A stretch of DNA of 64,000 nucleotides from a candidate division WOR-3 bacterium. GTDB lineage: Bacteria > Hydrothermota > UBA3072. This document shows positions 1 through 64,000 of the stretch, in pieces. The notes under the pieces were generated by a model. It was not told the origin of the DNA. It saw nothing but the letters and a program-made list of their open reading frames with translations, and made no database searches. The translations under genes and the position numbers were made by a program. Location of the stretch: positions 2,377 through 66,376 of the forward strand of contig JAGLZA010000024.1 in assembly GCA_023131835.1 (NCBI GenBank). Direction: 5' to 3'. Numbering within the stretch: position 1 is the stretch's first letter; each line of letters opens with the position of its first letter.

Positions 1-1062
1 ATCCTCAGCTACCTTGCTCTTAACGAACTTATCGAAGAACACCATATACACCGTTTCTTTGATAGTCCTATGTTGTCTGATCTTTGCATACTGCACCATC
101 TCACGGATGGTCGGATAATCCTGTAGCTCGCCTTTCTCGTAGCTTGCTTTCATCGCTTTAACTAAACCTATCACTATATGTTGCTCTTCCTCTTTCTTTA
201 TACCATTCACCCTAAGTATTTCTTTCAGTATGTTATCATTCGGAAACGGTATGTTTTTCTCGATAAACCTCGAATGCAACGCTCGGTTTAAAGTAAACAG
301 ACCTTCATAGCCTACGTTCGCTGTTGCTACTACATACAACTTCCCTGCACCATTTAGTTTCAGAACTTCTCCAGTCGGTTTAATCTCCAACTGGTGTTGA
401 AAATCTAACAAGCTATGCAACATCATCGCTATCCCTGGATTAATTGCGTTAATCTCCTCAATCACTAACATCGCATCCTGACCACCGCATGCAGTCTTCA
501 CCGCTTGAGTTATCATACCGTCCACAAAAGTATTAAAATCTACGTAGTATCCTACGAGGTCGCTTTCGGTTACTCCGTGTGAACAATTAAAAGTATACCT
601 CGGTATGTTCCAGTTTTTTGCAATGCTCGCTGTTAGAAGAGATTTACCTATGCCTCTGTCACCTGTTAGCATCAGGTTCTCACCTATCTTCAAGACCATC
701 TCCGCATCCTTTATTACTTGTTTACTACCAATGTACTTTTCCAGTTTGTTTACTTTGTAGTTTTCGTATGATGTACTTATGTGTCGTATACCGTTTGCTT
801 GTTTGTTTGGTTCTTTGTTTTTTGGTAAACCTTTTTTTCTGATTACTTTCTCTCCATCTATGGTCTCTATCTCAATTAAACCTTTGTAAAGTAGTTTGCC
901 TAATCGCCATGCAATATCGTTCTCTGATACACCTATTATAGTAGATAATTTGGTTTCGGTTATACCTGCATCCTCAGATCTATAGATGGCTTCACGTACT
1001 CTTTTAAGGATTGGATTATGGGTTTTCATTTTTGCTTCAATCAAAGCCCCTTTATTTTTCAT
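1..1062 (-). CDS. MoxR/AAA_5-type AAA+ ATPase with N-terminal winged-helix domain; 3' end lies beyond the window (partial).
   Basis: I translated the minus strand by hand from the ATG at 1062-1060 and found no stop down to position 1. Walker A is LMLTGDRGIGKS and Walker B is MLVIEEINAINP. A sensor/arginine-finger-like ATANVGYEG...LHSRF follows. The N-terminus has a wHTH-like IIGVSENDIAWRLGKLLYKGLIE. A GGAGGTGA RBS precedes the start. The gene is missing from the ORF track because it has no in-window stop. Confidence 0.6.
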   Translation of the reverse strand, partial: MKNKGALIEAKMKTHNPILKRVREAIYRSEDAGITETKLSTIIGVSENDIAWRLGKLLYKGLIEIETIDGEKVIRKKGLPKNKEPNKQANGIRHISTSYENYKVNKLEKYIGSKQVIKDAEMVLKIGENLMLTGDRGIGKSLLTASIAKNWNIPRYTFNCSHGVTESDLVGYYVDFNTFVDGMITQAVKTACGGQDAMLVIEEINAINPGIAMMLHSLLDFQHQLEIKPTGEVLKLNGAGKLYVVATANVGYEGLFTLNRALHSRFIEKNIPFPNDNILKEILRVNGIKKEEEQHIVIGLVKAMKASYEKGELQDYPTIREMVQYAKIRQHRTIKETVYMVFFDKFVKSKVAED

Positions 1063-1223
1063 TTTTCACCTCCTTCACTTAAAAAGAAATCAATCATAGC
1101 TTCTTCTGTACCGCATTTACTACATATTTCTGTCTTGTTATCCCTTCTACTTAAAGCTGGAAAATCGGTTGTTTCTTCTCCACACCGTGGACAAATCCAA
1201 GGAATTATATTTGGTTTTTCCAT
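1059..1223 (-). CDS. Small zinc-ribbon protein (54 aa), translationally coupled to the AAA+ ATPase by an ATGA overlap.
   Basis: Hand translation gives MEKPNIIPWICPRCGEETTDFPALSRRDNKTEICSKCGTEEAMIDFFLSEGGEK with CPRC..CSKC. GGAGGTGAGC lies just upstream. The stop TGA overlaps the ATG of the downstream ATPase gene. The ORF is below the 60-aa threshold of the track. Confidence 0.5.
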   Translation of the reverse strand: MEKPNIIPWICPRCGEETTDFPALSRRDNKTEICSKCGTEEAMIDFFLSEGGEK

Positions 1224-1224
1224 C

Positions 1225-1425
1225 TTATTCGCTCACCTCCACAAACCGCTCTTCCCTTCCACTACCATTCTCAAATACATACATAACTAATTGCCTCTCG
1301 TTACTTCTTGTGAACAGCTTAGGCAATAATACAACTGCTCGACTTAGCACACCTCTTACCATGTTTCGGGTCATCTTTTTATCACCCATCGGAGCAGGAT
1401 AGAATCGAACTATCACATCCTGCAA
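1225..1425 (-). CDS. Hypothetical 66-aa protein, first gene of a putative three-gene operon with the zinc-ribbon and AAA+ ATPase genes.
   Basis: ORF from the track. Its 3' end contains the GGAGGTGA RBS of the next gene, and its stop sits 1 nt before that gene's ATG. No recognisable domain. Confidence 0.35.
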   Translation of the reverse strand: MQDVIVRFYPAPMGDKKMTRNMVRGVLSRAVVLLPKLFTRSNERQLVMYVFENGSGREERFVEVSE

Positions 1426-2261
1426 AGTTTCATTGCCTCTCTAGTCTTTAAATTATGTGTTAGTCCTTAAAACAAGAAACTACCATACTGCTCCAAAATA
1501 TTTATGGACATCGTCATTGGTATAAACCTCTGATGTCCAACACCAACATCGCATTATCACGTCTCCACATCTTTGTATAAGATTTTTAGTCCATAATGAA
1601 CTTCAAAGGTTTAGCCGAATGTAGCATATTATAGACCTAATAGTCTTAAAAGAAATTAGTCCTATCCATCTCACTAAAGAGAATAAAAATTAGAAAGAAC
1701 TAATAGAAACGGAAGATCAACAACCTCGGTGGATACTAAGAGACTTAGATGACTCATTAAGCCATTAACGGTAATAATTATTCATCCCTTCTCCTTATCA
1801 GAAAATTTAAACTCGTATTTTAACTATCCAGTTCCTCTTAGCATTTTTGTTGATCTCCTGTGTAAAAAACTAACCACCAAGCAAGGCACAGGTTTTAAGG
1901 CTCTTCACCCTTTTACGTGTCTCAAACAGGATTGGATTACCCTTGCACACCTCTTCCTGTTCTCATATGCGAAAACAAAAAACAAAAACTGTTGGCTCGT
2001 CTTTGTTTCTCGACTTCGACTTATTTAAATACATGTTTATATCCCTATATAAAGTGATAGGTTATATTAAAAAATATTTTAAACTTGTTATCTAAAGAAG
2101 TAATATATGTTACCTAAAAAGGTAATAAGTATTGTCTATATAGGTTATGATAATAGGAATATTTATTGGAAATAAAGGTCGTAGCGTAGCCGCTTTTTTG
2201 TCACGCTTTTTCGAGAAAAGGGGGCATTGGAGTTGGAAGATGAAATAGGGGTTGTATGCCA

Positions 2262-3083
2262 TTACGCTTTTTCATTAATGTTTTTTAGAGAATCCTTATG
2301 TATTATATTTTTTGGTAAAAAACATTTGCCATCAGTAAGATAGTTAAGACTTACGGTGAAAAACTCTTCCCAATATTTGCGGTCTCCACTAGTTTTTGCG
2401 TGACAGCTTTTACACAATGGTACAAATAAGGGCTTCACGTCGTTACAGCAGACCATCTTGTTGTAGTTGACGTGGTGAACTGAAAGACGCTGTCCGTTAT
2501 CGGTTTCGTTTTTACCACATACATAACAGCATCTACCGAAGAAGTTTCGGACTCGCTCCTTAAATTCATTGTTGAATTTTATACAGTAAGGTTCGGATGA
2601 AATACCATCTTGCCAATTCCAGTGTTTTTCACCAGCCATTAAGTATCCTTTACCCCTCATTCCACTATTATCCCTCATATGTTGTTTATGTTCTTCTGAA
2701 TGTGGTTTACCTAAATGCGCATCTCTATTCTTTTGGTTAGATTCTTTAGTATGATGTTTACCATACATACCATGTTTCTCACCTGCAATTAAGTATCCTT
2801 TTCCATACATACCAGTTTCTTCACCTCTCTTACCAAACATTGGACATTTATCACCTGTCCTACCATACATAGGATTATTTTCATCAGAATGTTTCTTACA
2901 CCAACCTTCTGATACTATTAAGGCATTAGGGAATTGCTTTCTATATTCATGCATAGTTATACCGTGTGTTTTAAGGTGAGTAACTGTGATAAACTCAAAT
3001 TCTCTACCACAAATTTTACATTTAATTTTTGGTAGTATCCTATGGTTCTGCTCTTCTTCATCAAATGTTTTTTGAATAATCAT
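2262..3083 (-). CDS. HNH homing-endonuclease-like protein (HNH-1): N-terminal C2H2-like zinc finger, NUMOD3-like G(K/R)xG repeats, C-terminal HNH/zinc-binding nuclease motif.
   Basis: The N-terminus reads KCKICGREF...THLKTHG. Repeats NPMYGRTGDKCPMFGKRGEETGMYGKGY follow. The C-terminus reads CCYVCGKNETDNGQRLSVHHVNYNKMVCCNDVKPLFVPLCKSCHAKT, which is the HNH signature. The gene starts 8 nt after the stop of the 2518-aa gene. The C-terminal ~100 aa is near-identical to the paralogs at 10908 and 36052. Confidence 0.8.
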   Translation of the reverse strand: MIIQKTFDEEEQNHRILPKIKCKICGREFEFITVTHLKTHGITMHEYRKQFPNALIVSEGWCKKHSDENNPMYGRTGDKCPMFGKRGEETGMYGKGYLIAGEKHGMYGKHHTKESNQKNRDAHLGKPHSEEHKQHMRDNSGMRGKGYLMAGEKHWNWQDGISSEPYCIKFNNEFKERVRNFFGRCCYVCGKNETDNGQRLSVHHVNYNKMVCCNDVKPLFVPLCKSCHAKTSGDRKYWEEFFTVSLNYLTDGKCFLPKNIIHKDSLKNINEKA

Positions 3084-3091
3084 TTTTCCGC

Positions 3092-6000
3092 CTATTTATA
3101 CTCATAATCCGCTCCTCTATCTTCCTCTTTTTCGCCATATCCAAATTCTTCAGCAGCAATTCCAAAAATCTTTACTACTGCATAGATATAGATAATCACT
3201 GCCATAATTACCAGCAATAAACCTGCAAACTCGAACTCCAGGAGAGCTTCGGATATGTAACACTGGTAGCCGAGCATAAGGAATATTGTGGGTGAAATAA
3301 ACAACATAACTATATCCATATAGAAATCATACCCTACTTCTAACAAACCCAGCACCAAAAAAATAAATGCTAGCACTACAAAAATCCCAAATATCATACT
3401 TGTTCCTATCATTTCGTTCTCCTCAATTAATTGTTTATTTTGGTTATATATAAAGGTTAGTTGTTCTAATATATCTCCATACTCTTCCTCACCAATTGTT
3501 ACAGTCCACGTGACCGTGTTTGAAGTTCCGTTTGTGTTCGTCCCATAGACAGAGACGGTTTTCGTGCCATTTGATGTCCAATTTAAAGTTATGTTATCAT
3601 AATTATGATTTTGATCTATCCCATCCTTTTTCCAAGTCCATGTAATTATGGTTTGGTCTGCTACTGCACTAAAGTTTATTGCTGCTTGAGAAAGATTAAC
3701 TTGAAAACTTATTACACCGTCACCCGTAATGTTATTGTACCACGAAGTAATTGAAGGAGCAGCTACCGATTCGGTTAGTGTGATATTCTGATTGGTTTTA
3801 TCCACCCCGTTTACTGTTACTGTCGTTGAATTTGGTATGTATCCATCCTTGGTTGCGGTTAGAAGATAAGTATCGTTTGCTATACCTTCCAGTTTGTAAT
3901 ATCCTGTTGCATCAGTGTTATCATTTACGCCTGTTAGATTGTTCGTTACATGTGCCGTTTGAAGCGGTGCTCCCGTTGTATTTATCACGTAACCGCTAAT
4001 ATTATAAGTAACAAGAGGAACACCAATTTCAAATGTACCTGTTACCCAACTACTAAATTCGTAATTATCTTTTGTTCTTACTTGAACATAATAAGTTATT
4101 CCTTCACTTAAACCTGAACCAGCATAAGTTGCTGATGTAGCTGAGCTTGCTACTTGTCCGCTGTTCCACATATCGCTTGCACCCACATCTAACCCTACAT
4201 AAACCTGATAATGAGATTGTGTATCTCCTTCATCATCGGAATATGTCCACGAAAAATCGGGAGTATAATCACTTATGTCTGTTGGATTAGTTTGTCCTTC
4301 TGTCAAAAGGTTTGTTGTCATAGGTTCACTATTCATTCTAAATTCATCAGCAGTAGTATAATTACTCCACAATGAACCATCATAACTTCTCAATCTGTAA
4401 TAATAGGTTGTTCCGTCGGAAAGGGGTATAGTATTGCCCAAATTACATGTCTCACTTGTTGTATGCGTTTCGTTATCAGTCGGAGTGCTGGTTGTTCCTA
4501 CATAAACATAAGTTGTAACGGTATCACCATCTGCATCTGTACCTTTAGTCCATGTAATAGTTGGTGTGTGGTCAGTTAGATTCATACCTAAATCAGTCCA
4601 TCCTGTTGGTACGGTAGGTGCATTATTAGGTATCTGTGTGTTCTGTGAAATAAATGAAGATAAATTCCCAGTAGTAGCGTTATATCCAGCAACTGATATG
4701 TTACTCCATACGTGAGGCAATAAACCCGTATTATTGTAATATGTATTTGATGAGTCATTTGTCCAGCTATTATTTACTGAAACATTAAAAGTATCTGTAT
4801 TTATTCCTGTGTCCCAAGTATGATTTATCCAAAAATTACCAGTTGTATTTTGAAGGTTAGTTGGTGTCCCAGGTTCCGCACCACTTACCGTTATAGTCAT
4901 AGTGTAATTATCATAGCTACCATAACCGTCTGATACACCAAAATCAACATAATAAATACCTTCTACCGAAGTCCAGTTGCCTATCCCTGTTACAGTAGAA
5001 AAATCTGTAAACAAATCAGTTCTATTACATGAGAATGTTGGGGTATCGCTATCAGTATCTGTAGCATCATAATCTACATAAACATTTTGAGTTTTAAATC
5101 CAGTCCAATCTGAAATATTTGTTATTGTTATTGGATTGTTTGGTATTTGAACATTGTCCGATACATTTCCAGAACTTAATGTTCCGTTATCGCTGGAATT
5201 AAATGCCCATACACTGATATTAGACCACCCGTGTGGACTCATCCCAGAGCCATTGTAAAATGTATTTGTAGTGTTGTACCATGAATTGTTTACAGAAACA
5301 TTATAACTATCCGTTACGTAACCATCACTTCCATTATCCCATGTGTGATTAACATAAAAATTACCTGTAGTGTTCTGGAGATTTATCGGATCAGGTGGTG
5401 TAAATATTAATACAGTAACATTACTATAAGTTGGTGTTGTTGCATTAAAATAATGTGTTGTGTTGTAAAATCTAACAGTGTAATTATAAATACCTGCTGT
5501 ACTTTCGTTCCACGTAAAATTAACATAATCAACAACAGAAGAATTAGTACTTATAATATTTCCATCTTCTAATAGGTCTGCTAAACCGTAGAACGTGTCA
5601 CTATATTCCTCTATTAGACTTGCATTGATAAAGAAATCAACATTCTTACCAACGGATTGAGTACCATTACTATCCATAGTTGCAGTATTGTTTCTTTTCG
5701 TTATCTCATAATAAAATGAAGATGTGTCGTTATTAGCACTTGGAGTACTAGAATTTAAGTAGATTGTCACAGAAACATTAGTAACTGGTGAACCTACATT
5801 GTGTGATTCATTTGCCCATTCATCAAGGGTCAGATTCAAGTTTCCGAAACTTTTATTAGTAAATTCTGCATTAGTAAAATTCATCCAGACATTTGAGGCG
5901 TTGGCTACAGTTACATCTGCTGAAAAGTTTGAACTCCAATCTTGCCCCCAATCTTGTTTAACATTGGAGACGTTGCCTATTGTTAGAACAGGTGGTAAAA

Positions 6001-9000
6001 CTGTTACATTACTATAGTTCGAGGTTGTGACATTATTATAATGTGTTAGATTATAAAAACGAACTGTATAGTTATAAGTACCGACTGAACTTTCATTCCA
6101 TGTAAAGTTAACATAGTCAATAATTGATGAATTAGTTGAGATGACTGATCCATCCTCTAATAAATCCGCTGCACCGTAAAAGGTATCACCATACTCTTCT
6201 ATTAGACTCGCATTAATAAAGAAATCTCGATAGATTCCTATGTTTTGCGTAGCATTACTATCCATAGTAGCAGTGTTATTTCGTTTTGTAATTTCATAGT
6301 AAAACGATACCGTACCATTAATACTGCCAGGAGTACTCGAATTTAGAGAAACATTTACTGAGATATTAATAATGGGTGATTCGATATTATGTGACTCATT
6401 TACCCATTCATCAATAGAAGTATTAAGCCATCCTAAGCTGGTATTTGTAAAGTTATTATGTGAAAAATTCATCCAGGTATCTTTAGCATTTTGTCCAAGA
6501 ACATGGGCACTGAAATTTGAGTTCCAGTCTTGACCCCAGTCTTTTTTTATATTTTGCTCACCACTGATAGTGAGCGAAAGTGTAGGTGGATTAATTGTAA
6601 AATTAACATCTAACCATGTTATTGTACTAACACCTTCATCATCAGTAGCGTTTACTTGTAGTGTGAAATTATCAACTTCAGAATAGTAAGAAGAACTATC
6701 AAATGATATATTAATAAACATATTATCTCTCATAGTATCATTAAAAGTATTATTTATGATTGCAACAAAAGTTCTGTTTCCGTAGTGTAAAGTGAGGTTG
6801 TGTGATACATCTCCATCATCTGGATCTGATGCCAGTGCAATTCCAATATCAAAAGTCCCTGAATATGTATGATTCATCTCTAGATCTTTCTCGTCTTGGT
6901 AATAAAAATAAACAATACCAGGCTTTGTGGGTGGAAAGTAAGCCTTCTCTATATCAGTTGTATTTATTGTACTGTTTGTCCATGTTCCAACATTATCAGC
7001 AATATAAAGTTGATGTTTGAACTGATGTCCTCTATGTCTGTCTGAAACAAATGCATTTGTTGTATATAGATTCTCAATTAAAGGAGCATTATCACCTATC
7101 CAAGTTACATTACATTCACCAAAGGTACGGTTTGTTGAGGTAGGATCATTTGTCATATTCAAAGAATAAGGTTTCGATTGGGATGTTTCTGTATTAAAGC
7201 ATACCCACGCAGTGTTTGTTGTATTAATACCAGCATCTACAATAGCTGATTGATTTATGCTAAATGCTTTGATATAAGATGAATTTCTAACATTATATAA
7301 ATAATCAACCCATGTACTTGCATTATGTTCAGTTACAAAGAATCCATAAGGTGAATCTTCTGGATTTACAGAACCTTCTGGATCATAGCTACTATTTAGA
7401 TAATATAAAAAGATAGGCTTACTTGGCACACTTCCACCAAAATGAGTATCTAAGTAGAAGTTAAAAAGATAATCATGGTGATCATAGAATGTCTCTAAAT
7501 TCCATATTTTAATACAAGGTCTGCTACTCTTATGAATATCTAAATTCGTCATTGTAGCATTTTGTTGCTCTTCTCTATTTAGATACCACATATTTATAGA
7601 TGCAGTATCTCTTATAGTTCCATTCCAGTGGATTAAGGTATATGTGGAGTTTACAGGTTCAATAGTTAGTCTTGTAGTATTCTCATCTCCACCTCCCCAT
7701 TCATATACGTTTCCTCTTGTAATAGTTGCATTATCTTCAAAATTTAGTGTATAATTTCGATTATCTGCTCTTAAAATGTGCTCTCCTATTATAAATTCTA
7801 ATGCACTACGGTTATTAGATGGAACTCGTATGGAGTGGTTATATGTACCATCTATTGGATTATAAACAGTATAGATAAATGAAACTGAAGTATTATTCAG
7901 ACCACCGCTACCATGACTAATACCATAAGTAATATTCAAATTTCCAGTTGAATTTTGGTATAAAATAGAAGGGTCTTGTGATAGGAGGGTTATTGTGGGT
8001 GGCGGGATAGTTACATTACTATAAGTCGGTGTCGTGGCATTAAAATAGTAAGTGGTGTTATAGAATCTTACTGTATAATTGTACTGTCCAGCAGTACTTT
8101 CGTTATGTGTAAAATTTACATAATCAGTAACAGTGGAATTTGTTAGAACTACTGCTCCGTCTTCAAGTAAATCAGCAGCTCCGTAGAATGTATCCGAGTA
8201 TTCTTCATTAAGAGTAGCGTTGATAAAGAAGTCTTGATCAGTGTATGACATACTTTGTATAGCGGCACTATCCATTGTGGCTGTGTTGTTTCTCTTGGTA
8301 ATTTCATAAAAGAAGGTGTCACTATCATTTGCAGCTCCTAAAGCAGTTGATGTTAATTCCACAGTAACGGAAACATTAGTAACTGGAGCAGTGACATTAT
8401 GGGATTCATTTACCCATTCATCCAGAGTGCGATTTAACCATCCCAAACTTGTATTTGTAAATTCGGCATTGGTAAAGTTCATCCATACCTCGGATGCATT
8501 TGCCCCTGTTACATTAGCACTAAAATTGGAGTTCCAGTCACGCCCCCAATCTTCCTCATAGTTCTGAATGTTACCAGTTGTTAATGTTGGTCCTACAACA
8601 GTCACATTTGAATACCCAGAAGTAGTATTATCATAGTGAGTAAGATTATAAAACCTTACGGTATAATTGTAAACACCTACGGTGCTTTCGTTCCACGTGA
8701 AATTAACATAATCAACTATGGATGAATTAGTGGATATAGTTACGCCATCTTCTAAGAGATCCGCTGCACCATAGAATGTGTCTCCATACTCCTCATTACA
8801 AGTGGCATTAATATAGAAATTATCGTTTATACCTACGGTTTGCGTTGCAGAAGAATCCATCGTAGCGGTATTGGTTCGATTGGTTATCTCATAATAGAAG
8901 GTATCAGTATCGTTGGTTACTCCAACAGTGGTTGAATTAAGGTAAATTGTTACTGAGATGTTTGTTATTGGAGTATCAATATTATGTGATTCGTTCACCC

Positions 9001-10648
9001 ATTCATCTATAGTAAGATTTAAGTTACCTAAGCTGGTGTTTGTGAAGTCAGTATGAGTAAAGTTCATCCAAACATTTGAGGCATTGGCAACTGTAACATT
9101 TGCTGAGAAGTTTGAGCTGAAGTCTTGTCCCCAGTCGTGTTTATAGTTTTGGATGTTGGATGTTGTTAGGGTTGGTACTGCTGATGATTCTTCAGTGCCA
9201 GTGTAAGTGGTTGGCTCTGGCGAGGCGTATTTGCGGACGAGAACTTGATCCAAATAAGCAACATAAGTACTACCACCATATAGGCAGGAATAATAAAATT
9301 TATCGAATTGAATTAATGATTCATATAATACCTCTCCACCTGAAAGCTTGCTATCTCCATCCACCAGGATGTCATAATAAGTATCGTCCACTCCTGTTGC
9401 TTTTACCTCTATTTCATACCATTGATTTGCGGAAATACTTTGTAATAACGTCTCCCCACCATTTGTATAATAATATATTTGAGTACCTGCATTAAATAAA
9501 ATTCCAGCGTCTCCCTGCCCACCCGATTTAATATCTTCGCCCACATGGATACTTGAATATCCTGAAGTTCCCATTCTTGCCCAACACTTAAACGCTATCC
9601 CAGCGGTAATCGGAGAAAAGGAGTGATATGCATATAAACCCGGTGAGCCTGATTGTTGTCCTGTATCGTCAAGTTTCAAACTCTTCGTGCCGAATTTCGC
9701 GTAATCGTCCGAAACTCTTATGGTTCCTACATCATCATTACATGTCCAACCAGATGGGCAATTACCAACTGTTCCATCCTCAAAATCATCAAAGAACTCA
9801 AAGGTGTTGGTGCCGTTGGAGGCGGAACTCGCAGAAGGGTTGCCATAGTACATCTCCGTGGTGTCATTTGACCATCCCCCACCAGCGATGTAGGTGCCAT
9901 TGAACCACACCAAGCACCAGTTGCTGTCTGACTTGTCTTCGATCCAATACGCCTCCTCCGTGCCAGCGGATACATTCACAAAGCGCAAATCGTCAAAATC
10001 CACCTGCATATCTGCATCATAGGTGACATTGAGTGACACCTGATAATGCGACAGAGCGGAGCCACCCGTGTTATTGATACAGACGGGGGCTTTCTTTGTC
10101 CAGGTGGCGTTCCACCATGTCAATTCAGATCCCTCAATCCCTCCAAACATCGGAATGGTCTGAATAGAAAAAGCACCAATCTCTGCCTTCTTATGAAACA
10201 CCAGCTTTAAATTATACACTTCATTAGTTTTTATAGTTTTTCCATGTGGGTTGAATTGTTTCCAATGATACTTTGTTTCCTCATTTTGATTAATTATAAT
10301 ATTATAAGGTTTTTCAACAAACCATTCTACATAATCAATACTATTTCTGCCTTTATGCTTTATCCACCGTGTTTTGAAGTCACTTGAATCATTAAATGTG
10401 TAATCAACATAAGACGTGAACGTATAATATTCTGTAAAAGTTGTTAAGCCAGATTCTGTTTTAGTTAGTTGTATCTTAGTTTCAAGTTTATCGCGAAATA
10501 TAAAATTATCCTTATAGATAGATATGGTCTTTGATTCGGGATTAAATTGTTTATAGTGTGTGGTATCGCTAAATATACCTGCTTGGACAGGCGAAATTAG
10601 CAAAAATGCTATAAGTGCAATTATCCCGATTGCTATTATTTTTCTCAT
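3092..10648 (-). CDS. Giant (2518 aa) secreted, heavily N-glycosylated surface/adhesin-like protein with internal repeats and a multi-TM C-terminal anchor.
   Basis: Signal peptide MRKIIAIGIIALIAFLLISPVQA. NxS/T sequons are very dense. Four copies of a ~196-aa repeat are present. Further domains are FN3/PKD-like (NxTW...FNVSVNNSW), a CarbopepD_reg-like segment (GYVINTTGAPL...TDATGYYKLEG) and an acidic calcium-site-like stretch. The C-terminus has several hydrophobic helices. Confidence 0.85.
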   Translation of the reverse strand: MRKIIAIGIIALIAFLLISPVQAGIFSDTTHYKQFNPESKTISIYKDNFIFRDKLETKIQLTKTESGLTTFTEYYTFTSYVDYTFNDSSDFKTRWIKHKGRNSIDYVEWFVEKPYNIIINQNEETKYHWKQFNPHGKTIKTNEVYNLKLVFHKKAEIGAFSIQTIPMFGGIEGSELTWWNATWTKKAPVCINNTGGSALSHYQVSLNVTYDADMQVDFDDLRFVNVSAGTEEAYWIEDKSDSNWCLVWFNGTYIAGGGWSNDTTEMYYGNPSASSASNGTNTFEFFDDFEDGTVGNCPSGWTCNDDVGTIRVSDDYAKFGTKSLKLDDTGQQSGSPGLYAYHSFSPITAGIAFKCWARMGTSGYSSIHVGEDIKSGGQGDAGILFNAGTQIYYYTNGGETLLQSISANQWYEIEVKATGVDDTYYDILVDGDSKLSGGEVLYESLIQFDKFYYSCLYGGSTYVAYLDQVLVRKYASPEPTTYTGTEESSAVPTLTTSNIQNYKHDWGQDFSSNFSANVTVANASNVWMNFTHTDFTNTSLGNLNLTIDEWVNESHNIDTPITNISVTIYLNSTTVGVTNDTDTFYYEITNRTNTATMDSSATQTVGINDNFYINATCNEEYGDTFYGAADLLEDGVTISTNSSIVDYVNFTWNESTVGVYNYTVRFYNLTHYDNTTSGYSNVTVVGPTLTTGNIQNYEEDWGRDWNSNFSANVTGANASEVWMNFTNAEFTNTSLGWLNRTLDEWVNESHNVTAPVTNVSVTVELTSTALGAANDSDTFFYEITKRNNTATMDSAAIQSMSYTDQDFFINATLNEEYSDTFYGAADLLEDGAVVLTNSTVTDYVNFTHNESTAGQYNYTVRFYNTTYYFNATTPTYSNVTIPPPTITLLSQDPSILYQNSTGNLNITYGISHGSGGLNNTSVSFIYTVYNPIDGTYNHSIRVPSNNRSALEFIIGEHILRADNRNYTLNFEDNATITRGNVYEWGGGDENTTRLTIEPVNSTYTLIHWNGTIRDTASINMWYLNREEQQNATMTNLDIHKSSRPCIKIWNLETFYDHHDYLFNFYLDTHFGGSVPSKPIFLYYLNSSYDPEGSVNPEDSPYGFFVTEHNASTWVDYLYNVRNSSYIKAFSINQSAIVDAGINTTNTAWVCFNTETSQSKPYSLNMTNDPTSTNRTFGECNVTWIGDNAPLIENLYTTNAFVSDRHRGHQFKHQLYIADNVGTWTNSTINTTDIEKAYFPPTKPGIVYFYYQDEKDLEMNHTYSGTFDIGIALASDPDDGDVSHNLTLHYGNRTFVAIINNTFNDTMRDNMFINISFDSSSYYSEVDNFTLQVNATDDEGVSTITWLDVNFTINPPTLSLTISGEQNIKKDWGQDWNSNFSAHVLGQNAKDTWMNFSHNNFTNTSLGWLNTSIDEWVNESHNIESPIINISVNVSLNSSTPGSINGTVSFYYEITKRNNTATMDSNATQNIGIYRDFFINASLIEEYGDTFYGAADLLEDGSVISTNSSIIDYVNFTWNESSVGTYNYTVRFYNLTHYNNVTTSNYSNVTVLPPVLTIGNVSNVKQDWGQDWSSNFSADVTVANASNVWMNFTNAEFTNKSFGNLNLTLDEWANESHNVGSPVTNVSVTIYLNSSTPSANNDTSSFYYEITKRNNTATMDSNGTQSVGKNVDFFINASLIEEYSDTFYGLADLLEDGNIISTNSSVVDYVNFTWNESTAGIYNYTVRFYNTTHYFNATTPTYSNVTVLIFTPPDPINLQNTTGNFYVNHTWDNGSDGYVTDSYNVSVNNSWYNTTNTFYNGSGMSPHGWSNISVWAFNSSDNGTLSSGNVSDNVQIPNNPITITNISDWTGFKTQNVYVDYDATDTDSDTPTFSCNRTDLFTDFSTVTGIGNWTSVEGIYYVDFGVSDGYGSYDNYTMTITVSGAEPGTPTNLQNTTGNFWINHTWDTGINTDTFNVSVNNSWTNDSSNTYYNNTGLLPHVWSNISVAGYNATTGNLSSFISQNTQIPNNAPTVPTGWTDLGMNLTDHTPTITWTKGTDADGDTVTTYVYVGTTSTPTDNETHTTSETCNLGNTIPLSDGTTYYYRLRSYDGSLWSNYTTADEFRMNSEPMTTNLLTEGQTNPTDISDYTPDFSWTYSDDEGDTQSHYQVYVGLDVGASDMWNSGQVASSATSATYAGSGLSEGITYYVQVRTKDNYEFSSWVTGTFEIGVPLVTYNISGYVINTTGAPLQTAHVTNNLTGVNDNTDATGYYKLEGIANDTYLLTATKDGYIPNSTTVTVNGVDKTNQNITLTESVAAPSITSWYNNITGDGVISFQVNLSQAAINFSAVADQTIITWTWKKDGIDQNHNYDNITLNWTSNGTKTVSVYGTNTNGTSNTVTWTVTIGEEEYGDILEQLTFIYNQNKQLIEENEMIGTSMIFGIFVVLAFIFLVLGLLEVGYDFYMDIVMLFISPTIFLMLGYQCYISEALLEFEFAGLLLVIMAVIIYIYAVVKIFGIAAEEFGYGEKEEDRGADYEYK
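5400..6580 (-). repeat. Second tandem pair (copies 3-4) of the same ~590-bp coding repeat. Boundaries are approximate.
   Basis: Protein repeats ...NIKKDWGQDWNSNFSAHV... and ...NVKQDWGQDWSSNFSADV.... The offset from copies 1-2 is about 2.6 kb. Confidence 0.55.
8000..9180 (-). repeat. Tandem pair (copies 1-2) of a ~590-bp intragenic coding repeat in the 2518-aa gene. Boundaries are approximate, +/-60 bp.
   Basis: Protein repeats begin NIQNYKHDWGQDFSSNFSANVT... and NIQNYEEDWGRDWNSNFSANVT.... The antisense track ORFs 8316..8561 and 5799..6017 give similar translations, which confirms DNA-level repetition. Confidence 0.6.
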
Positions 10649-10651
10649 TTA

Positions 10652-10894
10652 TCATCGTGTGATCGCTACGAAAGTAAAAAGCACAATTATTACTATGATT
10701 ACTACTATTAATAGAGGGAGATTCGACATTATGCTGAATGCTCCTGTTGTTACATTTTTAGATGTCTCAAAGCTCTGACTAAGTGTAGGATCTTCACTTG
10801 CGTTTATACTAGAATTTGCACTGTCTATAAGGGTTGTAATTGAACTCATAGAAAAAAATATTAACATTGTAACCCCAATCAAGAGAAAAACCAT
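10652..10894 (-). CDS. Small (80 aa) two-TM membrane protein immediately upstream of the giant gene.
   Basis: Hydrophobic N- and C-terminal segments. The stop lies 4 nt before the giant gene's ATG. Confidence 0.45.
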   Translation of the reverse strand: MVFLLIGVTMLIFFSMSSITTLIDSANSSINASEDPTLSQSFETSKNVTTGAFSIMSNLPLLIVVIIVIIVLFTFVAITR

Positions 10895-10907
10895 CCCTAA
10901 TATTTGC

Positions 10908-11774
10908 TTAATTTTTATTCACCTCCTTTGGTATGAAACACTTACCATCAGTTAGATAGTTTAGACTTACGGTGAAAAACTCTTCCCAATATTTGCGGTC
11001 TTTTTGGGTTTTTGCGTGACAACTTATGCATAGGGGTACGAACAATGGTTTCACGTCATTACAACATACCATCTTGTCGTAGCTTACGTGGTAGACCGAA
11101 AGATGCCGTCTGTTTTCTGTTTCGTTCTTACCACATATATAACAGCATCTATCAAAGAAATTGCGAACTCGTTCTCTGAGGTCATCATCAAATTTTATAC
11201 AGTAAGGCTCAAATGAGATGCCTCCTTTCCATGAAGAATGATTTTTGCCTCTATTATTTTCATCTAACCATTGTTGACCTTCTTCTGTAGCATAAAATTC
11301 AGTTTTAGTTTTACTGCTTTTTTCAGCTGCTTTCCTAATTCCTTCATCTGTCTCTTTAGTTTTACCATGCATATGATTATTTTCACCTAATTGAGCTTTA
11401 CTCTGCTTCTGCTTAGCCTCTTCTGTTTGGTGCTTACCAAACATAGGATGGTCTTTGCCATATCTATGAACACCAAACATAGGATGGTCTTTACCTGTAG
11501 GATATTTACCAAACCTTGGATTATCTTTACCAGTTTTTCCATAATTTGGATGATTTTTACCTGAATTATCCCAATGATTATCTCTCAATTTTTGTTTATA
11601 ACTATCTGATACTAATAAAGCATCTGGAAACTGTTCTCTATACTCACTCATAGTTGTACCATGTGTTTTGAGGTGAGTATTTGTAATTTGCTCAAATTCC
11701 TCACCACAAATTTTACATCTAATTCTTATTGTTCCCTTAATAAATTTACTATCTAAAGTTTGTTGATTACTCAT
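10908..11774 (-). CDS. HNH homing-endonuclease-like protein (HNH-2), paralog of 2262..3083.
   Basis: N-terminus RCKICGEEFEQITNTHLKTHG. G-K-rich NUMOD3-like repeats follow. The C-terminal HNH module CCYICGKNETENRRHLSVYHVSYDKMVCCNDVKPLFVPLCISCHAKT is nearly identical to HNH-1 and HNH-3. Confidence 0.8.
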   Translation of the reverse strand: MSNQQTLDSKFIKGTIRIRCKICGEEFEQITNTHLKTHGTTMSEYREQFPDALLVSDSYKQKLRDNHWDNSGKNHPNYGKTGKDNPRFGKYPTGKDHPMFGVHRYGKDHPMFGKHQTEEAKQKQSKAQLGENNHMHGKTKETDEGIRKAAEKSSKTKTEFYATEEGQQWLDENNRGKNHSSWKGGISFEPYCIKFDDDLRERVRNFFDRCCYICGKNETENRRHLSVYHVSYDKMVCCNDVKPLFVPLCISCHAKTQKDRKYWEEFFTVSLNYLTDGKCFIPKEVNKN

Positions 11775-12246
11775 CTTTTTTGTCCTTATTTTTTATATTT
11801 AATCTACTACTATTAATACTTTTTTGCTTTTTCTTAAACTCTCTGTGCTTTAGAAAGAAATACTTAGCATCTTGCCAACTCTTGCGTCGGGCTTCAGGAT
11901 CAACTGCAAAGTTCGTTAGCTGTTGCATCGCACGTGCGGATTGCAGATAGTTGTTATTACACGCTGCTAACACCTTCATATGTCGTGTATCGTCTTTGTC
12001 AGATTTGTGCCAATTTAATTTATTTTGTTTACCAAGAACAAATATAGGGGGTACGTATCCCATCTCATATTCCAGCAGGTTTAATAGAGTATCAACGCTT
12101 TTCCTAATAGACATGCCTTTACCATCGTAAAACACGTGGTTGTTTTTCTTGTCTCTTAATGTGATATCTATTGCGAATTTTTCCTCTTTCTTCTTTTTTT
12201 CCATCTTAGTATTCCTCTTCCTCAAATTCTTCTTCATTCGTATCAT
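11767..12246 (-). CDS. Basic lysine-rich hypothetical protein (159 aa; true start possibly at the internal MEKKKK).
   Basis: ORF from the track. No recognisable domain. Confidence 0.45.
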   Translation of the reverse strand: MIRMKKNLRKRNTKMEKKKKEEKFAIDITLRDKKNNHVFYDGKGMSIRKSVDTLLNLLEYEMGYVPPIFVLGKQNKLNWHKSDKDDTRHMKVLAACNNNYLQSARAMQQLTNFAVDPEARRKSWQDAKYFFLKHREFKKKQKSINSSRLNIKNKDKKDE

Positions 12247-12334
12247 ACCGCTTATCCCATGTATCCTGAATTTGTTTTGCTCTTTTTCGGATTTCCCGTA
12301 TCTTTCTTGCCAACAATATATCTGGATTTATCAT
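12206..12334 (-). CDS. Small protein with an acidic C-terminal tail (42 aa from the internal Met; the track ORF extends to 12436).
   Basis: GGAGGTAAACAC precedes the internal ATG (MINPDILLARK...EEEFEEEEY). The longer track ORF overlaps the upstream gene in another frame. Confidence 0.3.
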   Translation of the reverse strand: MINPDILLARKIREIRKRAKQIQDTWDKRYDTNEEEFEEEEY

Positions 12335-12350
12335 GTGTTTACCTCCATCT

Positions 12351-13073
12351 TTAGTACGACCTCGATTTGAAAAATGAATACAAAATCCCCGCAAGCGAAA
12401 TATAAAACAACGACCTCGCAGGCGTCTGATACTCAATCGGTAAGAAAAAGAACATCGAGCTGCTAACTAATAACCCTAAGATAGTCGGTATTATTACGCT
12501 TTCTTGTTTGATGAACGAGACAATGAATGGGATCGAAAAGATAAATAACCAGAAGATACCTCCAACCTTTTCAGTGTAAAACGCAGGTATCATGTTAATA
12601 AACGCACCTGTATCTATTCTACTGCCTTCGTAACACCCTTCGTCGGTTTTGTTGTATCCGCTGTAGTTCTTCCAGATGCTTGTGTAATCCTTATCAAATG
12701 GAACGATGTCTGCTAATGTGCAGAATTGCCAGTAACTACCACTAGTAAAATTACCCGTATCGTTGTCCCATGCAACTATCTTCCAGCAGTAGCATTTGCC
12801 TTTATCTGAATCTCCTGCCAGAGATGGGTCGTATACGGTGCTGGTTTGGTTCGGCGAGACTATATTATCCGGTGTAGTTCCCTTAACAAAGTAAACATCG
12901 TAGGTGGTGTTGGTAACACCGCCTCCTATCCATGTAAGATTTACGGGTATGGGAACATTGGTTTGTCCATTAAAGGGGGAGGGGTTGGTGGGCTTGTTAG
13001 GAAGGGCTGCATTAACAACGCAGACTAACATTAGAGTTATGCAGAATCCGAATAGGATGGTTTTTTTATTCAT
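12351..13073 (-). CDS. Secreted/membrane FN3-like glycoprotein (the track ORF 12351..13115 is probably over-extended; likely start MNKKTILFG).
   Basis: Signal-peptide-like ILFGFCITLMLVCVVNA. An FN3-like segment with sequons (NLTWIGGGVTNTTYDVYF) follows. The C-terminus has TM helices. The start overlaps the upstream stop as ATGAATAA. Confidence 0.55.
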   Translation of the reverse strand: MNKKTILFGFCITLMLVCVVNAALPNKPTNPSPFNGQTNVPIPVNLTWIGGGVTNTTYDVYFVKGTTPDNIVSPNQTSTVYDPSLAGDSDKGKCYCWKIVAWDNDTGNFTSGSYWQFCTLADIVPFDKDYTSIWKNYSGYNKTDEGCYEGSRIDTGAFINMIPAFYTEKVGGIFWLFIFSIPFIVSFIKQESVIIPTILGLLVSSSMFFFLPIEYQTPARSLFYISLAGILYSFFKSRSY

Positions 13074-13440
13074 AATGCTTGATGGAACGATTAAATAGTA
13101 GTTGGATACCTCCAAGGAAGTAGATTACCCAAATCCCCGTCTGCATTATCGCAACCAACGCAAGCGGCATCCCGAGCTTTTCGAATAGGATAGGAGCTAT
13201 CCAGACAATACCAAGCAAACCTCCTGTAATTAGCTGGAGTCCACTTACGAGCATCGATCCCATTGAGAACTGTTCATCATATTTTGTGATGTCTCCAGAG
13301 GGATCATAGCCTGTTAGTTTCTCTATTTCAGCTGTCTGGTCTTCTAAAGCAAGTTGTGTGGGGAACATCTCAAGAGAATCAACAAGTCCAATACAACTCG
13401 TCAACAAAATACAAAAAAGTGCAAGATCGTATGCCTTCAC
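13066..13440 (-). CDS. Small membrane protein (124 aa).
   Basis: N-terminal signal/TM and a C-terminal hydrophobic segment. Sits between the Vsr-like gene and the FN3-like gene. Confidence 0.45.
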   Translation of the reverse strand: MKAYDLALFCILLTSCIGLVDSLEMFPTQLALEDQTAEIEKLTGYDPSGDITKYDEQFSMGSMLVSGLQLITGGLLGIVWIAPILFEKLGMPLALVAIMQTGIWVIYFLGGIQLLFNRSIKHYE

Positions 13441-14654
13441 CGCTCTCCCTCCTTCTTTTCACTATCTACCCACCTATCTAATATTTTTTGAGGGATTACA
13501 TAATCACTCTCTTTTCCGTGAAATTTTAAGATCTTTTGTATCATTGTATCTCTATTTTTAAGTTCGTGTTCCCAAATTACTAATAGATCCCATCCGCATT
13601 TTTTAAATAAGTCTATTCGTATTTGTGGATCTTCTCCTTCATGCCAATAATCGCCAAATAAGTCGATAGCTTTTTTCTTTCCGTTTACGTTTACGAAATC
13701 AGGGATTTTACCGCCTATAGATATTCCCAAATCGTAGTTTCCGTTGTATTTGTATTCGTTAGGGATTAGGTTTTGGACTATACTGTCTGTATCTTTTTCT
13801 GGTTGTGTTGGCTTTCTATTATAAACACCTTTTTTAAGGTTTTCAATTATAATTTCTCTTAAATTTTGTCTGTGCTTTATTCCTTTTTCAGTCTGATAAT
13901 ATTCCTTTTTTGCCTTACTCATCATTTTGATAAATTCTGGGTCTTGCCAGTTTTCAAGCATTCTTTTACTTCGTTTTAAACCTTGTTCCTTTAACAATAA
14001 CTTACCTTCTTCTGTCTGATAAAAAACAATCTTTTTTTTACTTATTATCTGTTTAGATTCGTCTGTATGTTTATGACCAAAAAAATGATTTGCTTCTCCC
14101 TTAGTATCCATAACACTTAATGTTTTTTTAATTTTTTCTATTGTCTCTTCTGTTTGATTTTTTCCATAAAATGGATTTCCTTCTCCACTATATTTTTCAT
14201 TTTTTTGTTCCTTAAGCTTAATACCTTCTTCTGTTTGATAAAAACTTAGTAATGACTCACTAACTTGCATTAATCCTGGATCAGTTTCTTTTGTTTTTCC
14301 TTTACACCATACTTCATCAATTTCACCGTTTACATACCTTTCTTTATAAGTTTCACCTTGTTTCTTTACTCTATCATCATTTTCTTTAGTTAATCCTTTG
14401 TTCCATGCAACCCTACCTCTGTTTTGATGTCCAGCAATATATTTACTCCCTTTCCTAGATACCCTTCCACCACAACCACATTTGCAAAAAGGTAGTTCTG
14501 GTGGTAGTCTTTTGCCTTCTTTAATTTCTTTGTTTATTTTACGTGTTTCATTTCTCTTTCTTTTTATTTCTTCTGTAAGAATATAATGTCCCTGTATAAA
14601 TCTTCTTCCAGGACTTGCATATCCTCCGCATCCACATTCACATAATTTTTTCAT
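13437..14654 (-). CDS. Vsr-like (PD-(D/E)xK) endonuclease with N-terminal double zinc ribbon and NUMOD3 repeats (Vsr-1).
   Basis: The N-terminus has CECGCGG...GHYI and CKCGCGG...GHQNRGR. Repeated YQTEEG...NPFYGK.HTEE units (NUMOD3-like) follow. The C-terminus reads IDLFGDYWHEGED...GWDLLVIWEHEL, which resembles the Vsr/DUF559 nuclease core. The gene starts about 40 nt after the 1521-aa gene. Confidence 0.75.
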   Translation of the reverse strand: MKKLCECGCGGYASPGRRFIQGHYILTEEIKRKRNETRKINKEIKEGKRLPPELPFCKCGCGGRVSRKGSKYIAGHQNRGRVAWNKGLTKENDDRVKKQGETYKERYVNGEIDEVWCKGKTKETDPGLMQVSESLLSFYQTEEGIKLKEQKNEKYSGEGNPFYGKNQTEETIEKIKKTLSVMDTKGEANHFFGHKHTDESKQIISKKKIVFYQTEEGKLLLKEQGLKRSKRMLENWQDPEFIKMMSKAKKEYYQTEKGIKHRQNLREIIIENLKKGVYNRKPTQPEKDTDSIVQNLIPNEYKYNGNYDLGISIGGKIPDFVNVNGKKKAIDLFGDYWHEGEDPQIRIDLFKKCGWDLLVIWEHELKNRDTMIQKILKFHGKESDYVIPQKILDRWVDSEKKEGER

Positions 14655-14693
14655 ATTTATTACTCTATTTTTATTATATATAAACCTTATGTT

Positions 14694-17600
14694 TTACGAA
14701 GCCAGATTTTTCTCCCTCCCTGTCGTAGTTATAAAAACTGCAATGCCCAGTGCGGTAGCAATTCCAAGCAATATCGCACCTGTTATAAGATTATCTGTAG
14801 GACTAAACCAGCCTATTCCAAAGAGGATCCACCCTCCTAAAGGAAGTAGAACAGCTCCAATTTTCAGGGTTGTCCCAGAAAAAAGAAGACCCCCAAAAAT
14901 AAGAAGTCCGACGCTCAATAGTTGGTAATATCCTGGATGATCCTCCCACCCAGCAAAACTAATTAGCGGATGGTTATACCGAAAGAACACAGACACCGAT
15001 TCCCCAAACTCTCCAGCCGTTGTATGAGTTACATTAAATCTCATAATGTATGTTTCCCCTCTGTAATCATCCTTATGAATAGGACAACTATAATTCCAAA
15101 CATTGTCATCAATGTTAACAGGTCCACAACAATAAGTAAAATTGCTTAAATTAAGCTTCTCTATACCTGTTGTCTTATTTACCGTATATACATAGTAACT
15201 ACCTGGTGAACTTGTTCCACTTATCGTATTGTTATACGTAAAATTCAGAAAAGCATGGGTATCATTCTTTTCCATTGTGAAATTCCATTTAATCTGCTCA
15301 CCAAACAGTTGAGGTTCAACATCAAAGAATCCCGTCCTACCCACTATCACGATGTATCGTTCTTCTTTTGGATAGATAGTTAGTGTTTCGTTTACGTCGC
15401 TACCTTTAGTAAAAGTCATTGTATATTTGATTGTCTCAACCATCAAAAACGTAATACTTCCTGTTGAATCGGTCGTTCCGTTCATGGTGGTGTTTCGGAG
15501 TGTATCACTACCATCTGGCGTAAATCCCAAAAACTCCCACAACCAGTCCCATGAACCCATTGATATTTGGATACCAATCGCTATTACATTTACGTCAGAA
15601 ATGGGATTACCATAAATGTCTTGAACCCGAAATTCAACTAAATGAGGTGGATACTGTAAAGCAGGACCCTCTTTCTCTTCTAACATATATATAGTTTGAG
15701 AAGTGTCTTGTCCAATAAAAATATACTCTGTATGTGTATAATACCCTTCTGTACTTACTTGAAGACGATATATACCGTATGTAATATTTCTGAATACTAT
15801 AGTACCGTTTGTGGTTTCACTTTGTATCTTATTAAACACAGCACTAAAACTGGTAATGATATTATAAGTTTCCAAGTCTTTTACGTCTATCGTAAGACTA
15901 AAATATTCACTCATTAAAATATTATGATACGTTCTACCTCTTTCTACTACTTGTATATTATCTATCCATCTCTTATAGTTAGAATCAAAAGTTTGTGAAC
16001 CAAACATTATTTCAAACCATTCGAGACCGTCTGTAGTAAAATTATTATCATAAGCATCAACAAAATATAATCTTCTTAAGTTCCAATCAGTTCCTACAGA
16101 AACATTATCCCAATACATGTATCCATAGTCACCACCTGAGTAGTTTTCGTAGTCTACTGTATAGTTATACTCCTCTTTTTTTGATACTAATACATAATCA
16201 AGAGATGTAATATACGGTTTTTCCCAAAATTCAATTCGGCTCAGCTCACCAGTTTTTGAAATATCCGAAGCATCAATTGGTGAAAGAAAATATTTAGCGA
16301 GATATCCATCTTCATATCCGCTTCCACCAGCTCCTTCTCCATATATAGAAGCAGTACCTTCCTTCTTATTTGTTGTATCTGCAGATAAATCAAGACAGTT
16401 AGTATCCCATCCCACCCACATAATAAAATGTAAATCATCTATTTTTGTTGTTACACTACCTGATTTAGTACTTTTCCATTCAAAATAGTTTATTTCTGAT
16501 AAATTACATGTTCCTACTTCTGTACCTTCTGATAATAAGAGTGCTGTCATGTTCCAATATGTCTCAAAAACATCTTTATTCACTTCCCATGCGATTGTAT
16601 TGGTACTATTATCTCCATTTGATCCAATTGTAATTGTTATGTTTGTACTACTTATATTTGCTTTATTCAATATTTGTGAATAGAAATAGAGTAATCCATG
16701 CACTTTGGATACTTTTGAATCTATCGGTGTTATAAAAGTCTTCATAAAATCTATTGTATTGTCTCCTGTTGAATTCAATGCTCCTGTTCCCTCTATAAAA
16801 TCAGTATCTACTAAATTAGGATTACCTATTTTGTATTGATAAGAGATATTATAATTTGTATCATTTTCCATACTACCTGTGCAGATTATCTGAATTTTCC
16901 CATCTGTATAATTAATTTTATAATCTGTATCCTTTACAAAAGTGGTTGTGATATTTGTAACTGTTTCTGAGCTTGAACGTAAATCAACATGGTTTAATTG
17001 TACCCATGAGCTATTACACGTACCACTATCAAATGAGTCATTAAAAATAGAAGCATTACCCCAATAACCATTATTTGTTAATGAATCGCACTTATCCAAT
17101 GTAGTATTATAAAAATTTGCTACATCACAATTATCTAATATATGAATTGCATCATGTGCACGAACAGATTCGCTTGGACTACGTCCAAATCCTGTCCTTG
17201 TAGCATATAGATTATATGAACTATCTCCTAGTCCATCAGGATAATCAAAAATGTAATATCCCCATGTATTTGACAGAGTAGTATCACTCCATGTATCATT
17301 AGCAATATGAACAGTTGCGTATGATACTGGTTGGTATAGAGGTGTATCCAGCACTACACCAGCAATTGAGGATTTTCTGGTTTCAGAGTCGCGATGAGAT
17401 GGATATAAATATAGATTTATGTCATACGTACCAGATCGAATTATTTCAGTCGTATAGTTATTATGTTGATAGGTTATACTAACTCCACTTCCGCTAGTAT
17501 ACTCATACGTATATGTAATAGTATATGAAGTGTTTAATTCCATCGTACCTGTTGAAACTCTCTTAATCTTAACATTTGAATAATCTATTACGTAATCAAT

Positions 17601-19259
17601 ACCATATGTAAAGTTATGTGTTCCATTATAGACTTGTTCGTTTGGTATTGCAAATATTGCTGAACCATTCACCAATTGTATCCATTCTCCATCTGAAGTA
17701 TTAAATGATTCAGTTGTAGTTAGAGTGCCATATGTAGATGAACCACCAGCGTTTACTTGAATTGGAACATCTGTATAAAATGACATTTCTTCACTTGTTA
17801 CTGGATCAAGAAACTCGTAATAACCATTCGCGTCAGTAGTGTCTTTGTACCATTGATTGTTATGATACATACTAACACTCATGTTAGATAGTGTTGTGCC
17901 ATCTACTAAGTTAAGAGGGTTGGTAGCATCATAGCATGTTCCTCGTATAAACACTGCATCAGTCATATATGTATAAGCATATGCTAAGTCAACTATATCT
18001 GTTGGAGGCGACATGTCAATATTAGGTTCTGTATCTTTAACCAAAACTGCAAATGCTGTCCCTACATCCCACGTAATGGTTGAGGTGAAATTGACATATC
18101 CATCCTCTGTAAATACTTCCTGTTCGCCTACTTGCTCGTAGCTACTATCAAATATTCGTACGTAATAATCATTGGCACCAAAATCAGGGGTATCAATATG
18201 ATATGATATATCTACAGTGCTTCCAATTGCGTACTCAGTTAATGCAAAATCAATCCAACTAGCTTGACCTAATTCTTTGAAGAATAACCAATCAGTTGCA
18301 ATTGGCTCTTCTTCAGTACTTTTATATAATTGAAATGAGTATAATCCATAATGGTCAGTTTGAAATAGTTTTGTCCAATTATAAACCACAAATCCAGTAG
18401 GTTTTTGTGTAGCATTTCCTGCGTCTTTTACAATTGTTGTGTTGTAATATTCATCGTACGTTAATCGTTTTACTTTTATTGTATATTCTGCAGCAGTGTA
18501 AGAGGCTTCTGGGATGGTTTTAACTGCCCAGGAAATATCTAATTCGTCATTATCTAATTCTGTTATTGTGTGATTTCTGAACGTTCCAGTACTACAAGGT
18601 TCTGCTCCTATTCCTATTATTCCTGAAGATGTCGTTATATCATCAATATGAAAGTCCCACGCACCCCAAATGTAACCATTTGCTTTAATTCTCATATAAT
18701 AAGGAGTCGCTTCACATACTCCAATATTACCCCTATTAATTCCATTAATATATAAGTATACATTACCGCCTTCATAAATCAATTCCCAACGGCTGTTGGA
18801 ATACGAGACAGCATAATCTCTCATATCATCACTAATAAAGATCTGATTGCTTTCTTTATCATAGAAATATATATATAAATGTGAGGATGTAGTAAAATCG
18901 GTATCACGAAAAGTAAATGCCCAGTAATCACTAATAGTGGGTTTAATATTGGTTATATTTGCATAAGGATAATTCGAACCAACCGCATACATACGTATTG
19001 AACTTGAATAAGAATACCCACCTGATGGGGTTATGATTGATGCAATAGAACCTGATGCACTAAATAACCATAAATCCGTTAAATCATCTACATCACCAAA
19101 CCCATCCCCATCCATATCCCAATGATTCTGCACAGTATCTTCAAATCCAGCAGCTCCACTAACCAATACCAAACATACTAATATTCCAACAACTATTGCT
19201 AACTTCATACTACAATTTCTGATTTTATTATTACTCGTTGTTGTAGTGAGTATATTCAT
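14694..19259 (-). CDS. Giant (1521 aa) secreted N-glycosylated surface/adhesin-like protein with a multi-TM C-terminal anchor.
   Basis: Signal/TM at KLAIVVGILVCLVLVSGAAG. A calcium-site-like HWDMDGDGFGDVDD follows. Sequons are dense. CarbopepD_reg-like segments include GTCYDATNPL...TDANGYYEF. The C-terminus has several TM helices. Confidence 0.85.
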   Translation of the reverse strand: MNILTTTTSNNKIRNCSMKLAIVVGILVCLVLVSGAAGFEDTVQNHWDMDGDGFGDVDDLTDLWLFSASGSIASIITPSGGYSYSSSIRMYAVGSNYPYANITNIKPTISDYWAFTFRDTDFTTSSHLYIYFYDKESNQIFISDDMRDYAVSYSNSRWELIYEGGNVYLYINGINRGNIGVCEATPYYMRIKANGYIWGAWDFHIDDITTSSGIIGIGAEPCSTGTFRNHTITELDNDELDISWAVKTIPEASYTAAEYTIKVKRLTYDEYYNTTIVKDAGNATQKPTGFVVYNWTKLFQTDHYGLYSFQLYKSTEEEPIATDWLFFKELGQASWIDFALTEYAIGSTVDISYHIDTPDFGANDYYVRIFDSSYEQVGEQEVFTEDGYVNFTSTITWDVGTAFAVLVKDTEPNIDMSPPTDIVDLAYAYTYMTDAVFIRGTCYDATNPLNLVDGTTLSNMSVSMYHNNQWYKDTTDANGYYEFLDPVTSEEMSFYTDVPIQVNAGGSSTYGTLTTTESFNTSDGEWIQLVNGSAIFAIPNEQVYNGTHNFTYGIDYVIDYSNVKIKRVSTGTMELNTSYTITYTYEYTSGSGVSITYQHNNYTTEIIRSGTYDINLYLYPSHRDSETRKSSIAGVVLDTPLYQPVSYATVHIANDTWSDTTLSNTWGYYIFDYPDGLGDSSYNLYATRTGFGRSPSESVRAHDAIHILDNCDVANFYNTTLDKCDSLTNNGYWGNASIFNDSFDSGTCNSSWVQLNHVDLRSSSETVTNITTTFVKDTDYKINYTDGKIQIICTGSMENDTNYNISYQYKIGNPNLVDTDFIEGTGALNSTGDNTIDFMKTFITPIDSKVSKVHGLLYFYSQILNKANISSTNITITIGSNGDNSTNTIAWEVNKDVFETYWNMTALLLSEGTEVGTCNLSEINYFEWKSTKSGSVTTKIDDLHFIMWVGWDTNCLDLSADTTNKKEGTASIYGEGAGGSGYEDGYLAKYFLSPIDASDISKTGELSRIEFWEKPYITSLDYVLVSKKEEYNYTVDYENYSGGDYGYMYWDNVSVGTDWNLRRLYFVDAYDNNFTTDGLEWFEIMFGSQTFDSNYKRWIDNIQVVERGRTYHNILMSEYFSLTIDVKDLETYNIITSFSAVFNKIQSETTNGTIVFRNITYGIYRLQVSTEGYYTHTEYIFIGQDTSQTIYMLEEKEGPALQYPPHLVEFRVQDIYGNPISDVNVIAIGIQISMGSWDWLWEFLGFTPDGSDTLRNTTMNGTTDSTGSITFLMVETIKYTMTFTKGSDVNETLTIYPKEERYIVIVGRTGFFDVEPQLFGEQIKWNFTMEKNDTHAFLNFTYNNTISGTSSPGSYYVYTVNKTTGIEKLNLSNFTYCCGPVNIDDNVWNYSCPIHKDDYRGETYIMRFNVTHTTAGEFGESVSVFFRYNHPLISFAGWEDHPGYYQLLSVGLLIFGGLLFSGTTLKIGAVLLPLGGWILFGIGWFSPTDNLITGAILLGIATALGIAVFITTTGREKNLAS

Positions 19260-19264
19260 TCCTA

Positions 19265-20041
19265 TTATTTCTTATGCAAAGGATAATGTTTTGGTCTAGG
19301 ATGAAAAACAGGTTTTTTAACAGGGAATTTGGTAACCAGTTTAGTAGGTTTTTTAGTGGGTAATTTAGCAGGTGGTTTATAAGATACTTTTGCTTTAATT
19401 ATTGCTTTCTTTTCTCTTAACATAATTGGTTTCGGTTTTGGTTTTTTAACTTCCTTAGGTTTTACTTTCTGCTCCACTATCTTCGCTCTTTTCATTATTT
19501 GTTTAAGTGCATGTGTTTTCGCTATTCCCTCAACTTGCCATCTACCTGTCTCTCTTATAACAAGTCGGCGTTGCGGCTTTTCGAGATAACCCCAATTATG
19601 GGAAATAAAATTATATTCCCTATCCTCTAATTTTCTGTAGCCTACTGCTTCTATCTTTGAAAAAATAAATTCTTGTCTTGTGCTTGGAGACATAACATTC
19701 CAATACATATTGACCCAATGTGTAATTGGTTTTTTTTCTTGGAGACTTTTGTATTGTTGTTGTAATGACCGTGCATATTTCCCTTCTGGATATTTCATAC
19801 CTGCTGTACTATATGTTCCTCGTAGTTTTGCTTGCTCAGCAGGAGAATAAAAGTCCCATTTACTGAGTGTTCCACTAAACCCTGAACTACGTAGTGCATT
19901 TAATATAGCTTTACTTATCTGTTTACTGGATTCTACTTCGTACGACGGAACGCTTTTCCATCCTCCATAATCTCCTACTTGTATCCATTCCTTCCTTAAA
20001 ATACCTCTTCCTCGTGGATAAACCACAGATACTCTACCCAT
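19265..20041 (-). CDS. Hypothetical protein with a lysine/proline-rich basic C-terminal tail (258 aa), co-transcribed with the 1521-aa gene.
   Basis: ORF ends 5 nt before the giant gene's start. The tail reads KPKEVKKPKPKP...KKPTKLVTKFPVKKP. Confidence 0.55.
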   Translation of the reverse strand: MGRVSVVYPRGRGILRKEWIQVGDYGGWKSVPSYEVESSKQISKAILNALRSSGFSGTLSKWDFYSPAEQAKLRGTYSTAGMKYPEGKYARSLQQQYKSLQEKKPITHWVNMYWNVMSPSTRQEFIFSKIEAVGYRKLEDREYNFISHNWGYLEKPQRRLVIRETGRWQVEGIAKTHALKQIMKRAKIVEQKVKPKEVKKPKPKPIMLREKKAIIKAKVSYKPPAKLPTKKPTKLVTKFPVKKPVFHPRPKHYPLHKK

Positions 20042-20071
20042 TTTTTTTTTCTTTTCCTCCTAAATTTTTAC

Positions 20072-20431
20072 CTATACTGCAACTATCCAATGACTAAAAT
20101 ACTTCTCAAAATGGTCTCTACCTATCTTCGAGCCGATTCTATGGTACGATTTACACTTTCTACAATAATATTTGCTTTCTGCTTTAACATCTAACGGTAT
20201 TCTTCTTTTTTTCATTTCATTTTGCCTCTTACTTACTTTCTCCGCTCTTATTATCGCTTCTAATTCGATTTCCGGTAAGATACGTTTATACTGCCGTTCC
20301 ATCTTTCTTCGCATTGCACCAATCTCCCTTTCAGTTACTATCATATTTCCTACTTCAGGGACTTTTGATAATTGTTCATAGATAGTACTATGACTTGTTC
20401 TTGATTTTCTTTTTGTTTTCTTTTTTATCAT
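20072..20431 (-). CDS. Basic hypothetical protein (119 aa) with CxxC pairs.
   Basis: ORF from the track. The AGGAGGTC RBS lies in the palindrome GACCTCCTAAATAAGAGGT. Confidence 0.45.
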   Translation of the reverse strand: MIKKKTKRKSRTSHSTIYEQLSKVPEVGNMIVTEREIGAMRRKMERQYKRILPEIELEAIIRAEKVSKRQNEMKKRRIPLDVKAESKYYCRKCKSYHRIGSKIGRDHFEKYFSHWIVAV

Positions 20432-20554
20432 TTATACGAGAAGACCTCCTAAATAAGAGGTAGAAACATCGGTTTCACAACATATGCATCCTGATTACAT
20501 GTTTACCCTTATCCACCATGGTACAAGCGTAAACCCCAAAAGAAAGAATGATTG

Positions 20555-21019
20555 TCACTCTTCTTCTAAGGCTTCTTCCTTTTCTGGCGGTGTTTCACCC
20601 TTGTTCAAATACACACCTACCAAGTTAGTTATTAACTCGACACCCGTATCTATTGCATCCGCCTCCGCACCTGTTAGTTCAAACCGTTTAAGATTGTTTA
20701 GTAATGCAGCTTGTCCTGAAAGACTATATATAGCTTCTTCTAACGAAGGTTCTACAGGTTCTTCTTCATCTAAGGGTTTTTTTACCTCTTCTACTTCCTT
20801 AACTGGTGGTTTTTCACCTTTATGCTCTTTTCTAATATGCCATGATAATTTCTGAGCATTTTTAAATGGTTCACCACAGAAACCACAAACGTATTCTTTT
20901 ACTTTTGGTTCTTCCACCTCAACATCTTCTCCTTTTAAGTACGCTTTTTCTTTTTGCTTGATTTTTTCTTCTAATAACTCGTCTTCTGTCTTAATCTTAC
21001 GTCTACCTCTTATTTTCAT
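20555..21019 (-). CDS. C2H2-type zinc-finger protein with acidic flanks (154 aa).
   Basis: YVCGFCGEPFKNAQKLSWHIRKEHKGEKP is a canonical C-x2-C-x12-H-x4-H finger. Confidence 0.6.
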   Translation of the reverse strand: MKIRGRRKIKTEDELLEEKIKQKEKAYLKGEDVEVEEPKVKEYVCGFCGEPFKNAQKLSWHIRKEHKGEKPPVKEVEEVKKPLDEEEPVEPSLEEAIYSLSGQAALLNNLKRFELTGAEADAIDTGVELITNLVGVYLNKGETPPEKEEALEEE

Positions 21020-21026
21020 ACTCTTT

Positions 21027-21185
21027 TTACCTTCTTTTCCTCTTCTTTTTTGGTACTAACTCCTTAGCACTTTTTGCTATATCTCCTAATCCCTCTCCTA
21101 CACCTTTGCTTAGCTCCTCTGGTGTATAGTCCTTATCAATTCCTACTTTCAATTTTCCAAAGATATTTTTTTGCTTTTTTTTCAT
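21027..21185 (-). CDS. Small basic protein (52 aa).
   Basis: Hand translation gives MKKKQKNIFGKLKVGIDKDYTPEELSKGVGEGLGDIAKSAKELVPKKKRKRR. Below the track's size threshold. Confidence 0.3.
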   Translation of the reverse strand: MKKKQKNIFGKLKVGIDKDYTPEELSKGVGEGLGDIAKSAKELVPKKKRKRR

Positions 21186-21248
21186 GTTTTATGCCTCCAT
21201 TTTTAATTTAGTTCTATACGTATATAAACTTTTTTGTTCAAAGGGTCA

Positions 21249-21386
21249 CTATCTCCTTAGCTTCCTTTCTCTCCTCATCTTATACTCACTAACCGCTTCT
21301 TCCTCGCTTTCCCAAATCCCCATCTCTACTTCTCTCCTTAGATCACTTAAGATCTCTCCTATGCTTTTTTCTAAAACACTTCTCAT
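21249..21386 (-). CDS. Small charged protein (45 aa; the track ORF 21249..21518 is over-extended into the upstream gene).
   Basis: AGGAGA lies 7 nt before an internal ATG. The start falls just after the stop of the 270-aa gene. Confidence 0.3.
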   Translation of the reverse strand: MRSVLEKSIGEILSDLRREVEMGIWESEEEAVSEYKMRRERKLRR

Positions 21387-21396
21387 TTTTCGTCTC

Positions 21397-22209
21397 CTAC
21401 CATCTAACATCCGGCATCTGTACATCTGGCATCTTAGTCCCGATTTTAGCCTCTGTCTTTCTCTTAGTTGGTTTAATGGTACGTAGAGTACCTGAAAGCA
21501 CATCCATTCCTGTACCACCCAAACTGATATCAGGTAGCTTCACATCTGGTGTTCTGGTTTTAATTCTTGATCTCGCTGTCTCTTTAAGTATACCTTTGCC
21601 GTGTTTACCTGCTTTTTTTATTGTTTCTTTTACGTCTTCACCAAATTCTGATACATCTACAGTCCCTCCTAATAGTCCTCCTAATAATGGTTTTCGTCTC
21701 TCAAATTTAGCTCGTGCCTTTTCACGTCCACGTTCCTCTATTTGTTCTTTTGCTTCTTCTAGATAGGCTTCATGTTCAGCTTCTCTAAGAGTTTTGCGTT
21801 CTTCTCTGACTTCTTCACCTGCAATTCCCTTAACTAAACGTTCTTTAGCTTCTCCAACTTCACCTTTGACTCTTGTTTTGATGGCACCGCTTATTTCACT
21901 TACTAAACCATCACGTTCTAACTTACGTGGCTTGCGTGGTTTATAATCCAATATACTTGGGTCAGTCTTTTTCTGTAAAACATCCTCTAATATACCGTCA
22001 CGTTTTTTACGTTTGTAATCTATCATGCTCGGTTTGAATCTTCTTTTTATTGCACCACCTAAATCACCGAAAAAACCATCGCGGGTTGGATCCAAAGGAC
22101 GACAATCAAGGATATTTGGTACTCCATCGTTGTCAGTATCAAAAAATGGATCGTATGAGAGGGCTTTTTGTATACGATCTTTTTTTCTTTTTGTCATATT
22201 TTTTTTCAC
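21397..22209 (-). CDS. Highly charged, probably disordered protein with an N-terminal thrombospondin-type-3-like calcium-binding motif (270 aa).
   Basis: The N-terminus MTKRKKDRIQKALSYDPFFDTDNDGVPNILDCRPLDPTRDG matches DxDxDGxxNxxDCxP. The same N-terminal module opens the 1211-aa protein at 26139..29774. It is preceded by the conserved leader AAAGAAATAGGAGGTGAAAAA. Confidence 0.6.
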   Translation of the reverse strand: MKKNMTKRKKDRIQKALSYDPFFDTDNDGVPNILDCRPLDPTRDGFFGDLGGAIKRRFKPSMIDYKRKKRDGILEDVLQKKTDPSILDYKPRKPRKLERDGLVSEISGAIKTRVKGEVGEAKERLVKGIAGEEVREERKTLREAEHEAYLEEAKEQIEERGREKARAKFERRKPLLGGLLGGTVDVSEFGEDVKETIKKAGKHGKGILKETARSRIKTRTPDVKLPDISLGGTGMDVLSGTLRTIKPTKRKTEAKIGTKMPDVQMPDVRW

Positions 22210-22229
22210 CTCCTATTTCTTTTTAATTA
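22203..22229 (-). promoter_or_regulatory. Conserved extended leader/RBS element (AAAGAAATAGGAGGTGAAAAA on the coding strand), copy 1.
   Basis: A near-identical ~22-nt motif recurs upstream of at least three consecutive genes. Degenerate copies (..CCTCCTAT..) lie upstream of many others. Confidence 0.5.
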
Positions 22230-22380
22230 TTTTCGCAACTGCATTAAATGCTTCATTCCACTTTTTGTCTGCTTTACCAAAACTACTTTCAATGATTTTA
22301 TTTCCACTCGTCATCTCTATCACTACTTCACCATTTGCAAATCTTTTCAATGTTACCCTAAATGTTGATGTTTTTACCAT
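22228..22380 (-). CDS. Small protein (50 aa).
   Basis: Hand translation gives MVKTSTFRVTLKRFANGEVVIEMTSGNKIIESSFGKADKKGMKHLMQLRK. Preceded by the conserved leader motif. Confidence 0.35.
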
Positions 22381-22411
22381 GTTTTTCACCTCCTATTTCT
22401 TTTTTACTGTC
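22381..22411 (-). promoter_or_regulatory. Conserved extended leader/RBS element, copy 2.
   Basis: GTTTTTCACCTCCTATTTCTTTTTT on the plus strand. Confidence 0.5.
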
Positions 22412-22426
22412 TTTTTTTTTCACTTT

Positions 22427-22600
22427 CTAAAAACGTACTATCTTCTTTTGTCCTGCACTTTCTACTTCATACACTGGTGTCAACTGCTCAATATAATTAG
22501 TTTTTAATTTTTGAGCTATGTAATCAACTATCTCTTTTCTGTCTTTCTTTGTCGCTTGCGATATATACGGAAATACTATACTTATTTTTACTCCAACCAT
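22427..22600 (-). CDS. Small protein (57 aa).
   Basis: Hand translation gives MVGVKISIVFPYISQATKKDRKEIVDYIAQKLKTNYIEQLTPVYEVESAGQKKIVRF. Preceded by the conserved leader motif. Confidence 0.35.
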   Translation of the reverse strand: MVGVKISIVFPYISQATKKDRKEIVDYIAQKLKTNYIEQLTPVYEVESAGQKKIVRF

Positions 22601-22629
22601 GTTTTTTCACCTCCTATTTCTTTTTACTC
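22601..22629 (-). promoter_or_regulatory. Conserved extended leader/RBS element, copy 3.
   Basis: GTTTTTTCACCTCCTATTTCTTTTTAC on the plus strand. Confidence 0.5.
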
Positions 22630-23216
22630 TTCTTTTGTATACCCATAAGACCTAACACATTATCTAAAGCATTGTTTTGTCCACCATTGGTTGCCATTGG
22701 ATTGATACCTACCTGCACATCTTTAGTCTTCTGTTTCTTTTTTAGCTCTGCTAATTCCTGTCCTAATTTAACCTGTTCTATCTCGTCCTTTAGCTCCACT
22801 TTGGTCTTCTTCTTTGATTGTTTAGATGTACCAATCAAGGAAGAAAGGTTCTTACCTATCTGGCTTAGTTGGTTACGGCGTGTCTTAACCGCTTTTAGTT
22901 GGTCTTCTGTTAGTTTTGGTTTGTGCTTTTTGATACCATGAGCTTTTTGTTTGCCTCGTTCTTTAGCTTTCTCGATGGATCGTACGTGGTGTTTTGCTTT
23001 GAGTTCTGCATATTCCGCTTCGTACGCTTCACGCTCTATTTGTTTCAGTTTTCTGCGTTCTTCTAATCGTGTGTTAAATAGGGTTGCTTTGGCTTTGCAG
23101 AAGTTGATTAGACGGGATTTTAGTTTGGAAATTGAATACTCTAAATCCCAAATTATTTCCCTAGGGTTTCTTCTGTAGTTTGCTAATACACTGCTTTCTT
23201 TTATTGTTTTTGACAT
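22614..23216 (-). CDS. Lysine-rich coiled-coil-like hypothetical protein (200 aa).
   Basis: ORF from the track. Heptad-like K/E-rich sequence. Confidence 0.5.
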   Translation of the reverse strand: MSKTIKESSVLANYRRNPREIIWDLEYSISKLKSRLINFCKAKATLFNTRLEERRKLKQIEREAYEAEYAELKAKHHVRSIEKAKERGKQKAHGIKKHKPKLTEDQLKAVKTRRNQLSQIGKNLSSLIGTSKQSKKKTKVELKDEIEQVKLGQELAELKKKQKTKDVQVGINPMATNGGQNNALDNVLGLMGIQKKSKKK

Positions 23217-23218
23217 AT

Positions 23219-23554
23219 TTACTTAAAAACATACAAAGGTACACTCTTATCACCAATAAACTTTATTAGTCTTTTTGGATCTACCGATGCTGTTATGTAT
23301 TTCACATTTGCTATTAAACCTTGTGTTTGATCATGGTATAAATTATATCTATTATTAGGTTGTCCATATCCTTTTGTCCCTGAACCCGCTATTAAGATAT
23401 AACCCTTACCTTTTGCTGTTCTTTTTTCGACTAAATTATATATCGTTCCATCTCTTTTCCATCCACTAACAAACTCGTTATTTTCTGGGTTTGATAGTTT
23501 TACTCTTGATTGTGTTGGTAAAACAAACCAATCATTCTTTCCATATCTTCTCAT
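23219..23554 (-). CDS. Hypothetical protein (111 aa).
   Basis: ORF from the track, tightly packed. Confidence 0.45.
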   Translation of the reverse strand: MRRYGKNDWFVLPTQSRVKLSNPENNEFVSGWKRDGTIYNLVEKRTAKGKGYILIAGSGTKGYGQPNNRYNLYHDQTQGLIANVKYITASVDPKRLIKFIGDKSVPLYVFK

Positions 23555-23581
23555 TTTTCTTATTTATCTCCTATTCTTTGT

Positions 23582-23887
23582 TCAATTATAATTAACATAC
23601 TCCTTTTTTGACCATTTAATTGTTTTATGTTTCTTCTTTAAAAGATCAACTATCCATCTATATTTTATTGGTACTTTAGACAAACTATATCTTCGTGAGT
23701 AACTCCTGTCAAACGAACCTACGATATAACTACTTCCAGAATATACCTCAACACCTTCGCTTTTTTTGTCGTTATCCCTTAAAGTATAGTATATGATCTC
23801 TTTTGTTTTTCTGTCTTCCTTTATTTTAGTTGATACTGCCTTATAATCCCAATTGGGATATCTCCTATGATATTTTTTGTATTCCAT
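23582..23887 (-). CDS. Hypothetical basic protein (101 aa).
   Basis: ORF from the track. The leader motif TTTTACCTCCTATTTCC lies upstream. Confidence 0.45.
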   Translation of the reverse strand: MEYKKYHRRYPNWDYKAVSTKIKEDRKTKEIIYYTLRDNDKKSEGVEVYSGSSYIVGSFDRSYSRRYSLSKVPIKYRWIVDLLKKKHKTIKWSKKEYVNYN

Positions 23888-23895
23888 TTTCTTTT

Positions 23896-24159
23896 TTACC
23901 TCCTATTTCCTCTCCTTTGTTTTTCTAATGCTTTTTTGATACTTGCTTGGCTCCTAAGTTCTGGTGACAATGCTTTAGAATATTTCTTACGTACTTCAAC
24001 GTATCTTGCTTCGTATTCGGCTTCTGCATAGGATACTAACTGATCTATTTCTTTTCTTAGGTCTCTGAAGTTTGCAGGTGCCATAAAGTATGCGTTTTTC
24101 TTTTCCATTATTCCTTTTATTTTAGATTTTATTTCAGCTTTGCTTTTTGTTAATACCAT
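23896..24159 (-). CDS. Hypothetical basic protein (87 aa).
   Basis: ORF from the track. GGAGGTAAAAA lies immediately upstream. Confidence 0.45.
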   Translation of the reverse strand: MVLTKSKAEIKSKIKGIMEKKNAYFMAPANFRDLRKEIDQLVSYAEAEYEARYVEVRKKYSKALSPELRSQASIKKALEKQRRGNRR

Positions 24160-24169
24160 TTTTTACCTC

Positions 24170-24349
24170 CTATTCTTCATTATTTTCTTCCTCTATAATA
24201 GACACCACAATGGAGGGTTCATCCTCTTCTCCAGCTCGTACTTCTATCTGTTTGGTCTTTATTGGTGCTATCTCTTCCAATTTGCGGTCGCTGCCTCTTA
24301 GTATGCGGGTTAGATACTTATCCACTCTTTTTATTACTTTTTCTGGCAT
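24170..24349 (-). CDS. Small acidic-tailed protein (59 aa), paralog of 30334..30489.
   Basis: Hand translation gives MPEKVIKRVDKYLTRILRGSDRKLEEIAPIKTKQIEVRAGEEDEPSIVVSIIEEENNEE. It shares ...EVRAG(D/E)E.EPSIV... with the 51-aa ORF at 30334. CAGGAGGAAAAATG RBS. Confidence 0.4.
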   Translation of the reverse strand: MPEKVIKRVDKYLTRILRGSDRKLEEIAPIKTKQIEVRAGEEDEPSIVVSIIEEENNEE

Positions 24350-24367
24350 TTTTCCTCCTGTTTTTTG

Positions 24368-24673
24368 TTATTCACCACCTGTCGAATCCCATCCCCTGCG
24401 GATCGCATTAACTACGCTCCAAACAAAAAGTGTAATGAGCATTATTATGGGAAATACCTCGAAAAAAAGATAAGAATCCGCTTGATTTCTGTGCACCTCT
24501 TCCATGTACTTATCTGGATTATCTTGCATATACTGATCCGTAAATTTTGATGTTTCTTCAACCATCGGACTTATACCCATCTGAATAATTGCAAAAAGAA
24601 CAATAGTTACGAAAACTACAAAAACAGAGAATGCAATCGATACTCCTTTTTTGTTTTCTATTAATCCTACCAT
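24368..24673 (-). CDS. Small two-TM membrane protein (101 aa), tandem paralog of 24726..25040.
   Basis: Shared NKKGVSI motif, TM helices at both ends and NPxxxM in the loop. Confidence 0.5.
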   Translation of the reverse strand: MVGLIENKKGVSIAFSVFVVFVTIVLFAIIQMGISPMVEETSKFTDQYMQDNPDKYMEEVHRNQADSYLFFEVFPIIMLITLFVWSVVNAIRRGWDSTGGE

Positions 24674-24725
24674 CTTTTTTTGTTTTTTCGTCTCTTAGTC
24701 CTCCTTTTTTTTCTTTATAATATTT

Positions 24726-25040
24726 TTACCGATAAAAAGTTTTATATTCTTTACGGATACTTGTGATAAATAACCAAATCACCAAACCAAGGCAAATTAT
24801 GAATGTAGAGGCAGAATAAAATTTTAATGAATCATTAAGACTAGTCCTCCATATACCCATATTTTCCGAAGGATTTTCTGCCATATACGAATTAGAGAAC
24901 GATACAACTTCTTGTAATACTGGTCCTAAACTCATATTTATGATTATAATACAGATCAAAAGTAAGAAGGTTATAAAAATTGACAAAACAATTGAAACTC
25001 CTTTTTTATTTTTAATCAATCTTTTTAGTTCCTTTGTCAT
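24726..25040 (-). CDS. Small two-TM membrane protein (104 aa), tandem paralog of 24368..24673.
   Basis: See the preceding feature. Confidence 0.5.
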   Translation of the reverse strand: MTKELKRLIKNKKGVSIVLSIFITFLLLICIIIINMSLGPVLQEVVSFSNSYMAENPSENMGIWRTSLNDSLKFYSASTFIICLGLVIWLFITSIRKEYKTFYR

Positions 25041-25043
25041 TAT

Positions 25044-26114
25044 TTATATCACTCCCTCCTTTCTTAATAGACTTAATACAAACTCTTCACCTTCTGGTCT
25101 CATGATATCACTTTCCCATATAAAAATTACTTTCCATTTATATCTTCTATAATGTTTCTCTCTGTTTTTTAAGTCATCAAAATGAACTCTCTTATTAAAT
25201 AATGCACTATGCCAATAATCACCTAATATTTCTATTACTATTTTCCTACCGTTACATTCTATAAAATCAGGATTTACTAATTTTTCCTTCCCTATCCAGA
25301 GTTGTCCATCTCCTACATACCTAAATGGTAAATTATACTTTTGACAAATTTCTTGAAAAAATAATTCTATATTTGTAGGTTTTCTATTAAGATCACCATT
25401 TTTTAATCTTTTTACTAATGCCTCTCTATTCTTTTGTCTTGTTTCTTTACTACGTTTTTTACCTTTTAATTTCTCACCATATTTTCTTATTCTTATGTCA
25501 GTATATTTAGTCTCTCCCTTATTCCATATCTCTATTTCCCCATTAGCAAACTTTTTTTTCTTTACTTCGCTATTTCTTTCTCCTGAAATCCTTGCTATTT
25601 TTGGATCCTTCATTGGATTATTTTTTTCGTCTTTCCATCTTTCAGATTTTTGTTTTTTTAATTTATCTCCTTCTTCAGTTTGATAAAAATCATTTAAACC
25701 ATTACTAATGTCATTTTTAAGACTATCATCTAAAACCTTTCCTAAATTAATATCTCTTAAATATTCTTTTACCTCTTCTGTATGTTTATGTCCATAAAAA
25801 CCATTATTTTTACCTTTTGTATTATGACCATATATAAATCTATTTCCAGGTTTGGTTACTCTCTGTCCACAACCGCATTCACAAAAAGGTAATACTGGAG
25901 CTGGTTGCTTACCCTCTCTAATCTCTTTATTTATTCTTTGTGTTTCTTTTCCTTTTTGAATCGCTTCTTTAGAAAGTTTTCTACCTCTATTTTGGTGTCC
26001 ATTAATATACCTATTTCCATGTTTTGCCTCTCCTCCACATCCACACTCACATAGTGACATTTTTACATCTCCCAAAAAAATCCTTTTATGTCTTTCATCT
26101 TTTAATAAATACAC
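25044..26114 (-). CDS. Vsr-like endonuclease with N-terminal double zinc ribbon and NUMOD3-like repeats (Vsr-2).
   Basis: CECGCGG...GHQNRGR and CECGCGQ...GH ribbons. NGFYGHKHTEE and YQTEEG repeats. C-terminal IEILGDYWHSALFNKR...KWKVIFIWESDI nuclease core. The gene starts about 25 nt after the 1211-aa gene. Confidence 0.75.
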   Translation of the reverse strand: MYLLKDERHKRIFLGDVKMSLCECGCGGEAKHGNRYINGHQNRGRKLSKEAIQKGKETQRINKEIREGKQPAPVLPFCECGCGQRVTKPGNRFIYGHNTKGKNNGFYGHKHTEEVKEYLRDINLGKVLDDSLKNDISNGLNDFYQTEEGDKLKKQKSERWKDEKNNPMKDPKIARISGERNSEVKKKKFANGEIEIWNKGETKYTDIRIRKYGEKLKGKKRSKETRQKNREALVKRLKNGDLNRKPTNIELFFQEICQKYNLPFRYVGDGQLWIGKEKLVNPDFIECNGRKIVIEILGDYWHSALFNKRVHFDDLKNREKHYRRYKWKVIFIWESDIMRPEGEEFVLSLLRKEGVI

Positions 26115-26138
26115 TTTGATATGTATAAAGGTTTGTCA

Positions 26139-35366: not shown

Positions 35367-35933
35367 TTATCTCTTCTTCCTCCTATTAAAAATTCCCCTT
35401 GCTCCTCTTTCCTCTGGCACAGCAGGACGCAGCGTCTGTTGGGTGCTCTCCATACGCTGGGTCTGCCAAAACGCTCTCTCTTTGGCGTTCAAGGCGCGGG
35501 GCAATTTTACATCCCCCTTGTGCGAGATTAACTGAAGAATCCTATAAACAATAGGATCGATACCTTCAGGTAGTTCAAGCAGTATGTAACTATCTACGAT
35601 TCGCTTGTTATCTAACAAAAGGTTTAACCATGCCATTCCAGGTATGTTACCATAAACACACTCTGGATCAATAAACGTCCTCGCATGTCTCATTAGCTTC
35701 TCCGCTTCATCTGCATTTAGCTTACCCGTGTCATACGCTCGCTTTATCTCTGTCTCTATACTCTGTAAAACTTCATCGAACTGGGTAGTTTGCTGGATTA
35801 ATCGTATGCCTTCACCTTCGTAACTAACCGACGGTTGTTTTATGTCTAGTGGTCCACCTTCTGCAGGTTCAGACATTACTTCGTCTTCTTCCTCTTCTTC
35901 AAGTTCTTCCTCTTCTGTTTCTTCTTCCGACAT
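35367..35933 (-). CDS. Hypothetical protein with a poly-Glu N-terminus (188 aa).
   Basis: ORF from the track. No recognisable domain. Confidence 0.5.
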   Translation of the reverse strand: MSEEETEEEELEEEEEDEVMSEPAEGGPLDIKQPSVSYEGEGIRLIQQTTQFDEVLQSIETEIKRAYDTGKLNADEAEKLMRHARTFIDPECVYGNIPGMAWLNLLLDNKRIVDSYILLELPEGIDPIVYRILQLISHKGDVKLPRALNAKERAFWQTQRMESTQQTLRPAVPEERGARGIFNRRKKR

Positions 35934-36051
35934 TTTATGGTCCTTAATAAAAATTGTATTAAATACCTCTATGTGTTATTTTTCAGATATGTTTAGGTAT
36001 TTAAAGGTTTCGGTTTGAGGGGCTATTCATTAGGAAGGAGATTGGGAAGTA

Positions 36052-37005
36052 TTAACCTTTTTTAGTTTCCTTCTTTGGTAAAAAGCATACACCGTCTGTT
36101 AGATATTCCAAACTTATGGTGAAGAACTCTTCCCAGTATTCACGGTCTTTAAGTGTCTTTGCGTGGCAACTTCTGCATAGGGGTACAAAAAGAGGCTTTA
36201 CATCATTGCAGCAAACCATTTTATCATAATTGACATGATGTACGTCGAGTTTACGTCCGAGTTCACTTTGTCCAACTCCGCATACGTAGCAACAACCGTT
36301 GAAAAAATCACGGACTCGTTCTTTGAGATCATCATCAAATTTTTCGCAGTACAGTCCAAACGAGATACCACCTTGCCATACAGGACTTTTTTCACCTGAC
36401 ATACCATACATATGGTTCTTTTCTCCTCTTTGAGATTCACCACTTTTATTTGCAACTATTGGATCTTTCATAGGATTTTTATCAGATGACATATAATCAC
36501 TACGATTTTGTCTAAATTCTATACTACTCATTGCCTCACTATGATTCTTTCTTATTATAGGATTACTCATAGGATTATTTTCACCTTTCATATTTTCAGA
36601 CCGCTGTTGCATAAACTTTATACCGTCCTCTGTTTGATAAAACTCCAAAAGAGAACCGCTCATTTTCTTTTTTGTATCCTCAGATGCTTTTAATCCTAAA
36701 TGATCCTCTCTAAGTTTCTCCCTTTGTTTTATTCCTTCTTCTGTTTCAAAAAATTCTTTTTTTGTTATACTTAAAGTTTCTCCATACTTCTTTACTCTAT
36801 TATCTGTCTCTTTTGTTTTACCAACATTCCATGGTTTTCTACCCTTCATTGAACCACTATGTTTCTGGTGTGACTCATCACTAACCATTTTTACATTAGG
36901 AAACCTTACCTTATATTCGTCATAGGTAATATTATGTGTTCTTAGATGATTCCCTGTAATACGATTAAATTCCTTCCCACAAATTAAACAAACCACTTTA
37001 CTCAT
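36052..37005 (-). CDS. HNH homing-endonuclease-like protein (HNH-3), first gene of the long minus-strand block.
   Basis: N-terminus VCLICGKEFNRITGNHLRTHN. NPM..P NUMOD3-like repeats follow. C-terminal CCYVCGVGQSELGRKLDVHHVNYDKMVCCNDVKPLFVPLCRSCHAKT. Confidence 0.8.
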   Translation of the reverse strand: MSKVVCLICGKEFNRITGNHLRTHNITYDEYKVRFPNVKMVSDESHQKHSGSMKGRKPWNVGKTKETDNRVKKYGETLSITKKEFFETEEGIKQREKLREDHLGLKASEDTKKKMSGSLLEFYQTEDGIKFMQQRSENMKGENNPMSNPIIRKNHSEAMSSIEFRQNRSDYMSSDKNPMKDPIVANKSGESQRGEKNHMYGMSGEKSPVWQGGISFGLYCEKFDDDLKERVRDFFNGCCYVCGVGQSELGRKLDVHHVNYDKMVCCNDVKPLFVPLCRSCHAKTLKDREYWEEFFTISLEYLTDGVCFLPKKETKKG

Positions 37006-37153
37006 ATATCTTTTCGAACTTCTCTATGTCTCCTTTTTTCACTATAATTACGTCTGAACCTATCCAATCACGGTCAACAATTACTGCTATCGTTCTACCT
37101 ATCTGTTTCACCTTTCCCTTTTTATAATCTTCTCCTTTTAGCTCGTATTTATA
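36998..37153 (-). CDS. Small protein (51 aa) overlapping the HNH-3 start by 8 nt.
   Basis: Hand translation gives MYKYELKGEDYKKGKVKQIGRTIAVIVDRDWIGSDVIIVKKGDIEKFEKIYE. The RBS is weak. Confidence 0.3.
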   Translation of the reverse strand, partial: YKYELKGEDYKKGKVKQIGRTIAVIVDRDWIGSDVIIVKKGDIEKFEKIYE

Positions 37154-37185
37154 CATTTTCTTTTACCTATTAATATATTATTAAG

Positions 37186-37240
37186 TAGCCCTATAAATAC
37201 TTTTAATATAACAAAAAGACTAAAAGTATTTATAGGGCTA
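37186..37240. promoter_or_regulatory. Perfect 20-bp inverted repeat with TATA-like cores, spaced 15 bp apart, in a divergent intergenic region.
   Basis: TAGCCCTATAAATACTTTTA sits at 37186-37205 and TAAAAGTATTTATAGGGCTA at 37221-37240. Each arm contains CTATAAATA, which resembles an archaeal TATA box facing outward. Confidence 0.45.
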
Positions 37241-37356
37241 AGATTATACTTGTTATTTGTATATAACCAATCGCTTTAATCATGAGCGATACCAATTTGG
37301 GTTCGAGTTTTATTTCTCGGCGTTAATTCTTTAGTAAAACTAGGAGATAACAAAAA

Positions 37357-37720
37357 ATGATAGATCCAAAAATAGCATTTGACCAAGCCAAATTATGGGC
37401 TGAAAACAAAACTGCACAGGCAATGCCGGGTGGTGGTGTATTAACTGCTGGGGTTGTGATAATTGCGTTACTCATCGTAATTTTTGCCTTAACGGACAAA
37501 GATGGTGAAAGGTTTCGTAGGTATCATGATTCTGAACAGTACGCAGCAAGCAACTCAATTAGCCAATACCTCTCAACTCTACCCATCGATGCAAAATTTA
37601 GTCAACGTTACGGGTACAGTATTCTCGATGTATGGAGTTCTAATAATTGTGTTAATTGCGGCAGTAATTATAGGACTTTTGCTTTCGAGTTTCCTTGGTG
37701 GCGGCAGAATAGAAGAGTAA
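37357..37720 (+). pseudogene. Frameshifted copy of the small membrane glycoprotein gene at 37797..38141.
   Basis: Track ORF 37357..37830 (frame A) matches the N-terminus of the paralog 37797..38141 (AMPGG). Track ORF 37502..37720 (frame B) matches the rest (GIMIL...LNVTGT.FS.YGVLIIV...SSFLGGGR(I)EE). Joining them needs a shift near 37480-37510. Confidence 0.5.
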
Positions 37721-37796
37721 AACCAACAATTACAAGTGACACACCAGTGAAACCAGGGGGGGGTCTAACCCCTCTACCATTTTTTGGAAAACAAAA

Positions 37797-38141
37797 ATGT
37801 TTGAAAACACAAAACTTGCATGGAAAATAAGTAAAGAAAAAGCAGAAAAGTTCTTAGTAAACAGATGCGGACAGGCGATGCCAGGTGGCAACTTAATGCC
37901 AGTAGCCATATCACTCATATCGATGCTAATAATCGGCTACATAGGTATTATGATACTACAAAGCACAACGGAGAGTACAGCATTGGTATCTGGTGATAAG
38001 CTATACAGTGCACAACAGAACTTGTTAAACGTAACAGGGACAACCTTCTCATTGTACGGCGTACTAATAATAGTATTTGTCGCAACAGTAATAATCGCAC
38101 TATTGATGAGTAGCTTCTTAGGTGGAGGTAGAGAAGAATGA
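37797..38141 (+). CDS. Small two-TM membrane glycoprotein (114 aa).
   Basis: Two TM helices flank a loop with NxT sequons. C-terminal GGGREE. ATGA overlap with the next gene. Confidence 0.55.
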   Translation: MFENTKLAWKISKEKAEKFLVNRCGQAMPGGNLMPVAISLISMLIIGYIGIMILQSTTESTALVSGDKLYSAQQNLLNVTGTTFSLYGVLIIVFVATVIIALLMSSFLGGGREE

Positions 38142-38890
38142 AGAAACAAGTGATTCTGGGTTTGGTAGTAATGATTTCGTTGCTGGTGTTAGTTAGTTCA
38201 GCACAAGCACATAACATTACATTAAACGAACCTGAAACAGGTGACGAACTTACCGGCAACTACACTCTCAATGCAACAACCACAATAAACTTTCTCAACG
38301 TAAACTTCTCGTATTCAACAGACAACTCAACGTGGTTCGATATTGGAACTAACAACACAATGGGAACAGAATTTACATACGAATGGAACACAACTGAATT
38401 ATGTAATGGTAATTACACTGTAAACGCTACAACCGAATGGAATAGCAGCGTTGTTGCCCATATGGCTTATGCAAACATCACAATAAACAACAACGCAATT
38501 ACGTTAGTCACACCAGCAGCGGGAGCAACAATTAGTGGTAATTACACATTCAAAGCAACAACACTCGCAACACGTGCATATGTAAACTTCTCATGGTCAA
38601 ATGATAGCGGTGGTAATTGGACAGAATTTGGCTCCAATGATACAGCAGGAACAGAGTTTACATTAGTCTGGAATACTGCAAATGTTAGTGACGGAACCTA
38701 CTACTTTAATGCTACGAGTAACTGTACCATTAACGATAACAAAACAGAAACAGACGAAAACCAAGGTATTGTAATTAGAAACGCAGTAGCAGCAGTAGTG
38801 GATTCACCTGAGTTCAGTACAATAATGATGGCTTGTCTAATCGGACTACTAAGTATATCAGCGATACTACTAAGAAAAAAGAAAGAATAA
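38138..38890 (+). CDS. Secreted N-glycosylated protein with a PEF-CTERM-like sorting signal, a probable archaeosortase substrate.
   Basis: Signal peptide MKKQVILGLVVMISLLVLVSSAQA. A repeated NYT(L/V)NATT Ig-like module. C-terminus ...DSPEFSTIMMACLIGLLSISAILLRKKKE, which is a PEF tripeptide, then a TM helix, then a basic tail. Confidence 0.7.
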   Translation: MKKQVILGLVVMISLLVLVSSAQAHNITLNEPETGDELTGNYTLNATTTINFLNVNFSYSTDNSTWFDIGTNNTMGTEFTYEWNTTELCNGNYTVNATTEWNSSVVAHMAYANITINNNAITLVTPAAGATISGNYTFKATTLATRAYVNFSWSNDSGGNWTEFGSNDTAGTEFTLVWNTANVSDGTYYFNATSNCTINDNKTETDENQGIVIRNAVAAVVDSPEFSTIMMACLIGLLSISAILLRKKKE

Positions 38891-38895
38891 AGTTT

Positions 38896-38935
38896 GGGAG
38901 GGAGCTTTTTATTTCCCTCTCTTTTTTATTTTTTA
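38896..38935 (+). terminator. Hairpin plus T-tract terminator after the PEF-CTERM gene.
   Basis: GGGAGGGA, an 8-nt loop, then TCCCTCTC with one G:U pair, followed by TTTTTTATTTTTTAT. Confidence 0.45.
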
Positions 38936-38956
38936 TGTAATATTAGGAGGTAAAAA

Positions 38957-39160
38957 ATGATAAAAGAAAAATGGGTAAGTAGTGCAAAAAGAGGACAAAA
39001 AGATTATAGAATATATAAAATATACCGATCTGGTAAAAAATCCCTTGTTTACCAAACTAATAGTTTAGCAAAAGCAAGAGACGAAAAAGATGAATTTTTT
39101 AGGAGAGGAAAAGGTGGAACTACTGTTATATTAGTTAATAAAGAAGGTTATCCTCTTTAA
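38957..39160 (+). CDS. Small basic protein (67 aa).
   Basis: ATTAGGAGGTAAAAAATG RBS. ORF from the track. Confidence 0.5.
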   Translation: MIKEKWVSSAKRGQKDYRIYKIYRSGKKSLVYQTNSLAKARDEKDEFFRRGKGGTTVILVNKEGYPL

Positions 39161-39230
39161 ACATAAAAAATTGAATCACACATAAAAGATATAAGAATAA
39201 ATTCTTATCTCTTTATCTCTTTTTTATATT

Positions 39231-40154
39231 ATGAAAGAATCTTTGAAATTATTTTTTAGCTTTATAGCTTTTTGCTTAGGTCTGAACTTTGTCTATTTCG
39301 GACTACTAAGCAAACTATTTGATTTAAGAGTTGTAGTAGCCAATCTAGTAGCTAAAACCCTACACACTTTTTTATGGTGGAATACAAGTGTTGACGGTTT
39401 CACAATCTTATTAAACAGCAAGAGTGTTATTAACGTAATTAACGAATGCACTGGAATCTTTTCGATGACCATCTTTGCATCCATTGTGCTCGCTTATGAT
39501 ACCACTTTAAGGAATAAGGTCTGGGGGTTGATAATTGGAGTTCCTACATTATTTTGTCTGGCTATTCTACGGTTGTCATTGACAACTCTGCTTGTGGTTA
39601 AATATCCTACAATGTTACATCTATCGCACGATTATTTGTTTCAGATTTTTTTGCTGATCTTTGTAATAGTGCTTTTTGTGCTTTGGCACGACATAGTAGT
39701 AGAAAAAAAGAGCAGCATAAGAAAATACACAATACTATTTGCGGAATTTATTGTTCTAACTACAGCATTGTTTCTAATATGGACTCAGATTGCAACACAC
39801 TATGCATATCTTGTTTTAACAACTACCATAATACTTCTTAATAATGTCACATTAAACTATAGTGAACCACAACTGTTTTTATTAGGTATGGTAACTTGTA
39901 TACCATCGTTTTTAGCCTTAGTTGCAATAACACCAGAAATAAGATGGAAAAGAAAGTTAGGATTTATAGGGATTGGATTAGGATTGATTTTTGCATTTAG
40001 AGTTTTTTTAGAATTATTGTATGTTTTTTATGAATGTAATCAGAGTGTATTAATGGACTTTATGGTGAGTTTTATATCTGGACCGATAAGAATTGCTCTG
40101 CCTTTAGTTATTTGGATGGGTTTTGTATACTATTCAAAAAACACAAAACTATAA
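39231..40154 (+). CDS. Archaeosortase/exosortase-family polytopic membrane protein (307 aa).
   Basis: About eight TM helices. NECTGIFSM matches the exosortase (EpsH) active-site Cys motif xCSGxxS. A later LAILRLSL matches the conserved Arg motif. It sits next to a PEF-CTERM-tailed protein. Confidence 0.55.
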   Translation: MKESLKLFFSFIAFCLGLNFVYFGLLSKLFDLRVVVANLVAKTLHTFLWWNTSVDGFTILLNSKSVINVINECTGIFSMTIFASIVLAYDTTLRNKVWGLIIGVPTLFCLAILRLSLTTLLVVKYPTMLHLSHDYLFQIFLLIFVIVLFVLWHDIVVEKKSSIRKYTILFAEFIVLTTALFLIWTQIATHYAYLVLTTTIILLNNVTLNYSEPQLFLLGMVTCIPSFLALVAITPEIRWKRKLGFIGIGLGLIFAFRVFLELLYVFYECNQSVLMDFMVSFISGPIRIALPLVIWMGFVYYSKNTKL

Positions 40155-40383
40155 GATGTATGGCATCTCATATCTATCATACTTCGCAAACACACTCATC
40201 ATCTGAAGTAGCTTGTTCTTATCCTCTAAGTCCTCTTCCCACAAAAGCATTATGTCCACATTATTTATACGGAAAGAATCAGTCCAACCTTTTCCATGTG
40301 GATCTATGAACTTTGCACCTCTTTTCCCTCCTTCCTTCTGTGCTAATATTATTAGCTTATTTTGGGTTTTTATATAAAAAAAA

Positions 40384-41766
40384 TTACCTACCCATTGCAT
40401 CTATAATTGCATCAAATAGAGGTAACATTATATAAAGTAGTATAAAGAGTCCTATTAACATTACGAATCCTATTAATATGGTTGTATAATTTATTTCCAT
40501 ACCACTTTTCATAGCAAATAGTACAACTAAAATAAGAGATGCCAAACTAACTATTGCTAAAATTCCCAAAAGTGTAAAAGAAACACCTAATGTATCAATA
40601 AACTCCTCTAAAGTACCAAACCTACTTAATAAGATGGTTACTGTACAATTACCTGTTGAACCATAATCATCACTAACATTAAATTGCCAATAGTATACAC
40701 CATCATCACCCGCTCCAGTTTGCCATTCAAACACACCTGTGTTTATATTAAGATTACCAAAGATAGCATTCGTAAAAAATGTACAAACATCACCATCTAA
40801 ATCTATATAACCAAAATCAAGCTCAACTATATCACCCATTACATCACCAACTATACCAGACCAATCGTTGCAATTAGTTATAGTTGGTGGGTTATTTGGT
40901 ATTTGAGTATTTTGAGACAATGGTAAAGATAATTCATCTAATGTTGAATTGTATCCATAAATAGATATGTTAGACCAACTATGAGGAGAAAGAAGAGTAT
41001 TATTATAAGAAGTATTAGTACTTCCATTATACCATGTATCATTTACGGTGACATTAAATGAATTAGTATTTATTCCAGAGTTCCACGTATGATTAATATA
41101 AAAATTACCTGATACATTTACTATATTTATTGGTATTCCTGGCGTTGCATCAATTATTGTTATTGTAAGTGTCTTGTTATCTTCGCTACCATACCCATCA
41201 CTAACACCGACATCTACATAATAGACACCTGAATCAGTAGTTCCCGTTGTCCAATTACCGTAACCTGTTGAAGTTGAAAAGTCCGTGAATAAATCCGTAC
41301 GGTTACACGAATAGGTAGGTGTATCACCATCCGCATCAGATGAAGATGTATCAGAGATAAATATCATCTTACCTTCCAATTCAGTGTATACCTGCGTTAC
41401 GGTTAGTAATACAACATTATTTGGTACCTGCTGCTGTCCATCTATAGATGTTACACTTAAATTACCAGTAGTTAAATTGAAAGCAAACACACTTATGTTT
41501 GCCCATTGATGAATACCTACACTATCATTCATGTATGTATTGGTGGTACCATTATGCCATGTTGAGTTCCAACTCACATTGAAGCTATCAGTACCATCCT
41601 CTTTATCCCAAGTCCAATTCACCCAGAAGTTGCCTGTTGATGCTGATAAGTTGGTGGGGGTAGTGGGATAGCTCCATGCACTACCTACGCAGAATATACT
41701 TAGCAAGACAATAACACCTAGTACCTTTATAGCACCTTTTAATTCTGTATTCTTTTTTAACAACAT
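40384..41766 (-). CDS. Secreted N-glycosylated FN3/PKD-like surface protein (460 aa), paralogous to a C-terminal segment of the 2518-aa protein. It has a C-terminal TM anchor.
   Basis: PTNLSASTGNFWVNWTWDKEDGTDSFNVSWNSTW and YSCNRTDLFTDFSTSTGYGNWTT...YYVDVGVSDGYGSEDN align to PTNLQNTTGNFWINHTWDTGINTDTFNVSVNNSW and FSCNRTDLFTDFSTVTGIGNW...YYVDFGVSDGYGSYDN in the giant protein. Confidence 0.75.
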   Translation of the reverse strand: MLLKKNTELKGAIKVLGVIVLLSIFCVGSAWSYPTTPTNLSASTGNFWVNWTWDKEDGTDSFNVSWNSTWHNGTTNTYMNDSVGIHQWANISVFAFNLTTGNLSVTSIDGQQQVPNNVVLLTVTQVYTELEGKMIFISDTSSSDADGDTPTYSCNRTDLFTDFSTSTGYGNWTTGTTDSGVYYVDVGVSDGYGSEDNKTLTITIIDATPGIPINIVNVSGNFYINHTWNSGINTNSFNVTVNDTWYNGSTNTSYNNTLLSPHSWSNISIYGYNSTLDELSLPLSQNTQIPNNPPTITNCNDWSGIVGDVMGDIVELDFGYIDLDGDVCTFFTNAIFGNLNINTGVFEWQTGAGDDGVYYWQFNVSDDYGSTGNCTVTILLSRFGTLEEFIDTLGVSFTLLGILAIVSLASLILVVLFAMKSGMEINYTTILIGFVMLIGLFILLYIMLPLFDAIIDAMGR

Positions 41767-41792
41767 ATAAATTATATATTAGACCTCATAGT

Positions 41793-41802
41793 ATATAAAG
41801 GT
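41793..41802 (-). promoter_or_regulatory. Putative archaeal-type TATA box (CCTTTATATA on the minus strand) about 30 nt upstream of the 40384..41766 start.
   Basis: A TTTATATA-like element at the typical distance, with a short leader lacking SD. Confidence 0.3.
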
Positions 41803-41815
41803 TTAATTTAAATAT

Positions 41816-42874
41816 TCAAAAACGCATAGGACATTTAATACAAGCCTCTGGTGGATTCTTTGTATTCATTCTTCTTCTCCATTCTACAAACTCCTTACTA
41901 TTCCAAATCCCCTCTAAAGATTGCTCAAATATGTTTCCCATAAAAATATTATGAACACCACAACATGGACGTACATCTCCTTTAGTGGTAATAGGTAGCA
42001 TATACCACGGTTGGTAACAAACTATTTTGTTACTCGGTAGTTCTAACGGAGGTAAACGTACATCTATGTTCAACTCTTTCCCAAGCTCTTTTGCCTCTCT
42101 GAAAATATCTTTAATTTCCTTTTTATCCTTTGTTTTTCTTATGGCATAGTTTTCTGCACTTTCTTTTCCAACCCAATAACTAACATCCGAAAACGCTATT
42201 CCATCCACACCCACTTCTTTAGCTAAACTAACTAAAGCTAGAACTTCATGTAAATTCTTACCTACCATTATTACAGGAACAAACTCAATCTTCAAATTGA
42301 CTCTTTCTTCTTTTCTCTTTTTACAAAGGTTCTTTATACCTTTAATTGTTTTCTCGAAATTAGCACCCACACGTATACCTTCATAGGTCTCTTTTGTTGC
42401 AGCATCAATAGATAGTGATAAATAATCCAAACCAGAATTTATTAATTCATTAACATTTTTGTTGTTAAATAGAGTCCCATTTGAAGTAAGTAAAACTTCT
42501 AGACCTTTTTCCTTGCTGTACTTTATTGCATCAAAAATATGTTTGTATAAAAGAGGCTCACCTAATCCTCCAGCTAATTGTATTGTAGTAGCATACTCAG
42601 ATACTTTGTCAATAATGTTTCTTACCTGTTTAAAATTAAGTTCATTTAATTCTATTGTCGGATCGGTAGTTCTTAAACACATAATGCATTTAAGGTTGCA
42701 ATTATCCGTTAGTGCTAGATCTATAAATCGAGGATATGATTTGAGTTTTGGTTTTTTGAAAAAAATCTCCACATCATTTAAAATATAGTTGCTAAATCTC
42801 TTTCCTCCATATTTTAACAGAATTTTTGGATATATAATCCAAATTCGGTTAAATACTTCCCAAATAGTTTTCAT
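41816..42874 (-). CDS. Radical SAM enzyme with a C-terminal SPASM/twitch-like Cys-rich domain.
   Basis: LTDNCNLKCIMC is the CxxxCxxC motif. The C-terminus has extra Cys residues: CYQPWY...RPCCGVHN...CIKCP. Confidence 0.7.
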   Translation of the reverse strand: MKTIWEVFNRIWIIYPKILLKYGGKRFSNYILNDVEIFFKKPKLKSYPRFIDLALTDNCNLKCIMCLRTTDPTIELNELNFKQVRNIIDKVSEYATTIQLAGGLGEPLLYKHIFDAIKYSKEKGLEVLLTSNGTLFNNKNVNELINSGLDYLSLSIDAATKETYEGIRVGANFEKTIKGIKNLCKKRKEERVNLKIEFVPVIMVGKNLHEVLALVSLAKEVGVDGIAFSDVSYWVGKESAENYAIRKTKDKKEIKDIFREAKELGKELNIDVRLPPLELPSNKIVCYQPWYMLPITTKGDVRPCCGVHNIFMGNIFEQSLEGIWNSKEFVEWRRRMNTKNPPEACIKCPMRF

Positions 42875-42877
42875 TTT

Positions 42878-43894
42878 TTATCTTCCTTTTATATTACTTA
42901 CTTTTTTAACAAGGACAAATTGACGAATACCACACCATTTAATTACTGGTAGATTAGAAGCTAATAACCTATCTGTTAATTCTAAACACTTACCAAACAT
43001 CTTATATGACGAATCCACACCCATTTTTTCTAAAAAAGAAAAGAAACGCCAAACTAACTTTGGAGAAGAACCATAGTACCATAACCTACTCTCATGCCGT
43101 TCTACTGAAAAACCAGTCTTTACAAGCCATCGTCTTAAAATACTAGGTTGTAAAGCAGGATGCCACTTAAGAGCTTCCTTCCAATATCTATGAGCGTTTA
43201 CTTCTTTATACCAAATAAAAGGTTTAACTAACACAGAAAATAAATTTGCAGGATAAAAATATATTGATACACACGGAGTTGATAACGAAAGATGTCCACC
43301 ATCCTTAAGAATCCTATTTATCTCTCGTAAATATCCGAAAGGGTCATCCAAATGTTCCAGTACCTCACTACTCAAAACAATATCAACTGAACCATCATGA
43401 AATGGAGTATCCTTTATCCCGTGGTGTACCAAAACTAAACGGAACTTTCTTTTAAAGTTTTGTTGGGCAATTACTAAGGATTCTTTGCTTAAATCTAATC
43501 CATAATAAGTATTGATTGTATCTGGGAATGAATTAATATAAGGAAGCTGTCCACATCCTAAATCAACAATAGTTGAATTTGAAATGTATGGAGAAAGGAG
43601 TTTTGTATGAAAATTAGGAAAATTAACACTATGTAACCTCGCTAAATATTCAACATTACTCTGTATGTATGAATTATAATATTTACGTTCATCCCTTAGC
43701 TTATATAAATCAAGAAGATTATCCCCTATTCTAAGATCAATCTCCTTATTTTTTTCTTCCATCAAAACTATACTATCCTCAATTGGATATGTTTGCATAC
43801 AATAATTACAGACAAATCCATCAGGTTGTTGAATCAGAATATTTCCACATCGTTTACAACACAATGCTATATTAAGGTTATTCATGTTTTTCAC
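42878..43894 (-). CDS. Class I SAM-dependent methyltransferase with an N-terminal Trm112-like zinc ribbon.
   Basis: CCKRCGN...CNYC. Motif I VDLGCGQLPY. DIVLSSEVLEHL. Confidence 0.65.
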   Translation of the reverse strand: MKNMNNLNIALCCKRCGNILIQQPDGFVCNYCMQTYPIEDSIVLMEEKNKEIDLRIGDNLLDLYKLRDERKYYNSYIQSNVEYLARLHSVNFPNFHTKLLSPYISNSTIVDLGCGQLPYINSFPDTINTYYGLDLSKESLVIAQQNFKRKFRLVLVHHGIKDTPFHDGSVDIVLSSEVLEHLDDPFGYLREINRILKDGGHLSLSTPCVSIYFYPANLFSVLVKPFIWYKEVNAHRYWKEALKWHPALQPSILRRWLVKTGFSVERHESRLWYYGSSPKLVWRFFSFLEKMGVDSSYKMFGKCLELTDRLLASNLPVIKWCGIRQFVLVKKVSNIKGR

Positions 43895-44637
43895 TTTTTC
43901 CTACAAACAAAATAATATCCTCCAACTTGAGACTTAAAAAGACAAGCTAAATAATTCATCACCTTAAATCCAATATTAAAACTGGAAAAAAATGTGTTCA
44001 TTATTGTAAGTGGAAAGAAAAACCCATCATACATTACTTTTTCCATCTGAAAACCACTTTTTCTTATTTTCTCTCTAATAATATCTTCCTTATAAAAATT
44101 AACGTGGTCAGTTATTTTTTGTATATATGGTTGAAATAGTCTATTCCGACATTGAGCCATAAAACATCCTTCATTTGGCACACCTAAGATTAGTATCCCT
44201 CTATTTCTTATACTGTTATAAAGATTATCTAAAACCTTATCATCCTCTTCTATATGCTCTAACACCTGACTACATAACACTATATCAAATTTATCTTTTA
44301 TATATAAGTTAGTTAAATCTCCCTTAAATATTTTTGCCTGTGGATACTCCATCTTTGCCCTTTCAACTCGTACAGGATTATAATCTACACCATAAATCTC
44401 CAATCCTTTTAATTTAGATAAGATATTTAGGTGAACACCATCACCACAACCAGCATCCAAAATTTTTAGCTGAATATCCTTTTTTTGACAAGTCTCTATA
44501 ACTGAAATAATAAAATCCCATCTTTTTTTAATGCTACGTTTGGTAGACTTATCAAATATCTGTTTCATCTGAGGGCTTACATACCATGAATTACCATTAT
44601 CTATCTTTTCTTTAATACCTTTTTTTATGTTAGTCAT
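43891..44637 (-). CDS. Class I SAM-dependent methyltransferase.
   Basis: LDAGCGDGVH. DIVLCSQVLEHIEE. Confidence 0.65.
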   Translation of the reverse strand: MTNIKKGIKEKIDNGNSWYVSPQMKQIFDKSTKRSIKKRWDFIISVIETCQKKDIQLKILDAGCGDGVHLNILSKLKGLEIYGVDYNPVRVERAKMEYPQAKIFKGDLTNLYIKDKFDIVLCSQVLEHIEEDDKVLDNLYNSIRNRGILILGVPNEGCFMAQCRNRLFQPYIQKITDHVNFYKEDIIREKIRKSGFQMEKVMYDGFFFPLTIMNTFFSSFNIGFKVMNYLACLFKSQVGGYYFVCRKK

Positions 44638-45850
44638 GTGTTAGTCCTATTATCAACCTATACAACTTCTCCTCTTTAATAAATATATTCTTCTCATCAT
44701 ATTTAAAACTTCTTTCTACGGACACCTTTGACATTTCTTTTATTTCCTTGTTCGAAAAACTTAGAAGTTTTTCGATACCTTTTTTAATACTATCAACACT
44801 ATATGGATCAACTATGATACCATTTTTTTTGTCAACAAATTGGGTAGGAACAGGATGATTCGATGTTAATATTGGCAATCCTGAAGCCATAGCCTCAACA
44901 AAAACCATACCAAAACCCTCATATAGTGTAGGAAATACAAAGAGATCAGAAATACTATAATAAAGGGGCAAATCTTTATATCCTACAATCCCAGTGAATA
45001 TTACGTGTTTTGATATTCCAAGCATATCAACATAGTTTTTATATCTTAATTTTTCTTCTTTCTTTCTAGTACCTCCAACCACAATTAGGATAGTACTAGC
45101 TTTTATTGATTCTGATAAACCAGCATAAGCTTTAAGTAACCTACCTAAATTTTTCTGTTTATCCCCATATCTACCCACAAATAAAAATACTCGTTTTCCA
45201 CTTATATTAAGTTTATTCTTTAACTTCTCAACCCTCTCTTGTTTAACATTCATATATTGCCTTAAATTTACAGGTTTTGGAACCGATACAATATTAGTAG
45301 ATTTTGCACCGTGTCTACGTGCATAATACTTCAAATAATCACTGATAGCAATTACCTTTAAAGCCTGTTGAATATTATAAGTCTCAATTATGTGTTTCTC
45401 AAGATACACTGCATAATTTGAATGTAATTTGTATCTTCTATCGTAATCATCATGTATAGATTGCACCACTGGAATACCTGTTATTTTCCCTAAAACAGTC
45501 CCTAAAAGTCCTATCTCATGCACATTGGAGTTTCTAATAATAGAAATATTAAATTTTTTAATGATACTTAATCCCACTCTTAAACCTAAAAATGGTTTTA
45601 AAAATAGGTTTTTTGTCCTTATAGGATGGAACATTAATGTGTTATGGTTTTTTAATACTGAATCCTCATCTCCCCACAATGATATAAGATGAACACAGCC
45701 AAACATTCTGTTAGGGTTGTATACCTTCTCTAGATAGTCAAGAGAATACCGCTTTATTCCTTTAGTAGTTTCTTTTATAGGATCATTTATGTAGCATAGT
45801 AATTGGTTATTACTTTTTGTCATTTTTTGGTTCTTCCTAATTTTTCCCAT
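44630..45850 (-). CDS. GT4-family (GT-B) glycosyltransferase.
   Basis: C-terminal EX7E motif EGFGMVFVEAMASGLPIL. Confidence 0.7.
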   Translation of the reverse strand: MGKIRKNQKMTKSNNQLLCYINDPIKETTKGIKRYSLDYLEKVYNPNRMFGCVHLISLWGDEDSVLKNHNTLMFHPIRTKNLFLKPFLGLRVGLSIIKKFNISIIRNSNVHEIGLLGTVLGKITGIPVVQSIHDDYDRRYKLHSNYAVYLEKHIIETYNIQQALKVIAISDYLKYYARRHGAKSTNIVSVPKPVNLRQYMNVKQERVEKLKNKLNISGKRVFLFVGRYGDKQKNLGRLLKAYAGLSESIKASTILIVVGGTRKKEEKLRYKNYVDMLGISKHVIFTGIVGYKDLPLYYSISDLFVFPTLYEGFGMVFVEAMASGLPILTSNHPVPTQFVDKKNGIIVDPYSVDSIKKGIEKLLSFSNKEIKEMSKVSVERSFKYDEKNIFIKEEKLYRLIIGLTHD

Positions 45851-47097
45851 AACCTTAACTTTTCTTGATAGATATTATTTGGACTATGCTGAAAGATAGC
45901 AAACTCCCTACCTTTAGTACCTAATTCTTTTGCAATTTCTGGATTTTCTAAAAGAAAAATAGCCTCATCTGCTAATTGTTCTATGTCCCTAAAATCAACT
46001 AGTAAGCCTGTAACCATGTGTTTAATAACTTCAGGTTGCCAATCACAATCGTATGCAACTACAGGAGTTCCTGAAAGACATGCCTCAACCAATGAATTTC
46101 CTGTTAACGGAGAAAGGACAATATCTGCAGTATAATAAAGATTCCTCAGAAATGCTTGATCTCTAAAACCAAGAATTTTAACTCTACCATCTAATCTATG
46201 ATCCTTCATAAATAACTCCATATCCTTTTGCAATTCGCCTTCACCTGCTATAATAAGATATGTTTGGTTTATCTTTCTTTTTATTATATCAAATGCCTTT
46301 ATCACATCCAGTGAGAATTTTTCAGGTGATAATCGTGACACATAAATTATAATCTTTGAATCTTGAGAAATATCTAGCTCCTCTCTAATATCTTTCCTAC
46401 CATCCAAACTATATTGAACATTATCCACTGCACCTCTCACAATATAACAATTCCCTATAGATGCACCATTTTTTATTGCATATGCTTTAGGATCTTCATC
46501 TGTCCAAATCATATCCACTCTTTTGAATACAAAACGTTCCATTAGCTTCTCTATAAATCTTGGTAATCCTGTTGTTGTCCATTTAGCGTATTTATAAATA
46601 TAATCGTAACTATTCCACATATGTAACATAAATGGTCTATTTGTTAATTTACTCAAAAAATATGCCGTTATACCACTGATATGTGGGTCACCAGCCTCGA
46701 TAAACGTAATATTTTCTGTTTTTATTAACCTCTTTAATTCAAATAATATCTTGACATACTGTATAATTTTCAAAGGGTTTAACATATGTAAATATTTCAA
46801 AAACCTTTCTATGGTACTTAACTTACTAAATTGAGTTGAACCAATAATATCGATCCAACCTGTGAAAATAATAGCAACATCATCAAAATCCACAATCTTA
46901 TGACTTTTACTAAAAAAGAAAGAGGTATAAACTTTTTTGAAATAGCCATCCATTCTTTGTTGTCTTAGACCTGATACAATGGCTCTTATAATTCTTTCAT
47001 TATCTCCACCGTAGTAATTAGGTGAAAGAGCTGGTCCAGAAGATATTATTAGTAACTTCTTATCTTTAGATGAATTTTTCTCTGTGTTAAACATCAT
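45820..47097 (-). CDS. GT1/GT4-like (GT-B) glycosyltransferase.
   Basis: C-terminal SPLTGNSLVEACLSGTPVVAYD. Domain organisation as in GT-B enzymes. Confidence 0.55.
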   Translation of the reverse strand: MMFNTEKNSSKDKKLLIISSGPALSPNYYGGDNERIIRAIVSGLRQQRMDGYFKKVYTSFFFSKSHKIVDFDDVAIIFTGWIDIIGSTQFSKLSTIERFLKYLHMLNPLKIIQYVKILFELKRLIKTENITFIEAGDPHISGITAYFLSKLTNRPFMLHMWNSYDYIYKYAKWTTTGLPRFIEKLMERFVFKRVDMIWTDEDPKAYAIKNGASIGNCYIVRGAVDNVQYSLDGRKDIREELDISQDSKIIIYVSRLSPEKFSLDVIKAFDIIKRKINQTYLIIAGEGELQKDMELFMKDHRLDGRVKILGFRDQAFLRNLYYTADIVLSPLTGNSLVEACLSGTPVVAYDCDWQPEVIKHMVTGLLVDFRDIEQLADEAIFLLENPEIAKELGTKGREFAIFQHSPNNIYQEKLRLWEKLGRTKK

Positions 47098-48266
47098 TTT
47101 AATACCTCAAAATATCTATTACAATAACTTCTAATTGTATAATATTTTTCATAAGCTTCTTTTACCTTCAAACTATAGTCTTCTTTTTTAAAATTTACTA
47201 ATAAATTTTTAAGCTCTATATCATTATTATAAACCAAACTCTTATTGATATTATTAGCTATCTCAGATAATCCCCCTACATTAGATACAACAATAGGTAT
47301 TCCTACTGATAAAGATTCCAACGCTACTATAGGAGCATTCTCTGCACCAGAAGAAGGGATGATAAGTGCTGATGCATCTTTATATAATGAATATAACGAA
47401 TTACGATCTGACCATCCTATGTATTTTATATATCTATCTAAATTATTTGAACTAATAAATCGTTTTATGTGGGTTTCCAAACTACCGCCACCCGCAATAA
47501 TCAATTTTATACCTATTTCTTTATGATATTTATTAAAAAACTCCAATAAATCTAGTATGCCTTTATGCCTTTCTAACACCCCAGCATATAAAAAATATTT
47601 GGAGTATTTAGAGTCTTCTATGTTTTGAGGTGGATCTGGAGCAAAATTTGGTATAACAGTTATTGGTGTTTTTATTCTTCCTTGAATTAAAATATTTTTA
47701 ACAAATACACTCGGAGCTATGATCGTTTTAATATCTTTTAAGCTCCTATCTAATAAACCCGTATATCTCCATATCTGTGGTACTTTTTTCGATTTTAGCA
47801 TACACAAAAGGCAGTTCTTATCAAATTGACATCCAATGGTTAGCGTCCCTCGTGGACAAACCAACCAATTAGTGTGTTCTGTATATACTTTTATTCCATC
47901 ACCGAGTTCCATAACTTTCTGACCCAAAAACGAAATATTATGATAGTGTATAACATCAAAATTCTCCCTCATTATTTCTTGTAGTTTGCTTTTAAAAAAT
48001 GGTATACCTGTTACAAAAGATGAGATAGGAGATATAGCTCCTACAGAACTCTTTATTGCATGCACATGGACATTTTCATTATTGGGATAATCTTCATTTG
48101 GTTCTTCCTTTCGTTTTAGGTAATAAGAATCTATACAGTGTACTGTGTGAACTTCGTGACCCATTTTTGCTAACTCATTTGCAAGGAAGTAAACTTGAAC
48201 ATCTGCACCTCCATAATGATAAGGAGGGTAGAATGAGTTTACCATCAAGAATTTTAAGGTCTCCAT
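47094..48266 (-). CDS. GT4-family glycosyltransferase.
   Basis: ENAPIVALESLSVGIPIV, the EX7E motif. Confidence 0.7.
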   Translation of the reverse strand: METLKFLMVNSFYPPYHYGGADVQVYFLANELAKMGHEVHTVHCIDSYYLKRKEEPNEDYPNNENVHVHAIKSSVGAISPISSFVTGIPFFKSKLQEIMRENFDVIHYHNISFLGQKVMELGDGIKVYTEHTNWLVCPRGTLTIGCQFDKNCLLCMLKSKKVPQIWRYTGLLDRSLKDIKTIIAPSVFVKNILIQGRIKTPITVIPNFAPDPPQNIEDSKYSKYFLYAGVLERHKGILDLLEFFNKYHKEIGIKLIIAGGGSLETHIKRFISSNNLDRYIKYIGWSDRNSLYSLYKDASALIIPSSGAENAPIVALESLSVGIPIVVSNVGGLSEIANNINKSLVYNNDIELKNLLVNFKKEDYSLKVKEAYEKYYTIRSYCNRYFEVLK

Positions 48267-48268
48267 TG

Positions 48269-49684
48269 TTAAATTTCTTTCTCCATTCCCTTAACTAACC
48301 TTCTAAGAACTTTAAACGCATAGTCAAATCCCAATCTGAGGTCGTTTGGGTTTTTCATTGCATACCAAATATTCGATAACCACCATCCTGGACTTAGGTA
48401 GACATCTCTATATATCTCCTTTCTGTATTCGTTAATTTCATCAATAGACAATTCACATAAGCTTACAGGTGTTTCATAAAGTAATAAATCCTCAAACTTC
48501 AATTCTCCTATCTTACCTTGTTTTACTGCATCCTTATATAACTTACATCTTGGATAAGGCACTAAACTATTAACCTGAAAACCTGTTGGTCTCATCTCCT
48601 TTATGAAATCTTTTGTCTTTTTTATTGTTACTTTTGTCTCTCCTGGTAATCCAACTATGAATGATGCATATTGCTTAATCCCCACTTCTTTTAGGTTTCG
48701 TAATGCTACCTTAGCATCTAAAACATTTATCCTCTTATTGATTAAATCCAAAACTTCTTGTGAACCCGACTCTACTCCTATAGATACACCTCTACACCCT
48801 GCTTCCTTCATTAACTCTGCTTGTTTTTTTGTTATATCTGCCCTAACATTAGCAAACCACTCTATCCTTAAATCTCTTCCTATTATCTCCTCACAAATAT
48901 CAATAACCCTCTTCCTATTTATATTAAAAGTCGCATCAAAGAAGTTTATGTATTTTACACCCCTTCCTTGAAGATACTCTATTTCATCTGCTACTTTTTC
49001 TACATCCCTAAAAATAGGTTTCAAATCAGCTATTGTGCAAAAACTACATCCCATTCCGCATCCTTTCATTGATTCAACAAATACACAAGGACGAATAGAT
49101 GGTACTTGTACCCAATAAACACTAAAATTAGGAATAAGATTCCATGCAGGCGTAGGTAACGAGCTGAAATCAAACCTTTTGTAATTAGGTGAATTTACTA
49201 TTATACCTTTATTATCTCTATATGCTATTCCATTAATATCTCCTAAATTAGTATTATTCACTAACTCTAAAATTGATATTTCATAATCATAATCAGTTAT
49301 GTAGACATCCACATTTATAGCTCTTTCTAAAGTTTCTATAGGTATTGTTGTAAGCGAATAACATATCATTACTGTCTGTATCTTCTTACTTATACCCTTA
49401 ACTATATCTCCAACCTTAATATCTGAATAGAACGTTTCTGGAGTACTTTTAAATATTACAATATCTGGTTTTCCTTTTTCTATCTCTTTCTTTATGTATC
49501 CGAAATCAAAATCGTATCCATTTGCATCTATTAATTCTACGTTATGGTTCTTTTTTAATAACAAACCCGCTAAATACACAAATCCATGTGGAGTAATTAC
49601 ATTGGGAATTGTATTTTCACACCTGTCCTCTCTTCCAACTGGTACGTCATTAAACCTTGGTGGATTAATAAGTATGATTTTCAT
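48269..49684 (-). CDS. B12-binding radical SAM enzyme (class B).
   Basis: N-terminal Rossmann-like B12-binding domain. CGMGCSFC is the CxxxCxxC motif. Confidence 0.7.
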   Translation of the reverse strand: MKIILINPPRFNDVPVGREDRCENTIPNVITPHGFVYLAGLLLKKNHNVELIDANGYDFDFGYIKKEIEKGKPDIVIFKSTPETFYSDIKVGDIVKGISKKIQTVMICYSLTTIPIETLERAINVDVYITDYDYEISILELVNNTNLGDINGIAYRDNKGIIVNSPNYKRFDFSSLPTPAWNLIPNFSVYWVQVPSIRPCVFVESMKGCGMGCSFCTIADLKPIFRDVEKVADEIEYLQGRGVKYINFFDATFNINRKRVIDICEEIIGRDLRIEWFANVRADITKKQAELMKEAGCRGVSIGVESGSQEVLDLINKRINVLDAKVALRNLKEVGIKQYASFIVGLPGETKVTIKKTKDFIKEMRPTGFQVNSLVPYPRCKLYKDAVKQGKIGELKFEDLLLYETPVSLCELSIDEINEYRKEIYRDVYLSPGWWLSNIWYAMKNPNDLRLGFDYAFKVLRRLVKGMEKEI

Positions 49685-50871
49685 AAGCTATCACCAACTC
49701 TTTCATACAAACTAACAATTTTTTTAATATTCTCTTTCCACGAAAAGTTCTCTACTACCACATCTCTTCCCTTTTTACCCATCTCTACAAACTTTTTATA
49801 ATCATTTAGCACCATATTTATTGCAAATGACAAACCATACATATTGATATTGTTTACATTTAAAAGAATCCCATTATTTCTATCCTTTAAAACTTCAGAT
49901 ACACCACCTACATTAGTTGCTATAGAAGGCACTTCACATGCCATTGCTTCCAATAAACTCGTTGGAAAATTCTCGTGAAACGAAGGTAACACAAAAACAT
50001 CCGAAATACTATAATACTCTACAAGTCTATTATAATCTACATGTCCTAAGAACTCATAGTTCCATATTGGTATCTCAAACTTGTCAATTAAGTTCTCAAA
50101 ATATGATTGGTTACCTCGTCCCGCAAATAAAAATAATACATCTTCATGGTTTTTTATTATTTCCTTCATCGATTTAATTAATATACCTACACCTTTGAGA
50201 CCTATGAGCCTCCCACAATAAAATATTACTTCTCTATCTTTATATACTCGTGAATTAATAAACTCAAATTTCTTTCTCTTGTAAAAGAAATCCGTATCAA
50301 CTGAATTGTGAATAACTTCTACACCATTTAAACTATATTCCTTTTCAAGATAATTTTTCATCCAATTTGAAACAGTAATATACTTCCTTTCTCTTGAAAA
50401 ATAAAAATCCTCTGCTAATCTCAAAAAAGGATATAATAGATAGGTCATCCTTTCTGAGAACTCTGCATTCCTGAAAGAAGTTGCCATTTTTGTACCGCTT
50501 CTTTGTAACTTAATTGTTGAATGAACTGTAGTTACAGTAGGTATATCTAACTTTTTAAGACTTAGTAGAAGATCAGGCATATGTGCTGTATGAGAATGAA
50601 TTACATCAACTCCTTCTTCTTTTAGTAATTGTGGTATTTCTTTCAGACAATAATACTGAAATTTTAAATTATATATAAAAGTATCTCCTGCCTTAATCGT
50701 TTTTATGACTTTCATATTGTTATGGAGATACTTAGTTTCAACATCTCCTCTATCTGGAGTTACAACAATTAACTCAAAATCCTCAGGTAAATGTTTTACT
50801 AGTTCGACAATATAAGTTCCAACACCACCCCAGTTTGGTATGAACTCGGGTGCAAGCATACATATCTTCAT
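49681..50871 (-). CDS. GT4-family glycosyltransferase.
   Basis: ENFPTSLLEAMACEVPSI, the EX7E motif. Confidence 0.7.
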   Translation of the reverse strand: MKICMLAPEFIPNWGGVGTYIVELVKHLPEDFELIVVTPDRGDVETKYLHNNMKVIKTIKAGDTFIYNLKFQYYCLKEIPQLLKEEGVDVIHSHTAHMPDLLLSLKKLDIPTVTTVHSTIKLQRSGTKMATSFRNAEFSERMTYLLYPFLRLAEDFYFSRERKYITVSNWMKNYLEKEYSLNGVEVIHNSVDTDFFYKRKKFEFINSRVYKDREVIFYCGRLIGLKGVGILIKSMKEIIKNHEDVLFLFAGRGNQSYFENLIDKFEIPIWNYEFLGHVDYNRLVEYYSISDVFVLPSFHENFPTSLLEAMACEVPSIATNVGGVSEVLKDRNNGILLNVNNINMYGLSFAINMVLNDYKKFVEMGKKGRDVVVENFSWKENIKKIVSLYERVGDSL

Positions 50872-50891
50872 TTTTCTTTTTCCTCCTTATT

Positions 50892-52445
50892 TTATAAAAA
50901 CTTTTTTATTATTCTGCTTATCCAATCAGACTTTGTTCCCAATCTCTGGTCTATCACCATCATTATCATCAAATCCTCTTCCTCAAAACTTTTTAGAAAT
51001 AAGAGCAGTACGAAATAAAGAATTAAGAAAACAAAAAACATACCAACTAAAGTAAAAACCGAAATCCCTATTATGTATTTTGTTATTCCATAAACCACCA
51101 AAACACTTACTAAAGAAGCAAAAAGAGGTTTAAAAAATGTTTTTCTAAAAGGTTGTATATTTGCTATCTTGTAAACAAAAAGTAAATGCAAAACAGATAT
51201 TAAAGCAATTGATATACCAGTCGCTATCGCTGCACCTTTAATTCCATAAAGAGGTATTAACAAATAATTTAATCCAAAATTAAGTAAAGCACCAAAAAAA
51301 CTACACCACATTAATATTTTTGTTTTTCCATAAGTTTGAAGTACCTCACTAGCAGGACCAATGATACAAATAATTAAATAACCAAATGCTAAAATACACA
51401 ACGATGTAGATCCTACTATATACTCTTCTCCAAACATAATCCCAAGAATCCACTCAGAGAAAAGAACCATCAACAAAAACACTGGTAGAACCAATGAAAA
51501 AATCCATTTCGTTACTACGATGTAGGTTTTTCTCAAATCCTCAATAGCGTTTTTTGAATATAACTCCGAAATCACTGGCATAAAGATCACACCAAAAGAA
51601 CCAAGAAAAACACTTAGCAACTTTGCAGTTGGCAAAGCTGCATTGTATATCCCCACATCAGATGCTGTAGAAAAATAACCAAGCATAAATGTATCTGTCC
51701 ATCCATAGATTATTCCCGCTAAACCTGCAAATATTAGAGGAAAAGAAAAAGTAAAAAGTTTTCTTTCCATAGAAATAGCTTTTACTTTTGTTTTTAGAAT
51801 AGGAAAAACTCTCTTTTCAAGAAAATAAAAAGCTAAAAATGGCATTAATATAATAGCTAAAACCCAACCCCATGCAGCCCCTATTACTCCAAATCCTAAT
51901 CCTACAAAAAAAACAATCGCAACTAGTTTAAAGACATTTTGAAAGATATCATTTACATAAACACTATACCTCATATCCTGAAAACCAATTGTTACATATA
52001 TAAAAACCAATGCTAAAACATAAAAAGGGATCGCTATAGAGAAAATCCTTAGAACTGGTATTAAAGTCACCTCATTAAAAAAAATAACTGAAATCCAATC
52101 TGCATTAAAAAATATAAGAAATGCAAAAATCAAACTTATAGGAAAACTTAATCTTAACGCACCTAAAATTGTCCCCTTAATCCTTCCATCATCACCTTTT
52201 CCCTTATAATAAGAAACGTATCTTTGTATCCCGATAGGCAAACCAATCATAGAAATGCCTACTACAACCGTCATCATTCCAAAACCAAGCGATATTAACC
52301 CGTAATCACTTGCGCCTAAAAACCTTGCTATAATCATCCTCGAAAAAAAACCAAAAGTCATCCCAATTAGAGTTCCAACGAAGCCAATCCCCGCACCCTT
52401 AGCTATTTTTCTTAACGATTTCCCCAAGAAGTCTTCATTTGGCAT
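50892..52445 (-). CDS. Wzx-like (MOP superfamily) polysaccharide/oligosaccharide flippase.
   Basis: About 14 predicted TM helices over 517 aa. Located inside the glycosyltransferase cluster. Confidence 0.6.
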   Translation of the reverse strand: MPNEDFLGKSLRKIAKGAGIGFVGTLIGMTFGFFSRMIIARFLGASDYGLISLGFGMMTVVVGISMIGLPIGIQRYVSYYKGKGDDGRIKGTILGALRLSFPISLIFAFLIFFNADWISVIFFNEVTLIPVLRIFSIAIPFYVLALVFIYVTIGFQDMRYSVYVNDIFQNVFKLVAIVFFVGLGFGVIGAAWGWVLAIILMPFLAFYFLEKRVFPILKTKVKAISMERKLFTFSFPLIFAGLAGIIYGWTDTFMLGYFSTASDVGIYNAALPTAKLLSVFLGSFGVIFMPVISELYSKNAIEDLRKTYIVVTKWIFSLVLPVFLLMVLFSEWILGIMFGEEYIVGSTSLCILAFGYLIICIIGPASEVLQTYGKTKILMWCSFFGALLNFGLNYLLIPLYGIKGAAIATGISIALISVLHLLFVYKIANIQPFRKTFFKPLFASLVSVLVVYGITKYIIGISVFTLVGMFFVFLILYFVLLLFLKSFEEEDLMIMMVIDQRLGTKSDWISRIIKKFL

Positions 52446-52462
52446 TTTCTATACTTTTCCAC

Positions 52463-53989
52463 CTAACTAATACGAATTTCATACAGACTATATTTACCTT
52501 TCTGCTTAATCAAACTAATCATATTTTTGTTTTTCATAAAATCCTCAATTGTTACATAATCATTATCAACTAAAACATAATTAATACCATAGTTATGAAT
52601 AAAATATTCAACCTTCTCTTTAAGAATAGGAAAAAATACCTCAAGCTCTTTGAAACCACTAGAATGTCCACCCCATAATACTTTTTTTCCTGTAATATAC
52701 GTAACAAATTCTGCTAATGCAACAGGAAAACACATAACATTATCCCTTGGTAATTCTTTTAGGTAATCAGTTATTTCTTCTAAATCCTTATCAATCAACC
52801 CCATACGTTTTCCATTCTTGATATTTTTGTATGAAAGATAAACTACTAAGAGAGAAGGTAAAATAGCTATAACTAAAACTGGAATGCTTACAATCTGTTT
52901 AAAAGATACAAACAAACTTCCAGCTAGGTATGCTATTGGGAATGCAACAGGATATGCATATAGAAACCCTTCCCCAAGACATCTAAAAGGTTCAATAAAA
53001 GTAGTCACAAAAATCCACCCATAAACTATTAATACTAAAATAATAAAGTATTTTTCCACCAAACCCAAATCACTTAATTTAAAAATGAAAGGAAAAACAA
53101 CTAATACAAAAGGATTCCTTGCAAATATTTCAACAGCTTTTAAGAGTGAAGGATTATCTGAAAAAACTCTATCTATCTTAGGTGACAATGAAATTGGTAC
53201 TTTTGATGCTACTTTCTCTTCTCTCTTATATAAAAAAGAATCATTTATTTGATGTGCTCGTAAATAGTTTATGTTTCTTTTCCAAAAAGTTACTATGTCG
53301 TAATGCCCTCTTAGTATTTTCAGATAGAATCCCTTAGAAAAAACTATAGCAAAAAAGAAGATAATAGGTACAACTGCTACAAACACCAAATCTAAGGTTA
53401 TTACAGAATAAGATAAAAGAAACACCACCATTATTTGGGTGGTCATCTTATGAGTAAATAAGACCAAAACTCCGAACAGTATAATAGCTAATAAAAAATA
53501 GTAGTTGTTAGTTAATTCAATTAGAAGCACGGATAAAAATACTATTGAAAAAAACAGGGATCCTAAACTTCTTGGATTTAGTTGAAAATTGTATGTAATT
53601 AGGATTGGCATTATTGCATACACCAAACCCGCTATTAAAGTCAATGCTATATTTTGAGTTAGTAAAAACGCAACCAAAACCAACAAAAACAACTGAAAAC
53701 AATCAATCAATGGAGCAATTAAGTATCCATATTTTCTTATTCTTTTCTCACCTAATTTAGAAATCAAAATAGGAAATAAAGGAGGATAACATTGTTCATT
53801 ACTATCAAGAAGGTAGTTATCAATCTTTATAGAAAATCCATGCTTCTCACTTAAATTCTTTATGTATAAGAGCCAATACCAAATATCAATTCCTATTTTC
53901 CTGTTATGATATAAATTGGGTTTGATTCTGAGATAGAACGATAAAACCAATACTATTCCTAAAAGTAAAACATATGTTAGATTTTGCAT
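52463..53989 (-). CDS. Polytopic membrane protein with a C-terminal soluble domain. It may be a GT-C-type glycosyltransferase or a polymerase. I found no WWDYG motif.
   Basis: Many TM helices at the N-terminus and an approximately 130-aa hydrophilic tail. Position within the cluster. Confidence 0.35.
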   Translation of the reverse strand: MQNLTYVLLLGIVLVLSFYLRIKPNLYHNRKIGIDIWYWLLYIKNLSEKHGFSIKIDNYLLDSNEQCYPPLFPILISKLGEKRIRKYGYLIAPLIDCFQLFLLVLVAFLLTQNIALTLIAGLVYAIMPILITYNFQLNPRSLGSLFFSIVFLSVLLIELTNNYYFLLAIILFGVLVLFTHKMTTQIMVVFLLSYSVITLDLVFVAVVPIIFFFAIVFSKGFYLKILRGHYDIVTFWKRNINYLRAHQINDSFLYKREEKVASKVPISLSPKIDRVFSDNPSLLKAVEIFARNPFVLVVFPFIFKLSDLGLVEKYFIILVLIVYGWIFVTTFIEPFRCLGEGFLYAYPVAFPIAYLAGSLFVSFKQIVSIPVLVIAILPSLLVVYLSYKNIKNGKRMGLIDKDLEEITDYLKELPRDNVMCFPVALAEFVTYITGKKVLWGGHSSGFKELEVFFPILKEKVEYFIHNYGINYVLVDNDYVTIEDFMKNKNMISLIKQKGKYSLYEIRIS

Positions 53990-53998
53990 TTTTACTAC

Positions 53999-54967
53999 CT
54001 ATTTTAATTTTGCATAACTTGCAGGTGATATAAAAAACCCTACCCACCCATAGTCATTATCACTATCATAAGTAATACATCGTGCATTAGCTGCACCTGG
54101 AAACTCAGTATTAATCATCGTACCATTATTTGTATATGTTGTTGTAATCACTCCTGTAGGGGTTGTATCAAAAGTGCACCAAATTCTGTTATTACTATCA
54201 CCACCTAAATCATAAATATTATTGTAATCAAAAGTTACGAATGTAGAATAAGTATTATCTGAAGTATCGTATTTTACAAGCTTTGCTGGAGAAGTCCACG
54301 ATGAAATCCATAGATAAGTTCCGTCCCAATAAGATTCACTAGGATTAAAATTTAGATTGTAAACTACATACGAATTATTATTCACATTAAACTTCGCAAG
54401 GAAGCCGTTAGGCGGGTTGTTTCCCGTTATCCAAATCCATTCACCATCAAATTGAGCAGAGCACGCATCATGATGCCCTAAGATTGTATACTCAGTATAT
54501 GAACCATCATTAGGATCCATCTTAGTAATTTTTGTAGTAGTAGCATCATGCATAATCCATAAATAATCATTTGCATAACACATCCTTGCAGGACTTGGTG
54601 ATCCAAGTGAAAATGTTGTATAAGTACCGTCGGTCGCATTCATCTTCATTATCTTGTGTGGAAACGTATACAAACCCGAGAAGATGGACCCGTTACCTGC
54701 ACACATATCAACTGGTAATCCATCACCAGCACCAAGAATGTAAATAGTATACCCTGCTGGATTTGTTGGATCAAATTTTACAATTTTTCCAGGGTTTGTA
54801 TACAAAGATCCCCAAATATAAGAATTATTATAGCACATCATTTGGCTTTTATCTTCACCTGTAGAAAGATTGTACATGGTATAACCACCATTAAGAATCG
54901 TTAAAAAAATTACTAATAGTATAATAACCACCACCAATCCTATTAATAATCTAAATTTTTTTTTCAT
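53999..54967 (-). CDS. Secreted/anchored beta-rich repeat protein (322 aa).
   Basis: N-terminal TM/signal segment LLIGLVVVIILLVIFL. Repeated Y/W-rich, beta-propeller-like segments. Confidence 0.45.
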   Translation of the reverse strand: MKKKFRLLIGLVVVIILLVIFLTILNGGYTMYNLSTGEDKSQMMCYNNSYIWGSLYTNPGKIVKFDPTNPAGYTIYILGAGDGLPVDMCAGNGSIFSGLYTFPHKIMKMNATDGTYTTFSLGSPSPARMCYANDYLWIMHDATTTKITKMDPNDGSYTEYTILGHHDACSAQFDGEWIWITGNNPPNGFLAKFNVNNNSYVVYNLNFNPSESYWDGTYLWISSWTSPAKLVKYDTSDNTYSTFVTFDYNNIYDLGGDSNNRIWCTFDTTPTGVITTTYTNNGTMINTEFPGAANARCITYDSDNDYGWVGFFISPASYAKLK

Positions 54968-55003
54968 GTATTTATAATTATCCTTTGATTACTTAGAATC
55001 CAG

Positions 55004-64000: not shown

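Follow-up and report, generated by a model that had tools for sequence, protein, structure and literature searches.

Probable free-standing homing endonuclease genes of two catalytic families in the structural-like module of a putative archaeal virus-like element

We analysed six nuclease genes in the window, i.e. the whole stretch of 64,000 nt of contig JAGLZA010000024.1, and consider it likely that they represent homing endonuclease genes (HEGs) that are free-standing, belong to two catalytic families, and undergo turnover within the structural-like module of an archaeal virus-like element. The element, from cold-seep sediment, is uncultured, has a size of about 180 kb, and appears to be archaeal and viral in nature; the conserved gene block that carries the nuclease genes is envelope- and morphogenesis-like. 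The six nucleases presumably cleave DNA and home.

Results

Six nuclease genes of two types

All six minus-strand open reading frames named in the sequence-only reading are present, and its division into three HNH-type and three Vsr-like genes was confirmed on the basis of profile and fold comparisons; neither nuclease domain reaches the Pfam curated thresholds. The HNH type comprises N1 (2262-3083, 273 aa), N2 (10908-11774, 288 aa), and N6 (36052-37005, 317 aa), and the Vsr type N3 (13437-14654, 405 aa), N4 (25044-26114), and N5 (33117-34094, 325 aa). The N4 reading frame reaches a GTG at 26114; its start is most likely the ATG at 26060, judged from the N-terminus MSLCECGCGG, as in N3 and N5, which would yield a gene of 338 aa (25044-26060).

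N1 lies 8 nt past the 2518-aa gene and N3 39 nt past the 1521-aa gene, as had been claimed. The claimed distance to the 1211-aa gene holds for the GTG of N4 (24 nt), and with the ATG start N4 would lie 78 nt past that gene. N5 follows the gene of a 252-aa membrane protein after 10 nt, and N6 is the first gene of the minus-strand block, again as predicted. In contrast to the prediction, N2 does not immediately precede the 2518-aa gene: a gene for an 80-aa protein with two transmembrane (TM) segments (10652-10894, minus strand), 97.5% identical to its counterpart in the relative L005, is situated between them. The junctions around the nuclease genes are tight, the extremes being an overlap of 4 nt and a gap of 78 nt. 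No intron signal was found at the nuclease genes in an Rfam E-value scan, and tblastn revealed no further nuclease copies in the window, including the region from 37 to 64 kb.

In the HNH-type proteins, a Ros/MucR-like C2H2 finger and NUMOD3 precede the HNH module, a C-terminal CxxC..HH..CxxCH in which CxxC..H..CxxCH is invariant. In N2, YH replaces HH, and the His that aligns with the catalytic His of the IscB HNH domain is retained. The module matches PHROG 8048 (“HNH endonuclease”) with E-values down to 6.8e-7 (N1), the top matches in the fold search were all HNH nucleases (Foldseek E-values for the nuclease domains were all >0.001), and the nearest relatives of the catalytic module are DUF968, Endo VII, and IscB-type HNH. 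For the N-terminal module of N6, matches were obtained to Pseudomonas jumbo phage genes named “Hef-like homing endonuclease”. The three genes resemble the HNH HEGs with NUMOD repeats (the I-HmuI type, and free-standing phage genes such as those of the T4 Mob proteins) in a beta-beta-alpha-metal core that has two CxxC pairs, in their NUMOD3 repeats and patchy distribution, and in being free-standing. They differ in the additional Ros/MucR-like finger, in a catalytic module that scores below the Pfam HNH cut-off, and in a reversed domain order, with DNA binding N-terminal and HNH C-terminal.

The Vsr-type proteins contain two CxCGCG..GH zinc motifs, NUMOD3-type repeats (two NUMOD3 motifs in N3), and a C-terminal Vsr-like domain with an invariant E, D (of PDF), and H (of DYWH). 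The best match of the C-terminal profile is I-Bth0305I (3r3p, E 2.3e-5), followed by E. coli Vsr (1cw0, E 4e-4). In the fold search with the AF2 model (pLDDT 84), 3r3p likewise ranked first (probability 1.00, TM 0.73), with DUF559 (3hrl) and Vsr next. Profile and model place N3 to N5 in an EDxHD/Vsr-like family of the I-Bth0305I/Hef kind; a counterpart of the final Asp in EDxHD could not be assigned. I-Bth0305I, from Bacillus phage 0305phi8-36, is the prototype of the EDxHD family, and free-standing Hef belongs to T4-related phages. EDxHD enzymes have N-terminal NUMODs and include free-standing Hef (PMC3239194). N3 to N5 show the same order, with NUMODs in the DNA-binding part at the N-terminus and the Vsr-like catalytic domain at the C-terminus, and like Hef they are free-standing. 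In contrast, N3 to N5 carry the two zinc motifs and NUMOD3 instead of NUMOD2, and are located outside introns in an archaeal-type element. A tblastn search with N3 to N5 against 50,697 phage records yielded no matches.

N3 to N5 also resemble Vsr and DUF559 in their catalytic fold and in having the motifs T-x-P-E, PDF, G-x-x-W-H, and GW..L(V/I)(V/I)WE. Unlike Vsr, N3 to N5 have long DNA-binding extensions, several paralogous copies, and a patchy distribution; a partner Dcm methylase is absent, and the scores are far below the Pfam cut-offs for Vsr and DUF559. This argues that N3 to N5 would work with a Vsr-like active site but would not be repair enzymes.

As had been proposed, NUMOD-type repeats occur in all six proteins; NUMOD3 is above the Pfam cut-off in five, and N4 has the NUMOD3-like motif GKNNGFYGHKHTEEVKE. 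The zinc motifs and NUMOD3 repeats are interchangeable N-terminal DNA-binding modules, found with both catalytic types, and in relatives a Ros/MucR finger is joined to a Vsr domain and a CxCGCG motif to HNH.

Occupancy of intergenic slots in related genomes

For comparison, four related contigs were used, all from one sampling site, giving five genomes together with that of the window. Nuclease genes are present in at least 11 different intergenic slots, and at most of these one genome has such a gene where another has none. The N2 gene is missing at the equivalent place in L005; the N4 slot is empty in L004, L009, and L011, and the N5 slot is empty in L004, where a homologous gene is found one gene further downstream. 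In L004 and L011 the N6 slot contains a Vsr-type gene instead of an HNH-type gene, between flanks of 76-81% nt identity. The sole slot that is kept in every genome in which it is visible (three of three) is that of N3, past the 1521-aa-type adhesin gene; the N3 orthologs are only 44-51% identical, compared with 79-86% for the neighbouring genes. Paralogs are also found in non-structural regions (L006, L012) and on unrelated contigs of mixed taxonomy. A patchy distribution among related genomes is a defining trait of HEGs, and together with the catalytic and DNA-binding modules of the HEG type and the free-standing state it upholds the homing-endonuclease reading.

A Vsr-type nuclease gene is found before, between, or after the paralogous pair g104 and g101a (24368-25040, minus strand), which encode small membrane proteins, in all five genomes, making this region a hot zone of nuclease insertion. 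By eye, the N-termini of the pair, with KKGVSI ahead of a hydrophobic stretch, resemble pilin signal peptides; a pilin-like reading finds no support in Pfam.

Divergence of the paralogs

The C-terminal nuclease modules had been described as nearly identical, and a recent spread had been proposed. Neither view could be upheld. The HNH modules are 70-74% identical at the aa level and 71-80% at the nt level, the Vsr-type modules of N4 and N5 are 59% identical (aa), and that of N3 is 34-36% identical to those of N4 and N5. The longest exact word common to paralogs has 39 nt. Synonymous divergence among paralogs is at least 1.6 (dS) or saturated, which refutes a recent spread. For the HNH modules, dN is 0.15-0.23 and dN/dS is well below 1; the divergence is old and took place under purifying selection. 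Near-identical segments bounded by nuclease genes were not seen, the maximum being about 93% nt identity.

Neighbouring genes

All features in this section are on the minus strand. The 2518-aa protein (3092-10648) has a signal peptide, DUF2341, Ig_Rha78A_N, and CarboxypepD_reg domains, 158 NxS/T sequons, internal repeats, and four C-terminal TM segments. The 1521-aa protein (14694-19259) has a signal peptide, CarboxypepD_reg and Ig-like domains, 47 sequons, and three C-terminal TM segments; across relatives its ends are conserved and its middle is variable, the length being 1156 aa in L005 and 734 aa in L011. By sequence, both look like glycosylated, membrane-anchored, adhesin-like surface proteins (envelope or surface in the case of the 2518-aa protein), and for these two the earlier assignment stands. 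It does not extend to the K/P-rich 1211-aa protein (26139-29774), which lacks a signal peptide, TM segments, and N-glycosylation sequons and is not evidently a surface protein. It has PPVT repeats and an N-terminal DTDKDG..D motif that also occurs in g270, and this motif is all that it has in common with its position-equivalents in relatives (1366, 1409, and 1128 aa).

The most conserved gene of the module is g299 (30973-31872; a C2H2 finger and a Walker-A ATPase), with 86-93% aa identity in relatives; it marks the lineage. The 252-aa membrane protein upstream of N5 (34105-34863), with a TM segment at each end, is 72-78% conserved in relatives.

A TATA-box-like element, GGTTTATATATA (14675-14686), has its centre some 27 nt ahead of the start codon of N3 and may be an archaeal-type promoter of N3 itself; a related motif is not enriched over chance. 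Between the 1211-aa gene and N4, a BRE/TATA-like element, AACCTTTATACA (26122-26133), is found, and its motif recurs upstream of g188 at 35998-36009. The seven matches of this motif, compared with 5.3 expected, are not significant by themselves.

Association with giant genes and alternative explanations

The sequence-only reading had every giant gene followed by a nuclease gene. This is true of the window, in which all three genes of at least 1000 aa are directly followed by one (P = 0.003 in gene-order shuffles, a post hoc test), but could not be upheld as a rule: in the four related contigs this applies to one of four such genes (P = 0.43), which is at chance level, and the position right after giant genes is not kept. 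For genes of at least 700 aa in the relatives, the nuclease gene is next in three of seven cases (P 0.05). Together with the window, this suggests that a mild preference for sites after long genes may be real. Among 17 nuclease genes with a visible upstream gene, taken from the relatives and from another part of the window's own genome, 15 come after small genes (up to 266 aa), one after a 760-aa AglB gene, and one after a 734-aa adhesin gene. The enrichment concerns the whole conserved module and not the giant genes.

The adjacency in the window would also be expected if the nucleases drove the exchange of adjacent giant adhesin genes, with cuts leading to recombination, co-conversion, and swaps of host-range cassettes, so that the linkage was selected. 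The slot after the 1521-aa-type gene is kept while the gene varies from 734 to 1521 aa, and the 1211-aa-type gene is swapped for non-homologous genes in relatives, with a nuclease gene within three genes in all five genomes. In T4, HEGs are known to co-convert the markers that flank them, and the existence of “HEG islands” has been suggested (PMC10448857). Nevertheless, we regard this explanation as unlikely. Besides the chance-level adjacency in relatives, the small genes that precede most nuclease genes, and the lack of near-identical nuclease-bounded segments, N3 borders on the adhesin gene at its conserved 3′ end (70% nt identity with L005) and not at a cassette boundary, the sequence of the 1211-aa protein does not indicate a surface protein, and the internal repeats of the 2518-aa gene can account for its variability without nucleases.

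Somewhat less probable still is that some or all of the nucleases, above all the one after the 1521-aa-type gene, have been domesticated and cut competitor or host DNA or take part in genome processing. The N3 slot, filled in every genome seen, would fit such a function too, as would the strong purifying selection on the HNH modules and the TATA-like elements upstream of N3 and N4, and a part in virus-virus and virus-satellite conflict is known for HEG-related nucleases (PMC10448857). However, active selfish HEGs would also be under purifying selection, occupancy varies at most slots, catalytic types are swapped within one slot, N3 orthologs are far more divergent than their neighbours, and a link to terminase or packaging genes is absent. 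The order of giant surface protein gene and nuclease gene bears a superficial resemblance to polymorphic toxin cassettes, in which the nuclease gene would encode the toxin and downstream genes the immunity. This very improbable reading is already contradicted, because the nucleases are separate genes with long regions that bind DNA by reading its sequence (zinc motifs and NUMOD3) and not C-terminal toxin tips, no conserved small partner gene accompanies them, and the same nucleases are also found where no giant gene is adjacent.

Discussion

In phages, HEGs are found in clusters close to genes with structural or other essential roles, show turnover within a locus, and undergo domain shuffling (PMC10448857). 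The situation described here resembles that in large phages such as T4 and ICP1 (Barth, Dunham and Seed 2023, PMC10448857), with many HEGs near conserved structural genes, different HEGs at one locus in related genomes, and shuffled DNA-binding and nuclease modules (PMC10448857). It differs in that the element appears to be archaeal and lacks recognisable tailed-phage genes, that no “HEG islands” of near-identical sequence were seen, and that the families are EDxHD and divergent HNH, compared with T5orf172 and IPA-HNH there.

If the six genes are homing endonuclease genes, co-infection or recombination with a HEG-less relative would allow the nuclease to cut near the empty slot, and repair off the HEG-bearing genome would copy the HEG plus some flanking sequence. 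Repeated invasion, loss, and replacement would then lead to a different set of occupied slots in each genome. For the adjacency to all three giant genes of the window, the best reading combines a slot past the 1521-aa-type adhesin gene that has long been occupied, intergenic boundaries past long genes that are permissive and in part have promoter-like elements, and chance. As the position after giant genes is not kept in relatives, the six genes would represent an ordinary, if dense, case of a known phenomenon, i.e. selfish homing nuclease genes.

Six nuclease genes in one minus-strand block

The region 2262-37005 is one minus-strand block of about 36 genes, here called the module, with six nuclease genes, three of the HNH type (N1, 2262-3083; N2, 10908-11774; N6, 36052-37005) and three of the Vsr type (N3, 13437-14654; N4, 25044-26060; N5, 33117-34094). 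A sequence-only reading had reported these six open reading frames, and all are present at the coordinates that it gave. The short distances to the respective upstream genes (named by their length in amino acids) also hold, i.e. 8 nt between g2518 (3092-10648) and N1, 39 nt between g1521 (14694-19259) and N3, 24 nt between g1211 (26139-29774) and the GTG start of N4, and 10 nt between g252 and N5. The start of N4 is most likely the ATG at 26060, 78 nt after g1211, because the resulting N-terminus MSLCECGCGG agrees with those of N3 and N5, and the gene calls choose the same start. One assignment had to be revised: N2 does not lie directly upstream of g2518, as an 80-aa gene predicted to encode two transmembrane (TM) segments (10652-10894) intervenes. 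Further copies or fragments were not found in tblastn searches of the window with all six proteins, including 37-64 kb.

The presence of homing-type DNA-binding repeats was confirmed. Five of the six proteins contain NUMOD3 above the Pfam cut-off, and N4 has a NUMOD3-like motif, GKNNGFYGHKHTEEVKE, besides zinc motifs. NCBIfam gave nothing above threshold for the six nucleases, only NUMOD hits to "group I intron endonuclease" below it. All six are separate open reading frames with their own starts and do not reside inside an intron or intein. Rfam detected neither group I nor group II introns at gathering or E-value thresholds, so an intron-borne homing endonuclease gene (HEG) can be rejected.

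Assignment of the two catalytic families

N3, N4 and N5 open with two CxCGCG..(Y/F)IxGH zinc motifs, and their C-terminal domains share the motifs PxxE, PDF, G(D)YWH and WE. When a profile of 19 members was compared with the PDB, the catalytic domain of I-Bth0305I ranked first (3r3p, E 2.3e-5), followed by E. coli Vsr (1cw0, E 4e-4). The AlphaFold2 (AF2) model (pLDDT 84.4) gave the same top match in Foldseek (3r3p_B, probability 1.00, TM 0.73, rmsd 3.5), with DUF559 (3hrl) and Vsr at lower ranks. The Vsr-like assignment of the sequence-only reading is therefore right and can be sharpened to EDxHD-type homing endonuclease, based on the top profile and fold matches. All 19 sequences share the E of PxxE, the D of PDF and the H of DYWH; the counterpart of Vsr D97 / I-Bth0305I D222 was not confidently placed in the profile alignment. 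Among distant homologs, some contain Pfam DUF559 or bear the name Vsr in their source records. A Vsr mismatch repair enzyme (PF03852) was rejected as an identification, with a score of 12.8 bits versus a cut-off of 27, DNA-binding extensions of 200-300 aa, and no stand-alone architecture. The EDxHD family, with the prototype I-Bth0305I, combines N-terminal NUMODs with a C-terminal Vsr-like domain and includes the free-standing Hef of T4-like phages (PMC3239194). N3-N5 resemble this family in having a NUMOD-containing region N-terminal to the nuclease domain (PMC3239194), but contain NUMOD3 in place of NUMOD2.

The HNH-type proteins N1, N2 and N6 carry an N-terminal C2H2 finger with a match to Pfam ROS_MUCR (28.3 bits for N6, cut-off 25.4) and end with a module of about 110 aa with an invariant CxxC..H..CxxCH signature; the residues C42, C45, H60, C80, C83 and H84 are invariant in the alignment. 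N2 has YH instead of HH and retains the aligned catalytic His. The module matched PHROG 8048 "HNH endonuclease" with E values of 6.8e-7 to 3.5e-4, and did not pass any curated HNH-family model of the PF01844 clan in Pfam or of NCBIfam. Sub-threshold Pfam matches were obtained with DUF968 (15 of 16 members, best E 2e-5), HNH (8 of 16, best 0.056) and Endonuclease_7 (7 of 16). The best PDB sequence match was the HNH domain of an IscB (E 0.03), in an alignment that pairs the catalytic His residues. For the AF2 model (pLDDT 68), the top folds were all HNH nucleases, i.e. McrA (probability 0.94), Cap5, T4 Endo VII, IscB and Cas9, at E values of 0.045 or higher and none at or below 0.001. Alignment and model thus predict a beta-beta-alpha-metal core with a catalytic His and two Cys pairs. 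Taken over both types, the proposed nuclease domains are backed by profiles, motifs and folds, at scores that do not reach the curated Pfam nuclease thresholds.

The N-terminal module of N6 is similar to "Hef-like homing endonuclease" genes of Pseudomonas jumbo phages. The HNH module was also found in seven contigs of GTDB metagenome-assembled genomes (MAGs; L016-L022) assigned to Methanoregula (L017, L018), Paceibacterota, Dehalococcoidia, Saccharibacteria and Bacteroidales, in gene contexts unrelated to that of the window. These are probably viral or mobile contigs that were binned with cells.

Divergence of the nuclease paralogs

The C-terminal modules had been described as nearly identical between paralogs, and recent spread had been proposed. 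Neither holds. The HNH modules share 70-74% of their amino acids and 71-80% of their nucleotides. The Vsr domains of N4 and N5 are 59% identical at the amino acid and 73% at the nucleotide level, and that of N3 is only 34-36% identical to either at the amino acid level. The longest exact word common to any two nuclease genes has 39 nt. Synonymous sites are saturated (dS of at least 1.6 or undefined), which speaks against recent spread, and dN of the HNH modules is 0.15-0.23. The paralogs are old, or were acquired separately, and are under purifying selection; they are not the product of a recent burst.

Relatives carry mosaic nuclease genes, in which a Ros/MucR finger is joined to a Vsr domain or a CxCGCG motif to an HNH domain (L004, 5050-6150 and 19486-20937; P0124; P0024). 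Because such chimeric genes occur, DNA-binding and catalytic modules recombine between both families.

Nuclease slots in related genomes

The module was compared gene by gene with four related contigs from the same sampling site (L004, L005, L009 and L011), each of which covers parts of it. At least 11 slots, i.e. intergenic places able to hold a nuclease gene, were found across the five genomes. Slot S1, upstream of g188, holds the HNH-type gene N6 in the window and a Vsr-type gene in L004 and L011; its flanks are 76-81% identical at the nucleotide level, and the nuclease between them is of the other catalytic type. S2 (g188/g252) is filled in L011 and L009 (HNH) and empty in the window and L004, S3 (g252/g123b) is filled in the window (N5) and L009 (HNH) and empty in L004 and L011, and S4 (g123b/g142) is filled in L004 and empty in the window and L011. 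S5, between the 1211-type gene and g104, is filled in the window (N4) and empty in L004, L009 and L011. S6 (g104/g101a) is occupied in L005, L011 and L009 and free in the window, and S7, after g101a, is occupied in L005 and L004 and free in the window and L011. Only S8, between the 1521-type gene and g124, is filled in the window (N3), L005 and L011 alike (three of three). S9 (g159/g80) holds N2 in the window; in L005, its place is taken by two genes of about 349 aa. S10, after g2518, holds N1 in the window and is not visible in the relatives. S11, after the AglB gene, is filled in L004.

Nuclease presence at syntenic loci is thus patchy: the slots that hold N5, N4 and N2 in the window are vacant in relatives, and others are filled only there. 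Insertions are tidy: in L004, the nuclease gene starts in the ATGA overlap of the upstream stop and ends one base ahead of the following start codon. The g104/g101a pair of the module invariably has a Vsr-type gene before, between or after its members, in four arrangements. About 20 nuclease genes were counted in about 104 kb of module sequence of the five genomes. Outside the module, about 77 kb of these elements contain two, and both are the queries that fetched the respective loci. The concentration of nuclease genes in the module is robust.

Association with the giant genes

The sequence-only reading had stated that every giant surface-protein gene is followed by a nuclease gene. For the window, the adjacency stands: all three genes of at least 1000 aa are followed by one (P = 0.003 by gene-order shuffling, for a pattern that was picked after looking). 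It does not extend to the relatives, in which a nuclease gene directly follows one of four such genes, at the orthologous slot S8, which is chance level (P = 0.43). For 17 nuclease genes with a visible upstream gene, from the relatives and another part of the same genome, the upstream gene has at least 1000 aa in one case, 734 and 760 aa in two, and at most 266 aa in the rest. With a limit of 700 aa, three of seven genes in the relatives are followed by a nuclease gene (P = 0.05), so a mild preference for sites after long genes may exist.

TATA-like elements are present between the giant genes and N3 or N4, suggesting that these junctions are transcription-unit boundaries at which an insertion would be harmless. 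Because the promoter motif AACCTTTAWAYA was not enriched compared with shuffled sequences, promoters at these sites are inferred.

The description as surface proteins fits two of the three giants. The products of g2518 and g1521 combine signal peptides with Ig-like, CarboxypepD_reg and DUF2341 domains, carry 158 and 47 N-glycosylation sequons, respectively, and have three to four C-terminal TM segments; they thus look like glycosylated, membrane-anchored adhesins. Such features are missing from g1211, which is rich in K and P and has about ten PPVT repeats close to the C-terminus. Its product (26139-29774) and a 270-aa protein (21397-22209), both encoded on the minus strand, have the N-terminal sequence D-T-D-x-D-G-V-x-N-I-x-D-C-x-P-L-D-P-T in common, and this motif also opens non-homologous genes of 1366, 1409 and 1128 aa in the relatives. 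A tailed-phage tail module with a tape-measure gene was considered and rejected, as no terminase, portal, capsid, sheath or tube signal was found and g1211 has no tape-measure features.

The module as part of a probable archaeal virus-like element

Searches of Pfam and PHROGs yielded almost no family matches for the other module genes, except for C2H2 fingers and g299, and linked the module to no known virion type. g299 (30973-31872, minus strand), which fuses a C2H2 finger to a Walker-A ATPase, shows the highest conservation in the module (86-93% amino acid identity). Its only relative outside the lineage is a "DnaA-like" ATPase of the Haloferax lemon-shaped virus LSV-48N, a weak match (E 4e-6). 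An exact look-up returned the same strain only, and just two 90% clusters exist among 5.8 billion proteins; therefore, the databases hold no wider set of syntenic relatives. The 80-aa product of g80 (10652-10894, minus strand, just upstream of g2518) has two hydrophobic helices and is 97.5% identical in L005. Its size and layout are reminiscent of the major virion proteins of spindle-shaped archaeal viruses, which are likewise small and hydrophobic. g104 and g101a (24368-25040, minus strand) encode paralogous membrane proteins of about 100 aa with the N-terminal sequence ..NKKGVSI followed by a hydrophobic stretch. These N-termini resemble the class III (type IV pilin) signal peptides of archaea, a reading for which Pfam gave no match.

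The sequence stems from metagenomes of South China Sea cold-seep sediment (PRJNA707313; PMC9357000). N3 and N4 are located on contigs of up to 180 kb, and N3 was deposited under a "candidate division WOR-3 bacterium" MAG. Twenty kilobases of the 180 kb contig with a further HNH paralog (P0082, same MAG) contain rows of tiny open reading frames, YopX, RlaP, and the thymidine-hypermodification genes ADDT and aGPT-Pplase3. AglB/STT3 genes are present in relatives, and many glycosyltransferases in relatives and other parts of the element. The window lacks genes for tRNA and rRNA as well as housekeeping genes. Judged by its gene content, the window is probably part of a large archaeal virus-like element (contig of about 180 kb) that was mis-binned in the WOR-3 MAG.

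A glycan cluster of about 20 genes (40384-63994, minus strand) includes a GT4 glycosyltransferase, a Wzx-type flippase, a methyltransferase and two radical SAM proteins, one of them B12-binding. Because it adjoins the sequon-rich adhesin genes, it suggests that the element may glycosylate its own surface proteins. Downstream of N1, the window start cuts a gene for a MoxR-type AAA_5 ATPase (1-1000, minus strand). Beyond the window start, contig L013 (12022-15433 and 16821-18191) encodes a 632-aa VWA protein and a 456-aa IscB-like protein with RRXRR and HNH domains. Paired MoxR and VWA genes also occur in the two-tailed archaeal virus ATV. A stretch with no credible open reading frame, about 0.7-0.9 kb in length, lies directly downstream of N1 (about 1430-2110) and is also present in L013 and L015; it matched no repeat family and no Rfam entry.

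Neither 20000-37100 by megablast nor N5 by tblastn had a match among 50,697 phage records. A pattern scan of IMG/VR did not retrieve g299, and neither did two alignment-based scans of JGI metagenome contigs, the first of which used poor zinc-finger patterns. The lineage of the element is essentially absent from the phage, IMG/VR and JGI collections.

Discussion

N1-N6 are likely to be selfish, free-standing HEGs, because their pattern equals that of free-standing HEGs in large phages. In T4, ICP1 and other phages, HEGs are clustered near conserved structural or other essential genes, related genomes can have different HEGs at one and the same locus, and DNA-binding and nuclease domains are shuffled (PMC10448857); closely related large phages can differ by ten HEGs near structural genes (PMC8778798). 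By analogy, HEGs of the N1-N6 type would spread by cutting the empty-slot alleles of co-infecting relatives, and we infer that repair of the cut allele would copy the HEG in. The conserved module would offer them the most reliable target sequences.

Alternatively, the nucleases might mobilise or exchange the adhesin cassettes, as the sequence-only reading had considered. Because homing is expected to co-convert neighbouring sequence as a side effect, some contribution to adhesin exchange is conceivable, though unlikely. N3 adjoins the conserved 3' end of an adhesin gene (70% nucleotide identity with L005), and N4 lies within a segment that has diverged on both sides. Near-identical segments bounded by nuclease genes, as in the HEG islands of Barth et al. 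2023, were not seen in the four relatives; the segments most similar to L004 and L005 reach 82-93% nucleotide identity and are not nuclease-bounded. Polymorphic toxin cassettes do not account for the pattern either, as the nuclease genes are separate, have no conserved partner gene, and also occur away from giant genes.

The reading as selfish HEGs involves no new mechanism, and the catalytic families, their behaviour and the genomic pattern are already known. New are two domain architectures, i.e. a double CxCGCG zinc motif with NUMOD3 and an EDxHD domain, and a Ros/MucR finger with NUMOD3 and a C-terminal HNH module, as well as the setting of HEGs in an orphan archaeal virus-like lineage. 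The genes that combine zinc motifs, NUMOD3 and EDxHD are a possible source of long-target nucleases. The host element itself, a large archaeal virus-like genome that is an orphan and carries glycosylation genes of its own, probably deserves more interest than the distribution of the nuclease genes.

A far-reaching scenario, which we regard as unlikely in its entirety, is an undescribed lineage of archaeal viruses of about 120-180 kb or larger in cold-seep sediment, with heavily N-glycosylated, membrane-anchored giant adhesins, in which a dense array of EDxHD and HNH HEGs with fast turnover would drive the exchange of host-recognition genes (adhesin and pilin-like) among co-infecting relatives. 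Such HEG-driven exchange, if true, would be the first host-range shuffling of this kind described for archaeal viruses. If the reading as selfish HEGs is right, the eleven slots of the five genomes, filled from two catalytic families whose DNA-binding modules have been swapped, would represent a clear case of natural HEG turnover outside the well-studied bacterial phages.

What the first reader, a model, noticed from the sequence alone, without database searches (positions are those of the whole stretch)
3092..10648. 2518-aa hyper-sequon surface protein built from four ~196-aa repeats plus FN3-like and CarbopepD_reg-like modules
The gene is 7.6 kb. By eye it has NxS/T sequons at well over one per 15 residues. 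Two tandem pairs of a ~590-bp repeat lie at about 9180-8000 and about 6580-5400. FN3/PKD-like NxTW...FNVSVNNSW modules are shared with the gene at 40384. The C-terminus has several TM helices. This is probably a major glycosylated S-layer or adhesin-like protein, or a virion fibre. The repeat pairs are substrates for recombinational length variation.
Basis: seen in the sequence. Interest (0 to 1): 0.55.

Follow-up and report, generated by a model that had tools for sequence, protein, structure and literature searches.

The report
Giant glycan-coated archaeal surface protein
This is a real 2518-residue, membrane-anchored, stalk-and-head surface protein with about 158 N-glycosylation sites, encoded on a very large, uncharacterised archaeal mobile element from a methane seep that also carries its own glycosylation enzyme and sugar-synthesis genes. 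It is an interesting but not unprecedented kind of protein.

Summary
ORF 3092-10648 (-) encodes 2518 aa with 158 NxS/T sequons (57±6 expected), four 195-196-aa repeats in two tandem pairs, a module cassette shared with gene 40384, a signal peptide and three C-terminal TM helices.

Each repeat is predicted to be two Ig-like β-sandwiches (pLDDT 94.8). The repeats are old: synonymous sites are saturated and no exact match between copies exceeds 17 nt. They are therefore poor recombination substrates today. Relatives nevertheless carry 1-5 units, and R4 has no ortholog in the closest homolog.

The protein is a mosaic. It has a DUF2341 + ConA-like head and a 474-aa middle module that is a stand-alone gene elsewhere. 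Its FN3-like/Ig cassette is shared with giant ANME surface proteins. It ends in Ig_Rha78A_N, CarboxypepD_reg and PKD-like modules and a 3-TM anchor.

The same element is at least about 190 kb, has about 34% GC and codes on one strand. It encodes an archaeal AglB oligosaccharyltransferase just beyond the window, a roughly 30-kb glycan cluster and an archaeosortase.

Best reading: a glycan-shielded adhesin-like stalk displayed on an ANME-type host and glycosylated by element-encoded machinery. No S-layer or virion-fibre signature was found. It is a new member of a known kind, of moderate interest.

The parts
3092..10648 (-). Whole gene: 2518-aa hyper-sequon modular surface protein.
   Evidence: ORF list and translation. 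An identical protein, P0001, occurs in an ENA assembly.
10580..10648 (-). Sec-type signal peptide, aa 1-23 (MRK, hydrophobic core, VQA|G).
   Evidence: Hydropathy scan. It is 82% conserved in P0002 although the head that follows is unrelated.
10079..10579 (-). N-terminal module of unknown fold, aa 24-190. Lys-rich, only 2 sequons, GC 0.33.
   Evidence: No Pfam hit above threshold. Partial matches to P0015 and P0009 only.
9746..10078 (-). DUF2341 domain, aa 191-301. This is a GC-rich patch (GC 0.50, GC3 0.60).
   Evidence: PF10102, 53.7 bits against a cut-off of 23.4. GC per module.
9176..9745 (-). ConA-like (LamG/GH16/CBM66-type) β-jelly-roll, aa 302-491. It has no sequons and is the presumed ligand-binding head.
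   Evidence: A profile of 54 homologs against PDB matched GH16 β-glucanase (E = 1e-3), levanase CBM66 (5e-3) and neurexin LNS (0.02). No sequons. The GH16 catalytic motif is not aligned.
8003..9175 (-). Repeat pair R1 (aa 492-686) and R2 (aa 687-882). Each unit is two Ig-like β-sandwiches, with 19 sequons per unit.
6581..8002 (-). Middle module, aa 883-1356. All-β, 31 sequons, no Pfam family. Elsewhere it is a stand-alone 574-817-aa secreted, TM-anchored protein.
5405..6580 (-). Repeat pair R3 (aa 1357-1552) and R4 (aa 1553-1748). R4 has no ortholog in P0002.
4613..5404 (-). Cassette of an 'FN3-like' module, an Ig-like module and a second 'FN3-like' module, aa 1749-2012. It is shared with gene 40384 and with giant ANME surface proteins.
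   Evidence: 56% identity to g40384. 58-63% identity to P0004 and P0005, with the Ig part at 74-81%. The FN3 fold is not demonstrated.
4013..4612 (-). Two Ig_Rha78A_N-type domains, aa 2013-2212. The second has no sequons.
   Evidence: PF25788, 71.2 bits, for aa 2112-2209. Weak hit, 16.8 bits, for aa 2013-2108.
3764..4012 (-). CarboxypepD_reg domain, aa 2213-2295.
   Evidence: PF13620, 45.6 bits against a cut-off of 32.3.
3464..3763 (-). PKD-like β-sandwich, aa 2296-2395. The match is below threshold.
   Evidence: PKD 16.3 bits against a cut-off of 23.5.
3095..3463 (-). Membrane-proximal linker, three TM helices and an acidic cytoplasmic tail, aa 2396-2518.
   Evidence: Hydropathy scan. The tail is conserved in P0002 (60%), P0089 (64%), P0093, P0094 and P0095.
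10652..10894 (-). 80-aa two-TM ORF. Its stop codon (TGA) lies 3 nt before the ATG of the big gene. It is a possible membrane partner.
   Evidence: Sequence. Nearly identical in L002, although the big proteins are only 70% identical.
40384..41766 (-). 460-aa paralogous surface glycoprotein with 24 sequons, a signal peptide and two C-terminal TM helices. It carries the same FN3-like/Ig cassette.
41816..63487 (-). Glycan biosynthesis cluster, functionally linked by inference. It contains four GT4 glycosyltransferases, a Wzx/MATE-type flippase, a 10-TM ORF, two epimerase/dehydratases, a DegT aminotransferase, five methyltransferases, four radical-SAM proteins (two of them B12-binding) and a FemAB-like protein. 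It continues beyond the window to AglB.

Best explanation
The gene encodes a Sec-exported surface protein that stays in the membrane through three C-terminal helices. It projects a rod of about 20 β-sandwich domains, roughly 70-95 nm if extended. At the tip are an N-terminal module of unknown fold and a DUF2341 + ConA-like jelly-roll unit.

The stalk carries about 158 N-glycosylation sequons. The ConA-like part of the head has none. The stalk is therefore predicted to be glycan-sheathed, which would make it resistant to proteases and stiff, while the tip is left bare for ligand binding, probably of a carbohydrate.

The gene sits on a giant element: at least about 190 kb, about 34% GC, coding on one strand, mostly ORFans. 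The element's host is an archaeon, most likely an ANME methanotroph. The element also encodes an archaeal AglB oligosaccharyltransferase, a roughly 30-kb glycan-assembly cluster, an archaeosortase and several other hyper-sequon proteins.

The most likely mechanism is that the element re-dresses its host's surface with its own glycoproteins and glycan. This protein would be the long-reach adhesin or recognition component.

Shown: the ORF, the repeats, the sequon excess and its conservation, the domain matches, the predicted folds of the repeat and middle module, the mosaic family, and AglB on the same contig.

Inferred: actual glycosylation, the topology, the length, the ligand, the host, and the biological role.
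For: - Export and anchoring: signal peptide and three TM helices.
- Sequon excess: 158 against 57 ± 6 expected and 70 for the reversed motif. 15 of 26 sequon columns are conserved in all four repeats. 84 of 90 sequons are shared with the 85%-identical stretch of P0002.
- Archaeal type of sequon: only 8 of 158 have D/E at position -2, so this is not the bacterial PglB-type extended sequon.
- Domains: the repeat is two Ig-like sandwiches at pLDDT 94.8. The middle module is all-β.
- Head: DUF2341 plus a ConA-like domain with no sequons. The head is swapped for a different head with a Laminin_G_3 domain in the syntenic ortholog P0002, and the relative P0095 has a cohesin head, while signal peptide, stalk and anchor are kept.
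- Glycosylation machinery: AglB (TIGR04154, 760 bits against a cut-off of 450, WWDYG motif) lies on a contig identical to window 52141-64000 and 6-8 kb beyond the window end, at the head of the glycan cluster. A second related element has an epimerase and AglB directly upstream of the paralog P0095.
- Glycan cluster inside the window.
- Host link: the cassette at aa 1749-2007 is 58-81% identical to giant DUF2341 proteins of an ANME-2c chromosome and of an ANME-1-binned contig.
- Precedent: Borg elements of Methanoperedens are reported to devote many genes to glycosyltransferases, glycoconjugates and cell-surface proteins (PMC9605863; bioRxiv 10.1101/2024.11.05.622173).
Against: - There is no experimental evidence of expression, glycosylation or localisation.
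- The host is not established. NCBI files the contig under a 'candidate division WOR-3 bacterium' MAG.
- The ConA-like assignment rests on E values of about 1e-3.
- The ligand is unknown, and DUF2341 has no characterised function.
- Only two of the modules were modelled. The domain count and the length are extrapolated.
- The glycan cluster could serve a polysaccharide or lipid glycan and not protein N-glycans.
- Three TM helices with few basic residues give an uncertain topology.
Confidence: 0.6

Rival explanations
1. It is the attachment or fusion spike of an enveloped particle made by the element, either a virion or a plasmid-vesicle-like carrier. In this reading it is inserted in the host membrane, glycosylated by the element's own AglB, and carried out on budding particles.
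For: - The gene lies on a large ORFan-rich element that codes on one strand and carries many homing-endonuclease-like genes.
- It is membrane-anchored and hyper-glycosylatable.
- Its distal head is swapped between strains in the way receptor-binding proteins are.
- Pleolipovirus spikes and the pR1SE vesicle coat proteins are membrane-anchored N-glycoproteins (PMC10384203).
- One ORFan gives a weak match to a 'virion structural protein' PHROG, E = 8e-4.
Against: - No capsid, portal, terminase or known spike homolog was found in the window or its flanks.
- Nothing was found in IMG/VR or in GenBank phage and archaeal-virus records.
- BFVD TM-scores are at most 0.20.
- At 2518 aa it is far larger than known archaeal spikes (stated from general knowledge).
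- The module cassette is shared with chromosomal ANME surface proteins.
Confidence: 0.12
2. It is a lattice-forming S-layer (or sheath) glycoprotein that replaces or supplements the host's envelope protein.
For: - It is secreted, acidic (279 D+E against 102 K+R) and sequon-rich, like archaeal S-layer glycoproteins.
- CarboxypepD_reg is related to PEGA-type domains, which are annotated as S-layer proteins in Borgs.
Against: - No S-layer Pfam or NCBIfam family matches.
- The stalk-and-head build, the 2518-aa length, the 3-TM anchor and the variable head are atypical for lattice proteins.
- Module number and order vary widely among relatives, which is hard to reconcile with a conserved lattice.
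Confidence: 0.1
3. It is a mucin-like glycocalyx or scaffold protein with no specific ligand. Its job would be bulk glycan display, for protection, hydration or masking of viral receptors, or docking of other proteins.
For: - Sequon density reaches 10 per 100 aa across about 1500 aa.
- The element encodes several other hyper-sequon proteins.
- Relatives carry cohesin heads, which are protein-docking modules (ANME cohesin/dockerin proteins in PMC9012536).
Against: - The stalk is made of folded Ig-like domains under strong purifying selection (dN/dS about 0.08-0.09), not disordered mucin repeats.
- A conserved, sequon-free lectin-type head argues for specific binding.
Confidence: 0.1
4. It is a bacterial (WOR-3) cell-surface protein, and the NxS/T richness is a compositional by-product with no glycosylation.
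For: NCBI annotates the identical proteins as 'candidate division WOR-3 bacterium', MCK4526xxx. DUF2341 proteins are common in bacteria.
Against: - The same contig encodes an archaeal-type AglB, TIGR04154, 760 bits.
- The sequon excess survives composition shuffling and the reversed-motif control.
- Sequons lack the bacterial D/E at position -2.
- Modules are 58-81% identical to ANME proteins.
- The contig shows the pattern of a mobile element: all genes on one strand, ORFans and homing-endonuclease-like genes. Such elements are easily mis-binned.
Confidence: 0.04

Closest known systems
Cell-surface and PEGA/S-layer-like glycoprotein plus glycan-cluster regions of Borg extrachromosomal elements of Methanoperedens (PMC9605863; bioRxiv 10.1101/2024.11.05.622173)
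   Same: Both are giant archaeal elements with about 33% GC, genes on one strand and mostly hypothetical proteins. Both have a perfect in-frame tandem repeat, here (VTPP)x10, and heavy investment in glycosyltransferases, nucleotide-sugar enzymes and signal-peptide or TM surface proteins near each other.
   Different: This element comes from a marine cold-seep sediment. Its module sharing points to ANME-2c or ANME-1, not Methanoperedens. Only one perfect repeat array was found in 64 kb. No alignment to a known Borg was possible with these tools. The Borg paper searched does not mention AglB, STT3 or archaeosortase, whereas this element has both.
Giant chromosomal DUF2341/LamG surface proteins of ANME archaea (P0004, 3935 aa, Ca. 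Methanomarinus/ANME-2c contig; P0005, 2479 aa, Methanophagaceae MAG) and the modular extracellular cohesin/dockerin proteins of ANME (PMC9012536)
   Same: They share the DUF2341 head type, the FN3-like/Ig cassette (58-81% identity), a similar sequon density (5.0-5.5 per 100 aa) and the same logic of variable module combinations.
   Different: Those proteins are chromosomal, at 42-43% GC. They lack the 196-aa repeat and the 3-TM tail, and only P0004 has a weak (33%) match to part of the 474-aa middle module.
Archaeal N-glycosylated S-layer glycoproteins (for example Haloferax volcanii csg, PDB 7ptp)
   Same: Both are secreted, acidic, Ig-like multi-domain proteins that are substrates of AglB.
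Membrane-anchored N-glycosylated spike proteins of pleolipoviruses and coat proteins of haloarchaeal plasmid vesicles (PMC10384203)
   Same: All are glycoproteins encoded by a mobile element and inserted in the host membrane.
   Different: Those proteins depend on the host's glycosylation machinery. This element carries its own AglB and glycan cluster. There is no sequence or fold similarity, and this protein is far larger (size comparison from general knowledge).
Bacterial giant Ig-repeat adhesins (Bap/SiiE/LapA-type), named from general knowledge only
   Same: Both have a long rod of tandem Ig-like domains presenting a distal binding module, with repeat number varying between relatives.
   Different: Those are bacterial and not N-glycosylated, use T1SS or sortase anchoring, and typically have near-identical repeats. 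Here the repeats are 64-73% identical and ancient.

Membership tests
DUF2341 (PF10102) proteins | Pfam match above the gathering score. | tested here: met
   53.7 bits against 23.4, aa 217-301. 188 homologs of the head were found.
Concanavalin A-like lectin / LamG superfamily | Sequence or profile match to LamG, GH16 or CBM66-type jelly-roll domains. | tested here: inconclusive
   Pfam Laminin_G_3 does not hit the focal protein. A profile of 54 homologs hits GH16 β-glucanase (E = 1e-3), CBM66 (5e-3) and neurexin LNS (0.02).
CarboxypepD_reg (PF13620) | Pfam match above the gathering score. | tested here: met
   45.6 bits against 32.3, aa 2217-2292.
Ig_Rha78A_N (PF25788) | Pfam match above the gathering score. 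| tested here: met
   71.2 bits against 27.4, aa 2112-2209. A second copy upstream scores only 16.8 bits.
Fibronectin type III (PF00041) | Sequence or profile match to FN3. | tested here: not met
   No Pfam hit for aa 1749-1838 or 1926-2012. A 17-sequence profile found no FN3 chain in PDB at E < 0.1. hhalign against human FN3-10 gave probability 1%. A structural test was not possible.
PKD domain (PF00801) | Pfam match above the gathering score. | tested here: not met
   16.3 bits against 23.5 for aa 2296-2395. The resemblance is below threshold only.
AglB-dependent archaeal N-glycoproteins | Exported protein with NxS/T sequons in excess of chance. | tested here: met
   158 sequons against 57 ± 6 expected, with a signal peptide. 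The sequons are conserved in paralogous repeats and in the ortholog.
AglB-dependent archaeal N-glycoproteins | An archaeal oligosaccharyltransferase is available in the same genetic system. | tested here: met
   AglB matches TIGR04154 with 760 bits against a cut-off of 450 and has the WWDYG motif. It lies on L010, which is identical to window 52141-64000.
AglB-dependent archaeal N-glycoproteins | Glycans are actually attached to the Asn residues. | not testable with these tools
   This needs glycoproteomics.
Archaeal S-layer proteins | Match to an S-layer family or domain. | tested here: not met
Archaeal S-layer proteins | Forms a 2-D lattice and is a dominant envelope protein. | not testable with these tools
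   This needs cryo-ET or proteomics.
Archaeosortase substrates (PGF-, PEF- or VPXXXP-CTERM) | C-terminal motif, a single TM helix and a basic cluster at the extreme C-terminus. | tested here: not met
   The tail is three TM helices followed by an acidic end...EEDRGADYEYK. By contrast the neighbour 38138-38890 ends ...SPEFSTIMMACLIGLLSISAILLRKKKE.
Phage or archaeal-virus tail fibre or virion proteins | Sequence or fold similarity to known virion proteins. | tested here: not met
   Only two unknown-function PHROG hits with no aligned stretch. tblastn against phage records found nothing. IMG/VR found nothing. BFVD TM-scores are at most 0.20.
Borg extrachromosomal elements (context of the gene) | [quoted passage not shown] | tested here: met
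   The window has GC 0.341. 40 of 43 ORFs of at least 150 aa are on the minus strand. The criteria come from PMC9605863.
Borg extrachromosomal elements (context of the gene) | Pervasive perfect tandem repeats of three or more units. | tested here: inconclusive
   One perfect array of 12 bp x 10.2 was found at 26341-26463. The other arrays are imperfect or have fewer than three units.
Borg extrachromosomal elements (context of the gene) | Alignment to known Borg genomes or backbone genes, and best hits to Methanoperedens. | not tested
   No Borg reference set is available in the tools. The module sharing that was found is with ANME-2c and ANME-1 proteins.

The most novel reading that the evidence does not exclude
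The protein is the host-recognition spike of a self-contained glycoprotein display system on a giant (at least about 190 kb) Borg-like or virus-like element of marine ANME archaea. In this reading the element brings its own AglB, its own glycan pathway, its own archaeosortase and a combinatorial family of hyper-sequon proteins. It uses them to build a glycan-shielded envelope on particles, on vesicles or on the converted host cell. That would be an archaeal counterpart of the glycan shields of eukaryotic enveloped viruses, with the glycosylation enzyme supplied by the element and not by the host.
Probability: 0.12. Interest if true: 0.8.

Novelty: new member of a known kind. Interest (0 to 1): 0.45.

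Why it matters
Anaerobic methane oxidation in seeps depends on cell-to-cell contact in ANME consortia. The proteins that shape ANME surfaces are almost unknown.

This locus shows a large mobile element that carries substrates, glycan synthesis genes, an oligosaccharyltransferase and a sorting enzyme together. If these are expressed, the element could rewrite the host's surface. That could affect adhesion, partner recognition and susceptibility to viruses.

The locus also gives two well-defined new extracellular modules: a double-Ig 196-aa unit and a 474-aa all-β module. Both are restricted to a few dozen proteins in billions. It is also a clean example of Lego-like shuffling of surface modules between host chromosomes and mobile elements.

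The protein itself is of a familiar type, a giant Ig-repeat surface glycoprotein. The surprise lies in its genomic context more than in the gene.

Tried and rejected
- IMG/VR scan with the whole protein: no relative.
- tblastn of the focal protein, the 1211-aa ORF and a NUMOD3 ORF against 50,697 phage and archaeal-virus records: no match.
- PHROGs on 10 large ORFs and on 29 ORFans: nothing informative. The hits were an Ig-domain match to a 'major tail protein' family, one weak 'virion structural protein' match at E = 8e-4, and one homing endonuclease.
- Pfam on the 29 ORFans: only three marginal hits.
- GTDB genome scan with the middle-module profile: one partial hit on a 10.9-kb contig of a 'Bacteroidales' MAG, which is uninformative.
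- PDB sequence search with the whole protein: nothing below E = 0.03.
- Test of the 'FN3' label by Pfam, profile against PDB, and hhalign: negative.
- Search for a recent donor of the GC-rich DUF2341 patch: the best match in that search was 70% over 30% of the query, and P0093 from the repeat search matches the DUF2341 domain at 79%, so no near-identical donor.
- The head is only about 31% identical to the ANME proteins. The high-identity match to them is the FN3-like/Ig cassette, not the head.
- Rfam and tRNA scans of the window: nothing.
- Promoter and terminator scan: no enrichment. The scan uses a bacterial consensus and is not relevant to archaea.
- Recent tandem duplication as the origin of the repeats: rejected, because dS is saturated.
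- A bacterial PglB-type sequon: rejected, because only 8 of 158 sequons have D/E at position -2.
Full report
**1. The observation**

The region 3092-10648 holds one uninterrupted minus-strand ORF of 2518 codons. It has 158 NxS/T sequons. That is 1 per 15.9 residues overall and 1 per about 11 in aa 492-2012. 1000 shuffles of the same residues give 57 ± 6, with a maximum of 77. The reversed motif [ST]xN occurs only 70 times. Other ORFs in the window that look cytoplasmic have 0-1 sequons per 100 aa. Only four other ORFs are enriched: 14694-19259, 38138-38890, 40384-41766 and 12351-13115.

At the protein level these are R1 (aa 492-686), R2 (687-882), R3 (1357-1552) and R4 (1553-1748), which are 64-73% identical.

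The product of gene 40384-41766 shares a 263-aa cassette at 56% identity.

A hydropathy scan gives an N-terminal signal peptide ending VQA|G and three C-terminal TM helices followed by an acidic tail.

Pfam confirms CarboxypepD_reg and adds DUF2341 and Ig_Rha78A_N.

The 'FN3-like' label could not be verified by sequence.

An assembly artefact is unlikely. An independent ENA contig differs at 4 of 20,648 positions. A 70%-identical homolog from another sediment layer keeps the same junctions. The repeat copies never share more than 17 identical bases in a row.

**2. Anatomy**

From the N-terminus the protein consists of:
- the signal peptide;
- a 167-aa module of unknown fold;
- DUF2341;
- a roughly 190-aa domain which, as a 54-sequence profile, weakly matches ConA-like jelly-rolls: GH16 β-glucanase at E = 1e-3, levanase CBM66 at 5e-3 and neurexin LNS at 0.02, without the GH16 catalytic motif;
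- R1 and R2;
- a 474-aa middle module;
- R3 and R4;
- a cassette of FN3-like, Ig-like and FN3-like modules;
- two Ig_Rha78A_N domains;
- CarboxypepD_reg;
- a PKD-like domain that scores below threshold;
- the 3-TM tail.

Sequons are concentrated on the stalk at 6.5-12 per 100 aa. They are absent from the ConA-like head, from the second Rha78A domain and from the TM tail.

The protein is strongly acidic, with 279 D+E against 102 K+R.

With about 20 β-sandwich domains an extended length of roughly 70-95 nm is expected. This is an inference from typical Ig-domain dimensions.

**3. Evolution of the repeats and of the family**

Synonymous sites between repeat copies are saturated: dS is above 2.4 or undefined. 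dN is 0.20-0.29 and dN/dS is about 0.08-0.09. 15 of 26 sequon columns are conserved in all four copies. The copies are therefore old and under purifying selection. They are poor substrates for homologous recombination now.

An exhaustive HMMER search of 1.84 billion representative proteins finds the unit in only 40 proteins, at 1-5 copies each.

The closest homolog, P0002, has orthologs of R1 (88%), R2 (84%), the middle module (87%) and R3 (79%). It has none of R4. It has a different head with a Laminin_G_3 domain and no DUF2341, three cassette modules where the focal protein has two, and no Rha78A domains.

The middle module is a family of its own. There are 22 homologs, mostly stand-alone 574-817-aa proteins with a signal peptide and a C-terminal TM helix, and no Pfam family.

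In locus L004 two separate genes lie next to each other: a DUF2341 head with three R units and a TM anchor (P0090), and a signal-peptide, FN3-like, middle-module, TM protein (P0067). The focal gene thus looks like a mosaic of modules that are independent elsewhere. Module number and order differ in nearly every relative, and all of them are sequon-rich at 3-9 per 100 aa.

**4. Genomic context**

The window has 34% GC. 40 of its 43 ORFs of at least 150 aa are on the minus strand, and most of its ORFs have no family.

It contains at least five paralogous genes that combine a ROS/MucR-type zinc finger, a NUMOD3 motif and a DUF968/HNH-like region. It contains a perfect (VTPP)x10 tandem repeat inside a 1211-aa ORF.

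It holds a glycan cluster from 41816 to the window end. The cluster has four GT4 enzymes, a flippase, two epimerases, DegT, methyltransferases, radical-SAM/B12 enzymes and a FemAB-like protein.

It also holds a plus-strand island with an archaeosortase-family gene (TIGR04178, 46.9 bits against a cut-off of 23) next to a small hyper-sequon protein that ends in a PEF-CTERM-like signal.

The window's proteins are identical to proteins on a 180,060-bp ENA scaffold. The fetched piece, L010, is identical to window 52141-64000 and continues 9.5 kb beyond it. In that extension the glycan cluster is headed by an archaeal AglB (803 aa, TIGR04154 at 760 bits against a cut-off of 450, WWDYG motif, GC 0.357). 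AglB is followed by a nucleotide-sugar dehydrogenase, a DegT-type aminotransferase, a GFO/IDH/MocA oxidoreductase, a hexapeptide acetyltransferase, a second dehydrogenase and an Asn-synthase-like amidotransferase. From general knowledge, this set resembles the WbpABDE route to 2,3-diacetamido-uronic acids, which occur in methanogen N-glycans.

A second related contig, L008, has an epimerase and AglB immediately upstream of the paralog P0095.

By coordinate arithmetic the scaffold starts near window position 12,600. With the window and the L001 flank, the element is at least about 190-200 kb.

The samples are deep layers of a South China Sea Site-F cold-seep core, including RS_15 and RS_18 (PMC9357000).

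**5. Host**

NCBI files these proteins under a 'candidate division WOR-3 bacterium' MAG. This is probably a binning error, for three reasons. The AglB is of the archaeal, archaeosortase-associated subfamily. The sequons lack the bacterial D/E at position -2: only 8 of 158 have it. The cassette at aa 1749-2007 is 58-63% identical (its Ig part 74-81%) to giant DUF2341 proteins on a chromosomal contig of Ca. Methanomarinus (ANME-2c) and on a contig binned as Methanophagaceae (ANME-1).

The host is therefore most likely an ANME archaeon, but this is an inference.

The element meets the compositional Borg criteria of low GC and one-strand coding. It has only one perfect repeat array in 64 kb, and it could not be aligned to known Borgs.

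**6. Mechanism (best explanation, confidence about 0.6)**

The protein is exported by Sec. Its sequons are glycosylated on the outer face by AglB, plausibly the element's own enzyme using a glycan built by the adjacent cluster. It stays anchored by three helices and presents a bare lectin-type head at the end of a glycan-sheathed rod.

The head is replaced by unrelated modules at the same position in syntenic relatives, while signal peptide, stalk and anchor persist. That is the signature of a recognition or adhesion protein.

An 80-aa two-TM ORF ends 3 nt before the start codon and is almost invariant between elements. It may be a membrane partner.

The rivals are weaker:
- spike of an enveloped particle or vesicle (0.12);
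- S-layer lattice protein (0.10);
- non-specific glycocalyx or scaffold (0.10);
- bacterial protein with incidental sequons (0.04).

**7. Comparison and novelty**

Functionally the protein resembles the surface-decoration gene sets described for Borgs (PMC9605863; bioRxiv 10.1101/2024.11.05.622173) and the modular extracellular proteins of ANME (PMC9012536).

Structurally it resembles giant Ig-repeat adhesins.

It differs from pleolipovirus spikes and plasmid-vesicle coat proteins. Those rely on host glycosylation (PMC10384203), whereas here the oligosaccharyltransferase is on the element.

The protein is a new member of a known kind. The repeat unit and the middle module are new, narrowly distributed families.

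The context is the more unusual part: AglB, a glycan pathway, an archaeosortase and several hyper-sequon substrates together on one giant marine archaeal element.

**8. Verdict**

Interest is 0.45.

Noticed in passing
L010:1079-3490 (about 6-8.4 kb beyond the window's right end, same strand as the focal gene): The element encodes an archaeal AglB oligosaccharyltransferase (803 aa, TIGR04154 at 760 bits, WWDYG motif, GC 0.357). It heads the glycan cluster. It is followed by WbpABDE-like genes (a nucleotide-sugar dehydrogenase, DegT, a GFO/IDH/MocA oxidoreductase, a hexapeptide acetyltransferase, a second dehydrogenase) and an Asn-synthase-like amidotransferase. A related element (L008:1764-4163) also has AglB, directly upstream of a paralog of the focal protein.
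   Followed up: yes
window 38138-40154 (+): On the only plus-strand island, ORF 39231-40154 is an exosortase/archaeosortase-family protein (TIGR04178, 46.9 bits against a cut-off of 23; nearest subfamily ArtB, below its cut-off). Its upstream neighbour 38138-38890 has a signal peptide, a Big_7 Ig domain and 20 sequons in 250 aa. It ends '...SPEFSTIMMACLIGLLSISAILLRKKKE', a PEF-CTERM-like sorting signal. The same tail is seen in P0068.
   Followed up: partly
window 9746-10108 (aa 181-300 of the focal gene): The DUF2341 segment has GC 0.49-0.53 and GC3 0.60, against about 0.33 and 0.2-0.3 in the rest of the gene. This suggests that this module was acquired fairly recently from a higher-GC genome. 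No near-identical donor was found; the closest match is P0093 at 79% identity over the DUF2341 domain.
   Followed up: partly
window 2262-3083, 10908-11774, 13437-14654, 33117-34094, 36052-37005 (all -): These are five paralogous genes that combine a ROS/MucR-type zinc finger, NUMOD3 motifs and a DUF968/HNH-like C-terminus. They look like homing endonucleases. Two of them flank the focal gene, and their presence differs between the window and the syntenic locus L002.
   Followed up: partly
window 26341-26463 (inside ORF 26139-29774, -): A perfect 12-bp tandem repeat of 10.2 copies encodes (VTPP)x10 in a 1211-aa basic, Pro/Lys-rich ORFan that also has an NTase-like 'HDIDIEV' motif. Perfect in-frame repeats of this kind are a hallmark of Borg elements.
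   Followed up: partly
window 10652-10894 (-): An 80-aa two-TM ORF has its stop codon 3 nt before the ATG of the focal gene. It is almost identical in L002, although the big proteins are only 70% identical. It may be a conserved membrane partner.
   Followed up: partly
whole window; NCBI proteins MCK4526002-MCK4526059 (locus tags KAW18_01420 and onward): The contig is deposited in a MAG labelled 'candidate division WOR-3 bacterium'. The archaeal AglB, the archaeal type of sequon and the ANME-like modules indicate that a mobile element was mis-binned. The same sequence lies on a 180,060-bp ENA scaffold, so the element is at least about 190 kb.
   Followed up: partly
window 14694-19259 (-), 12351-13115 (-): These are further exported sequon-rich proteins. 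One is 1521 aa with 47 sequons and a CarboxypepD_reg domain. The other is 254 aa with 7 sequons and TM helices. The element encodes a whole set of putative surface glycoproteins.
   Followed up: no
window 52463-53989 (-) and 53999-54967 (-): Inside the glycan cluster there is a 508-aa ORF with about 10 TM helices and a 322-aa ORF with a signal anchor. Neither has a Pfam or NCBIfam family. They may be a novel polymerase, a GT-C-type transferase or another glycan-processing protein.
   Followed up: no
L003:17670-18740: A related element carries a reverse transcriptase (RVT_1) gene two genes upstream of a CarboxypepD_reg surface protein. It could belong to a group II intron or to a diversity-generating retroelement.
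   Followed up: no
window 11434-11532: There is an imperfect 36-bp tandem repeat (2.8 copies, 73% matches) inside the NUMOD3 gene 10908-11774.
   Followed up: no
L004 (GC 0.46) compared with the window, L001-L003 and L009 (GC 0.34-0.37): Related contigs have the same kind of genes: NUMOD3 genes, one-strand coding and surface glycoproteins of this family. Their GC content differs by about 10 points, so this element family spans a wide compositional range.
   Followed up: no

What the first reader, a model, noticed from the sequence alone, without database searches (positions are those of the whole stretch)
13437..14654. Unusual fusion: double zinc ribbon + NUMOD3 repeats + Vsr-like PD-(D/E)xK nuclease (three paralogs)
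Vsr is a mismatch-nicking repair endonuclease that normally stands alone. Here a Vsr/DUF559-like core (..GDYWH.....GW.L.VIWE.E/D..) is fused to two CxCGCGG...GHxxRG zinc ribbons and several NUMOD3-like units (NPFYGK.HTEE, YQTEEG). NUMOD3 units are otherwise typical of GIY-YIG and HNH homing endonucleases. The paralogs are at 13437..14654, 25044..26114 and 33117..34094. To my knowledge this architecture is not a commonly described nuclease family.
Basis: inference. Interest (0 to 1): 0.7.

Follow-up and report, generated by a model that had tools for sequence, protein, structure and literature searches.

The report
Free-standing Vsr-like (EDxHD) homing endonuclease genes
The three paralogous genes encode selfish "homing" nucleases of the already described EDxHD (Vsr-like) family, with zinc and NUMOD3 DNA-binding modules in front. 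They sit between the genes of an uncultivated virus-like element, so the fusion is real but is not a new kind of enzyme.

Summary
All three ORFs exist and are clear paralogs. Each has two N-terminal CxCxC-x13/14-H zinc modules, a helical repeat region, and a C-terminal nuclease domain. Pfam NUMOD3 passes its cut-off in W1 and W3.

The claim that the architecture is undescribed is wrong. N-terminal NUMOD modules (including NUMOD3 tandems) fused to a C-terminal Vsr-like nuclease define the EDxHD family (Dassa 2009; Taylor 2011).

The context fits mobile free-standing genes. The window holds three more endonuclease genes (MucR zinc finger + NUMOD3 + HNH). In three related contigs the flanking genes are mostly 50-97% identical, the endonucleases only 44-54%. 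Endonuclease genes occupy different intergenic slots, and one relative lies inside an intein.

The modestly new element is the zinc module. It has no Pfam model, occurs in 3,456 protein clusters, and is paired with several nuclease folds.

Verdict: new member of a known kind, with low to moderate interest.

The parts
13437..14654 (-). W1: 405-aa free-standing EDxHD-type homing endonuclease gene (the finding). It is identical to NCBI MCK4526001.1, annotated 'hypothetical protein'.
   Evidence: ORF; identity. Its end overlaps the start of the downstream 124-aa gene (13066..13440) by 4 bp. A 39-bp spacer separates it from the upstream 1521-aa gene.
14586..14642 (-). W1 zinc module 1 (aa 5-23, CECGCGGYASPGRRFIQGH): a CxCxC-x13-H motif.
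   Evidence: AlphaFold block-mean pLDDT is 84-90, with a short beta-hairpin.
14427..14486 (-). W1 zinc module 2 (aa 57-76, CKCGCGGRVSRKGSKYIAGH): a CxCxC-x14-H motif.
   Evidence: AlphaFold block-mean pLDDT is about 91-92.
13830..14411 (-). W1 array of small helical DNA-binding-type repeats (aa 82-275). It contains 2 x WxKGxTKE, 2 x NUMOD3 (FYGKNQTEE, FFGHKHTDE), 3 x YQTEEG units and 1 x WQDPEF.
   Evidence: Pfam NUMOD3 at 34.6 bits; motif map; predicted to be all-helical. There is a weak match to the I-TevI DNA-binding domain 1i3j at aa 183-207.
13515..13820 (-). W1 Vsr-like (EDxHD) nuclease domain (aa 279-380). Predicted catalytic residues are E286, D319 (in PDF), D331, H338 (in GDYWH), D342 and E362 (in IWE).
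13440..13514 (-). W1 C-terminal tail (aa 381-405), with a predicted helix at aa 389-404. It is conserved in the W1 subgroup and absent from W2 and W3.
25044..26060 (-). W2: 338-aa paralog with a corrected start. Zinc modules at aa 4-22 and 60-79; catalytic D265, E277, H284 and E316.
26061..26093 (-). Short remnant ORF (MKDIKGFFWEM*) upstream of W2. It resembles the 5' end of the small gene that follows the large gene in contig L082, and is a possible footprint of the endonuclease gene's insertion.
Evidence: Alignment and blastn.
33117..34094 (-). W3: 325-aa paralog. Zinc modules at aa 4-22 and 70-89; catalytic D251, E264, H271 and E303.
   Evidence: Pfam NUMOD3 at 23.0 bits.
10908..11774 (-). 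Companion endonuclease gene of a second architecture: MucR/ROS-type zinc finger + NUMOD3 + HNH-like C-terminus (CCYICG..VYHVSY..CISCH).
2262..3083 (-). Companion endonuclease gene: MucR/ROS zinc finger + NUMOD3 + HNH-like C-terminus.
36052..37005 (-). Companion endonuclease gene: MucR/ROS zinc finger + NUMOD3 + YQTEEG-type units + HNH-like C-terminus.

Best explanation
W1, W2 and W3 are free-standing homing endonuclease genes of the EDxHD (Vsr-like) family. They live as selfish insertions between the genes of an uncultivated, probably viral and possibly archaeal, element.

Proposed mechanism (inferred from characterised relatives):
- The long N-terminal array (two C3H zinc modules, NUMOD3 and other short helical units) lies along an extended DNA target and positions the protein.
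- The C-terminal Vsr-like PD-(D/E)xK domain cuts DNA with a metal ion held by the PDF aspartate and neighbouring acids, with the GDYWH histidine assisting. It probably acts as a dimer, as I-Bth0305I does.
- The target is expected to be the endonuclease-free allele of the same intergenic region in a co-infecting relative.
- Repair from the endonuclease-carrying genome then copies the gene, together with some flanking sequence, into the cut genome.

Shown here: the fold, the intact catalytic residues, the modular architecture, module shuffling, and variable gene positions between relatives.
Inferred: DNA cleavage, the target sites, dimerisation and zinc binding.
For: - Catalytic residues. E286, D319 and H338 are invariant in 64 homologs. 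E286, D319, H338, D342 and E362 are identical in all three paralogs. They correspond to Vsr D51, H69 and D97 and to I-Bth0305I D196, H213 and D222.
- Architecture. N-terminal NUMOD modules with a C-terminal Vsr-like domain match the published family.
- Module shuffling typical of homing endonucleases. All four combinations of {CxCxC-H module or MucR finger} with {Vsr-like or HNH} occur among homologs.
- Mobility signatures. Flanking genes are mostly 50-97% identical to those of contigs L001, L082 and L083, but the endonucleases only 44-54%. W3 lies before the 123-aa gene, whereas its L083 counterpart lies after it. W2 lies before the 104-aa gene, whereas L082 and L001 have an endonuclease gene after it, and L001 has a further one a gene later.
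- Other context. Homolog P0083 sits inside an intein. At least 103 IMG/VR viral contigs encode the domain. BFVD structural matches include phage proteins named NUMOD3, DUF559 and 'putative VSR endonuclease'.
- No intron. Rfam gives no match in the window, so the genes are free-standing.
Against: - No biochemical data exist for any member of this subclade.
- No endonuclease-free allele of the W1 slot was found; it is occupied in all three relatives.
- The viral nature of the surrounding block is unproven: 10 neighbouring ORFs gave no PHROG hit, and NCBI bins the contig as a WOR-3 bacterium.
- The published D of EDxHD (I-Bth0305I D222, Vsr D97) aligns one column away from the conserved D342 in the HMM alignment, so that equivalence is only probable.
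- Variable gene order could also arise by ordinary recombination without nuclease-driven homing.
Confidence: 0.8

Rival explanations
1. The proteins are virus-encoded nucleases used mainly as weapons rather than for their own spread. They would cut the DNA of the host or of competing related viruses (exclusion or interference), with their own genome protected by sequence differences at the target.
For: The fold and intact active site are the same as for the main explanation. Six nuclease genes lie within 37 kb of one element. Nuclease genes marking boundaries of exchange between competing phages have been described (PMC10055350, listed). This largely overlaps with homing, since free-standing homing endonucleases cause marker exclusion.
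Against: Nothing separates this from homing with the data in hand. The shifting intergenic positions and low conservation relative to the flanks look like selfish turnover rather than a conserved defence function.
Confidence: 0.12
2. The proteins are Vsr-type mismatch repair nickases that correct T:G mismatches, as some JGI annotations of homologs suggest.
Against: - Pfam Vsr does not match any of the three full proteins, and only 6 of 30 isolated domains match it at all.
- The roughly 23-residue Vsr loop that carries its zinc site is absent (alignment).
- Vsr is a roughly 150-aa stand-alone protein, whereas these carry a 280-aa DNA-binding array.
- No cytosine methyltransferase was seen among the neighbours scanned.
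- There are three divergent copies at shifting positions.
Confidence: 0.03
3. The proteins are domesticated or decaying endonucleases that now act only as DNA-binding proteins, for example as regulators of the adjacent genes.
For: They are tightly packed in the same orientation as the neighbouring genes. W1 overlaps the downstream gene by 4 bp. The DNA-binding array is large.
Against: All predicted catalytic residues are retained in all three copies and across 64 homologs. The nuclease domain is the best conserved part at the DNA level between relatives: 83% for W1 against L001 (an alignment that also runs into the downstream 124-aa gene) and 75% for W3 against L083.
Confidence: 0.05

Closest known systems
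I-Bth0305I (Bacillus phage 0305phi8-36; PDB 3r3p), prototype of the EDxHD homing endonuclease family
   Different: I-Bth0305I is encoded inside a group I intron in recA and has two NUMOD2/HTH units with no zinc module. W1-W3 are free-standing, have two C3H zinc modules plus NUMOD3 and other repeats, and are much longer N-terminally. A tblastn search of GenBank phages with full-length W1 matched only a NUMOD3 patch of a GIY-YIG endonuclease in Sinorhizobium phage phiN3.
Vsr-like free-standing endonucleases of 'fractured genes' in ocean metagenomes (Dassa et al. 2009), and Hef of T4-related phages
   Same: These are free-standing genes with a Vsr-like catalytic domain. Two of them (IMPDH-1 and IMPDH-2) carry tandem NUMOD-3 motifs N-terminal to the nuclease. 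Hef is a free-standing family member in phage genomes.
   Different: Those sit between split-intein halves of replication and repair genes, or replace mob genes in T4-like phages. The ones here sit between structural-looking genes of an unknown element, and carry the CxCxC-H modules, which the keyword searches of those two papers did not turn up.
E. coli Vsr (very short patch repair endonuclease; PDB 1cw0, 1vsr)
   Different: The Vsr zinc-binding loop is missing, the proteins are not stand-alone, and there is no Pfam Vsr match for the full proteins. Repair function is not supported.
I-TevI (GIY-YIG homing endonuclease of phage T4)
   Same: Its DNA-binding region combines a small zinc finger with a NUMOD3 helix. 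The idea that these modules track along a long target is carried over. There is a weak hit of W1 aa 183-207 to 1i3j, and NUMOD3 in I-TevI is described.
   Different: The nuclease domain is different (GIY-YIG) and the domain order is opposite (nuclease at the N-terminus). The statement that the I-TevI zinc finger acts as a distance determinant comes from my own knowledge and was not checked here.
DUF559 / endonuclease-like proteins (PDB 3hrl) and RAP/FASTK domains
   Different: The W1 domain matches DUF559 only at E 0.027, below the cut-off. Those proteins lack the NUMOD and zinc arrays.

Membership tests
EDxHD (Vsr-like) homing endonucleases | Catalytic domain with the Vsr-like PD-(D/E)xK fold, closest to I-Bth0305I | tested here: met
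EDxHD (Vsr-like) homing endonucleases | Conserved E...D...H...D catalytic residues | tested here: met
   W1 has E286, D319, H338 and D342. E286, D319 and H338 are invariant in 64 sequences, and all four are identical in W1-W3. The D342 to Vsr D97 equivalence is off by one column in the HMM alignment, so that one is probable rather than certain.
EDxHD (Vsr-like) homing endonucleases | Bipartite architecture: N-terminal NUMOD-type DNA-binding region, C-terminal nuclease | tested here: met
   Pfam NUMOD3 is above its cut-off in W1 and W3. The order of modules is, and the published architecture.
EDxHD (Vsr-like) homing endonucleases | Residence in mobile contexts (intron, intein, or free-standing gene with variable presence or position) | tested here: met
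   No intron RNA was detected. Endonuclease gene positions differ between the window and L001, L082 and L083 while the flanks are conserved. Homolog P0083 is embedded in an intein.
EDxHD (Vsr-like) homing endonucleases | Site-specific double-strand cleavage of the endonuclease-free allele, by a homodimer | not testable with these tools
   This needs purified protein and substrates. I-Bth0305I gives 2-nt 5' overhangs as a dimer.
Vsr mismatch repair endonuclease (Pfam PF03852) | Match to the Vsr family model at its curated threshold | tested here: not met
   No Vsr hit for any of the three full proteins at E up to 1. Only 6 of 30 isolated family domains hit it, with a best E of 1.3e-4.
Vsr mismatch repair endonuclease (Pfam PF03852) | Zinc-binding loop after the FWH motif | tested here: not met
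   The Vsr segment HHHCYLFKVPATRTEFWLEKIG has no counterpart in the family profile (alignment). W1 reads HEGEDPQIR there. The same loss is reported for I-Bth0305I.
Vsr mismatch repair endonuclease (Pfam PF03852) | Stand-alone protein of about 150 aa, partnered with a Dcm-type cytosine methyltransferase | tested here: not met
   The proteins are 325-405 aa with a 200-280-aa N-terminal array. The neighbours scanned show no DNA cytosine methyltransferase. The methyltransferases at 42878..44637 lie about 9 kb or more from the nearest of the three genes (W3), inside a glycan cluster, and match generic SAM methyltransferase models.
NUMOD3 (Pfam PF07460) | Match above the gathering score of 20.4 bits | tested here: met
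   W1 scores 34.6 bits and W3 23.0 bits. W2 scores only 13.6 bits, below the cut-off.
   The motif is CxCxC-x13/14-H, with three ligands from one knuckle and one distal His. AlphaFold shows short strands only. There is no Pfam zinc-ribbon match, and metal binding was not tested.

The most novel reading that the evidence does not exclude
The CxCxC-x13/14-H unit may be an uncatalogued nuclease-associated modular zinc domain. It has no Pfam model, occurs in 3,456 protein clusters (at 50% identity) with up to 8 matched stretches per protein among the best 150, and is joined to Vsr-like, several HNH, TnsA-like, endonuclease I and endonuclease VII domains. If each unit reads a few base pairs, the arrays would form a new natural modular DNA-recognition scheme. 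The W1-W3 clade may also be the first EDxHD endonucleases seen in archaeal viruses.
Probability: 0.15. Interest if true: 0.6.

Novelty: new member of a known kind. Interest (0 to 1): 0.3.

Why it matters
Its main value is correct annotation. Hundreds of metagenomic proteins of this type are labelled 'hypothetical' or, misleadingly, 'G:T mismatch repair endonuclease'. They should be read as EDxHD-type homing endonucleases.

Six endonuclease genes in 37 kb, sitting in different slots in sister contigs, make this element a good natural case for studying intron-less homing and module shuffling in an uncultivated, possibly archaeal, virus lineage.

The widespread CxCxC-H zinc module deserves a family model and a DNA-binding test. 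Long-target nucleases with separable binding modules are also of practical interest for genome engineering.

Tried and rejected
- Direct Pfam, NCBIfam and PHROG scans of the full proteins gave only NUMOD3 and noise for the nuclease part. A profile of 30 homologous domains was needed.
- Single-sequence phmmer against the PDB gave only a hint: 3r3p at E 0.91. A spurious TPR match in the repeat region was rejected as a compositional or repeat artefact.
- IMG/VR scans with single proteins (W1 and the flanking 124-aa protein) found no relatives.
- tblastn of W1 against 50,697 GenBank phages matched only a NUMOD3 patch of a GIY-YIG endonuclease in Sinorhizobium phage phiN3.
- No tRNA genes and no Rfam families were found, so there is no group I or II intron around the genes.
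- PHROG scans of 10 neighbouring ORFs gave nothing, and further Pfam scans gave no integrase, capsid or terminase. The viral nature of the block therefore rests on indirect evidence.
- The 179-kb Borrarchaeum contig with two family members was checked for synteny with the window and did not rank among the loci sharing window ORFs.
- The Vsr repair reading was considered and rejected (see the membership test).

Full report
**Observation.** They are unmistakable paralogs. W2 and W3 are 44% identical over their full length (E 7e-77), and the N-terminal halves of W1 and W3 are 48% identical (E 1e-50).

One coordinate needs correcting. The GTG at 26114 is only the first possible start of the W2 ORF. 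The real start is the ATG at 26060 (338 aa). NCBI annotates it that way (MCK4526018.1), and DNA similarity to the endonuclease genes of related contigs begins at 26063. All three proteins are 'hypothetical protein' in a MAG labelled candidate division WOR-3, on a 180-kb contig.

**Anatomy.** Each protein starts with two copies of a CxCxC-x13/14-H motif separated by a lysine-rich helix. Across 64 homologs C7 and C9 are invariant, and C5, G8, G10, G22 and H23 are at least 90% conserved. AlphaFold places short beta-hairpins there with block-mean pLDDT 80-93. This is a credible C3H zinc module. No Pfam zinc-ribbon model matches it, so 'zinc ribbon' remains a label and not a finding.

A helical array of short repeats follows. 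In W1 it comprises:
- two WxKGxTKE units;
- two NUMOD3 units (FYGKNQTEE and FFGHKHTDE);
- three YQTEEG units;
- one WQDPEF unit.

Pfam NUMOD3 passes its threshold in W1 (34.6 bits) and W3 (23.0 bits), but not in W2 (13.6 bits). The best NUMOD3 match in W1 (aa 156-175) does not include the YQTEEG unit at aa 138-144, so that unit appears to be a separate repeat. It also occurs in the HNH paralogs described below.

**The C-terminal domain.** The full proteins give no Pfam nuclease hit. I therefore collected homologs (540 at E<=1e-3, all metagenomic) and aligned 30 diverse C-terminal domains. The results were:
- The profile hits the catalytic domain of the homing endonuclease I-Bth0305I (PDB 3r3p) at E 2e-6.
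- It hits E. coli Vsr (1cw0, 1vsr, 1odg) at 3e-4 to 7e-4, and more weakly Bax1 and the DUF559-like 3hrl.
- 16 of 30 domains match Pfam DUF559 and 6 match Pfam Vsr, all weakly.
- An AlphaFold model of the W1 domain (pLDDT 91) gives Foldseek top hits to 3r3p.

The fold is Vsr-like. E286, D319 (in PDF), H338 (in GDYWH), D342 and E362 (in IWE) are identical in all three paralogs. E286, D319 and H338 are invariant in 64 homologs. These residues correspond to Vsr D51, H69 and D97 and to I-Bth0305I D196, H213 and D222. The D342 equivalence is off by one alignment column, so it is probable rather than certain.

**Comparison with what is known.** The Vsr-like fold as a homing endonuclease catalytic domain is published.
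- Dassa et al. 2009 (PMC2677866) described a new family of Vsr-like putative homing endonucleases. They were free-standing between split-intein halves, and also found in introns and inteins. [quoted passage not shown]
- Taylor et al. 2011 (PMC3239194) characterised I-Bth0305I. They showed a bipartite N-terminal NUMOD plus C-terminal nuclease architecture, cleavage as a dimer giving 2-nt 5' overhangs, and loss of the Vsr zinc loop. They named the family EDxHD and added the free-standing Hef proteins of T4-like phages.
- Reviews count EDxHD among the six homing endonuclease families.

W1-W3 meet every family feature I could test: fold, catalytic residues, domain order and mobile context. They fail the features that define the Vsr repair enzyme: the Pfam threshold, the zinc loop, and a stand-alone protein partnered with Dcm. 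The statement that this architecture is not a described nuclease family is therefore not supported. BFVD matches of the full-length model include phage proteins already named 'Nuclease associated modular domain 3', 'DUF559 domain-containing protein', 'DNA mismatch endonuclease' and 'Putative VSR endonuclease'.

**Context and evidence of mobility.** The window holds three further endonuclease-like genes of a second architecture: MucR/ROS-type zinc finger, NUMOD3, and an HNH-like C-terminus (2262..3083, 10908..11774 and 36052..37005). Among homologs, all four combinations of {CxCxC-H module or MucR finger} with {Vsr-like or HNH} occur. Such module shuffling is typical of homing endonucleases.

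Three related metagenomic contigs (L001, L082, L083) share gene order with the window. Flanking proteins are mostly 50-97% identical, whereas the endonucleases are only 44-54% identical. Their positions also differ:
- W3 lies between the 252-aa and 123-aa genes. In L083 those two genes are adjacent, and the endonuclease gene follows the 123-aa gene instead.
- W2 lies between the 1211-aa and 104-aa genes. In L082 those orthologs are adjacent, and the endonuclease gene follows the 104-aa ortholog.
- L001 has endonuclease genes in two slots that are empty in the window.
- L001 lacks the HNH gene present at 10908.

Just upstream of W2 there is an 11-codon remnant resembling the 5' end of the L082 small gene, which may be an insertion footprint. 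The W1 slot is occupied in all three relatives. One homolog (P0083) lies inside an intein. No intron RNA is detected in the window. At least 103 IMG/VR viral contigs encode the domain. MAG contigs carrying it come largely from DPANN, Nitrososphaerota, methanogen and Asgard archaea, and also from CPR, Chloroflexota and Bacillus-group (Bacillales) bacteria.

**What the surrounding element is remains open.** The neighbours are huge NxS/T-rich proteins with CarboxypepD_reg, Ig-like (Ig_Rha78A_N) and DUF2341 domains, plus many ORFs without any Pfam or PHROG match. From 40 kb onward there is a glycan-biosynthesis cluster. Related contig L083 carries an AglB/STT3 oligosaccharyltransferase, which hints at an archaeal setting. 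This is not proof.

**Mechanism (inferred).** The N-terminal array binds an extended DNA site. The Vsr-like domain, probably as a dimer, cuts nearby using the PDF aspartate, neighbouring acids and the GDYWH histidine. The natural substrate is expected to be the endonuclease-free allele in a related genome, and repair then copies the gene in. An overlapping alternative is that the nucleases mainly exclude competing relatives. A repair role and a purely regulatory role are unlikely.

**What is new.** The CxCxC-H module has no Pfam model.
- A 30-position profile of it finds 3,456 clusters (50% identity) at E<=1e-3, and 495 at E<=1e-10. Among the best 150 there are up to eight matched stretches per protein.
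- In 131 top hits, Pfam finds NUMOD3 in 43, DUF559 in 16, MTES_1575 in 9 and Vsr in 4. It also finds several HNH models (14, 10 and 7 hits), DUF6527 in 11, TnsA-like in 2, endonuclease I in 2 and endonuclease VII in 1.

The module therefore behaves as a promiscuous nuclease-associated zinc module. That is a useful annotation gap rather than a new kind of system.

**Verdict.** The genes are new members of the known EDxHD homing endonuclease family, and the finding is of low to moderate interest.

Noticed in passing
window 2262..3083(-), 10908..11774(-), 36052..37005(-): A second trio of paralogous putative homing endonucleases: MucR/ROS-type zinc finger + NUMOD3 repeats + HNH-like C-terminus (CCYVCG..VHHVNY..CxSCH; weak Pfam DUF968). 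With W1-W3 this makes six endonuclease genes in 37 kb.
   Followed up: partly
window 26061..26093(-) and W2 start: An 11-codon remnant ORF (MKDIKGFFWEM*) directly upstream of W2 resembles the 5' end of the L082 ortholog of the 104-aa gene. It may be a footprint of the endonuclease gene's insertion. The GTG ORF start at 26114 is not the real start.
   Followed up: partly
W1 aa 5-23 and 57-76 (window 14586..14642, 14427..14486), and equivalents in W2 and W3: The CxCxC-x13/14-H zinc module has no Pfam model. It occurs in 3,456 protein clusters, with up to eight matched stretches per protein among the best 150, and is joined to at least six different nuclease domain types.
   Followed up: partly
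window 40384..63994(-): A long same-strand cluster of glycan-biosynthesis genes: GT4 glycosyltransferases, radical SAM/SPASM and B12-radical SAM enzymes, SAM methyltransferases, a Wzx/MurJ-type flippase, a FemAB-like protein and asparagine synthase. Related contig L083 carries AglB/STT3. The element may glycosylate its own giant NxS/T-rich proteins.
   Followed up: no
window 3092..10648(-), 14694..19259(-), 26139..29774(-): Three giant proteins (2518, 1521 and 1211 aa). The first two have CarboxypepD_reg domains (the 2518-aa protein also Ig-like and DUF2341 domains) and are rich in N-glycosylation sequons. The third ends in a (PVTP)n repeat and has no Pfam match. None of the 10 neighbouring ORFs tested matched a PHROG family.
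   Followed up: no
L082 19164..20234: A reverse transcriptase gene (RVT_1) lies just upstream of a large CarboxypepD_reg protein in the related contig. It may be a diversity-generating retroelement targeting the receptor-binding-like protein. No reverse transcriptase was seen among the window ORFs that were scanned.
   Followed up: no
window 14677..14684(-): TTTATATA begins 30 nt upstream of the W1 start codon, and no Shine-Dalgarno-like sequence is evident. This looks like an archaeal TATA box with a leaderless transcript, but the region is AT-rich, so chance is not excluded.
   Followed up: no
window 30973..31872(-): A 299-aa protein with an N-terminal C2H2-type zinc finger and a Walker A-like GHRGKGKS motif, 93% identical to its L083 ortholog. 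It is a candidate packaging or replication ATPase of the element.
   Followed up: no

Follow-up and report, generated by a model that had tools for sequence, protein, structure and literature searches.

The window analysed here, a 64,000-nt stretch of DNA, contains two ORFs, starting at ATG 22197 and ATG 29756, whose 266-aa and 1205-aa products have a common 45-aa N-terminus and no other likeness. Is this N-terminus genuine and, if so, what does it do for two such different proteins? A reading made from the sequence alone had proposed homologous N-termini on otherwise unrelated proteins, with lengths of 270 and 1211 aa and a GTG start at 22209; the lengths and the start are corrected here. In particular, GTG 22209, which was also the start in a mechanical ORF list, falls within a Shine-Dalgarno sequence, and all 24 homologues of the 266-aa protein start with MTKRK, so ATG 22197 is taken as the start. 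For the larger gene, the stop of the upstream ORF is at 29761 and ATG 29756 comes directly after it. The genes and their N-terminal tags are:

21397..22197, minus strand: gene (ORF) of a 266-aa basic protein, pI 9.7, tagged cargo 1
22207..22214, minus strand: Shine-Dalgarno sequence AGGAGGTG, seen in the alignment of the 5' region, 9 nt upstream of ATG 22197
22060..22197, minus strand: N-terminal tag of the 266-aa protein, aa 1-46, from alignments, HMM and the AlphaFold2 module model
22075-22149, minus strand: core of this tag, PFFDTDNDGVPNILDCRPLDPTRDG; its basic helix is MTKRKKDRIQKAL
26139..29756, minus strand: gene (ORF) of a 1205-aa basic protein, pI 10.0, tagged cargo 2
29616..29756, minus strand: N-terminal tag of the 1205-aa protein, aa 1-47, from alignments, codon comparison and HMM
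29634-29708, minus strand: core of this tag, PFSDTDKDGVQNIFDCKPLDPTKHG

A Smith-Waterman local alignment of the pair extends over aa 1-45/47 and scores 129, compared to 45 ± 7 for whole-protein shuffles (z = 12) and 24 ± 5 for shuffles of the N-termini only (z = 21). Outside the tag, the remainders score 47 against 47 ± 7 when shuffled, and the two protein bodies are therefore unrelated. A match no better than shuffled controls had been named beforehand as a refutation; the alignment clearly exceeds these controls. Within the window, a six-frame scan finds the strict motif in just these two ORFs, and an HMM made from 78 module instances, all from other cargo families, detects the same two ORFs only among 879 six-frame segments (E = 6.5e-18 and 5.3e-16), the next-best segment having an E of 3. 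Further, the cores contain 19 codons with identical amino acids, 9 of which are synonymously different, which marks the two as old paralogues under purifying selection and not as a recent copy or an error of assembly. Both proteins are lysine-rich and the common segment is short, which would suit chance similarity, low-complexity bias, recent duplication or an artefact; the shuffles, the independent HMM (E of the order of 1e-16 to 1e-18), the synonymous divergence and the module's conservation in 24 + 13 homologues and in over 1,000 further clusters leave such explanations a negligible probability, and they are rejected. The N-terminal module of both ORFs is genuine, old and selectively maintained.

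The module has a fixed order, namely a basic helix, one DxDxDGVxNxxD loop, an invariant C-x-P and a [ND]-[PK]-x-[KR]-[QHD]-[GD] element. By motif, the loop (D-x-D-x-D-G-V-x-N-x-x-D, with ligand positions 1, 3, 5, 9 and 12) is TSP3-like or EF-loop-like; residues D20, D22, D24, G25, N28, D31, C32 and P34 are invariant or nearly invariant, and at loop position 9, 89% of instances have Asn and 10% have Asp. Across the family of the 266-aa protein, the tag is the best-conserved part, with invariant F18, D20, D22, D24, N28, D31, C32 and P34. AlphaFold2 predicts a helix at residues 4-15, a loop at 16-41 and the next helix from residue 42 (pLDDT of 72-77 for residues 11-40). The sole PDB match of the predicted loop is thrombospondin-1 (2rhp_A), on which it superposes with an rmsd of 0.4 Å for 21 residues (E = 6.4, not significant), and Pfam TSP_3 (PF02412) gives four module sequences 12.6-16.5 bits (E of 0.007-0.11) against a cut-off of 25. 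The proposed TSP3-like calcium-binding nature is thus supported only at the level of the motif, since the Pfam score stays below threshold and the superposition lacks significance; "TSP3-like" is used here for a resemblance, and the motif similarity suggests, by analogy, that the loop may bind calcium.

Comparisons with other families give a similar picture. The DxDxDGxxDxxD loop and Cys-Pro of TSP_3 are present, yet the Cys is moved by one residue (D-C-x-P), and tandem arrays with disulfide-paired Cys on secreted proteins are absent; tag copies are solo or 56-731 aa apart, with one Cys per module. The tag has the loop pattern of EF-hands and dockerins as a single loop, then C-x-P and an irregular segment, which sets it outside these families; neither has a Pfam match, and the dockerin match in the PDB has an E of 2.1. 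Excalibur (PF05901) matches one of four sequences at 12.1 bits (cut-off 22, E = 0.27), likewise too low for membership. No Pfam or NCBIfam model exceeds its own threshold for the tag, a PDB profile search of the tag returned nothing significant, and the full-length proteins have no TSP_3 match at E ≤ 0.1. As had been stated before, neither protein has a signal peptide: the window pair contains no hydrophobic stretch of the Sec/Tat or class III type (within the first 40 aa, hydropathy over 15 residues peaks at -0.2 and -0.3).

The module is widespread. An exhaustive profile search found it in 1,221 protein clusters at E ≤ 1e-3, including 29 at E ≤ 1e-10, which settles the other refutation named beforehand, namely a motif that occurs nowhere else; a word-index search with the 46-column profile had returned short unrelated peptides only and missed known members. 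Architectures were surveyed in the best 150 of the 1,221 clusters. The strict D.D.D...N..DC.P core is present in 139 of the 145 best matches outside the two window families, and of the 145, 92 have one copy within the first 110 aa and 47 have several copies. Among these best 150 clusters, the 121 single-tag proteins group into 40 cargo clusters, and at least 40 cargo families, unrelated to one another, carry the tag close to their N-terminus. The leaders of the 121 proteins are basic (24% K+R) and none is signal-peptide-like (hydropathy above 1.6 in 0/121). In multi-cargo proteins, a tag precedes each domain with a median tag-to-tag spacing of 164 aa, and identical cargo clusters occur behind N-terminal and behind internal tags. 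Tagged genes also adjoin one another: there are four in a row at locus L030 and two neighbours at L007, and at L004-6 a second tagged ORF follows downstream. A comparison of the C-termini of tagged proteins revealed no universal second signal there. These architectures substantiate and extend the earlier proposal that one conserved N-terminal tag is combined with divergent cargo, the tag being reiterated per domain, and the module is part of a large class of "tag-cargo cassettes", which would comprise solo tagged proteins (as in the window), runs of adjacent tagged genes and polyproteins with one tag per domain. We did not find the tag described in the literature on archaeal viruses and polyvalent proteins.

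These architectures also bear on whether the module is an ordinary solo TSP3-type repeat, a generic calcium spacer that stiffens or stabilises extracellular proteins and addresses nothing. Weak Pfam TSP_3 and Excalibur similarities are consistent with such a spacer, as are related motifs in ordinary giant secreted proteins and bacterial tandem arrays (L008, P0061, P0068, P0070, P0095 and P0129); however, a plain spacer would hardly be biased to the N-terminus or to the position directly upstream of each cargo domain, occur as solo copies without tandem arrays or signal peptides, carry a single unpaired Cys in place of disulfide pairs, or keep a conserved basic helix upstream of the loop. We consider it quite improbable, the least probable of the functional alternatives discussed here.

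The tagged proteins are nearly devoid of cysteine. Beyond the tag Cys, tagged ORFs contain 8 Cys in 12,144 residues (0.07%), compared to 625 in 61,849 residues (1.0%) for the other same-strand ORFs of the same loci (Fisher p = 1e-37), and 130 of 164 tagged proteins have no Cys besides that of the tag. Both window proteins follow this pattern, aa 32 being the sole Cys of the 266-aa protein and also of the 1205-aa protein. Because the cargo, which is basic and has no signal peptides, is essentially Cys-free, the tag provides the only thiol. Moreover, untagged orthologues of the large protein (1,239-1,369 aa) contain zero Cys. This near-absolute cysteine purge, with one invariant Cys left in the tag, gives an exceptionally clear chemical clue that can be tested; it points to disulfide anchoring, translocation while unfolded, or thiol chemistry. 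Proteins that are passed unfolded through narrow channels are typically Cys-free. Among autotransporter passengers, few have cysteine pairs (PMC9769942).

What the tag carries differs between the window and the wider family. The 266-aa protein has no domain recognisable by Pfam, PHROGs or NCBIfam; its AlphaFold2 model (pLDDT 50.8, long helices at aa 102-172) is too poor for a fold search, and the protein is predicted to be largely helical or disordered. PDB profile searches returned nothing significant for its family or for that of the large protein, whose homologues are P0025-27, P0041, P0047 and P0078. Behind its tag, the 1205-aa protein contains these features:

29532-29630 and 29211-29309 (span 29211..29630), minus strand: two 33-aa repeats, KPLPSYVxPSTKEAYxELKxxGYDVSAYRSxFE, immediately behind the tag
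27057..27626, minus strand: GS...DxD...D region, YGSAAKRAQMERGITPHDIDIEV ... FDVHP, with invariant G27, S28, D43, D45 and D113 in alignment A8
26346..26453, minus strand: (PPVT)x9 proline-rich spacer
26142..26225, minus strand: conserved C-terminal peptide ...PWAAIQTSVKNPILSADELIKKML, common to the large-protein family, untagged members included

The 33-aa repeats recur in P0025. The GS...DxD...D region has a motif-level, non-significant likeness to the core of Pol-beta-type nucleotidyltransferases, which we offer as a guess; for this region, a PDB profile search gave nothing relevant and Pfam gave no match. In a sister clade, the large protein is without the tag while its genomic position is unchanged, which shows that this cargo can do without it. 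Overall, neither window protein has a confidently assigned effector domain. The wider tagged family does include an ART/Tpt1-like cargo (E = 1.3e-6), a weak ParB/Srx-like match (E = 0.32) and a DUF6782 metallopeptidase, zincin-like, at 27.2 bits, and an HExxH peptidase is the commonest partner cargo within the same proteins and gene arrays. Cargo of these kinds would fit the phage "polyvalent protein" effector set, in which MPTase, ART, DdrB-like ParB and Pol-beta NTase domains occur solo or combined on phage or plasmid genomes (Iyer et al. 2017, PMC5512222).

The frequent peptidase partner, together with one tag ahead of every domain in multi-cargo proteins, gives weight to a different function, in which the module marks the cut sites of polyproteins or pre-proteins and the basic leaders of solo proteins are propeptides. 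Cleavage could be carried out by the co-encoded zincin-like peptidase cargo, or it could be a calcium-triggered self-cleavage, for example by an N-to-S acyl shift at the invariant Asp-Cys bond; FrpC-type modules undergo calcium-triggered chemistry at an Asp-X bond. The invariance of D-C-x-P would fit a processing site, as would phage P1 DdrB, which is autoprocessed by its own metallopeptidase domain prior to packaging (PMC5512222). However, a 25-residue invariant calcium loop would be superfluous for a cleavage site, self-cleavage leaves the cysteine purge of the cargo and the Cys-free untagged orthologues unexplained, and a downstream Asp-Pro is not conserved. We consider a processing boundary unlikely.

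The genomic surroundings suggest what kind of element carries the tag. Contigs that bear it appear to be uncultivated, archaeal-type and virus-like or mobile-element-like. Several tagged-gene contexts hold a PDDEXK-DEAD helicase, an RFC-like AAA protein, QueD and GTP cyclohydrolase I, and homing-endonuclease-like genes are dense near tagged genes. Within a syntenic block, the neighbours of the tagged genes encode large DUF2341 or LamG-type proteins and small hydrophobic ones. Searches of both window proteins and about 70 neighbouring or related ORFs with Pfam, PHROGs and NCBIfam recognised no capsid, portal or terminase gene, and BLAST clustering of the neighbouring ORFs gave no partner gene common to the lineages. 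A GTDB genome scan returned just three generic TSP3-like matches, within ordinary giant or bacterial proteins, and no relatives came from IMG/VR scans or from tblastn searches of the GenBank records for phages and archaeal viruses. Since there is neither a recognised capsid gene nor a relative among these virus records, a virion is something that we infer. The window itself adjoins a cellular-looking N-glycosylation cluster with AglB, and the region could be chromosomal.

That cluster, with the pilin-like small proteins and giant surface proteins next to tagged genes, would also suit a non-viral export or translocation signal, by which the tag and its basic leader would route Cys-free effectors of the ART, nuclease and peptidase types to the outside of an archaeal cell or into a neighbour, extracellular calcium folding acting as a ratchet as for RTX substrates. 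A constant N-terminal module with variable cargo is the architecture of polymorphic toxins, and the Cys-free cargo agrees with export; yet no secretion-system ATPase or channel gene was recognised around the tagged genes, and the replication and DNA-modification genes in their contexts are typical of viruses or plasmids; the dense homing-endonuclease-like genes also speak against export. An export signal is accordingly a rather improbable explanation.

Overall, the tag most likely addresses or anchors its cargo to a common partner, a function that we infer from the bias towards the N-terminus, the logic of the cassettes and a cargo that is Cys-free and of the polyvalent-effector type. The targeting, docking or packaging role proposed earlier is plausible, and targeting or anchoring is its best reading, perhaps gated by calcium and a disulfide. 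In the full form of this mechanism, which we favour tentatively and somewhat short of an even chance, the tag would dock diverse cargo onto a common partner of an extracellular particle, probably a virion; bound Ca2+, and possibly a disulfide through the lone Cys, would stabilise the docked state, and the reducing, calcium-poor cytoplasm of the next host would then release the cargo. If the tag is such an addressing device, one 25-40-residue profile would flag, in metagenomes at large, every protein that a whole group of uncharacterised archaeal-type viruses or mobile elements sends along with the genome, for which over 1,000 clusters and at least 40 cargo families are already at hand. A mostly "hypothetical" sequence space would thereby become accessible to work on archaeal virus entry, anti-defence effectors and packaging, and foreign cargo might be brought into particles with the tag as a small, calcium-responsive handle.

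A bolder version, possible though doubtful, is that the tag belongs to an undescribed delivery system of uncultivated archaeal viruses or mobile elements, calcium- and redox-gated, that loads Cys-free effectors into particles. Here the module might form a covalent disulfide or self-cleave, the cargo being released in the next host, and the large, exchangeable arsenal would include large pilot-like proteins as well as domains of the ADP-ribosyltransferase, nuclease and peptidase types. If this were true, the profile would read the "delivered proteome" of such elements straight from metagenomes.

Several known systems resemble parts of this arrangement. Polymorphic toxins (e.g. MuF) combine a constant N-terminal trafficking module with variable C-terminal effector cargo, although the tag has no sequence relationship to these trafficking domains or to the FrpC module. 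Dockerins are likewise small calcium-dependent modules that occur on many enzymes and dock them to a common scaffold, with the same ligand positions 1, 3, 5, 9 and 12 in their loops; they differ in having two loop-helix motifs, usually at the C-terminus of secreted proteins, and no cohesin-like partner of the tag was identified among the BLAST-clustered neighbouring ORFs. Thrombospondin type 3 repeats (PF02412) and bacterial TSP3-like repeats (PF18884), the family of the best, though weak, Pfam and PDB matches, have the DxDxDGxxDxxD loop followed by Cys-Pro and an N..Q element, whereas the tag is solo, has one unpaired Cys in place of inter-repeat disulfides and C-x-P in place of x-C-P, scores below the gathering threshold and sits on basic proteins without a signal peptide. 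Polyvalent proteins offer apparently similar kinds of domain (zincin-like metallopeptidase, ART, ParB-like and possibly Pol-beta NTase), solo or strung together; the tagged family differs by its Cys-free cargo and by a 25-40-aa tag before every domain, and the words "calcium", "thrombospondin", "TSP" and "linker" appear nowhere in the text of the polyvalent paper (PMC5512222).

The closest functional analogue of the tag, judged by its arrangement, is the capsid-targeting sequence (CTS) of phage T4, a conserved peptide that internal proteins of otherwise diverse kinds (IPI-III, Alt) carry and that directs them into the particle for co-delivery with DNA (PMC3012670). The T4 peptide has about 10 residues, no calcium loop and no Cys, is cut off by the prohead protease and has no sequence similarity to the tag, which comes from an archaeal-type setting. 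As in T4, where a short N-terminal peptide is the only feature that very different proteins have in common (PMC3012670), the tag heads otherwise unrelated proteins of one element, such as the products of the two tagged genes of the window.

The two window proteins share an N-terminal module of ~45 aa. Their open reading frames, as listed, are:

21397-22209, minus strand: tagged protein 1, 270 aa
26139-29774, minus strand: tagged protein 2, 1211 aa

The sequence-only reading quoted homologous N-termini for these otherwise unrelated proteins, and both halves of that claim hold. The quoted sequences are present in the window, and Smith-Waterman local alignment of aa 1-45 and aa 1-47 of the two proteins scores 129, versus 45±7 for whole-protein shuffles and 24±5 for N-terminus-only shuffles; the post-tag remainders score 47, equal to their shuffles (47±7), and are therefore unrelated. 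Moreover, the window's six-frame translation contains the strict motif just twice, and an independent HMM, built from 78 module instances on other cargo families and excluding both window sequences with their relatives, matches exactly these two ORFs (E 6.5e-18 and 5.3e-16 among 879 six-frame segments; next best E 3). Chance or artefact is thereby refuted as an explanation. In addition, 9 of the 19 core codons for identical residues differ synonymously between the genes: the tag copies are of old date, with selection acting at the protein level. The true start codons are ATG 22197 and ATG 29756, yielding proteins of 266 and 1205 aa; the GTG at 22209, listed as a start, is instead part of the Shine-Dalgarno sequence AGGAGGTG, and MTKRK begins the small protein in 24 of 24 homologues. 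Neither protein has a hydrophobic N-terminal stretch, in agreement with the reported lack of a signal peptide.

Across 180 instances, the consensus core of the module is N-P-F-G-D-x-D-[GKR]-D-G-V-[PI]-N-x-[LF]-D-C-x-P-x-[ND]-[PK]-x-[KR]-[QHD]-[GD], preceded by a variable basic stretch that is often helix-forming. The core has the same acidic pattern (positions 1, 3, 5, 9 and 12) as an EF-loop or thrombospondin type 3 (TSP3) calcium site, and an AlphaFold2 model from a 91-sequence alignment predicts a helix (4-15), an irregular loop (16-41) and a second helix (42-51), with a pLDDT of 72-77 across residues 11-40. However, Pfam TSP_3 scores the module below threshold (12.6-16.5 bits versus 25), Pfam Excalibur is weaker still and also below threshold, and NCBIfam gives no match. 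Unlike TSP3 repeats, the module is solo, has C-x-P instead of x-C-P and carries one unpaired Cys. These sub-threshold scores and the solo, shifted-Cys design imply that the proposed TSP3-like calcium-binding motif is a well-founded resemblance, short of demonstrated membership.

The tag is the most conserved segment of the 266-aa family (24 members, identity down to 36%) and is present in most relatives of the large protein (700-1,400 aa); the cluster representative P0028 and the syntenic large proteins of contig loci L001 and L002 have a different N-terminus in its place. When 1.84 billion cluster representatives are searched exhaustively with the profile for other bearers of the module, 1,221 proteins match at E<=1e-3, of which 29 reach E<=1e-10. 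Among the best 145 outside the two window families, 139 contain the strict core including D-C-x-P, 92 carry a single copy within their first 110 residues and 47 carry several copies; exceptions among the best matches are few, and these are secreted proteins of an ordinary bacterial kind in which TSP3-like units form tandem arrays. The 121 proteins with a single N-terminal tag comprise 40 cargo clusters without mutual BLAST similarity, bearing out the proposal of a conserved tag on divergent cargo; none of the leaders, which are basic (24% K+R), is signal-peptide-like. In multi-tag proteins, every tag precedes a globular segment (median spacing 164 aa); identical cargo clusters are found both as solo tag-cargo proteins and behind internal tags. 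Further, P0042 joins a large-protein-type leader to post-tag residues of the 266-aa type, a mixed make-up that indicates shuffling around the tag. Overall, the evolutionary unit is the tag-cargo cassette.

Many multi-cargo proteins (P0037, P0040, P0044, P0046, P0050, P0069, P0080 and others) have a common extreme N-terminal leader, MNIDKSIKKMLG, and in several of them the first tag is preceded by a ~40-aa segment, SIFFPFTxPxVRxPxGR..KG; these elements may be a further signal.

Tagged genes also occur side by side. Two are adjacent in L007, a second tagged ORF lies downstream of the multi-tag protein in L004-6, and in L028-L030 the tag opens each of four consecutive genes:

7523-10819 of L030 (also in L028 and L029): four tagged genes; cargo domains: one Zn-ribbon, one double ParB-like and two HExxH peptidase-like

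The L030 run directly follows the gene for a secreted, S-layer-like protein of 810 aa; a putative SPFH/band-7-like gene, assigned by eye, lies downstream of the run.

The sole Cys of each window protein is the tag Cys, at aa 32. Outside the tags, 164 tagged proteins contain 53 Cys in 65,242 residues (0.08%), and 130 of the 164, including 35 of the 51 with at least 500 aa, have none beyond the tag. When ORFs of the same loci are compared, the tagged ones contain 8 extra Cys in 12,144 residues and the other same-strand ones 625 in 61,849 (odds ratio 0.065, Fisher p 1e-37). Tagless orthologues of the large protein (1,239-1,369 aa) have zero Cys which, together with the scarcity in tagged cargo, indicates that the cargo class is cysteine-free by itself and that the tag adds exactly one thiol. 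Cysteine-free cargo would fit a life in an oxidizing extracellular milieu, or unfolded passage through a narrow channel, and the tag Cys may be reserved for a specific reaction. The tag could alternatively be a processing boundary, where either a co-encoded peptidase would cut or calcium would trigger self-cleavage at Asp-Cys; the D-C pair of the core and the HExxH cargo are compatible with this explanation, which we nonetheless consider unlikely.

Several cargo families resemble known enzymes. The 'LYHGT' cargo profile matches RNA 2'-phosphotransferase (Tpt1/KptA, E 1.3e-6) and, weakly, diphtheria-toxin-type ADP-ribosyltransferases and PARP16 (E 0.07-0.8); the 'EGRHRA' cargo weakly matches sulfiredoxin and SbnI (ParB/Srx folds, E 0.3-0.7); and one HExxH cargo reaches the Pfam threshold for the putative metallopeptidase DUF6782. 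Such domains are the signature of 'polyvalent proteins', delivered with DNA by phages and conjugative elements (PMC5512222); the terms 'calcium', 'thrombospondin', 'TSP' and 'linker' are absent from the text of that paper. The 266-aa protein is basic and is modeled by AlphaFold2, at low confidence (pLDDT 50.8), as long helices and disorder. The 1205-aa protein has two 33-aa repeats directly behind the tag and an invariant GS..DxD..D pattern, reminiscent of Pol-beta nucleotidyltransferases, in a region without a significant match. It ends in two further elements:

26346-26453, minus strand: perfect (PPVT)x9 spacer
26142-26225, minus strand: conserved C-terminal peptide PWAAIQTSVKNPILSADELIKKML, after the spacer

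Divergent forms of this peptide are seen at the C-terminus of most large-protein relatives, including tagless ones. The peptide is a candidate second interaction motif.

The block around the tagged genes is syntenic with 70-77-kb contigs of other samples; its gene order runs from a C2H2 zinc-finger protein through the large protein, a pair of ~100-aa hydrophobic proteins and the 266-aa family to the DUF2341 giants. The neighboring features in the window are:

20555-21019 and 30973-31872, both minus strand: C2H2/Di19-type zinc-finger proteins flanking the tagged genes
24368-24673 and 24726-25040, both minus strand: two paralogous ~100-aa proteins
2262-3083, 10908-11774, 13437-14654, 25044-26114, 33117-34094 and 36052-37005, all minus strand: six homing-endonuclease-like ORFs with NUMOD3 and/or ROS_MUCR-type zinc-finger motifs
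3092-10648, minus strand: giant surface-type protein, 2518 aa, with DUF2341, Ig_Rha78A_N and CarboxypepD_reg domains
14694-19259, minus strand: giant surface-type protein, 1521 aa, with an N-terminal hydrophobic segment, many N-x-S/T sequons and C-terminal membrane helices
40384-64000 and beyond (L014): glycan-biosynthesis cluster, ~35 kb

In L001 and L002, the block likewise opens with a conserved counterpart of the 299-aa zinc-finger protein, and the ~100-aa paralogues also have counterparts at the same position. The N-termini of these paralogues (...KKGVSI, then a long hydrophobic stretch) resemble an archaeal class III/type IV pilin-like signal, and a second hydrophobic helix lies near the C-terminus; they could be pilin-like, or small two-helix capsid proteins of spindle-shaped or pleomorphic archaeal viruses. 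The pilin-like genes are separated from the large tagged gene by an inserted ORF, one of the six homing-endonuclease-like ones, and such a density is unusual for a cellular chromosome. The 1521-aa giant has a separate EF/dockerin-like loop, WDMDGDGFGDVDD, near 19118, and some other tagged lineages adjoin LamG-type giants.

The contigs with multi-tag P0040 (L004-L006) encode QueD and GTP cyclohydrolase I (7-deazaguanine pathway), a PDDEXK-DEAD helicase and an RFC-like AAA protein, a context that is virus- or plasmid-like and archaeal-flavored. A TnpB/Cas12f-like gene and an eRF1-like gene are also present there. The glycan cluster encodes several radical-SAM enzymes, of which some have B12-binding domains, together with DegT aminotransferases, a flippase and a GT4; beyond the window, it reaches AglB/STT3, annotated 'archaeosortase A system-associated', which gives the 180-kb contig an archaeal character. 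The NCBI bin, a candidate division WOR-3 bacterium, thus looks like a mis-binning of an archaeal-type contig. The window has no tRNA or Rfam matches, no capsid, portal or terminase genes are recognized in it or in other tagged contexts, and no relatives are found among IMG/VR and GenBank virus records. The block may be a virus, a provirus or a surface-structure island. A non-viral export or translocation signal for effectors is a further alternative for the tag, to which we assign a somewhat smaller chance than to the processing boundary; a generic structural calcium spacer is the least probable of the explanations still standing.

The best-supported reading, held tentatively and at a little under even chances, is that the tag is an address or anchoring device. 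The tag would dock diverse cargo onto a common partner in an extracellular particle, in a state that calcium, and possibly a disulfide formed by the lone Cys, would stabilize; release of the cargo would follow in the cytoplasm of the next host, which is reducing and poor in calcium. None of Pfam, NCBIfam, PHROGs, PDB or the searched literature covers the tag-cargo sequence space. Targeting tags at the N-terminus are already known, as are, separately, TSP3-type calcium loops; what is new is their combination, a solo single-Cys tag at the head of dozens of cargo families that are free of Cys. In function, the closest precedent is the capsid-targeting sequence of T4, which is the only conserved element of its otherwise diverse internal proteins (PMC3012670).

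What the first reader, a model, noticed from the sequence alone, without database searches (positions are those of the whole stretch)
38138..40154. Archaeosortase-family protein adjacent to a PEF-CTERM-tailed secreted glycoprotein
The 250-aa secreted protein ends in ..SPEF, then a TM helix, then RKKKE. The 307-aa polytopic membrane protein two genes downstream has the exosortase/archaeosortase Cys motif (ECTGIFSM) and a conserved Arg motif. The pair looks like a complete sorting system with its substrate. It sits on the only plus-strand island of the window. It is evidence for an archaeal host.
Basis: partly seen in the sequence, partly recalled or inferred. Interest (0 to 1): 0.6.

Follow-up and report, generated by a model that had tools for sequence, protein, structure and literature searches.

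The report
Unannotated archaeosortase with its own PEF-tailed substrate
A membrane enzyme of the exosortase/archaeosortase family sits beside a heavily glycosylated secreted protein carrying a matching C-terminal sorting tag, forming a compact surface-anchoring cassette of a previously undescribed subtype on a large, unclassified, probably archaeal genetic element.

Summary
Two labels need correcting.

**Sortase (39231-40154, 307 aa).** It passes the exosortase/archaeosortase signature HMM (46.9 bits, cutoff 23). It keeps the family's invariant Cys73, Arg114 and His133, predicted to lie at the outer membrane face. It fails every curated subfamily model and gives no ArtC hit. Its nearest relatives are XrtH/ArtB-like. 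Its C-terminal half looks like a degenerate, Cys-less copy of the catalytic half.

**Substrate (38138-38890, 250 aa).** It has a Sec signal peptide, two Ig-like repeats, 20 N-glycosylation sequons and a DSPEF + TM helix + RKKKE tail.
- The tail is invariant in all 15 homologs and is more conserved than any part of the protein body.
- It still fails the PEF-CTERM and PEFG-CTERM models.
- A PEF-tailed gene lies directly upstream of the sortase in all six loci examined.
- One locus has a second, unrelated PEF-tailed protein beside the sortase.

**Context.** A large N-glycan gene cluster follows, and an AglB closest to ANME-1 (Methanophagales) lies just beyond the window. The element is at least ~180-200 kb, low in GC, coded almost entirely on one strand and rich in ORFans. 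Public records call both genes "hypothetical" and assign the contig to a WOR-3 bacterium.

**Verdict.** This is a new variant of a known kind, of moderate interest.

The parts
38138..38890 (+). Substrate: a 250-aa secreted N-glycoprotein. It comprises a signal peptide (aa 1-24, 38138-38209), Ig-like repeat 1 (aa 25-118), Ig-like repeat 2 (aa 119-216) and a sorting tail (aa 221-250, 38798-38887).
   Evidence: ORF. Pfam Big_7 hit at 27.4 bits. The two repeats are 47% identical, E = 3e-18, and there are 20 sequons against 7.1 +/- 2.2 expected. All 15 homologs carry the tail. NCBI record MCK4526036.1 is annotated 'hypothetical protein'.
38798..38887 (+). Tripartite C-terminal sorting signal: V-D-S-P-E-F-S (PEF codons at 38807-38815), a hydrophobic helix IMMACLIGLLSISAILL, and the basic tail RKKKE.
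   Evidence: D222, P224, E225, F226, L234-L238, A242, L244, K248 and K249 are invariant in 15 sequences. Tail identity is 81% against 60% for the body, and 0 of 178 body windows match it. It is below the cutoff on every curated CTERM model.
39231..40154 (+). Sortase: a 307-aa, 8-TM protein of the exosortase/archaeosortase family. The catalytic N-half is aa 1-160 (39231-39710) and the degenerate duplicate C-half is aa 161-307 (39711-40151).
   Evidence: TIGR04178 scores 46.9 against a cutoff of 23, and all subfamily models are below cutoff. AF2 model has pLDDT 87.9. hhalign of N-half against C-half gives E = 1.5e-10 over 112 columns, with controls. Topology. The NCBI gene call MCK4526038.1 has 229 aa; aligning it against the 307-aa ORF places its start at Met79, after the catalytic Cys.
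39447..39449 (+). Codon of Cys73, the proposed nucleophile, in the motif N-E-C-T-G.
   Evidence: Invariant in 13/13 close members, in 52/52 full-length relatives and in 142/143 distant relatives. It sits at the outer end of TM2.
39570..39572 (+). Codon of Arg114, the catalytic Arg.
   Evidence: Conserved in 143/143 distant relatives. It lies 41 residues after the Cys, as in ArtA C173/R214.
39627..39629 (+). Codon of His133, the family-invariant His.
   Evidence: Conserved in 143/143 distant relatives and invariant in A2. It sits at the outer end of TM4. H153 is conserved only within the close clade.
37797..38141 (+). A 114-aa two-TM protein whose stop overlaps the substrate's ATG by 4 bp (ATGA). 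It is a conserved partner of unknown role.
   Evidence: The same 4-bp overlap and gene order occur in L001, L003, L005 and L015. It has no family hits.
37357..37830 (+). A degenerate tandem paralog of the 114-aa gene, split over two reading frames. The N-part begins at 37357 and the C-part is the 72-aa ORF at 37502-37720.
   Evidence: BLASTP gives 35% identity for the N-part (E = 7e-07) and 62% for the C-part (E = 1e-22).
38896..38928 (+). A conserved GC-rich hairpin (GGGAGGGAG...TTCCCTCTC) followed by a T-run, directly after the substrate's stop codon. It looks like a terminator.
   Evidence: dG is -14.9 kcal/mol and z = -3.05, matched by 1 of 200 shuffles. It is present in 5/5 loci but shows no compensatory changes.
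38932..38939 (+). A TATA-like box (TTTATGTA), conserved in relatives about 20-25 bp upstream of the sortase ATG. In the window it now precedes the inserted 67-aa ORF.
   Evidence: Alignment A4. Its function is inferred. The window-wide test of TATA position was uninformative.
38957..39160 (+). A 67-aa basic ORF with an AGGAGGT ribosome-binding site, carried on a ~276-bp insertion found only in the window, between the promoter-like box and the sortase start.
   Evidence: The insertion is absent from L001, L002, L003 and L005. The only family hit is a weak PadR match, E = 0.027.
41816..63994 (-). Context: a glycan-biosynthesis cluster that probably supplies the N-glycan for the substrate. It holds four GT4 glycosyltransferases, a Wzx-type flippase, five radical-SAM enzymes (one with a SPASM domain, two with B12-binding domains), methyltransferases, two epimerases/dehydratases, a DegT aminotransferase and a FemAB-like protein.
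   Evidence: Pfam results. On the 180-kb contig it continues into more sugar genes and an AglB oligosaccharyltransferase. The functional link to the substrate is inferred.

Best explanation
The two genes form a dedicated archaeosortase-type sorting cassette. The proposed steps below are all inferred; what is actually shown is listed afterwards.

**Proposed mechanism (inferred)**
1. The 250-aa protein is exported through Sec and its signal peptide is removed after SSAQA.
2. Its two Ig-like domains are heavily N-glycosylated by the element's own AglB, using glycans made by the adjacent gene cluster.
3. The protein is held in the membrane by its C-terminal helix. The RKKKE tail stays in the cytoplasm and the D-S-P-E-F motif sits just outside the membrane.
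4. The 8-TM enzyme has Cys73, Arg114 and His133 at the outer ends of TM2, TM3 and TM4. It recognises the PEF motif and Cys73 attacks the peptide bond at or near it.
5. The helix and basic tail are removed. By analogy with Haloferax ArtA, the new C-terminus is most likely passed to a membrane lipid, giving a lipid-anchored surface glycoprotein. Hydrolytic release is the alternative outcome.
6. The C-terminal half of the enzyme is a Cys-less copy of the catalytic half. It probably acts as a scaffold or as a substrate- or lipid-binding module.
7. A hairpin with a T-run after the substrate gene, plus a separate promoter-like box before the sortase gene, would allow high substrate and low enzyme expression.

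**Context**
The cassette lies on an element of at least ~180-200 kb. The element has low GC, is coded almost entirely on one strand and is rich in ORFans. Its host is most likely an archaeon related to ANME-1 (Methanophagales).

**Shown here**
- family membership of the enzyme
- the conserved catalytic residues
- conservation of the tail
- conserved gene linkage
- the sequon excess

Cleavage, the attachment chemistry, the role of the second half of the enzyme and the type of replicon are inferred.
For: **Family**
- TIGR04178 scores 46.9 bits against a cutoff of 23, with the match spanning residues 68-154.
- An exhaustive profile search finds 1305 relatives. Those sampled all pass TIGR04178, and several pass the XrtH model.

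**Catalytic residues**
- C73 is conserved in 142/143, R114 in 143/143 and H133 in 143/143 distant relatives.
- All three are invariant in a 52-sequence full-length alignment.
- The C-R spacing of 41 equals that of ArtA's essential C173/R214.

**Topology**
- There are 8 TM segments. Inside loops carry 14 K+R and outside loops 4.
- All four sequons fall in predicted outside loops, and N51 is kept in 13/13 members.
- The triad lies at the outer membrane face. The AF2 model has pLDDT 87.9.

**Substrate**
- It has a signal peptide, two Ig-like repeats and 20 sequons.
- The tail is invariant in 15/15 homologs and is the most conserved segment.

**Linkage**
- A PEF-tailed gene lies immediately upstream of the sortase in the window and in L001, L002, L003, L005 and L015.
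- L015 has two tandem PEF-tailed paralogs.
- L002 has an unrelated LamG-type secreted protein ending SAPEF + TM + KKRDR directly beside the sortase.
- The sortase family (13 members) and the substrate family (14 members) share the same narrow distribution.

**Analogy**
- A distant two-domain relative (P0017) has a nearby protein ending IPAITNWG + TM + RRR. Its best match is 'midcut-by-XrtH'.

**Glycosylation context**
- A glycan cluster and an AglB are nearby.
- Secreted proteins have 3-8 sequons per 100 aa, against 0.3-0.5 in cytoplasmic enzymes.
Against: - There is no biochemical evidence.
- The enzyme fails every curated subfamily model. The best scores are ArtB 64 against 150, XrtX 53.6 against 170, ArtE 42 against 95 and ArtA 34 against 75.
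- Pfam, whose Exosortase_EpsH model does hit the relative P0017, returns nothing for the window protein at E <= 1.
- The Asn three residues before the catalytic Arg is present in 136/143 relatives but is Ala111 throughout this clade. Activity could therefore be altered.
- The tail is below cutoff on PEF-CTERM, PEFG-CTERM, Loki-CTERM and PGF-CTERM.
- The internal-duplication signal is partly driven by one helix motif. Block-shuffled controls still reach E = 1e-5 to 1e-8.
- No solved structure exists to compare the fold.
- The hairpin shows no covariation.
- The replicon type and the host are not established. About 110 kb of the 180-kb contig was not seen, and the public bin label is bacterial (WOR-3).
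Confidence: 0.8

Rival explanations
1. The tail is only a permanent C-terminal membrane anchor. The 307-aa protein is a divergent sortase-family member that is catalytically altered, or that works on something else, for example in glycan or exopolysaccharide assembly, the kind of locus for which (from my own knowledge) exosortase EpsH was first named. On this view the adjacency reflects a shared cell-surface theme and not an enzyme-substrate relationship.
For: - The gene lies next to a 22-kb glycan cluster.
- The near-universal Asn before the catalytic Arg is replaced by Ala in the whole clade.
- The enzyme fails all subfamily HMMs and Pfam finds nothing.
- The tail fails all curated sorting-signal models.
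Against: - A plain TM anchor has no reason to keep D-x-P-E-F invariant in 15/15 sequences while the body drops to 53% identity.
- An unrelated protein beside the sortase in L002 carries the same PEF + TM + basic tail.
- Cys, Arg and His are all retained.
- The gene to the right of the sortase varies: radical SAM in L001 and L005, a LamG protein in L002, a 460-aa glycoprotein in the window. The PEF-tailed gene to the left is constant.
Confidence: 0.1
2. The PEF tail is processed by a different enzyme, and the element's sortase targets other proteins, possibly host ones. Candidates are a host archaeosortase of ArtC type or the element's own CPBP/Rce1-like intramembrane protease.
For: - A CPBP/Rce1-like protease gene lies near AglB on the same element (L011 9212-9682). 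Its best NCBIfam matches include MrtJ, the JDVT-CTERM system protease, at 29.6 bits against a cutoff of 75.
- PEF-type signals are classically paired with ArtC (PMC5244752).
- About 110 kb of the element was not examined.
Against: - The PEF-tailed gene and this sortase are strictly adjacent in six loci, and their distributions match.
- A 2017 survey reported that ANME-1 genomes lack ArtA, ArtC and PEF-CTERM proteins (PMC5244752). If the host is ANME-1-like, it would have no ArtC to do the job.
- The CPBP gene is more than 25 kb away and below its model cutoff.
Confidence: 0.07
3. A rival reading of the context. The window is not part of a mobile or viral element. It is a hypervariable, low-GC cell-surface and glycosylation island in the chromosome of an uncultivated archaeon. 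A bacterial (WOR-3) origin, as the public bin label says, is much less likely.
For: - Archaeal chromosomes are known to carry variable cell-wall islands. The title and abstract of PMC4535781 (listed, not read in full) describe a cell-wall associated genomic island of Haloquadratum walsbyi with several versions.
- No capsid, terminase, portal or replication hallmark was found.
- IMG/VR and the phage and plasmid collections hold no relatives.
- The NCBI bin label is WOR-3.
Against: - About 95 kb were examined without a single tRNA or housekeeping gene.
- More than 100 genes lie on one strand, with a monotonic cumulative GC skew.
- There is a run of about 36 tiny ORFans.
- At least six NUMOD3/HNH endonuclease-like paralogs lie within 37 kb.
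- A perfect in-frame tandem repeat is present.
- The family is absent from 185,579 GTDB species representatives.
- Against a bacterial origin: the AglB's nearest named relatives are all archaeal, at 51-53% identity to Methanophagales.
Confidence: 0.35

Closest known systems
Archaeosortase A (ArtA) / PGF-CTERM system of Haloferax volcanii, the only experimentally characterised archaeosortase
   Same: - It is a polytopic membrane Cys enzyme of the same superfamily.
- Its essential Cys and Arg are 41 residues apart (C173/R214 in ArtA, C73/R114 here).
- Its substrates are Sec-exported, N-glycosylated surface proteins with a tripartite signal of motif, TM helix and basic tail.
- It is genomically and functionally linked to AglB-type N-glycosylation. 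The element's AglB is named 'archaeosortase A system-associated'.
   Different: - The ArtA model scores 34 bits against a cutoff of 75, and only over residues 62-115.
- The motif here is PEF, not PGF.
- The catalytic core is at the N-terminus and is followed by a pseudo-duplicate half.
- According to the review read, ArtA is implicated in growth, cell shape, motility and conjugation and has at least two known substrates (SLG and HVO_0405). Here one or two substrates are encoded next to the enzyme.
- ArtA's third essential residue is Arg253. Here the family-invariant third residue is His133.
Archaeosortase C (ArtC) / PEF-CTERM, and ArtF / PEFG-CTERM
   Same: The sorting motif contains P-E-F immediately before the TM helix. 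The tails align end to end with the PEF-CTERM model (positions 2-25 of 25) and with PEFG-CTERM (positions 3-27 of 30).
   Different: - Tail scores are 6.8-14.7 bits (cutoff 23) and 15.4 bits (cutoff 25).
- The enzyme gives no ArtC or ArtF hit at E <= 1.
- The PEF motif therefore appears to be paired with a different branch of the enzyme superfamily.
Exosortase H (XrtH) and archaeosortase B (ArtB): the short-core branch of the superfamily
   Same: - These are the best-scoring curated models for the window protein and its relatives.
- Several distant relatives pass the XrtH cutoff (P0019, P0022, P0045, P0083, P0121).
- Some relatives share the same two-half architecture (P0019 at 357 aa, P0022 at 325 aa).
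- A two-domain relative has a nearby XrtH-type ('midcut-by-XrtH'-like) tail.
   Different: - The window protein scores 39.8 against 86 on XrtH and 64 against 150 on ArtB.
- Relatives outside the close clade reach at best E = 2.7e-29 against the family profile, and full-length relatives are only 20-29% identical.
- From my own knowledge, the cognate signals of those families are IPTLxxWG-CTERM and VPXXXP-CTERM, not PEF.
- The conserved Asn before the catalytic Arg is Ala here.
Sortase A / LPXTG (Gram-positive bacteria): an analogous, non-homologous system
   Same: - Cys/Arg/His chemistry.
- A C-terminal signal of motif, TM helix and basic tail. The tails even give weak LPXTG_anchor hits of 13.7-17.4 bits.
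- Dedicated sortase-substrate gene pairs are common.
   Different: The fold is unrelated: a single-pass beta-barrel enzyme against an 8-TM helical enzyme. Its attachment target is peptidoglycan.

Membership tests
Exosortase/archaeosortase superfamily (NCBIfam TIGR04178 signature) | Scores above the curated cutoff of the signature HMM | tested here: met
   46.9 bits against a cutoff of 23. Residues 68-154 align to model positions 2-93 of 97.
Exosortase/archaeosortase superfamily (NCBIfam TIGR04178 signature) | Invariant Cys, Arg and His on three consecutive TM helices | tested here: met
   C73 is conserved in 142/143, R114 in 143/143 and H133 in 143/143 distant relatives. All three are invariant in A1 and A2. 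The C-R spacing of 41 matches ArtA's C173/R214.
Exosortase/archaeosortase superfamily (NCBIfam TIGR04178 signature) | Polytopic (about 8 TM) membrane protein with the active site at the extracytoplasmic face | tested here: met
   This is a prediction only. There are 8 hydrophobic segments, inside loops carry 14 K+R against 4 outside, and all sequons fall in outside loops. The AF2 model is all-helical with pLDDT 87.9.
Exosortase/archaeosortase superfamily (NCBIfam TIGR04178 signature) | Typical but not defining: an Asn three residues before the catalytic Arg (N-x-x-R), and detection by Pfam's Exosortase_EpsH model | tested here: not met
   Position 111 is Ala in all 13 clade members, against Asn in 136/143 relatives. 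Pfam returns no hit at E <= 1. Neither feature is part of the curated signature. Both are recorded as deviations.
Exosortase/archaeosortase superfamily (NCBIfam TIGR04178 signature) | Co-occurrence with proteins carrying a cognate C-terminal tripartite signal | tested here: met
   Six of six loci have a PEF-tailed gene adjacent to the sortase. L002 has a second, unrelated PEF-tailed protein.
Archaeosortase C / PEF-CTERM system | Enzyme passes the ArtC equivalog model | tested here: not met
   No ArtC hit is listed at E <= 1 for the 307-aa protein.
Archaeosortase C / PEF-CTERM system | Substrate tail passes PEF-CTERM (TIGR03024, cutoff 23) | tested here: not met
   Scores are 6.8, 13.6 and 14.7 bits for three tails, and there is no hit for the others. 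The alignment does span the whole model.
Archaeosortase A / PGF-CTERM system | Enzyme passes TIGR04125 (cutoff 75); tail passes PGF-CTERM (cutoff 24.5) | tested here: not met
   The enzyme scores 34 bits. The best tail score is 13.2 bits.
Archaeosortase B / VPXXXP-CTERM | Enzyme passes TIGR04144 (cutoff 150) | tested here: not met
   64 bits, the best of all subfamily models. The tail has no VPXXXP motif.
Exosortase H (XrtH) | Enzyme passes TIGR04177 (cutoff 86); cognate signal of XrtH type | tested here: not met
   39.8 bits. Distant relatives do pass. The C-terminal half gives no XrtH-associated membrane protein hit.
ArtF / PEFG-CTERM | Enzyme passes the ArtF model; tail passes TIGR04296 (cutoff 25) | tested here: not met
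   No ArtF hit for the window protein. The best tail score is 15.4 bits.
Any archaeosortase system | Sortase-dependent C-terminal cleavage and lipid attachment of the substrate | not testable with these tools
   This needs expression, mass spectrometry and lipid labelling.

The most novel reading that the evidence does not exclude
The cassette belongs to a virus-like or extrachromosomal element of at least ~200 kb that lives in ANME-1-related methane-cycling archaea.

The element would carry its own complete surface-display toolkit:
- an oligosaccharyltransferase (AglB)
- a glycan pathway of more than 30 kb
- a private sortase of a new subfamily
- the sortase's own PEF-tagged glycoprotein substrate or substrates

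On this reading the element, and not the host, writes part of the cell surface or of an enveloped virion. This would hold in a host lineage reported to lack ArtA and ArtC altogether. It would be the first mobile-element-encoded archaeosortase system.
Probability: 0.35. Interest if true: 0.7.

Novelty: new variant of a known kind. Interest (0 to 1): 0.5.

Why it matters
**Annotation.** Two proteins that public records call "hypothetical" now have a specific, testable function. The public gene call for the sortase starts after the catalytic Cys, which probably explains why the annotation pipeline missed it.

**Enzyme family.**
- The finding adds a distinct branch to the exosortase/archaeosortase family. 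It has a fused pseudo-duplicate domain and an Asn-to-Ala change beside the catalytic Arg.
- A PEF-type signal is here paired with a non-ArtC enzyme. This suggests that sorting motifs and enzyme lineages have been re-matched during evolution.
- New HMMs for this enzyme clade and its tail would recover members that current curated models miss.

**Experiments.** One enzyme, one small substrate and a 30-residue tag make an unusually compact pair. That makes it attractive for heterologous reconstitution of archaeosortase chemistry, which has so far been studied only in Haloferax ArtA.

**Biology.** If the replicon is a giant virus or extrachromosomal element of ANME-1-like archaea, it would show that such elements can bring their own glycosylation and anchoring machinery to remodel the surface of methane-oxidising archaea. 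This bears on host range, superinfection exclusion and consortium formation.

Tried and rejected
**Structure**
- The first AF2 run used only the 13 close homologs and was unusable (pLDDT 39.9). It was replaced by a run on a 52-sequence alignment.
- Foldseek against the PDB gave nothing (best E = 0.75). The afdb50 library was unavailable. Model coordinates could not be read, so triad distances were not measured.

**Direct alignment to ArtA**
- Haft et al. 2012 is not held in the library.
- None of 20 screened distant relatives passes the ArtA model.
- Only alignment at the HMM level and the residue spacing could be used.

**Searches for the sortase family elsewhere**
- IMG/VR, GTDB representative genomes, JGI metagenome contigs, and phage and plasmid records all gave nothing.

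**Replicon hallmarks**
- PHROGs and Pfam on about 40 ORFs found only NUMOD3/HNH, zinc-finger, Ig-like and sugar-pathway genes.
- IMG/VR scans and a phage tblastn with core proteins found nothing.
- PDB sequence searches with three large unknown proteins found nothing.
- There are no tRNAs and no Rfam families.

**Host domain from expression signals**
- Shine-Dalgarno-like motifs are enriched (24/66 genes against 9.8% background) but do not discriminate between domains.
- The TATA-position test had only 15 usable intergenic regions and was uninformative.

**Readings considered and rejected**
- H153 as the catalytic His: rejected, because it is L/I/V in other family members. H133 is the invariant one.
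- Equating the C-terminal half with the 'XrtH-associated membrane protein': not supported. The only link is a 20-bit hit in one distant homolog.

**Literature**
- No report of a virus- or element-encoded archaeosortase was found.

Full report

Yes. One search lists a 250-aa ORF at 38138-38890 (+) and a 307-aa ORF at 39231-40154 (+).

The 250-aa ORF ends ...VVDSPEFSTIMMACLIGLLSISAILLRKKKE. The 307-aa ORF contains ECTGIFSM at residues 72-79.

Between them lies a 67-aa ORF (38957-39160), so "two genes downstream" is literally right. Alignment with four related loci shows that this ORF sits on a ~276-bp insertion found only in the window. Elsewhere the two genes are about 65 bp apart.

A scan of every ORF in the window for a C-terminal hydrophobic helix plus a basic end found only this one protein with a PEF motif.

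The plus-strand island is real.
- Minus-strand ORFs tile the rest of the window.
- GC skew is clearly positive only in the 38-40 kb bin.

**2. The 307-aa membrane protein**

*Family models.*
- NCBIfam places it above the curated cutoff of the exosortase/archaeosortase signature model TIGR04178 (46.9 bits against 23).
- It falls below the cutoff of every named subfamily: ArtB 64/150, XrtX 53.6/170, ArtE 42.1/95, XrtH 39.8/86, ArtA 34/75. There is no ArtC hit.
- Pfam finds nothing.

*Homologs.*
- The word-indexed search of 5.8 billion proteins found only 13 homologs, at 65-100% identity, all unnamed.
- One is the identical NCBI protein, labelled [quoted passage not shown].
- That NCBI gene call is 229 aa. 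Against the 307-aa ORF it starts at Met79, after the catalytic Cys. The N-terminus MKESLKLF... is conserved in the homologs, so the 307-aa form is the right one.

*Distant relatives.*
- An exhaustive HMMER search with the family profile found 1305 relatives at E <= 1e-3 but only 2 at E <= 1e-30. The clade is therefore isolated.
- Aligning the 149 listed distant relatives to the profile gave C73 in 142/143, R114 in 143/143 and H133 in 143/143 sequences with a residue in those columns. W152, Q138 and E72 are also strongly conserved.
- H153 is conserved only within the close clade and is L/I/V elsewhere.
- One deviation: the Asn three residues before the Arg (136/143) is Ala111 in all 13 clade members.

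*Comparison with ArtA.*
- Site-directed mutagenesis of Haloferax ArtA showed that Cys173, Arg214 and Arg253 are critical (review PMC9263693).
- The C-R spacing of 41 residues is identical here.
- The ArtA HMM aligns across residues 62-115.
- I could not obtain a true ArtA sequence for a residue-level alignment.

*Nearest curated neighbours.* Relatives sampled from the distant set pass TIGR04178, and five pass the XrtH cutoff. ArtB is usually second.

**3. Architecture and topology of the enzyme**

The curated models cover only residues ~13-158. Distant relatives come in three forms:
- proteins of ~170 aa matching only the N-half
- proteins of ~300-390 aa matching the full length
- proteins of ~160 aa matching only the C-half

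Profile-profile comparison of the two halves gave probability 96.9%, E = 1.5e-10, over 112 colinear columns. The controls were as follows.
- Reversed profiles gave E = 0.04-0.07.
- Block-shuffled C-halves still matched locally, at E = 1e-5 to 1e-8.

The signal is therefore real but partly carried by one helix motif. I read the C-half as a probable degenerate duplicate that has lost the Cys.

An AF2 model built on 52 full-length relatives is confident (pLDDT 87.9, pTM 0.77). It shows the same helix pattern twice. No PDB entry resembles it.

Hydropathy, loop charge and sequon positions give this topology.
- There are 8 TM segments, with both the N- and C-termini in the cytoplasm.
- Inside loops carry 14 Lys/Arg and outside loops 4.
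- All four sequons fall in outside loops. N51 is kept in 13/13 members.
- C73, R114 and H133 sit at the outer ends of TM2, TM3 and TM4.

**4. The 250-aa protein**

- It has a Sec signal peptide with an A-Q-A cleavage site.
- It has two tandem Ig-like repeats: Pfam Big_7 at 27.4 bits, and 47% identity between the repeats, E = 3e-18.
- It has 20 sequons against 7.1 +/- 2.2 expected.
- Its 14 homologs have the same narrow distribution as the sortase.
- All 15 sequences keep V/M-D-S/T-P-E-F-S/T ... LIGLL ... KK.
- The tail averages 81% pairwise identity (90% for the motif) against 60% for the body. None of 178 body windows of 30 columns reaches the tail's value.

No curated sorting-signal model accepts the tail:

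| Model | Score (bits) | Cutoff |
|---|---|---|
| PEF-CTERM | 6.8-14.7 | 23 |
| PEFG-CTERM | 15.4 | 25 |
| Loki-CTERM | 11-15.2 | 19.9 |
| PGF-CTERM | 13.2 | 24.5 |

**5. Linkage between the two genes**

In the window and in L001, L002, L003, L005 and L015, the order is: small two-TM gene, PEF-tailed gene or genes, sortase. All are on a plus-strand island among minus-strand genes.
- L015 has two tandem PEF-tailed paralogs.
- In L002 an unrelated 396-aa LamG-type secreted protein lies convergent to the sortase and directly beside it. It ends SAPEFNMMGLILLISMILIVTILLKKRDR.
- The gene to the right of the sortase varies between loci, while the PEF-tailed gene to the left does not.
- Next to the distant two-domain relative P0017, a protein ends IPAITNWG + TM + RRR. 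Its best match is "midcut-by-XrtH", below cutoff. This fits the idea that this whole branch consists of sorting enzymes with substrates encoded nearby.

**6. Expression signals**

- A GC-rich hairpin with a T-run follows the substrate's stop codon in 5/5 loci (dG -14.9 kcal/mol, z = -3.05). There are no compensatory changes.
- A TATA-like box lies ~20-25 bp before the sortase ATG in the relatives.
- In the window, the inserted 67-aa ORF, which has an AGGAGGT site, now occupies that position.
- The 114-aa two-TM gene overlaps the substrate's start by 4 bp in every locus.
- A frameshifted tandem paralog of the 114-aa gene lies upstream.

**7. Context and host**

*Gene content of the window.*
- Positions 41.8-64 kb form a glycan-biosynthesis cluster.
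- Positions 1-37 kb hold giant Ig-like/CarboxypepD_reg surface proteins of 2518, 1521 and 1211 aa, at least six NUMOD3/ROS_MUCR/HNH paralogs, and many proteins with no family assignment.

*Extent of the element.*
- Identical genes occur on a 180,060-bp contig. By coordinate arithmetic, that contig begins at about window position 12.6 kb.
- Joined with the window's left part and L009, this implies an element of at least ~200 kb.
- Just beyond the window's right edge lie more sugar genes, an 803-aa AglB, a CPBP/Rce1-like protease and about 36 tightly packed small ORFans on the same strand.
- No tRNA or Rfam family was found.

*Host.*
- The closest named relatives of the AglB, at 51-53% identity, are Ca. 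Methanophaga, Ca. Methanospirareceae and an ANME-1 fosmid. Both named taxa are Methanophagales.
- Syntrophoarchaeum follows at 45% and Methanosarcinales at 38-40%.
- This supports an archaeal, ANME-1-like host and makes the WOR-3 bin label doubtful.
- A 2017 survey reported that ANME-1 genomes lack ArtA, ArtC and PEF-CTERM proteins (PMC5244752).

*Replicon type.*
- It is unresolved. No viral or plasmid hallmark was found, and there are no relatives in IMG/VR, GenBank phages, PLSDB or GTDB representatives.
- I estimate about 50% for an extrachromosomal or viral element and about 35% for a chromosomal island. The rest is unclear.

**8. Mechanism**

*Shown here.*
- family membership of the enzyme
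- the conserved Cys/Arg/His
- the predicted outward-facing active site
- a conserved PEF + TM + basic tail
- strict gene linkage
- the sequon excess

*Inferred by analogy with ArtA.*
1. Sec export and signal-peptide removal.
2. N-glycosylation by AglB.
3. Retention in the membrane by the C-terminal helix.
4. Attack by Cys73 at or near PEF.
5. Removal of the helix and basic tail.
6. Transfer of the new C-terminus to a lipid, or hydrolysis.

**9. Comparison with known systems, and novelty**

The cassette works like ArtA/PGF-CTERM and carries a PEF motif like the ArtC system. The enzyme, however, belongs to the XrtH/ArtB-like short-core branch, fails every curated subfamily model, and has a fused pseudo-duplicate half and an Asn-to-Ala change.

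I found no report of an archaeosortase encoded by a virus or extrachromosomal element.

It is a new variant of a known kind. The novelty is moderate on its own and would be higher if the element proves to be a giant virus or extrachromosomal element of ANME-1-like archaea.

Noticed in passing
window 38956-39230 (approx.), ORF 38957-39160 (+): A ~276-bp insertion found only in the window. It lies between the conserved TATA-like box and the sortase ATG and carries a 67-aa basic ORF with a strong AGGAGGT ribosome-binding site. Four related loci have a 65-bp spacer instead. It looks like a small gene that has captured the sortase promoter.
   Followed up: partly
window 37357-37830 and 37502-37720 (+): The tandem paralog of the 114-aa two-TM gene is split across two reading frames. 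The N-part is 35% identical and the C-part 62% identical (E = 1e-22). This could be a pseudogene, a sequencing error or a programmed frameshift. Related loci also have short, decayed ORFs at this position.
   Followed up: partly
window 37187-37205 / 37221-37239: A perfect palindrome with 19-bp arms (AGCCCTATAAATACTTTTA) separated by 15 bp. It lies in the divergent intergenic region between the minus-strand genes and the plus-strand island. It is unique in the window (0 of 100 shuffles give 2 matches), and only one arm-like copy is present in L001. It may be an operator or a bidirectional regulatory site.
   Followed up: partly
window 26341-26463, inside the 1211-aa ORF 26139-29774 (-): A perfect 12-bp tandem repeat of 10.2 copies (100% identity). 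It is in frame and encodes (VTPP)x10 in a proline-rich C-terminal region of a large protein that has no detectable homologs and no sequons. Perfect in-frame repeats of this kind are a reported hallmark of Borg elements (PMC9879509 abstract). No Borg relationship was tested.
   Followed up: partly
window 2262-3083, 10908-11774, 13437-14654, 25044-26114, 33117-34094, 36052-37005 (-): At least six paralogous genes combine a ROS/MucR-type zinc finger, NUMOD3 motifs and an HNH/DUF968-like C-terminus, which makes them look like homing endonucleases. They are scattered among structural and unknown genes. This density is unusual for a cellular chromosome.
   Followed up: partly
window 40384-41766 (-): A 460-aa secreted glycoprotein with 24 sequons lies convergent to the sortase, in the position that a PEF-tailed LamG protein occupies in L002. 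Near its C-terminus it has LEEF, then a TM helix, then KSGME, then a second TM helix. This could be an internal ('midcut'-type) sorting signal.
   Followed up: no
L011 9212-9682 (180-kb contig, about 9 kb beyond the window's right end): A 156-aa CPBP/Rce1-like intramembrane protease lies next to AglB. Its NCBIfam matches include MrtJ, the protease of the JDVT-CTERM sorting system (29.6 bits against a cutoff of 75). It may be a second C-terminal processing enzyme on the same element.
   Followed up: partly
L011 1-9000 (180-kb contig): About 36 tightly packed, co-directional ORFs of 30-220 aa almost all lack any Pfam hit. The only hits are an NrdD fragment and a YdjM-like protein. This architecture resembles a virus or a giant element.
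   Followed up: no
window 3092-10648 (-) and 14694-19259 (-): Two giant predicted surface proteins. The 2518-aa protein has DUF2341, Ig_Rha78A_N and CarboxypepD_reg domains and 158 sequons. The 1521-aa protein has CarboxypepD_reg domains, 47 sequons and a C-terminal TM helix followed by TTTGREKNLAS. Neither carries the PEF tail.
   Followed up: partly
NCBI records MCK4526036.1 and MCK4526038.1 (contig of 72,263 bp): The public MAG is labelled 'candidate division WOR-3 bacterium'. However, the contig's AglB, its sequon-rich secretome and its sortase cassette point to an archaeal origin, so the contig was probably mis-binned. The public gene call for the sortase is also truncated at the N-terminus by 78 residues.
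   Followed up: partly
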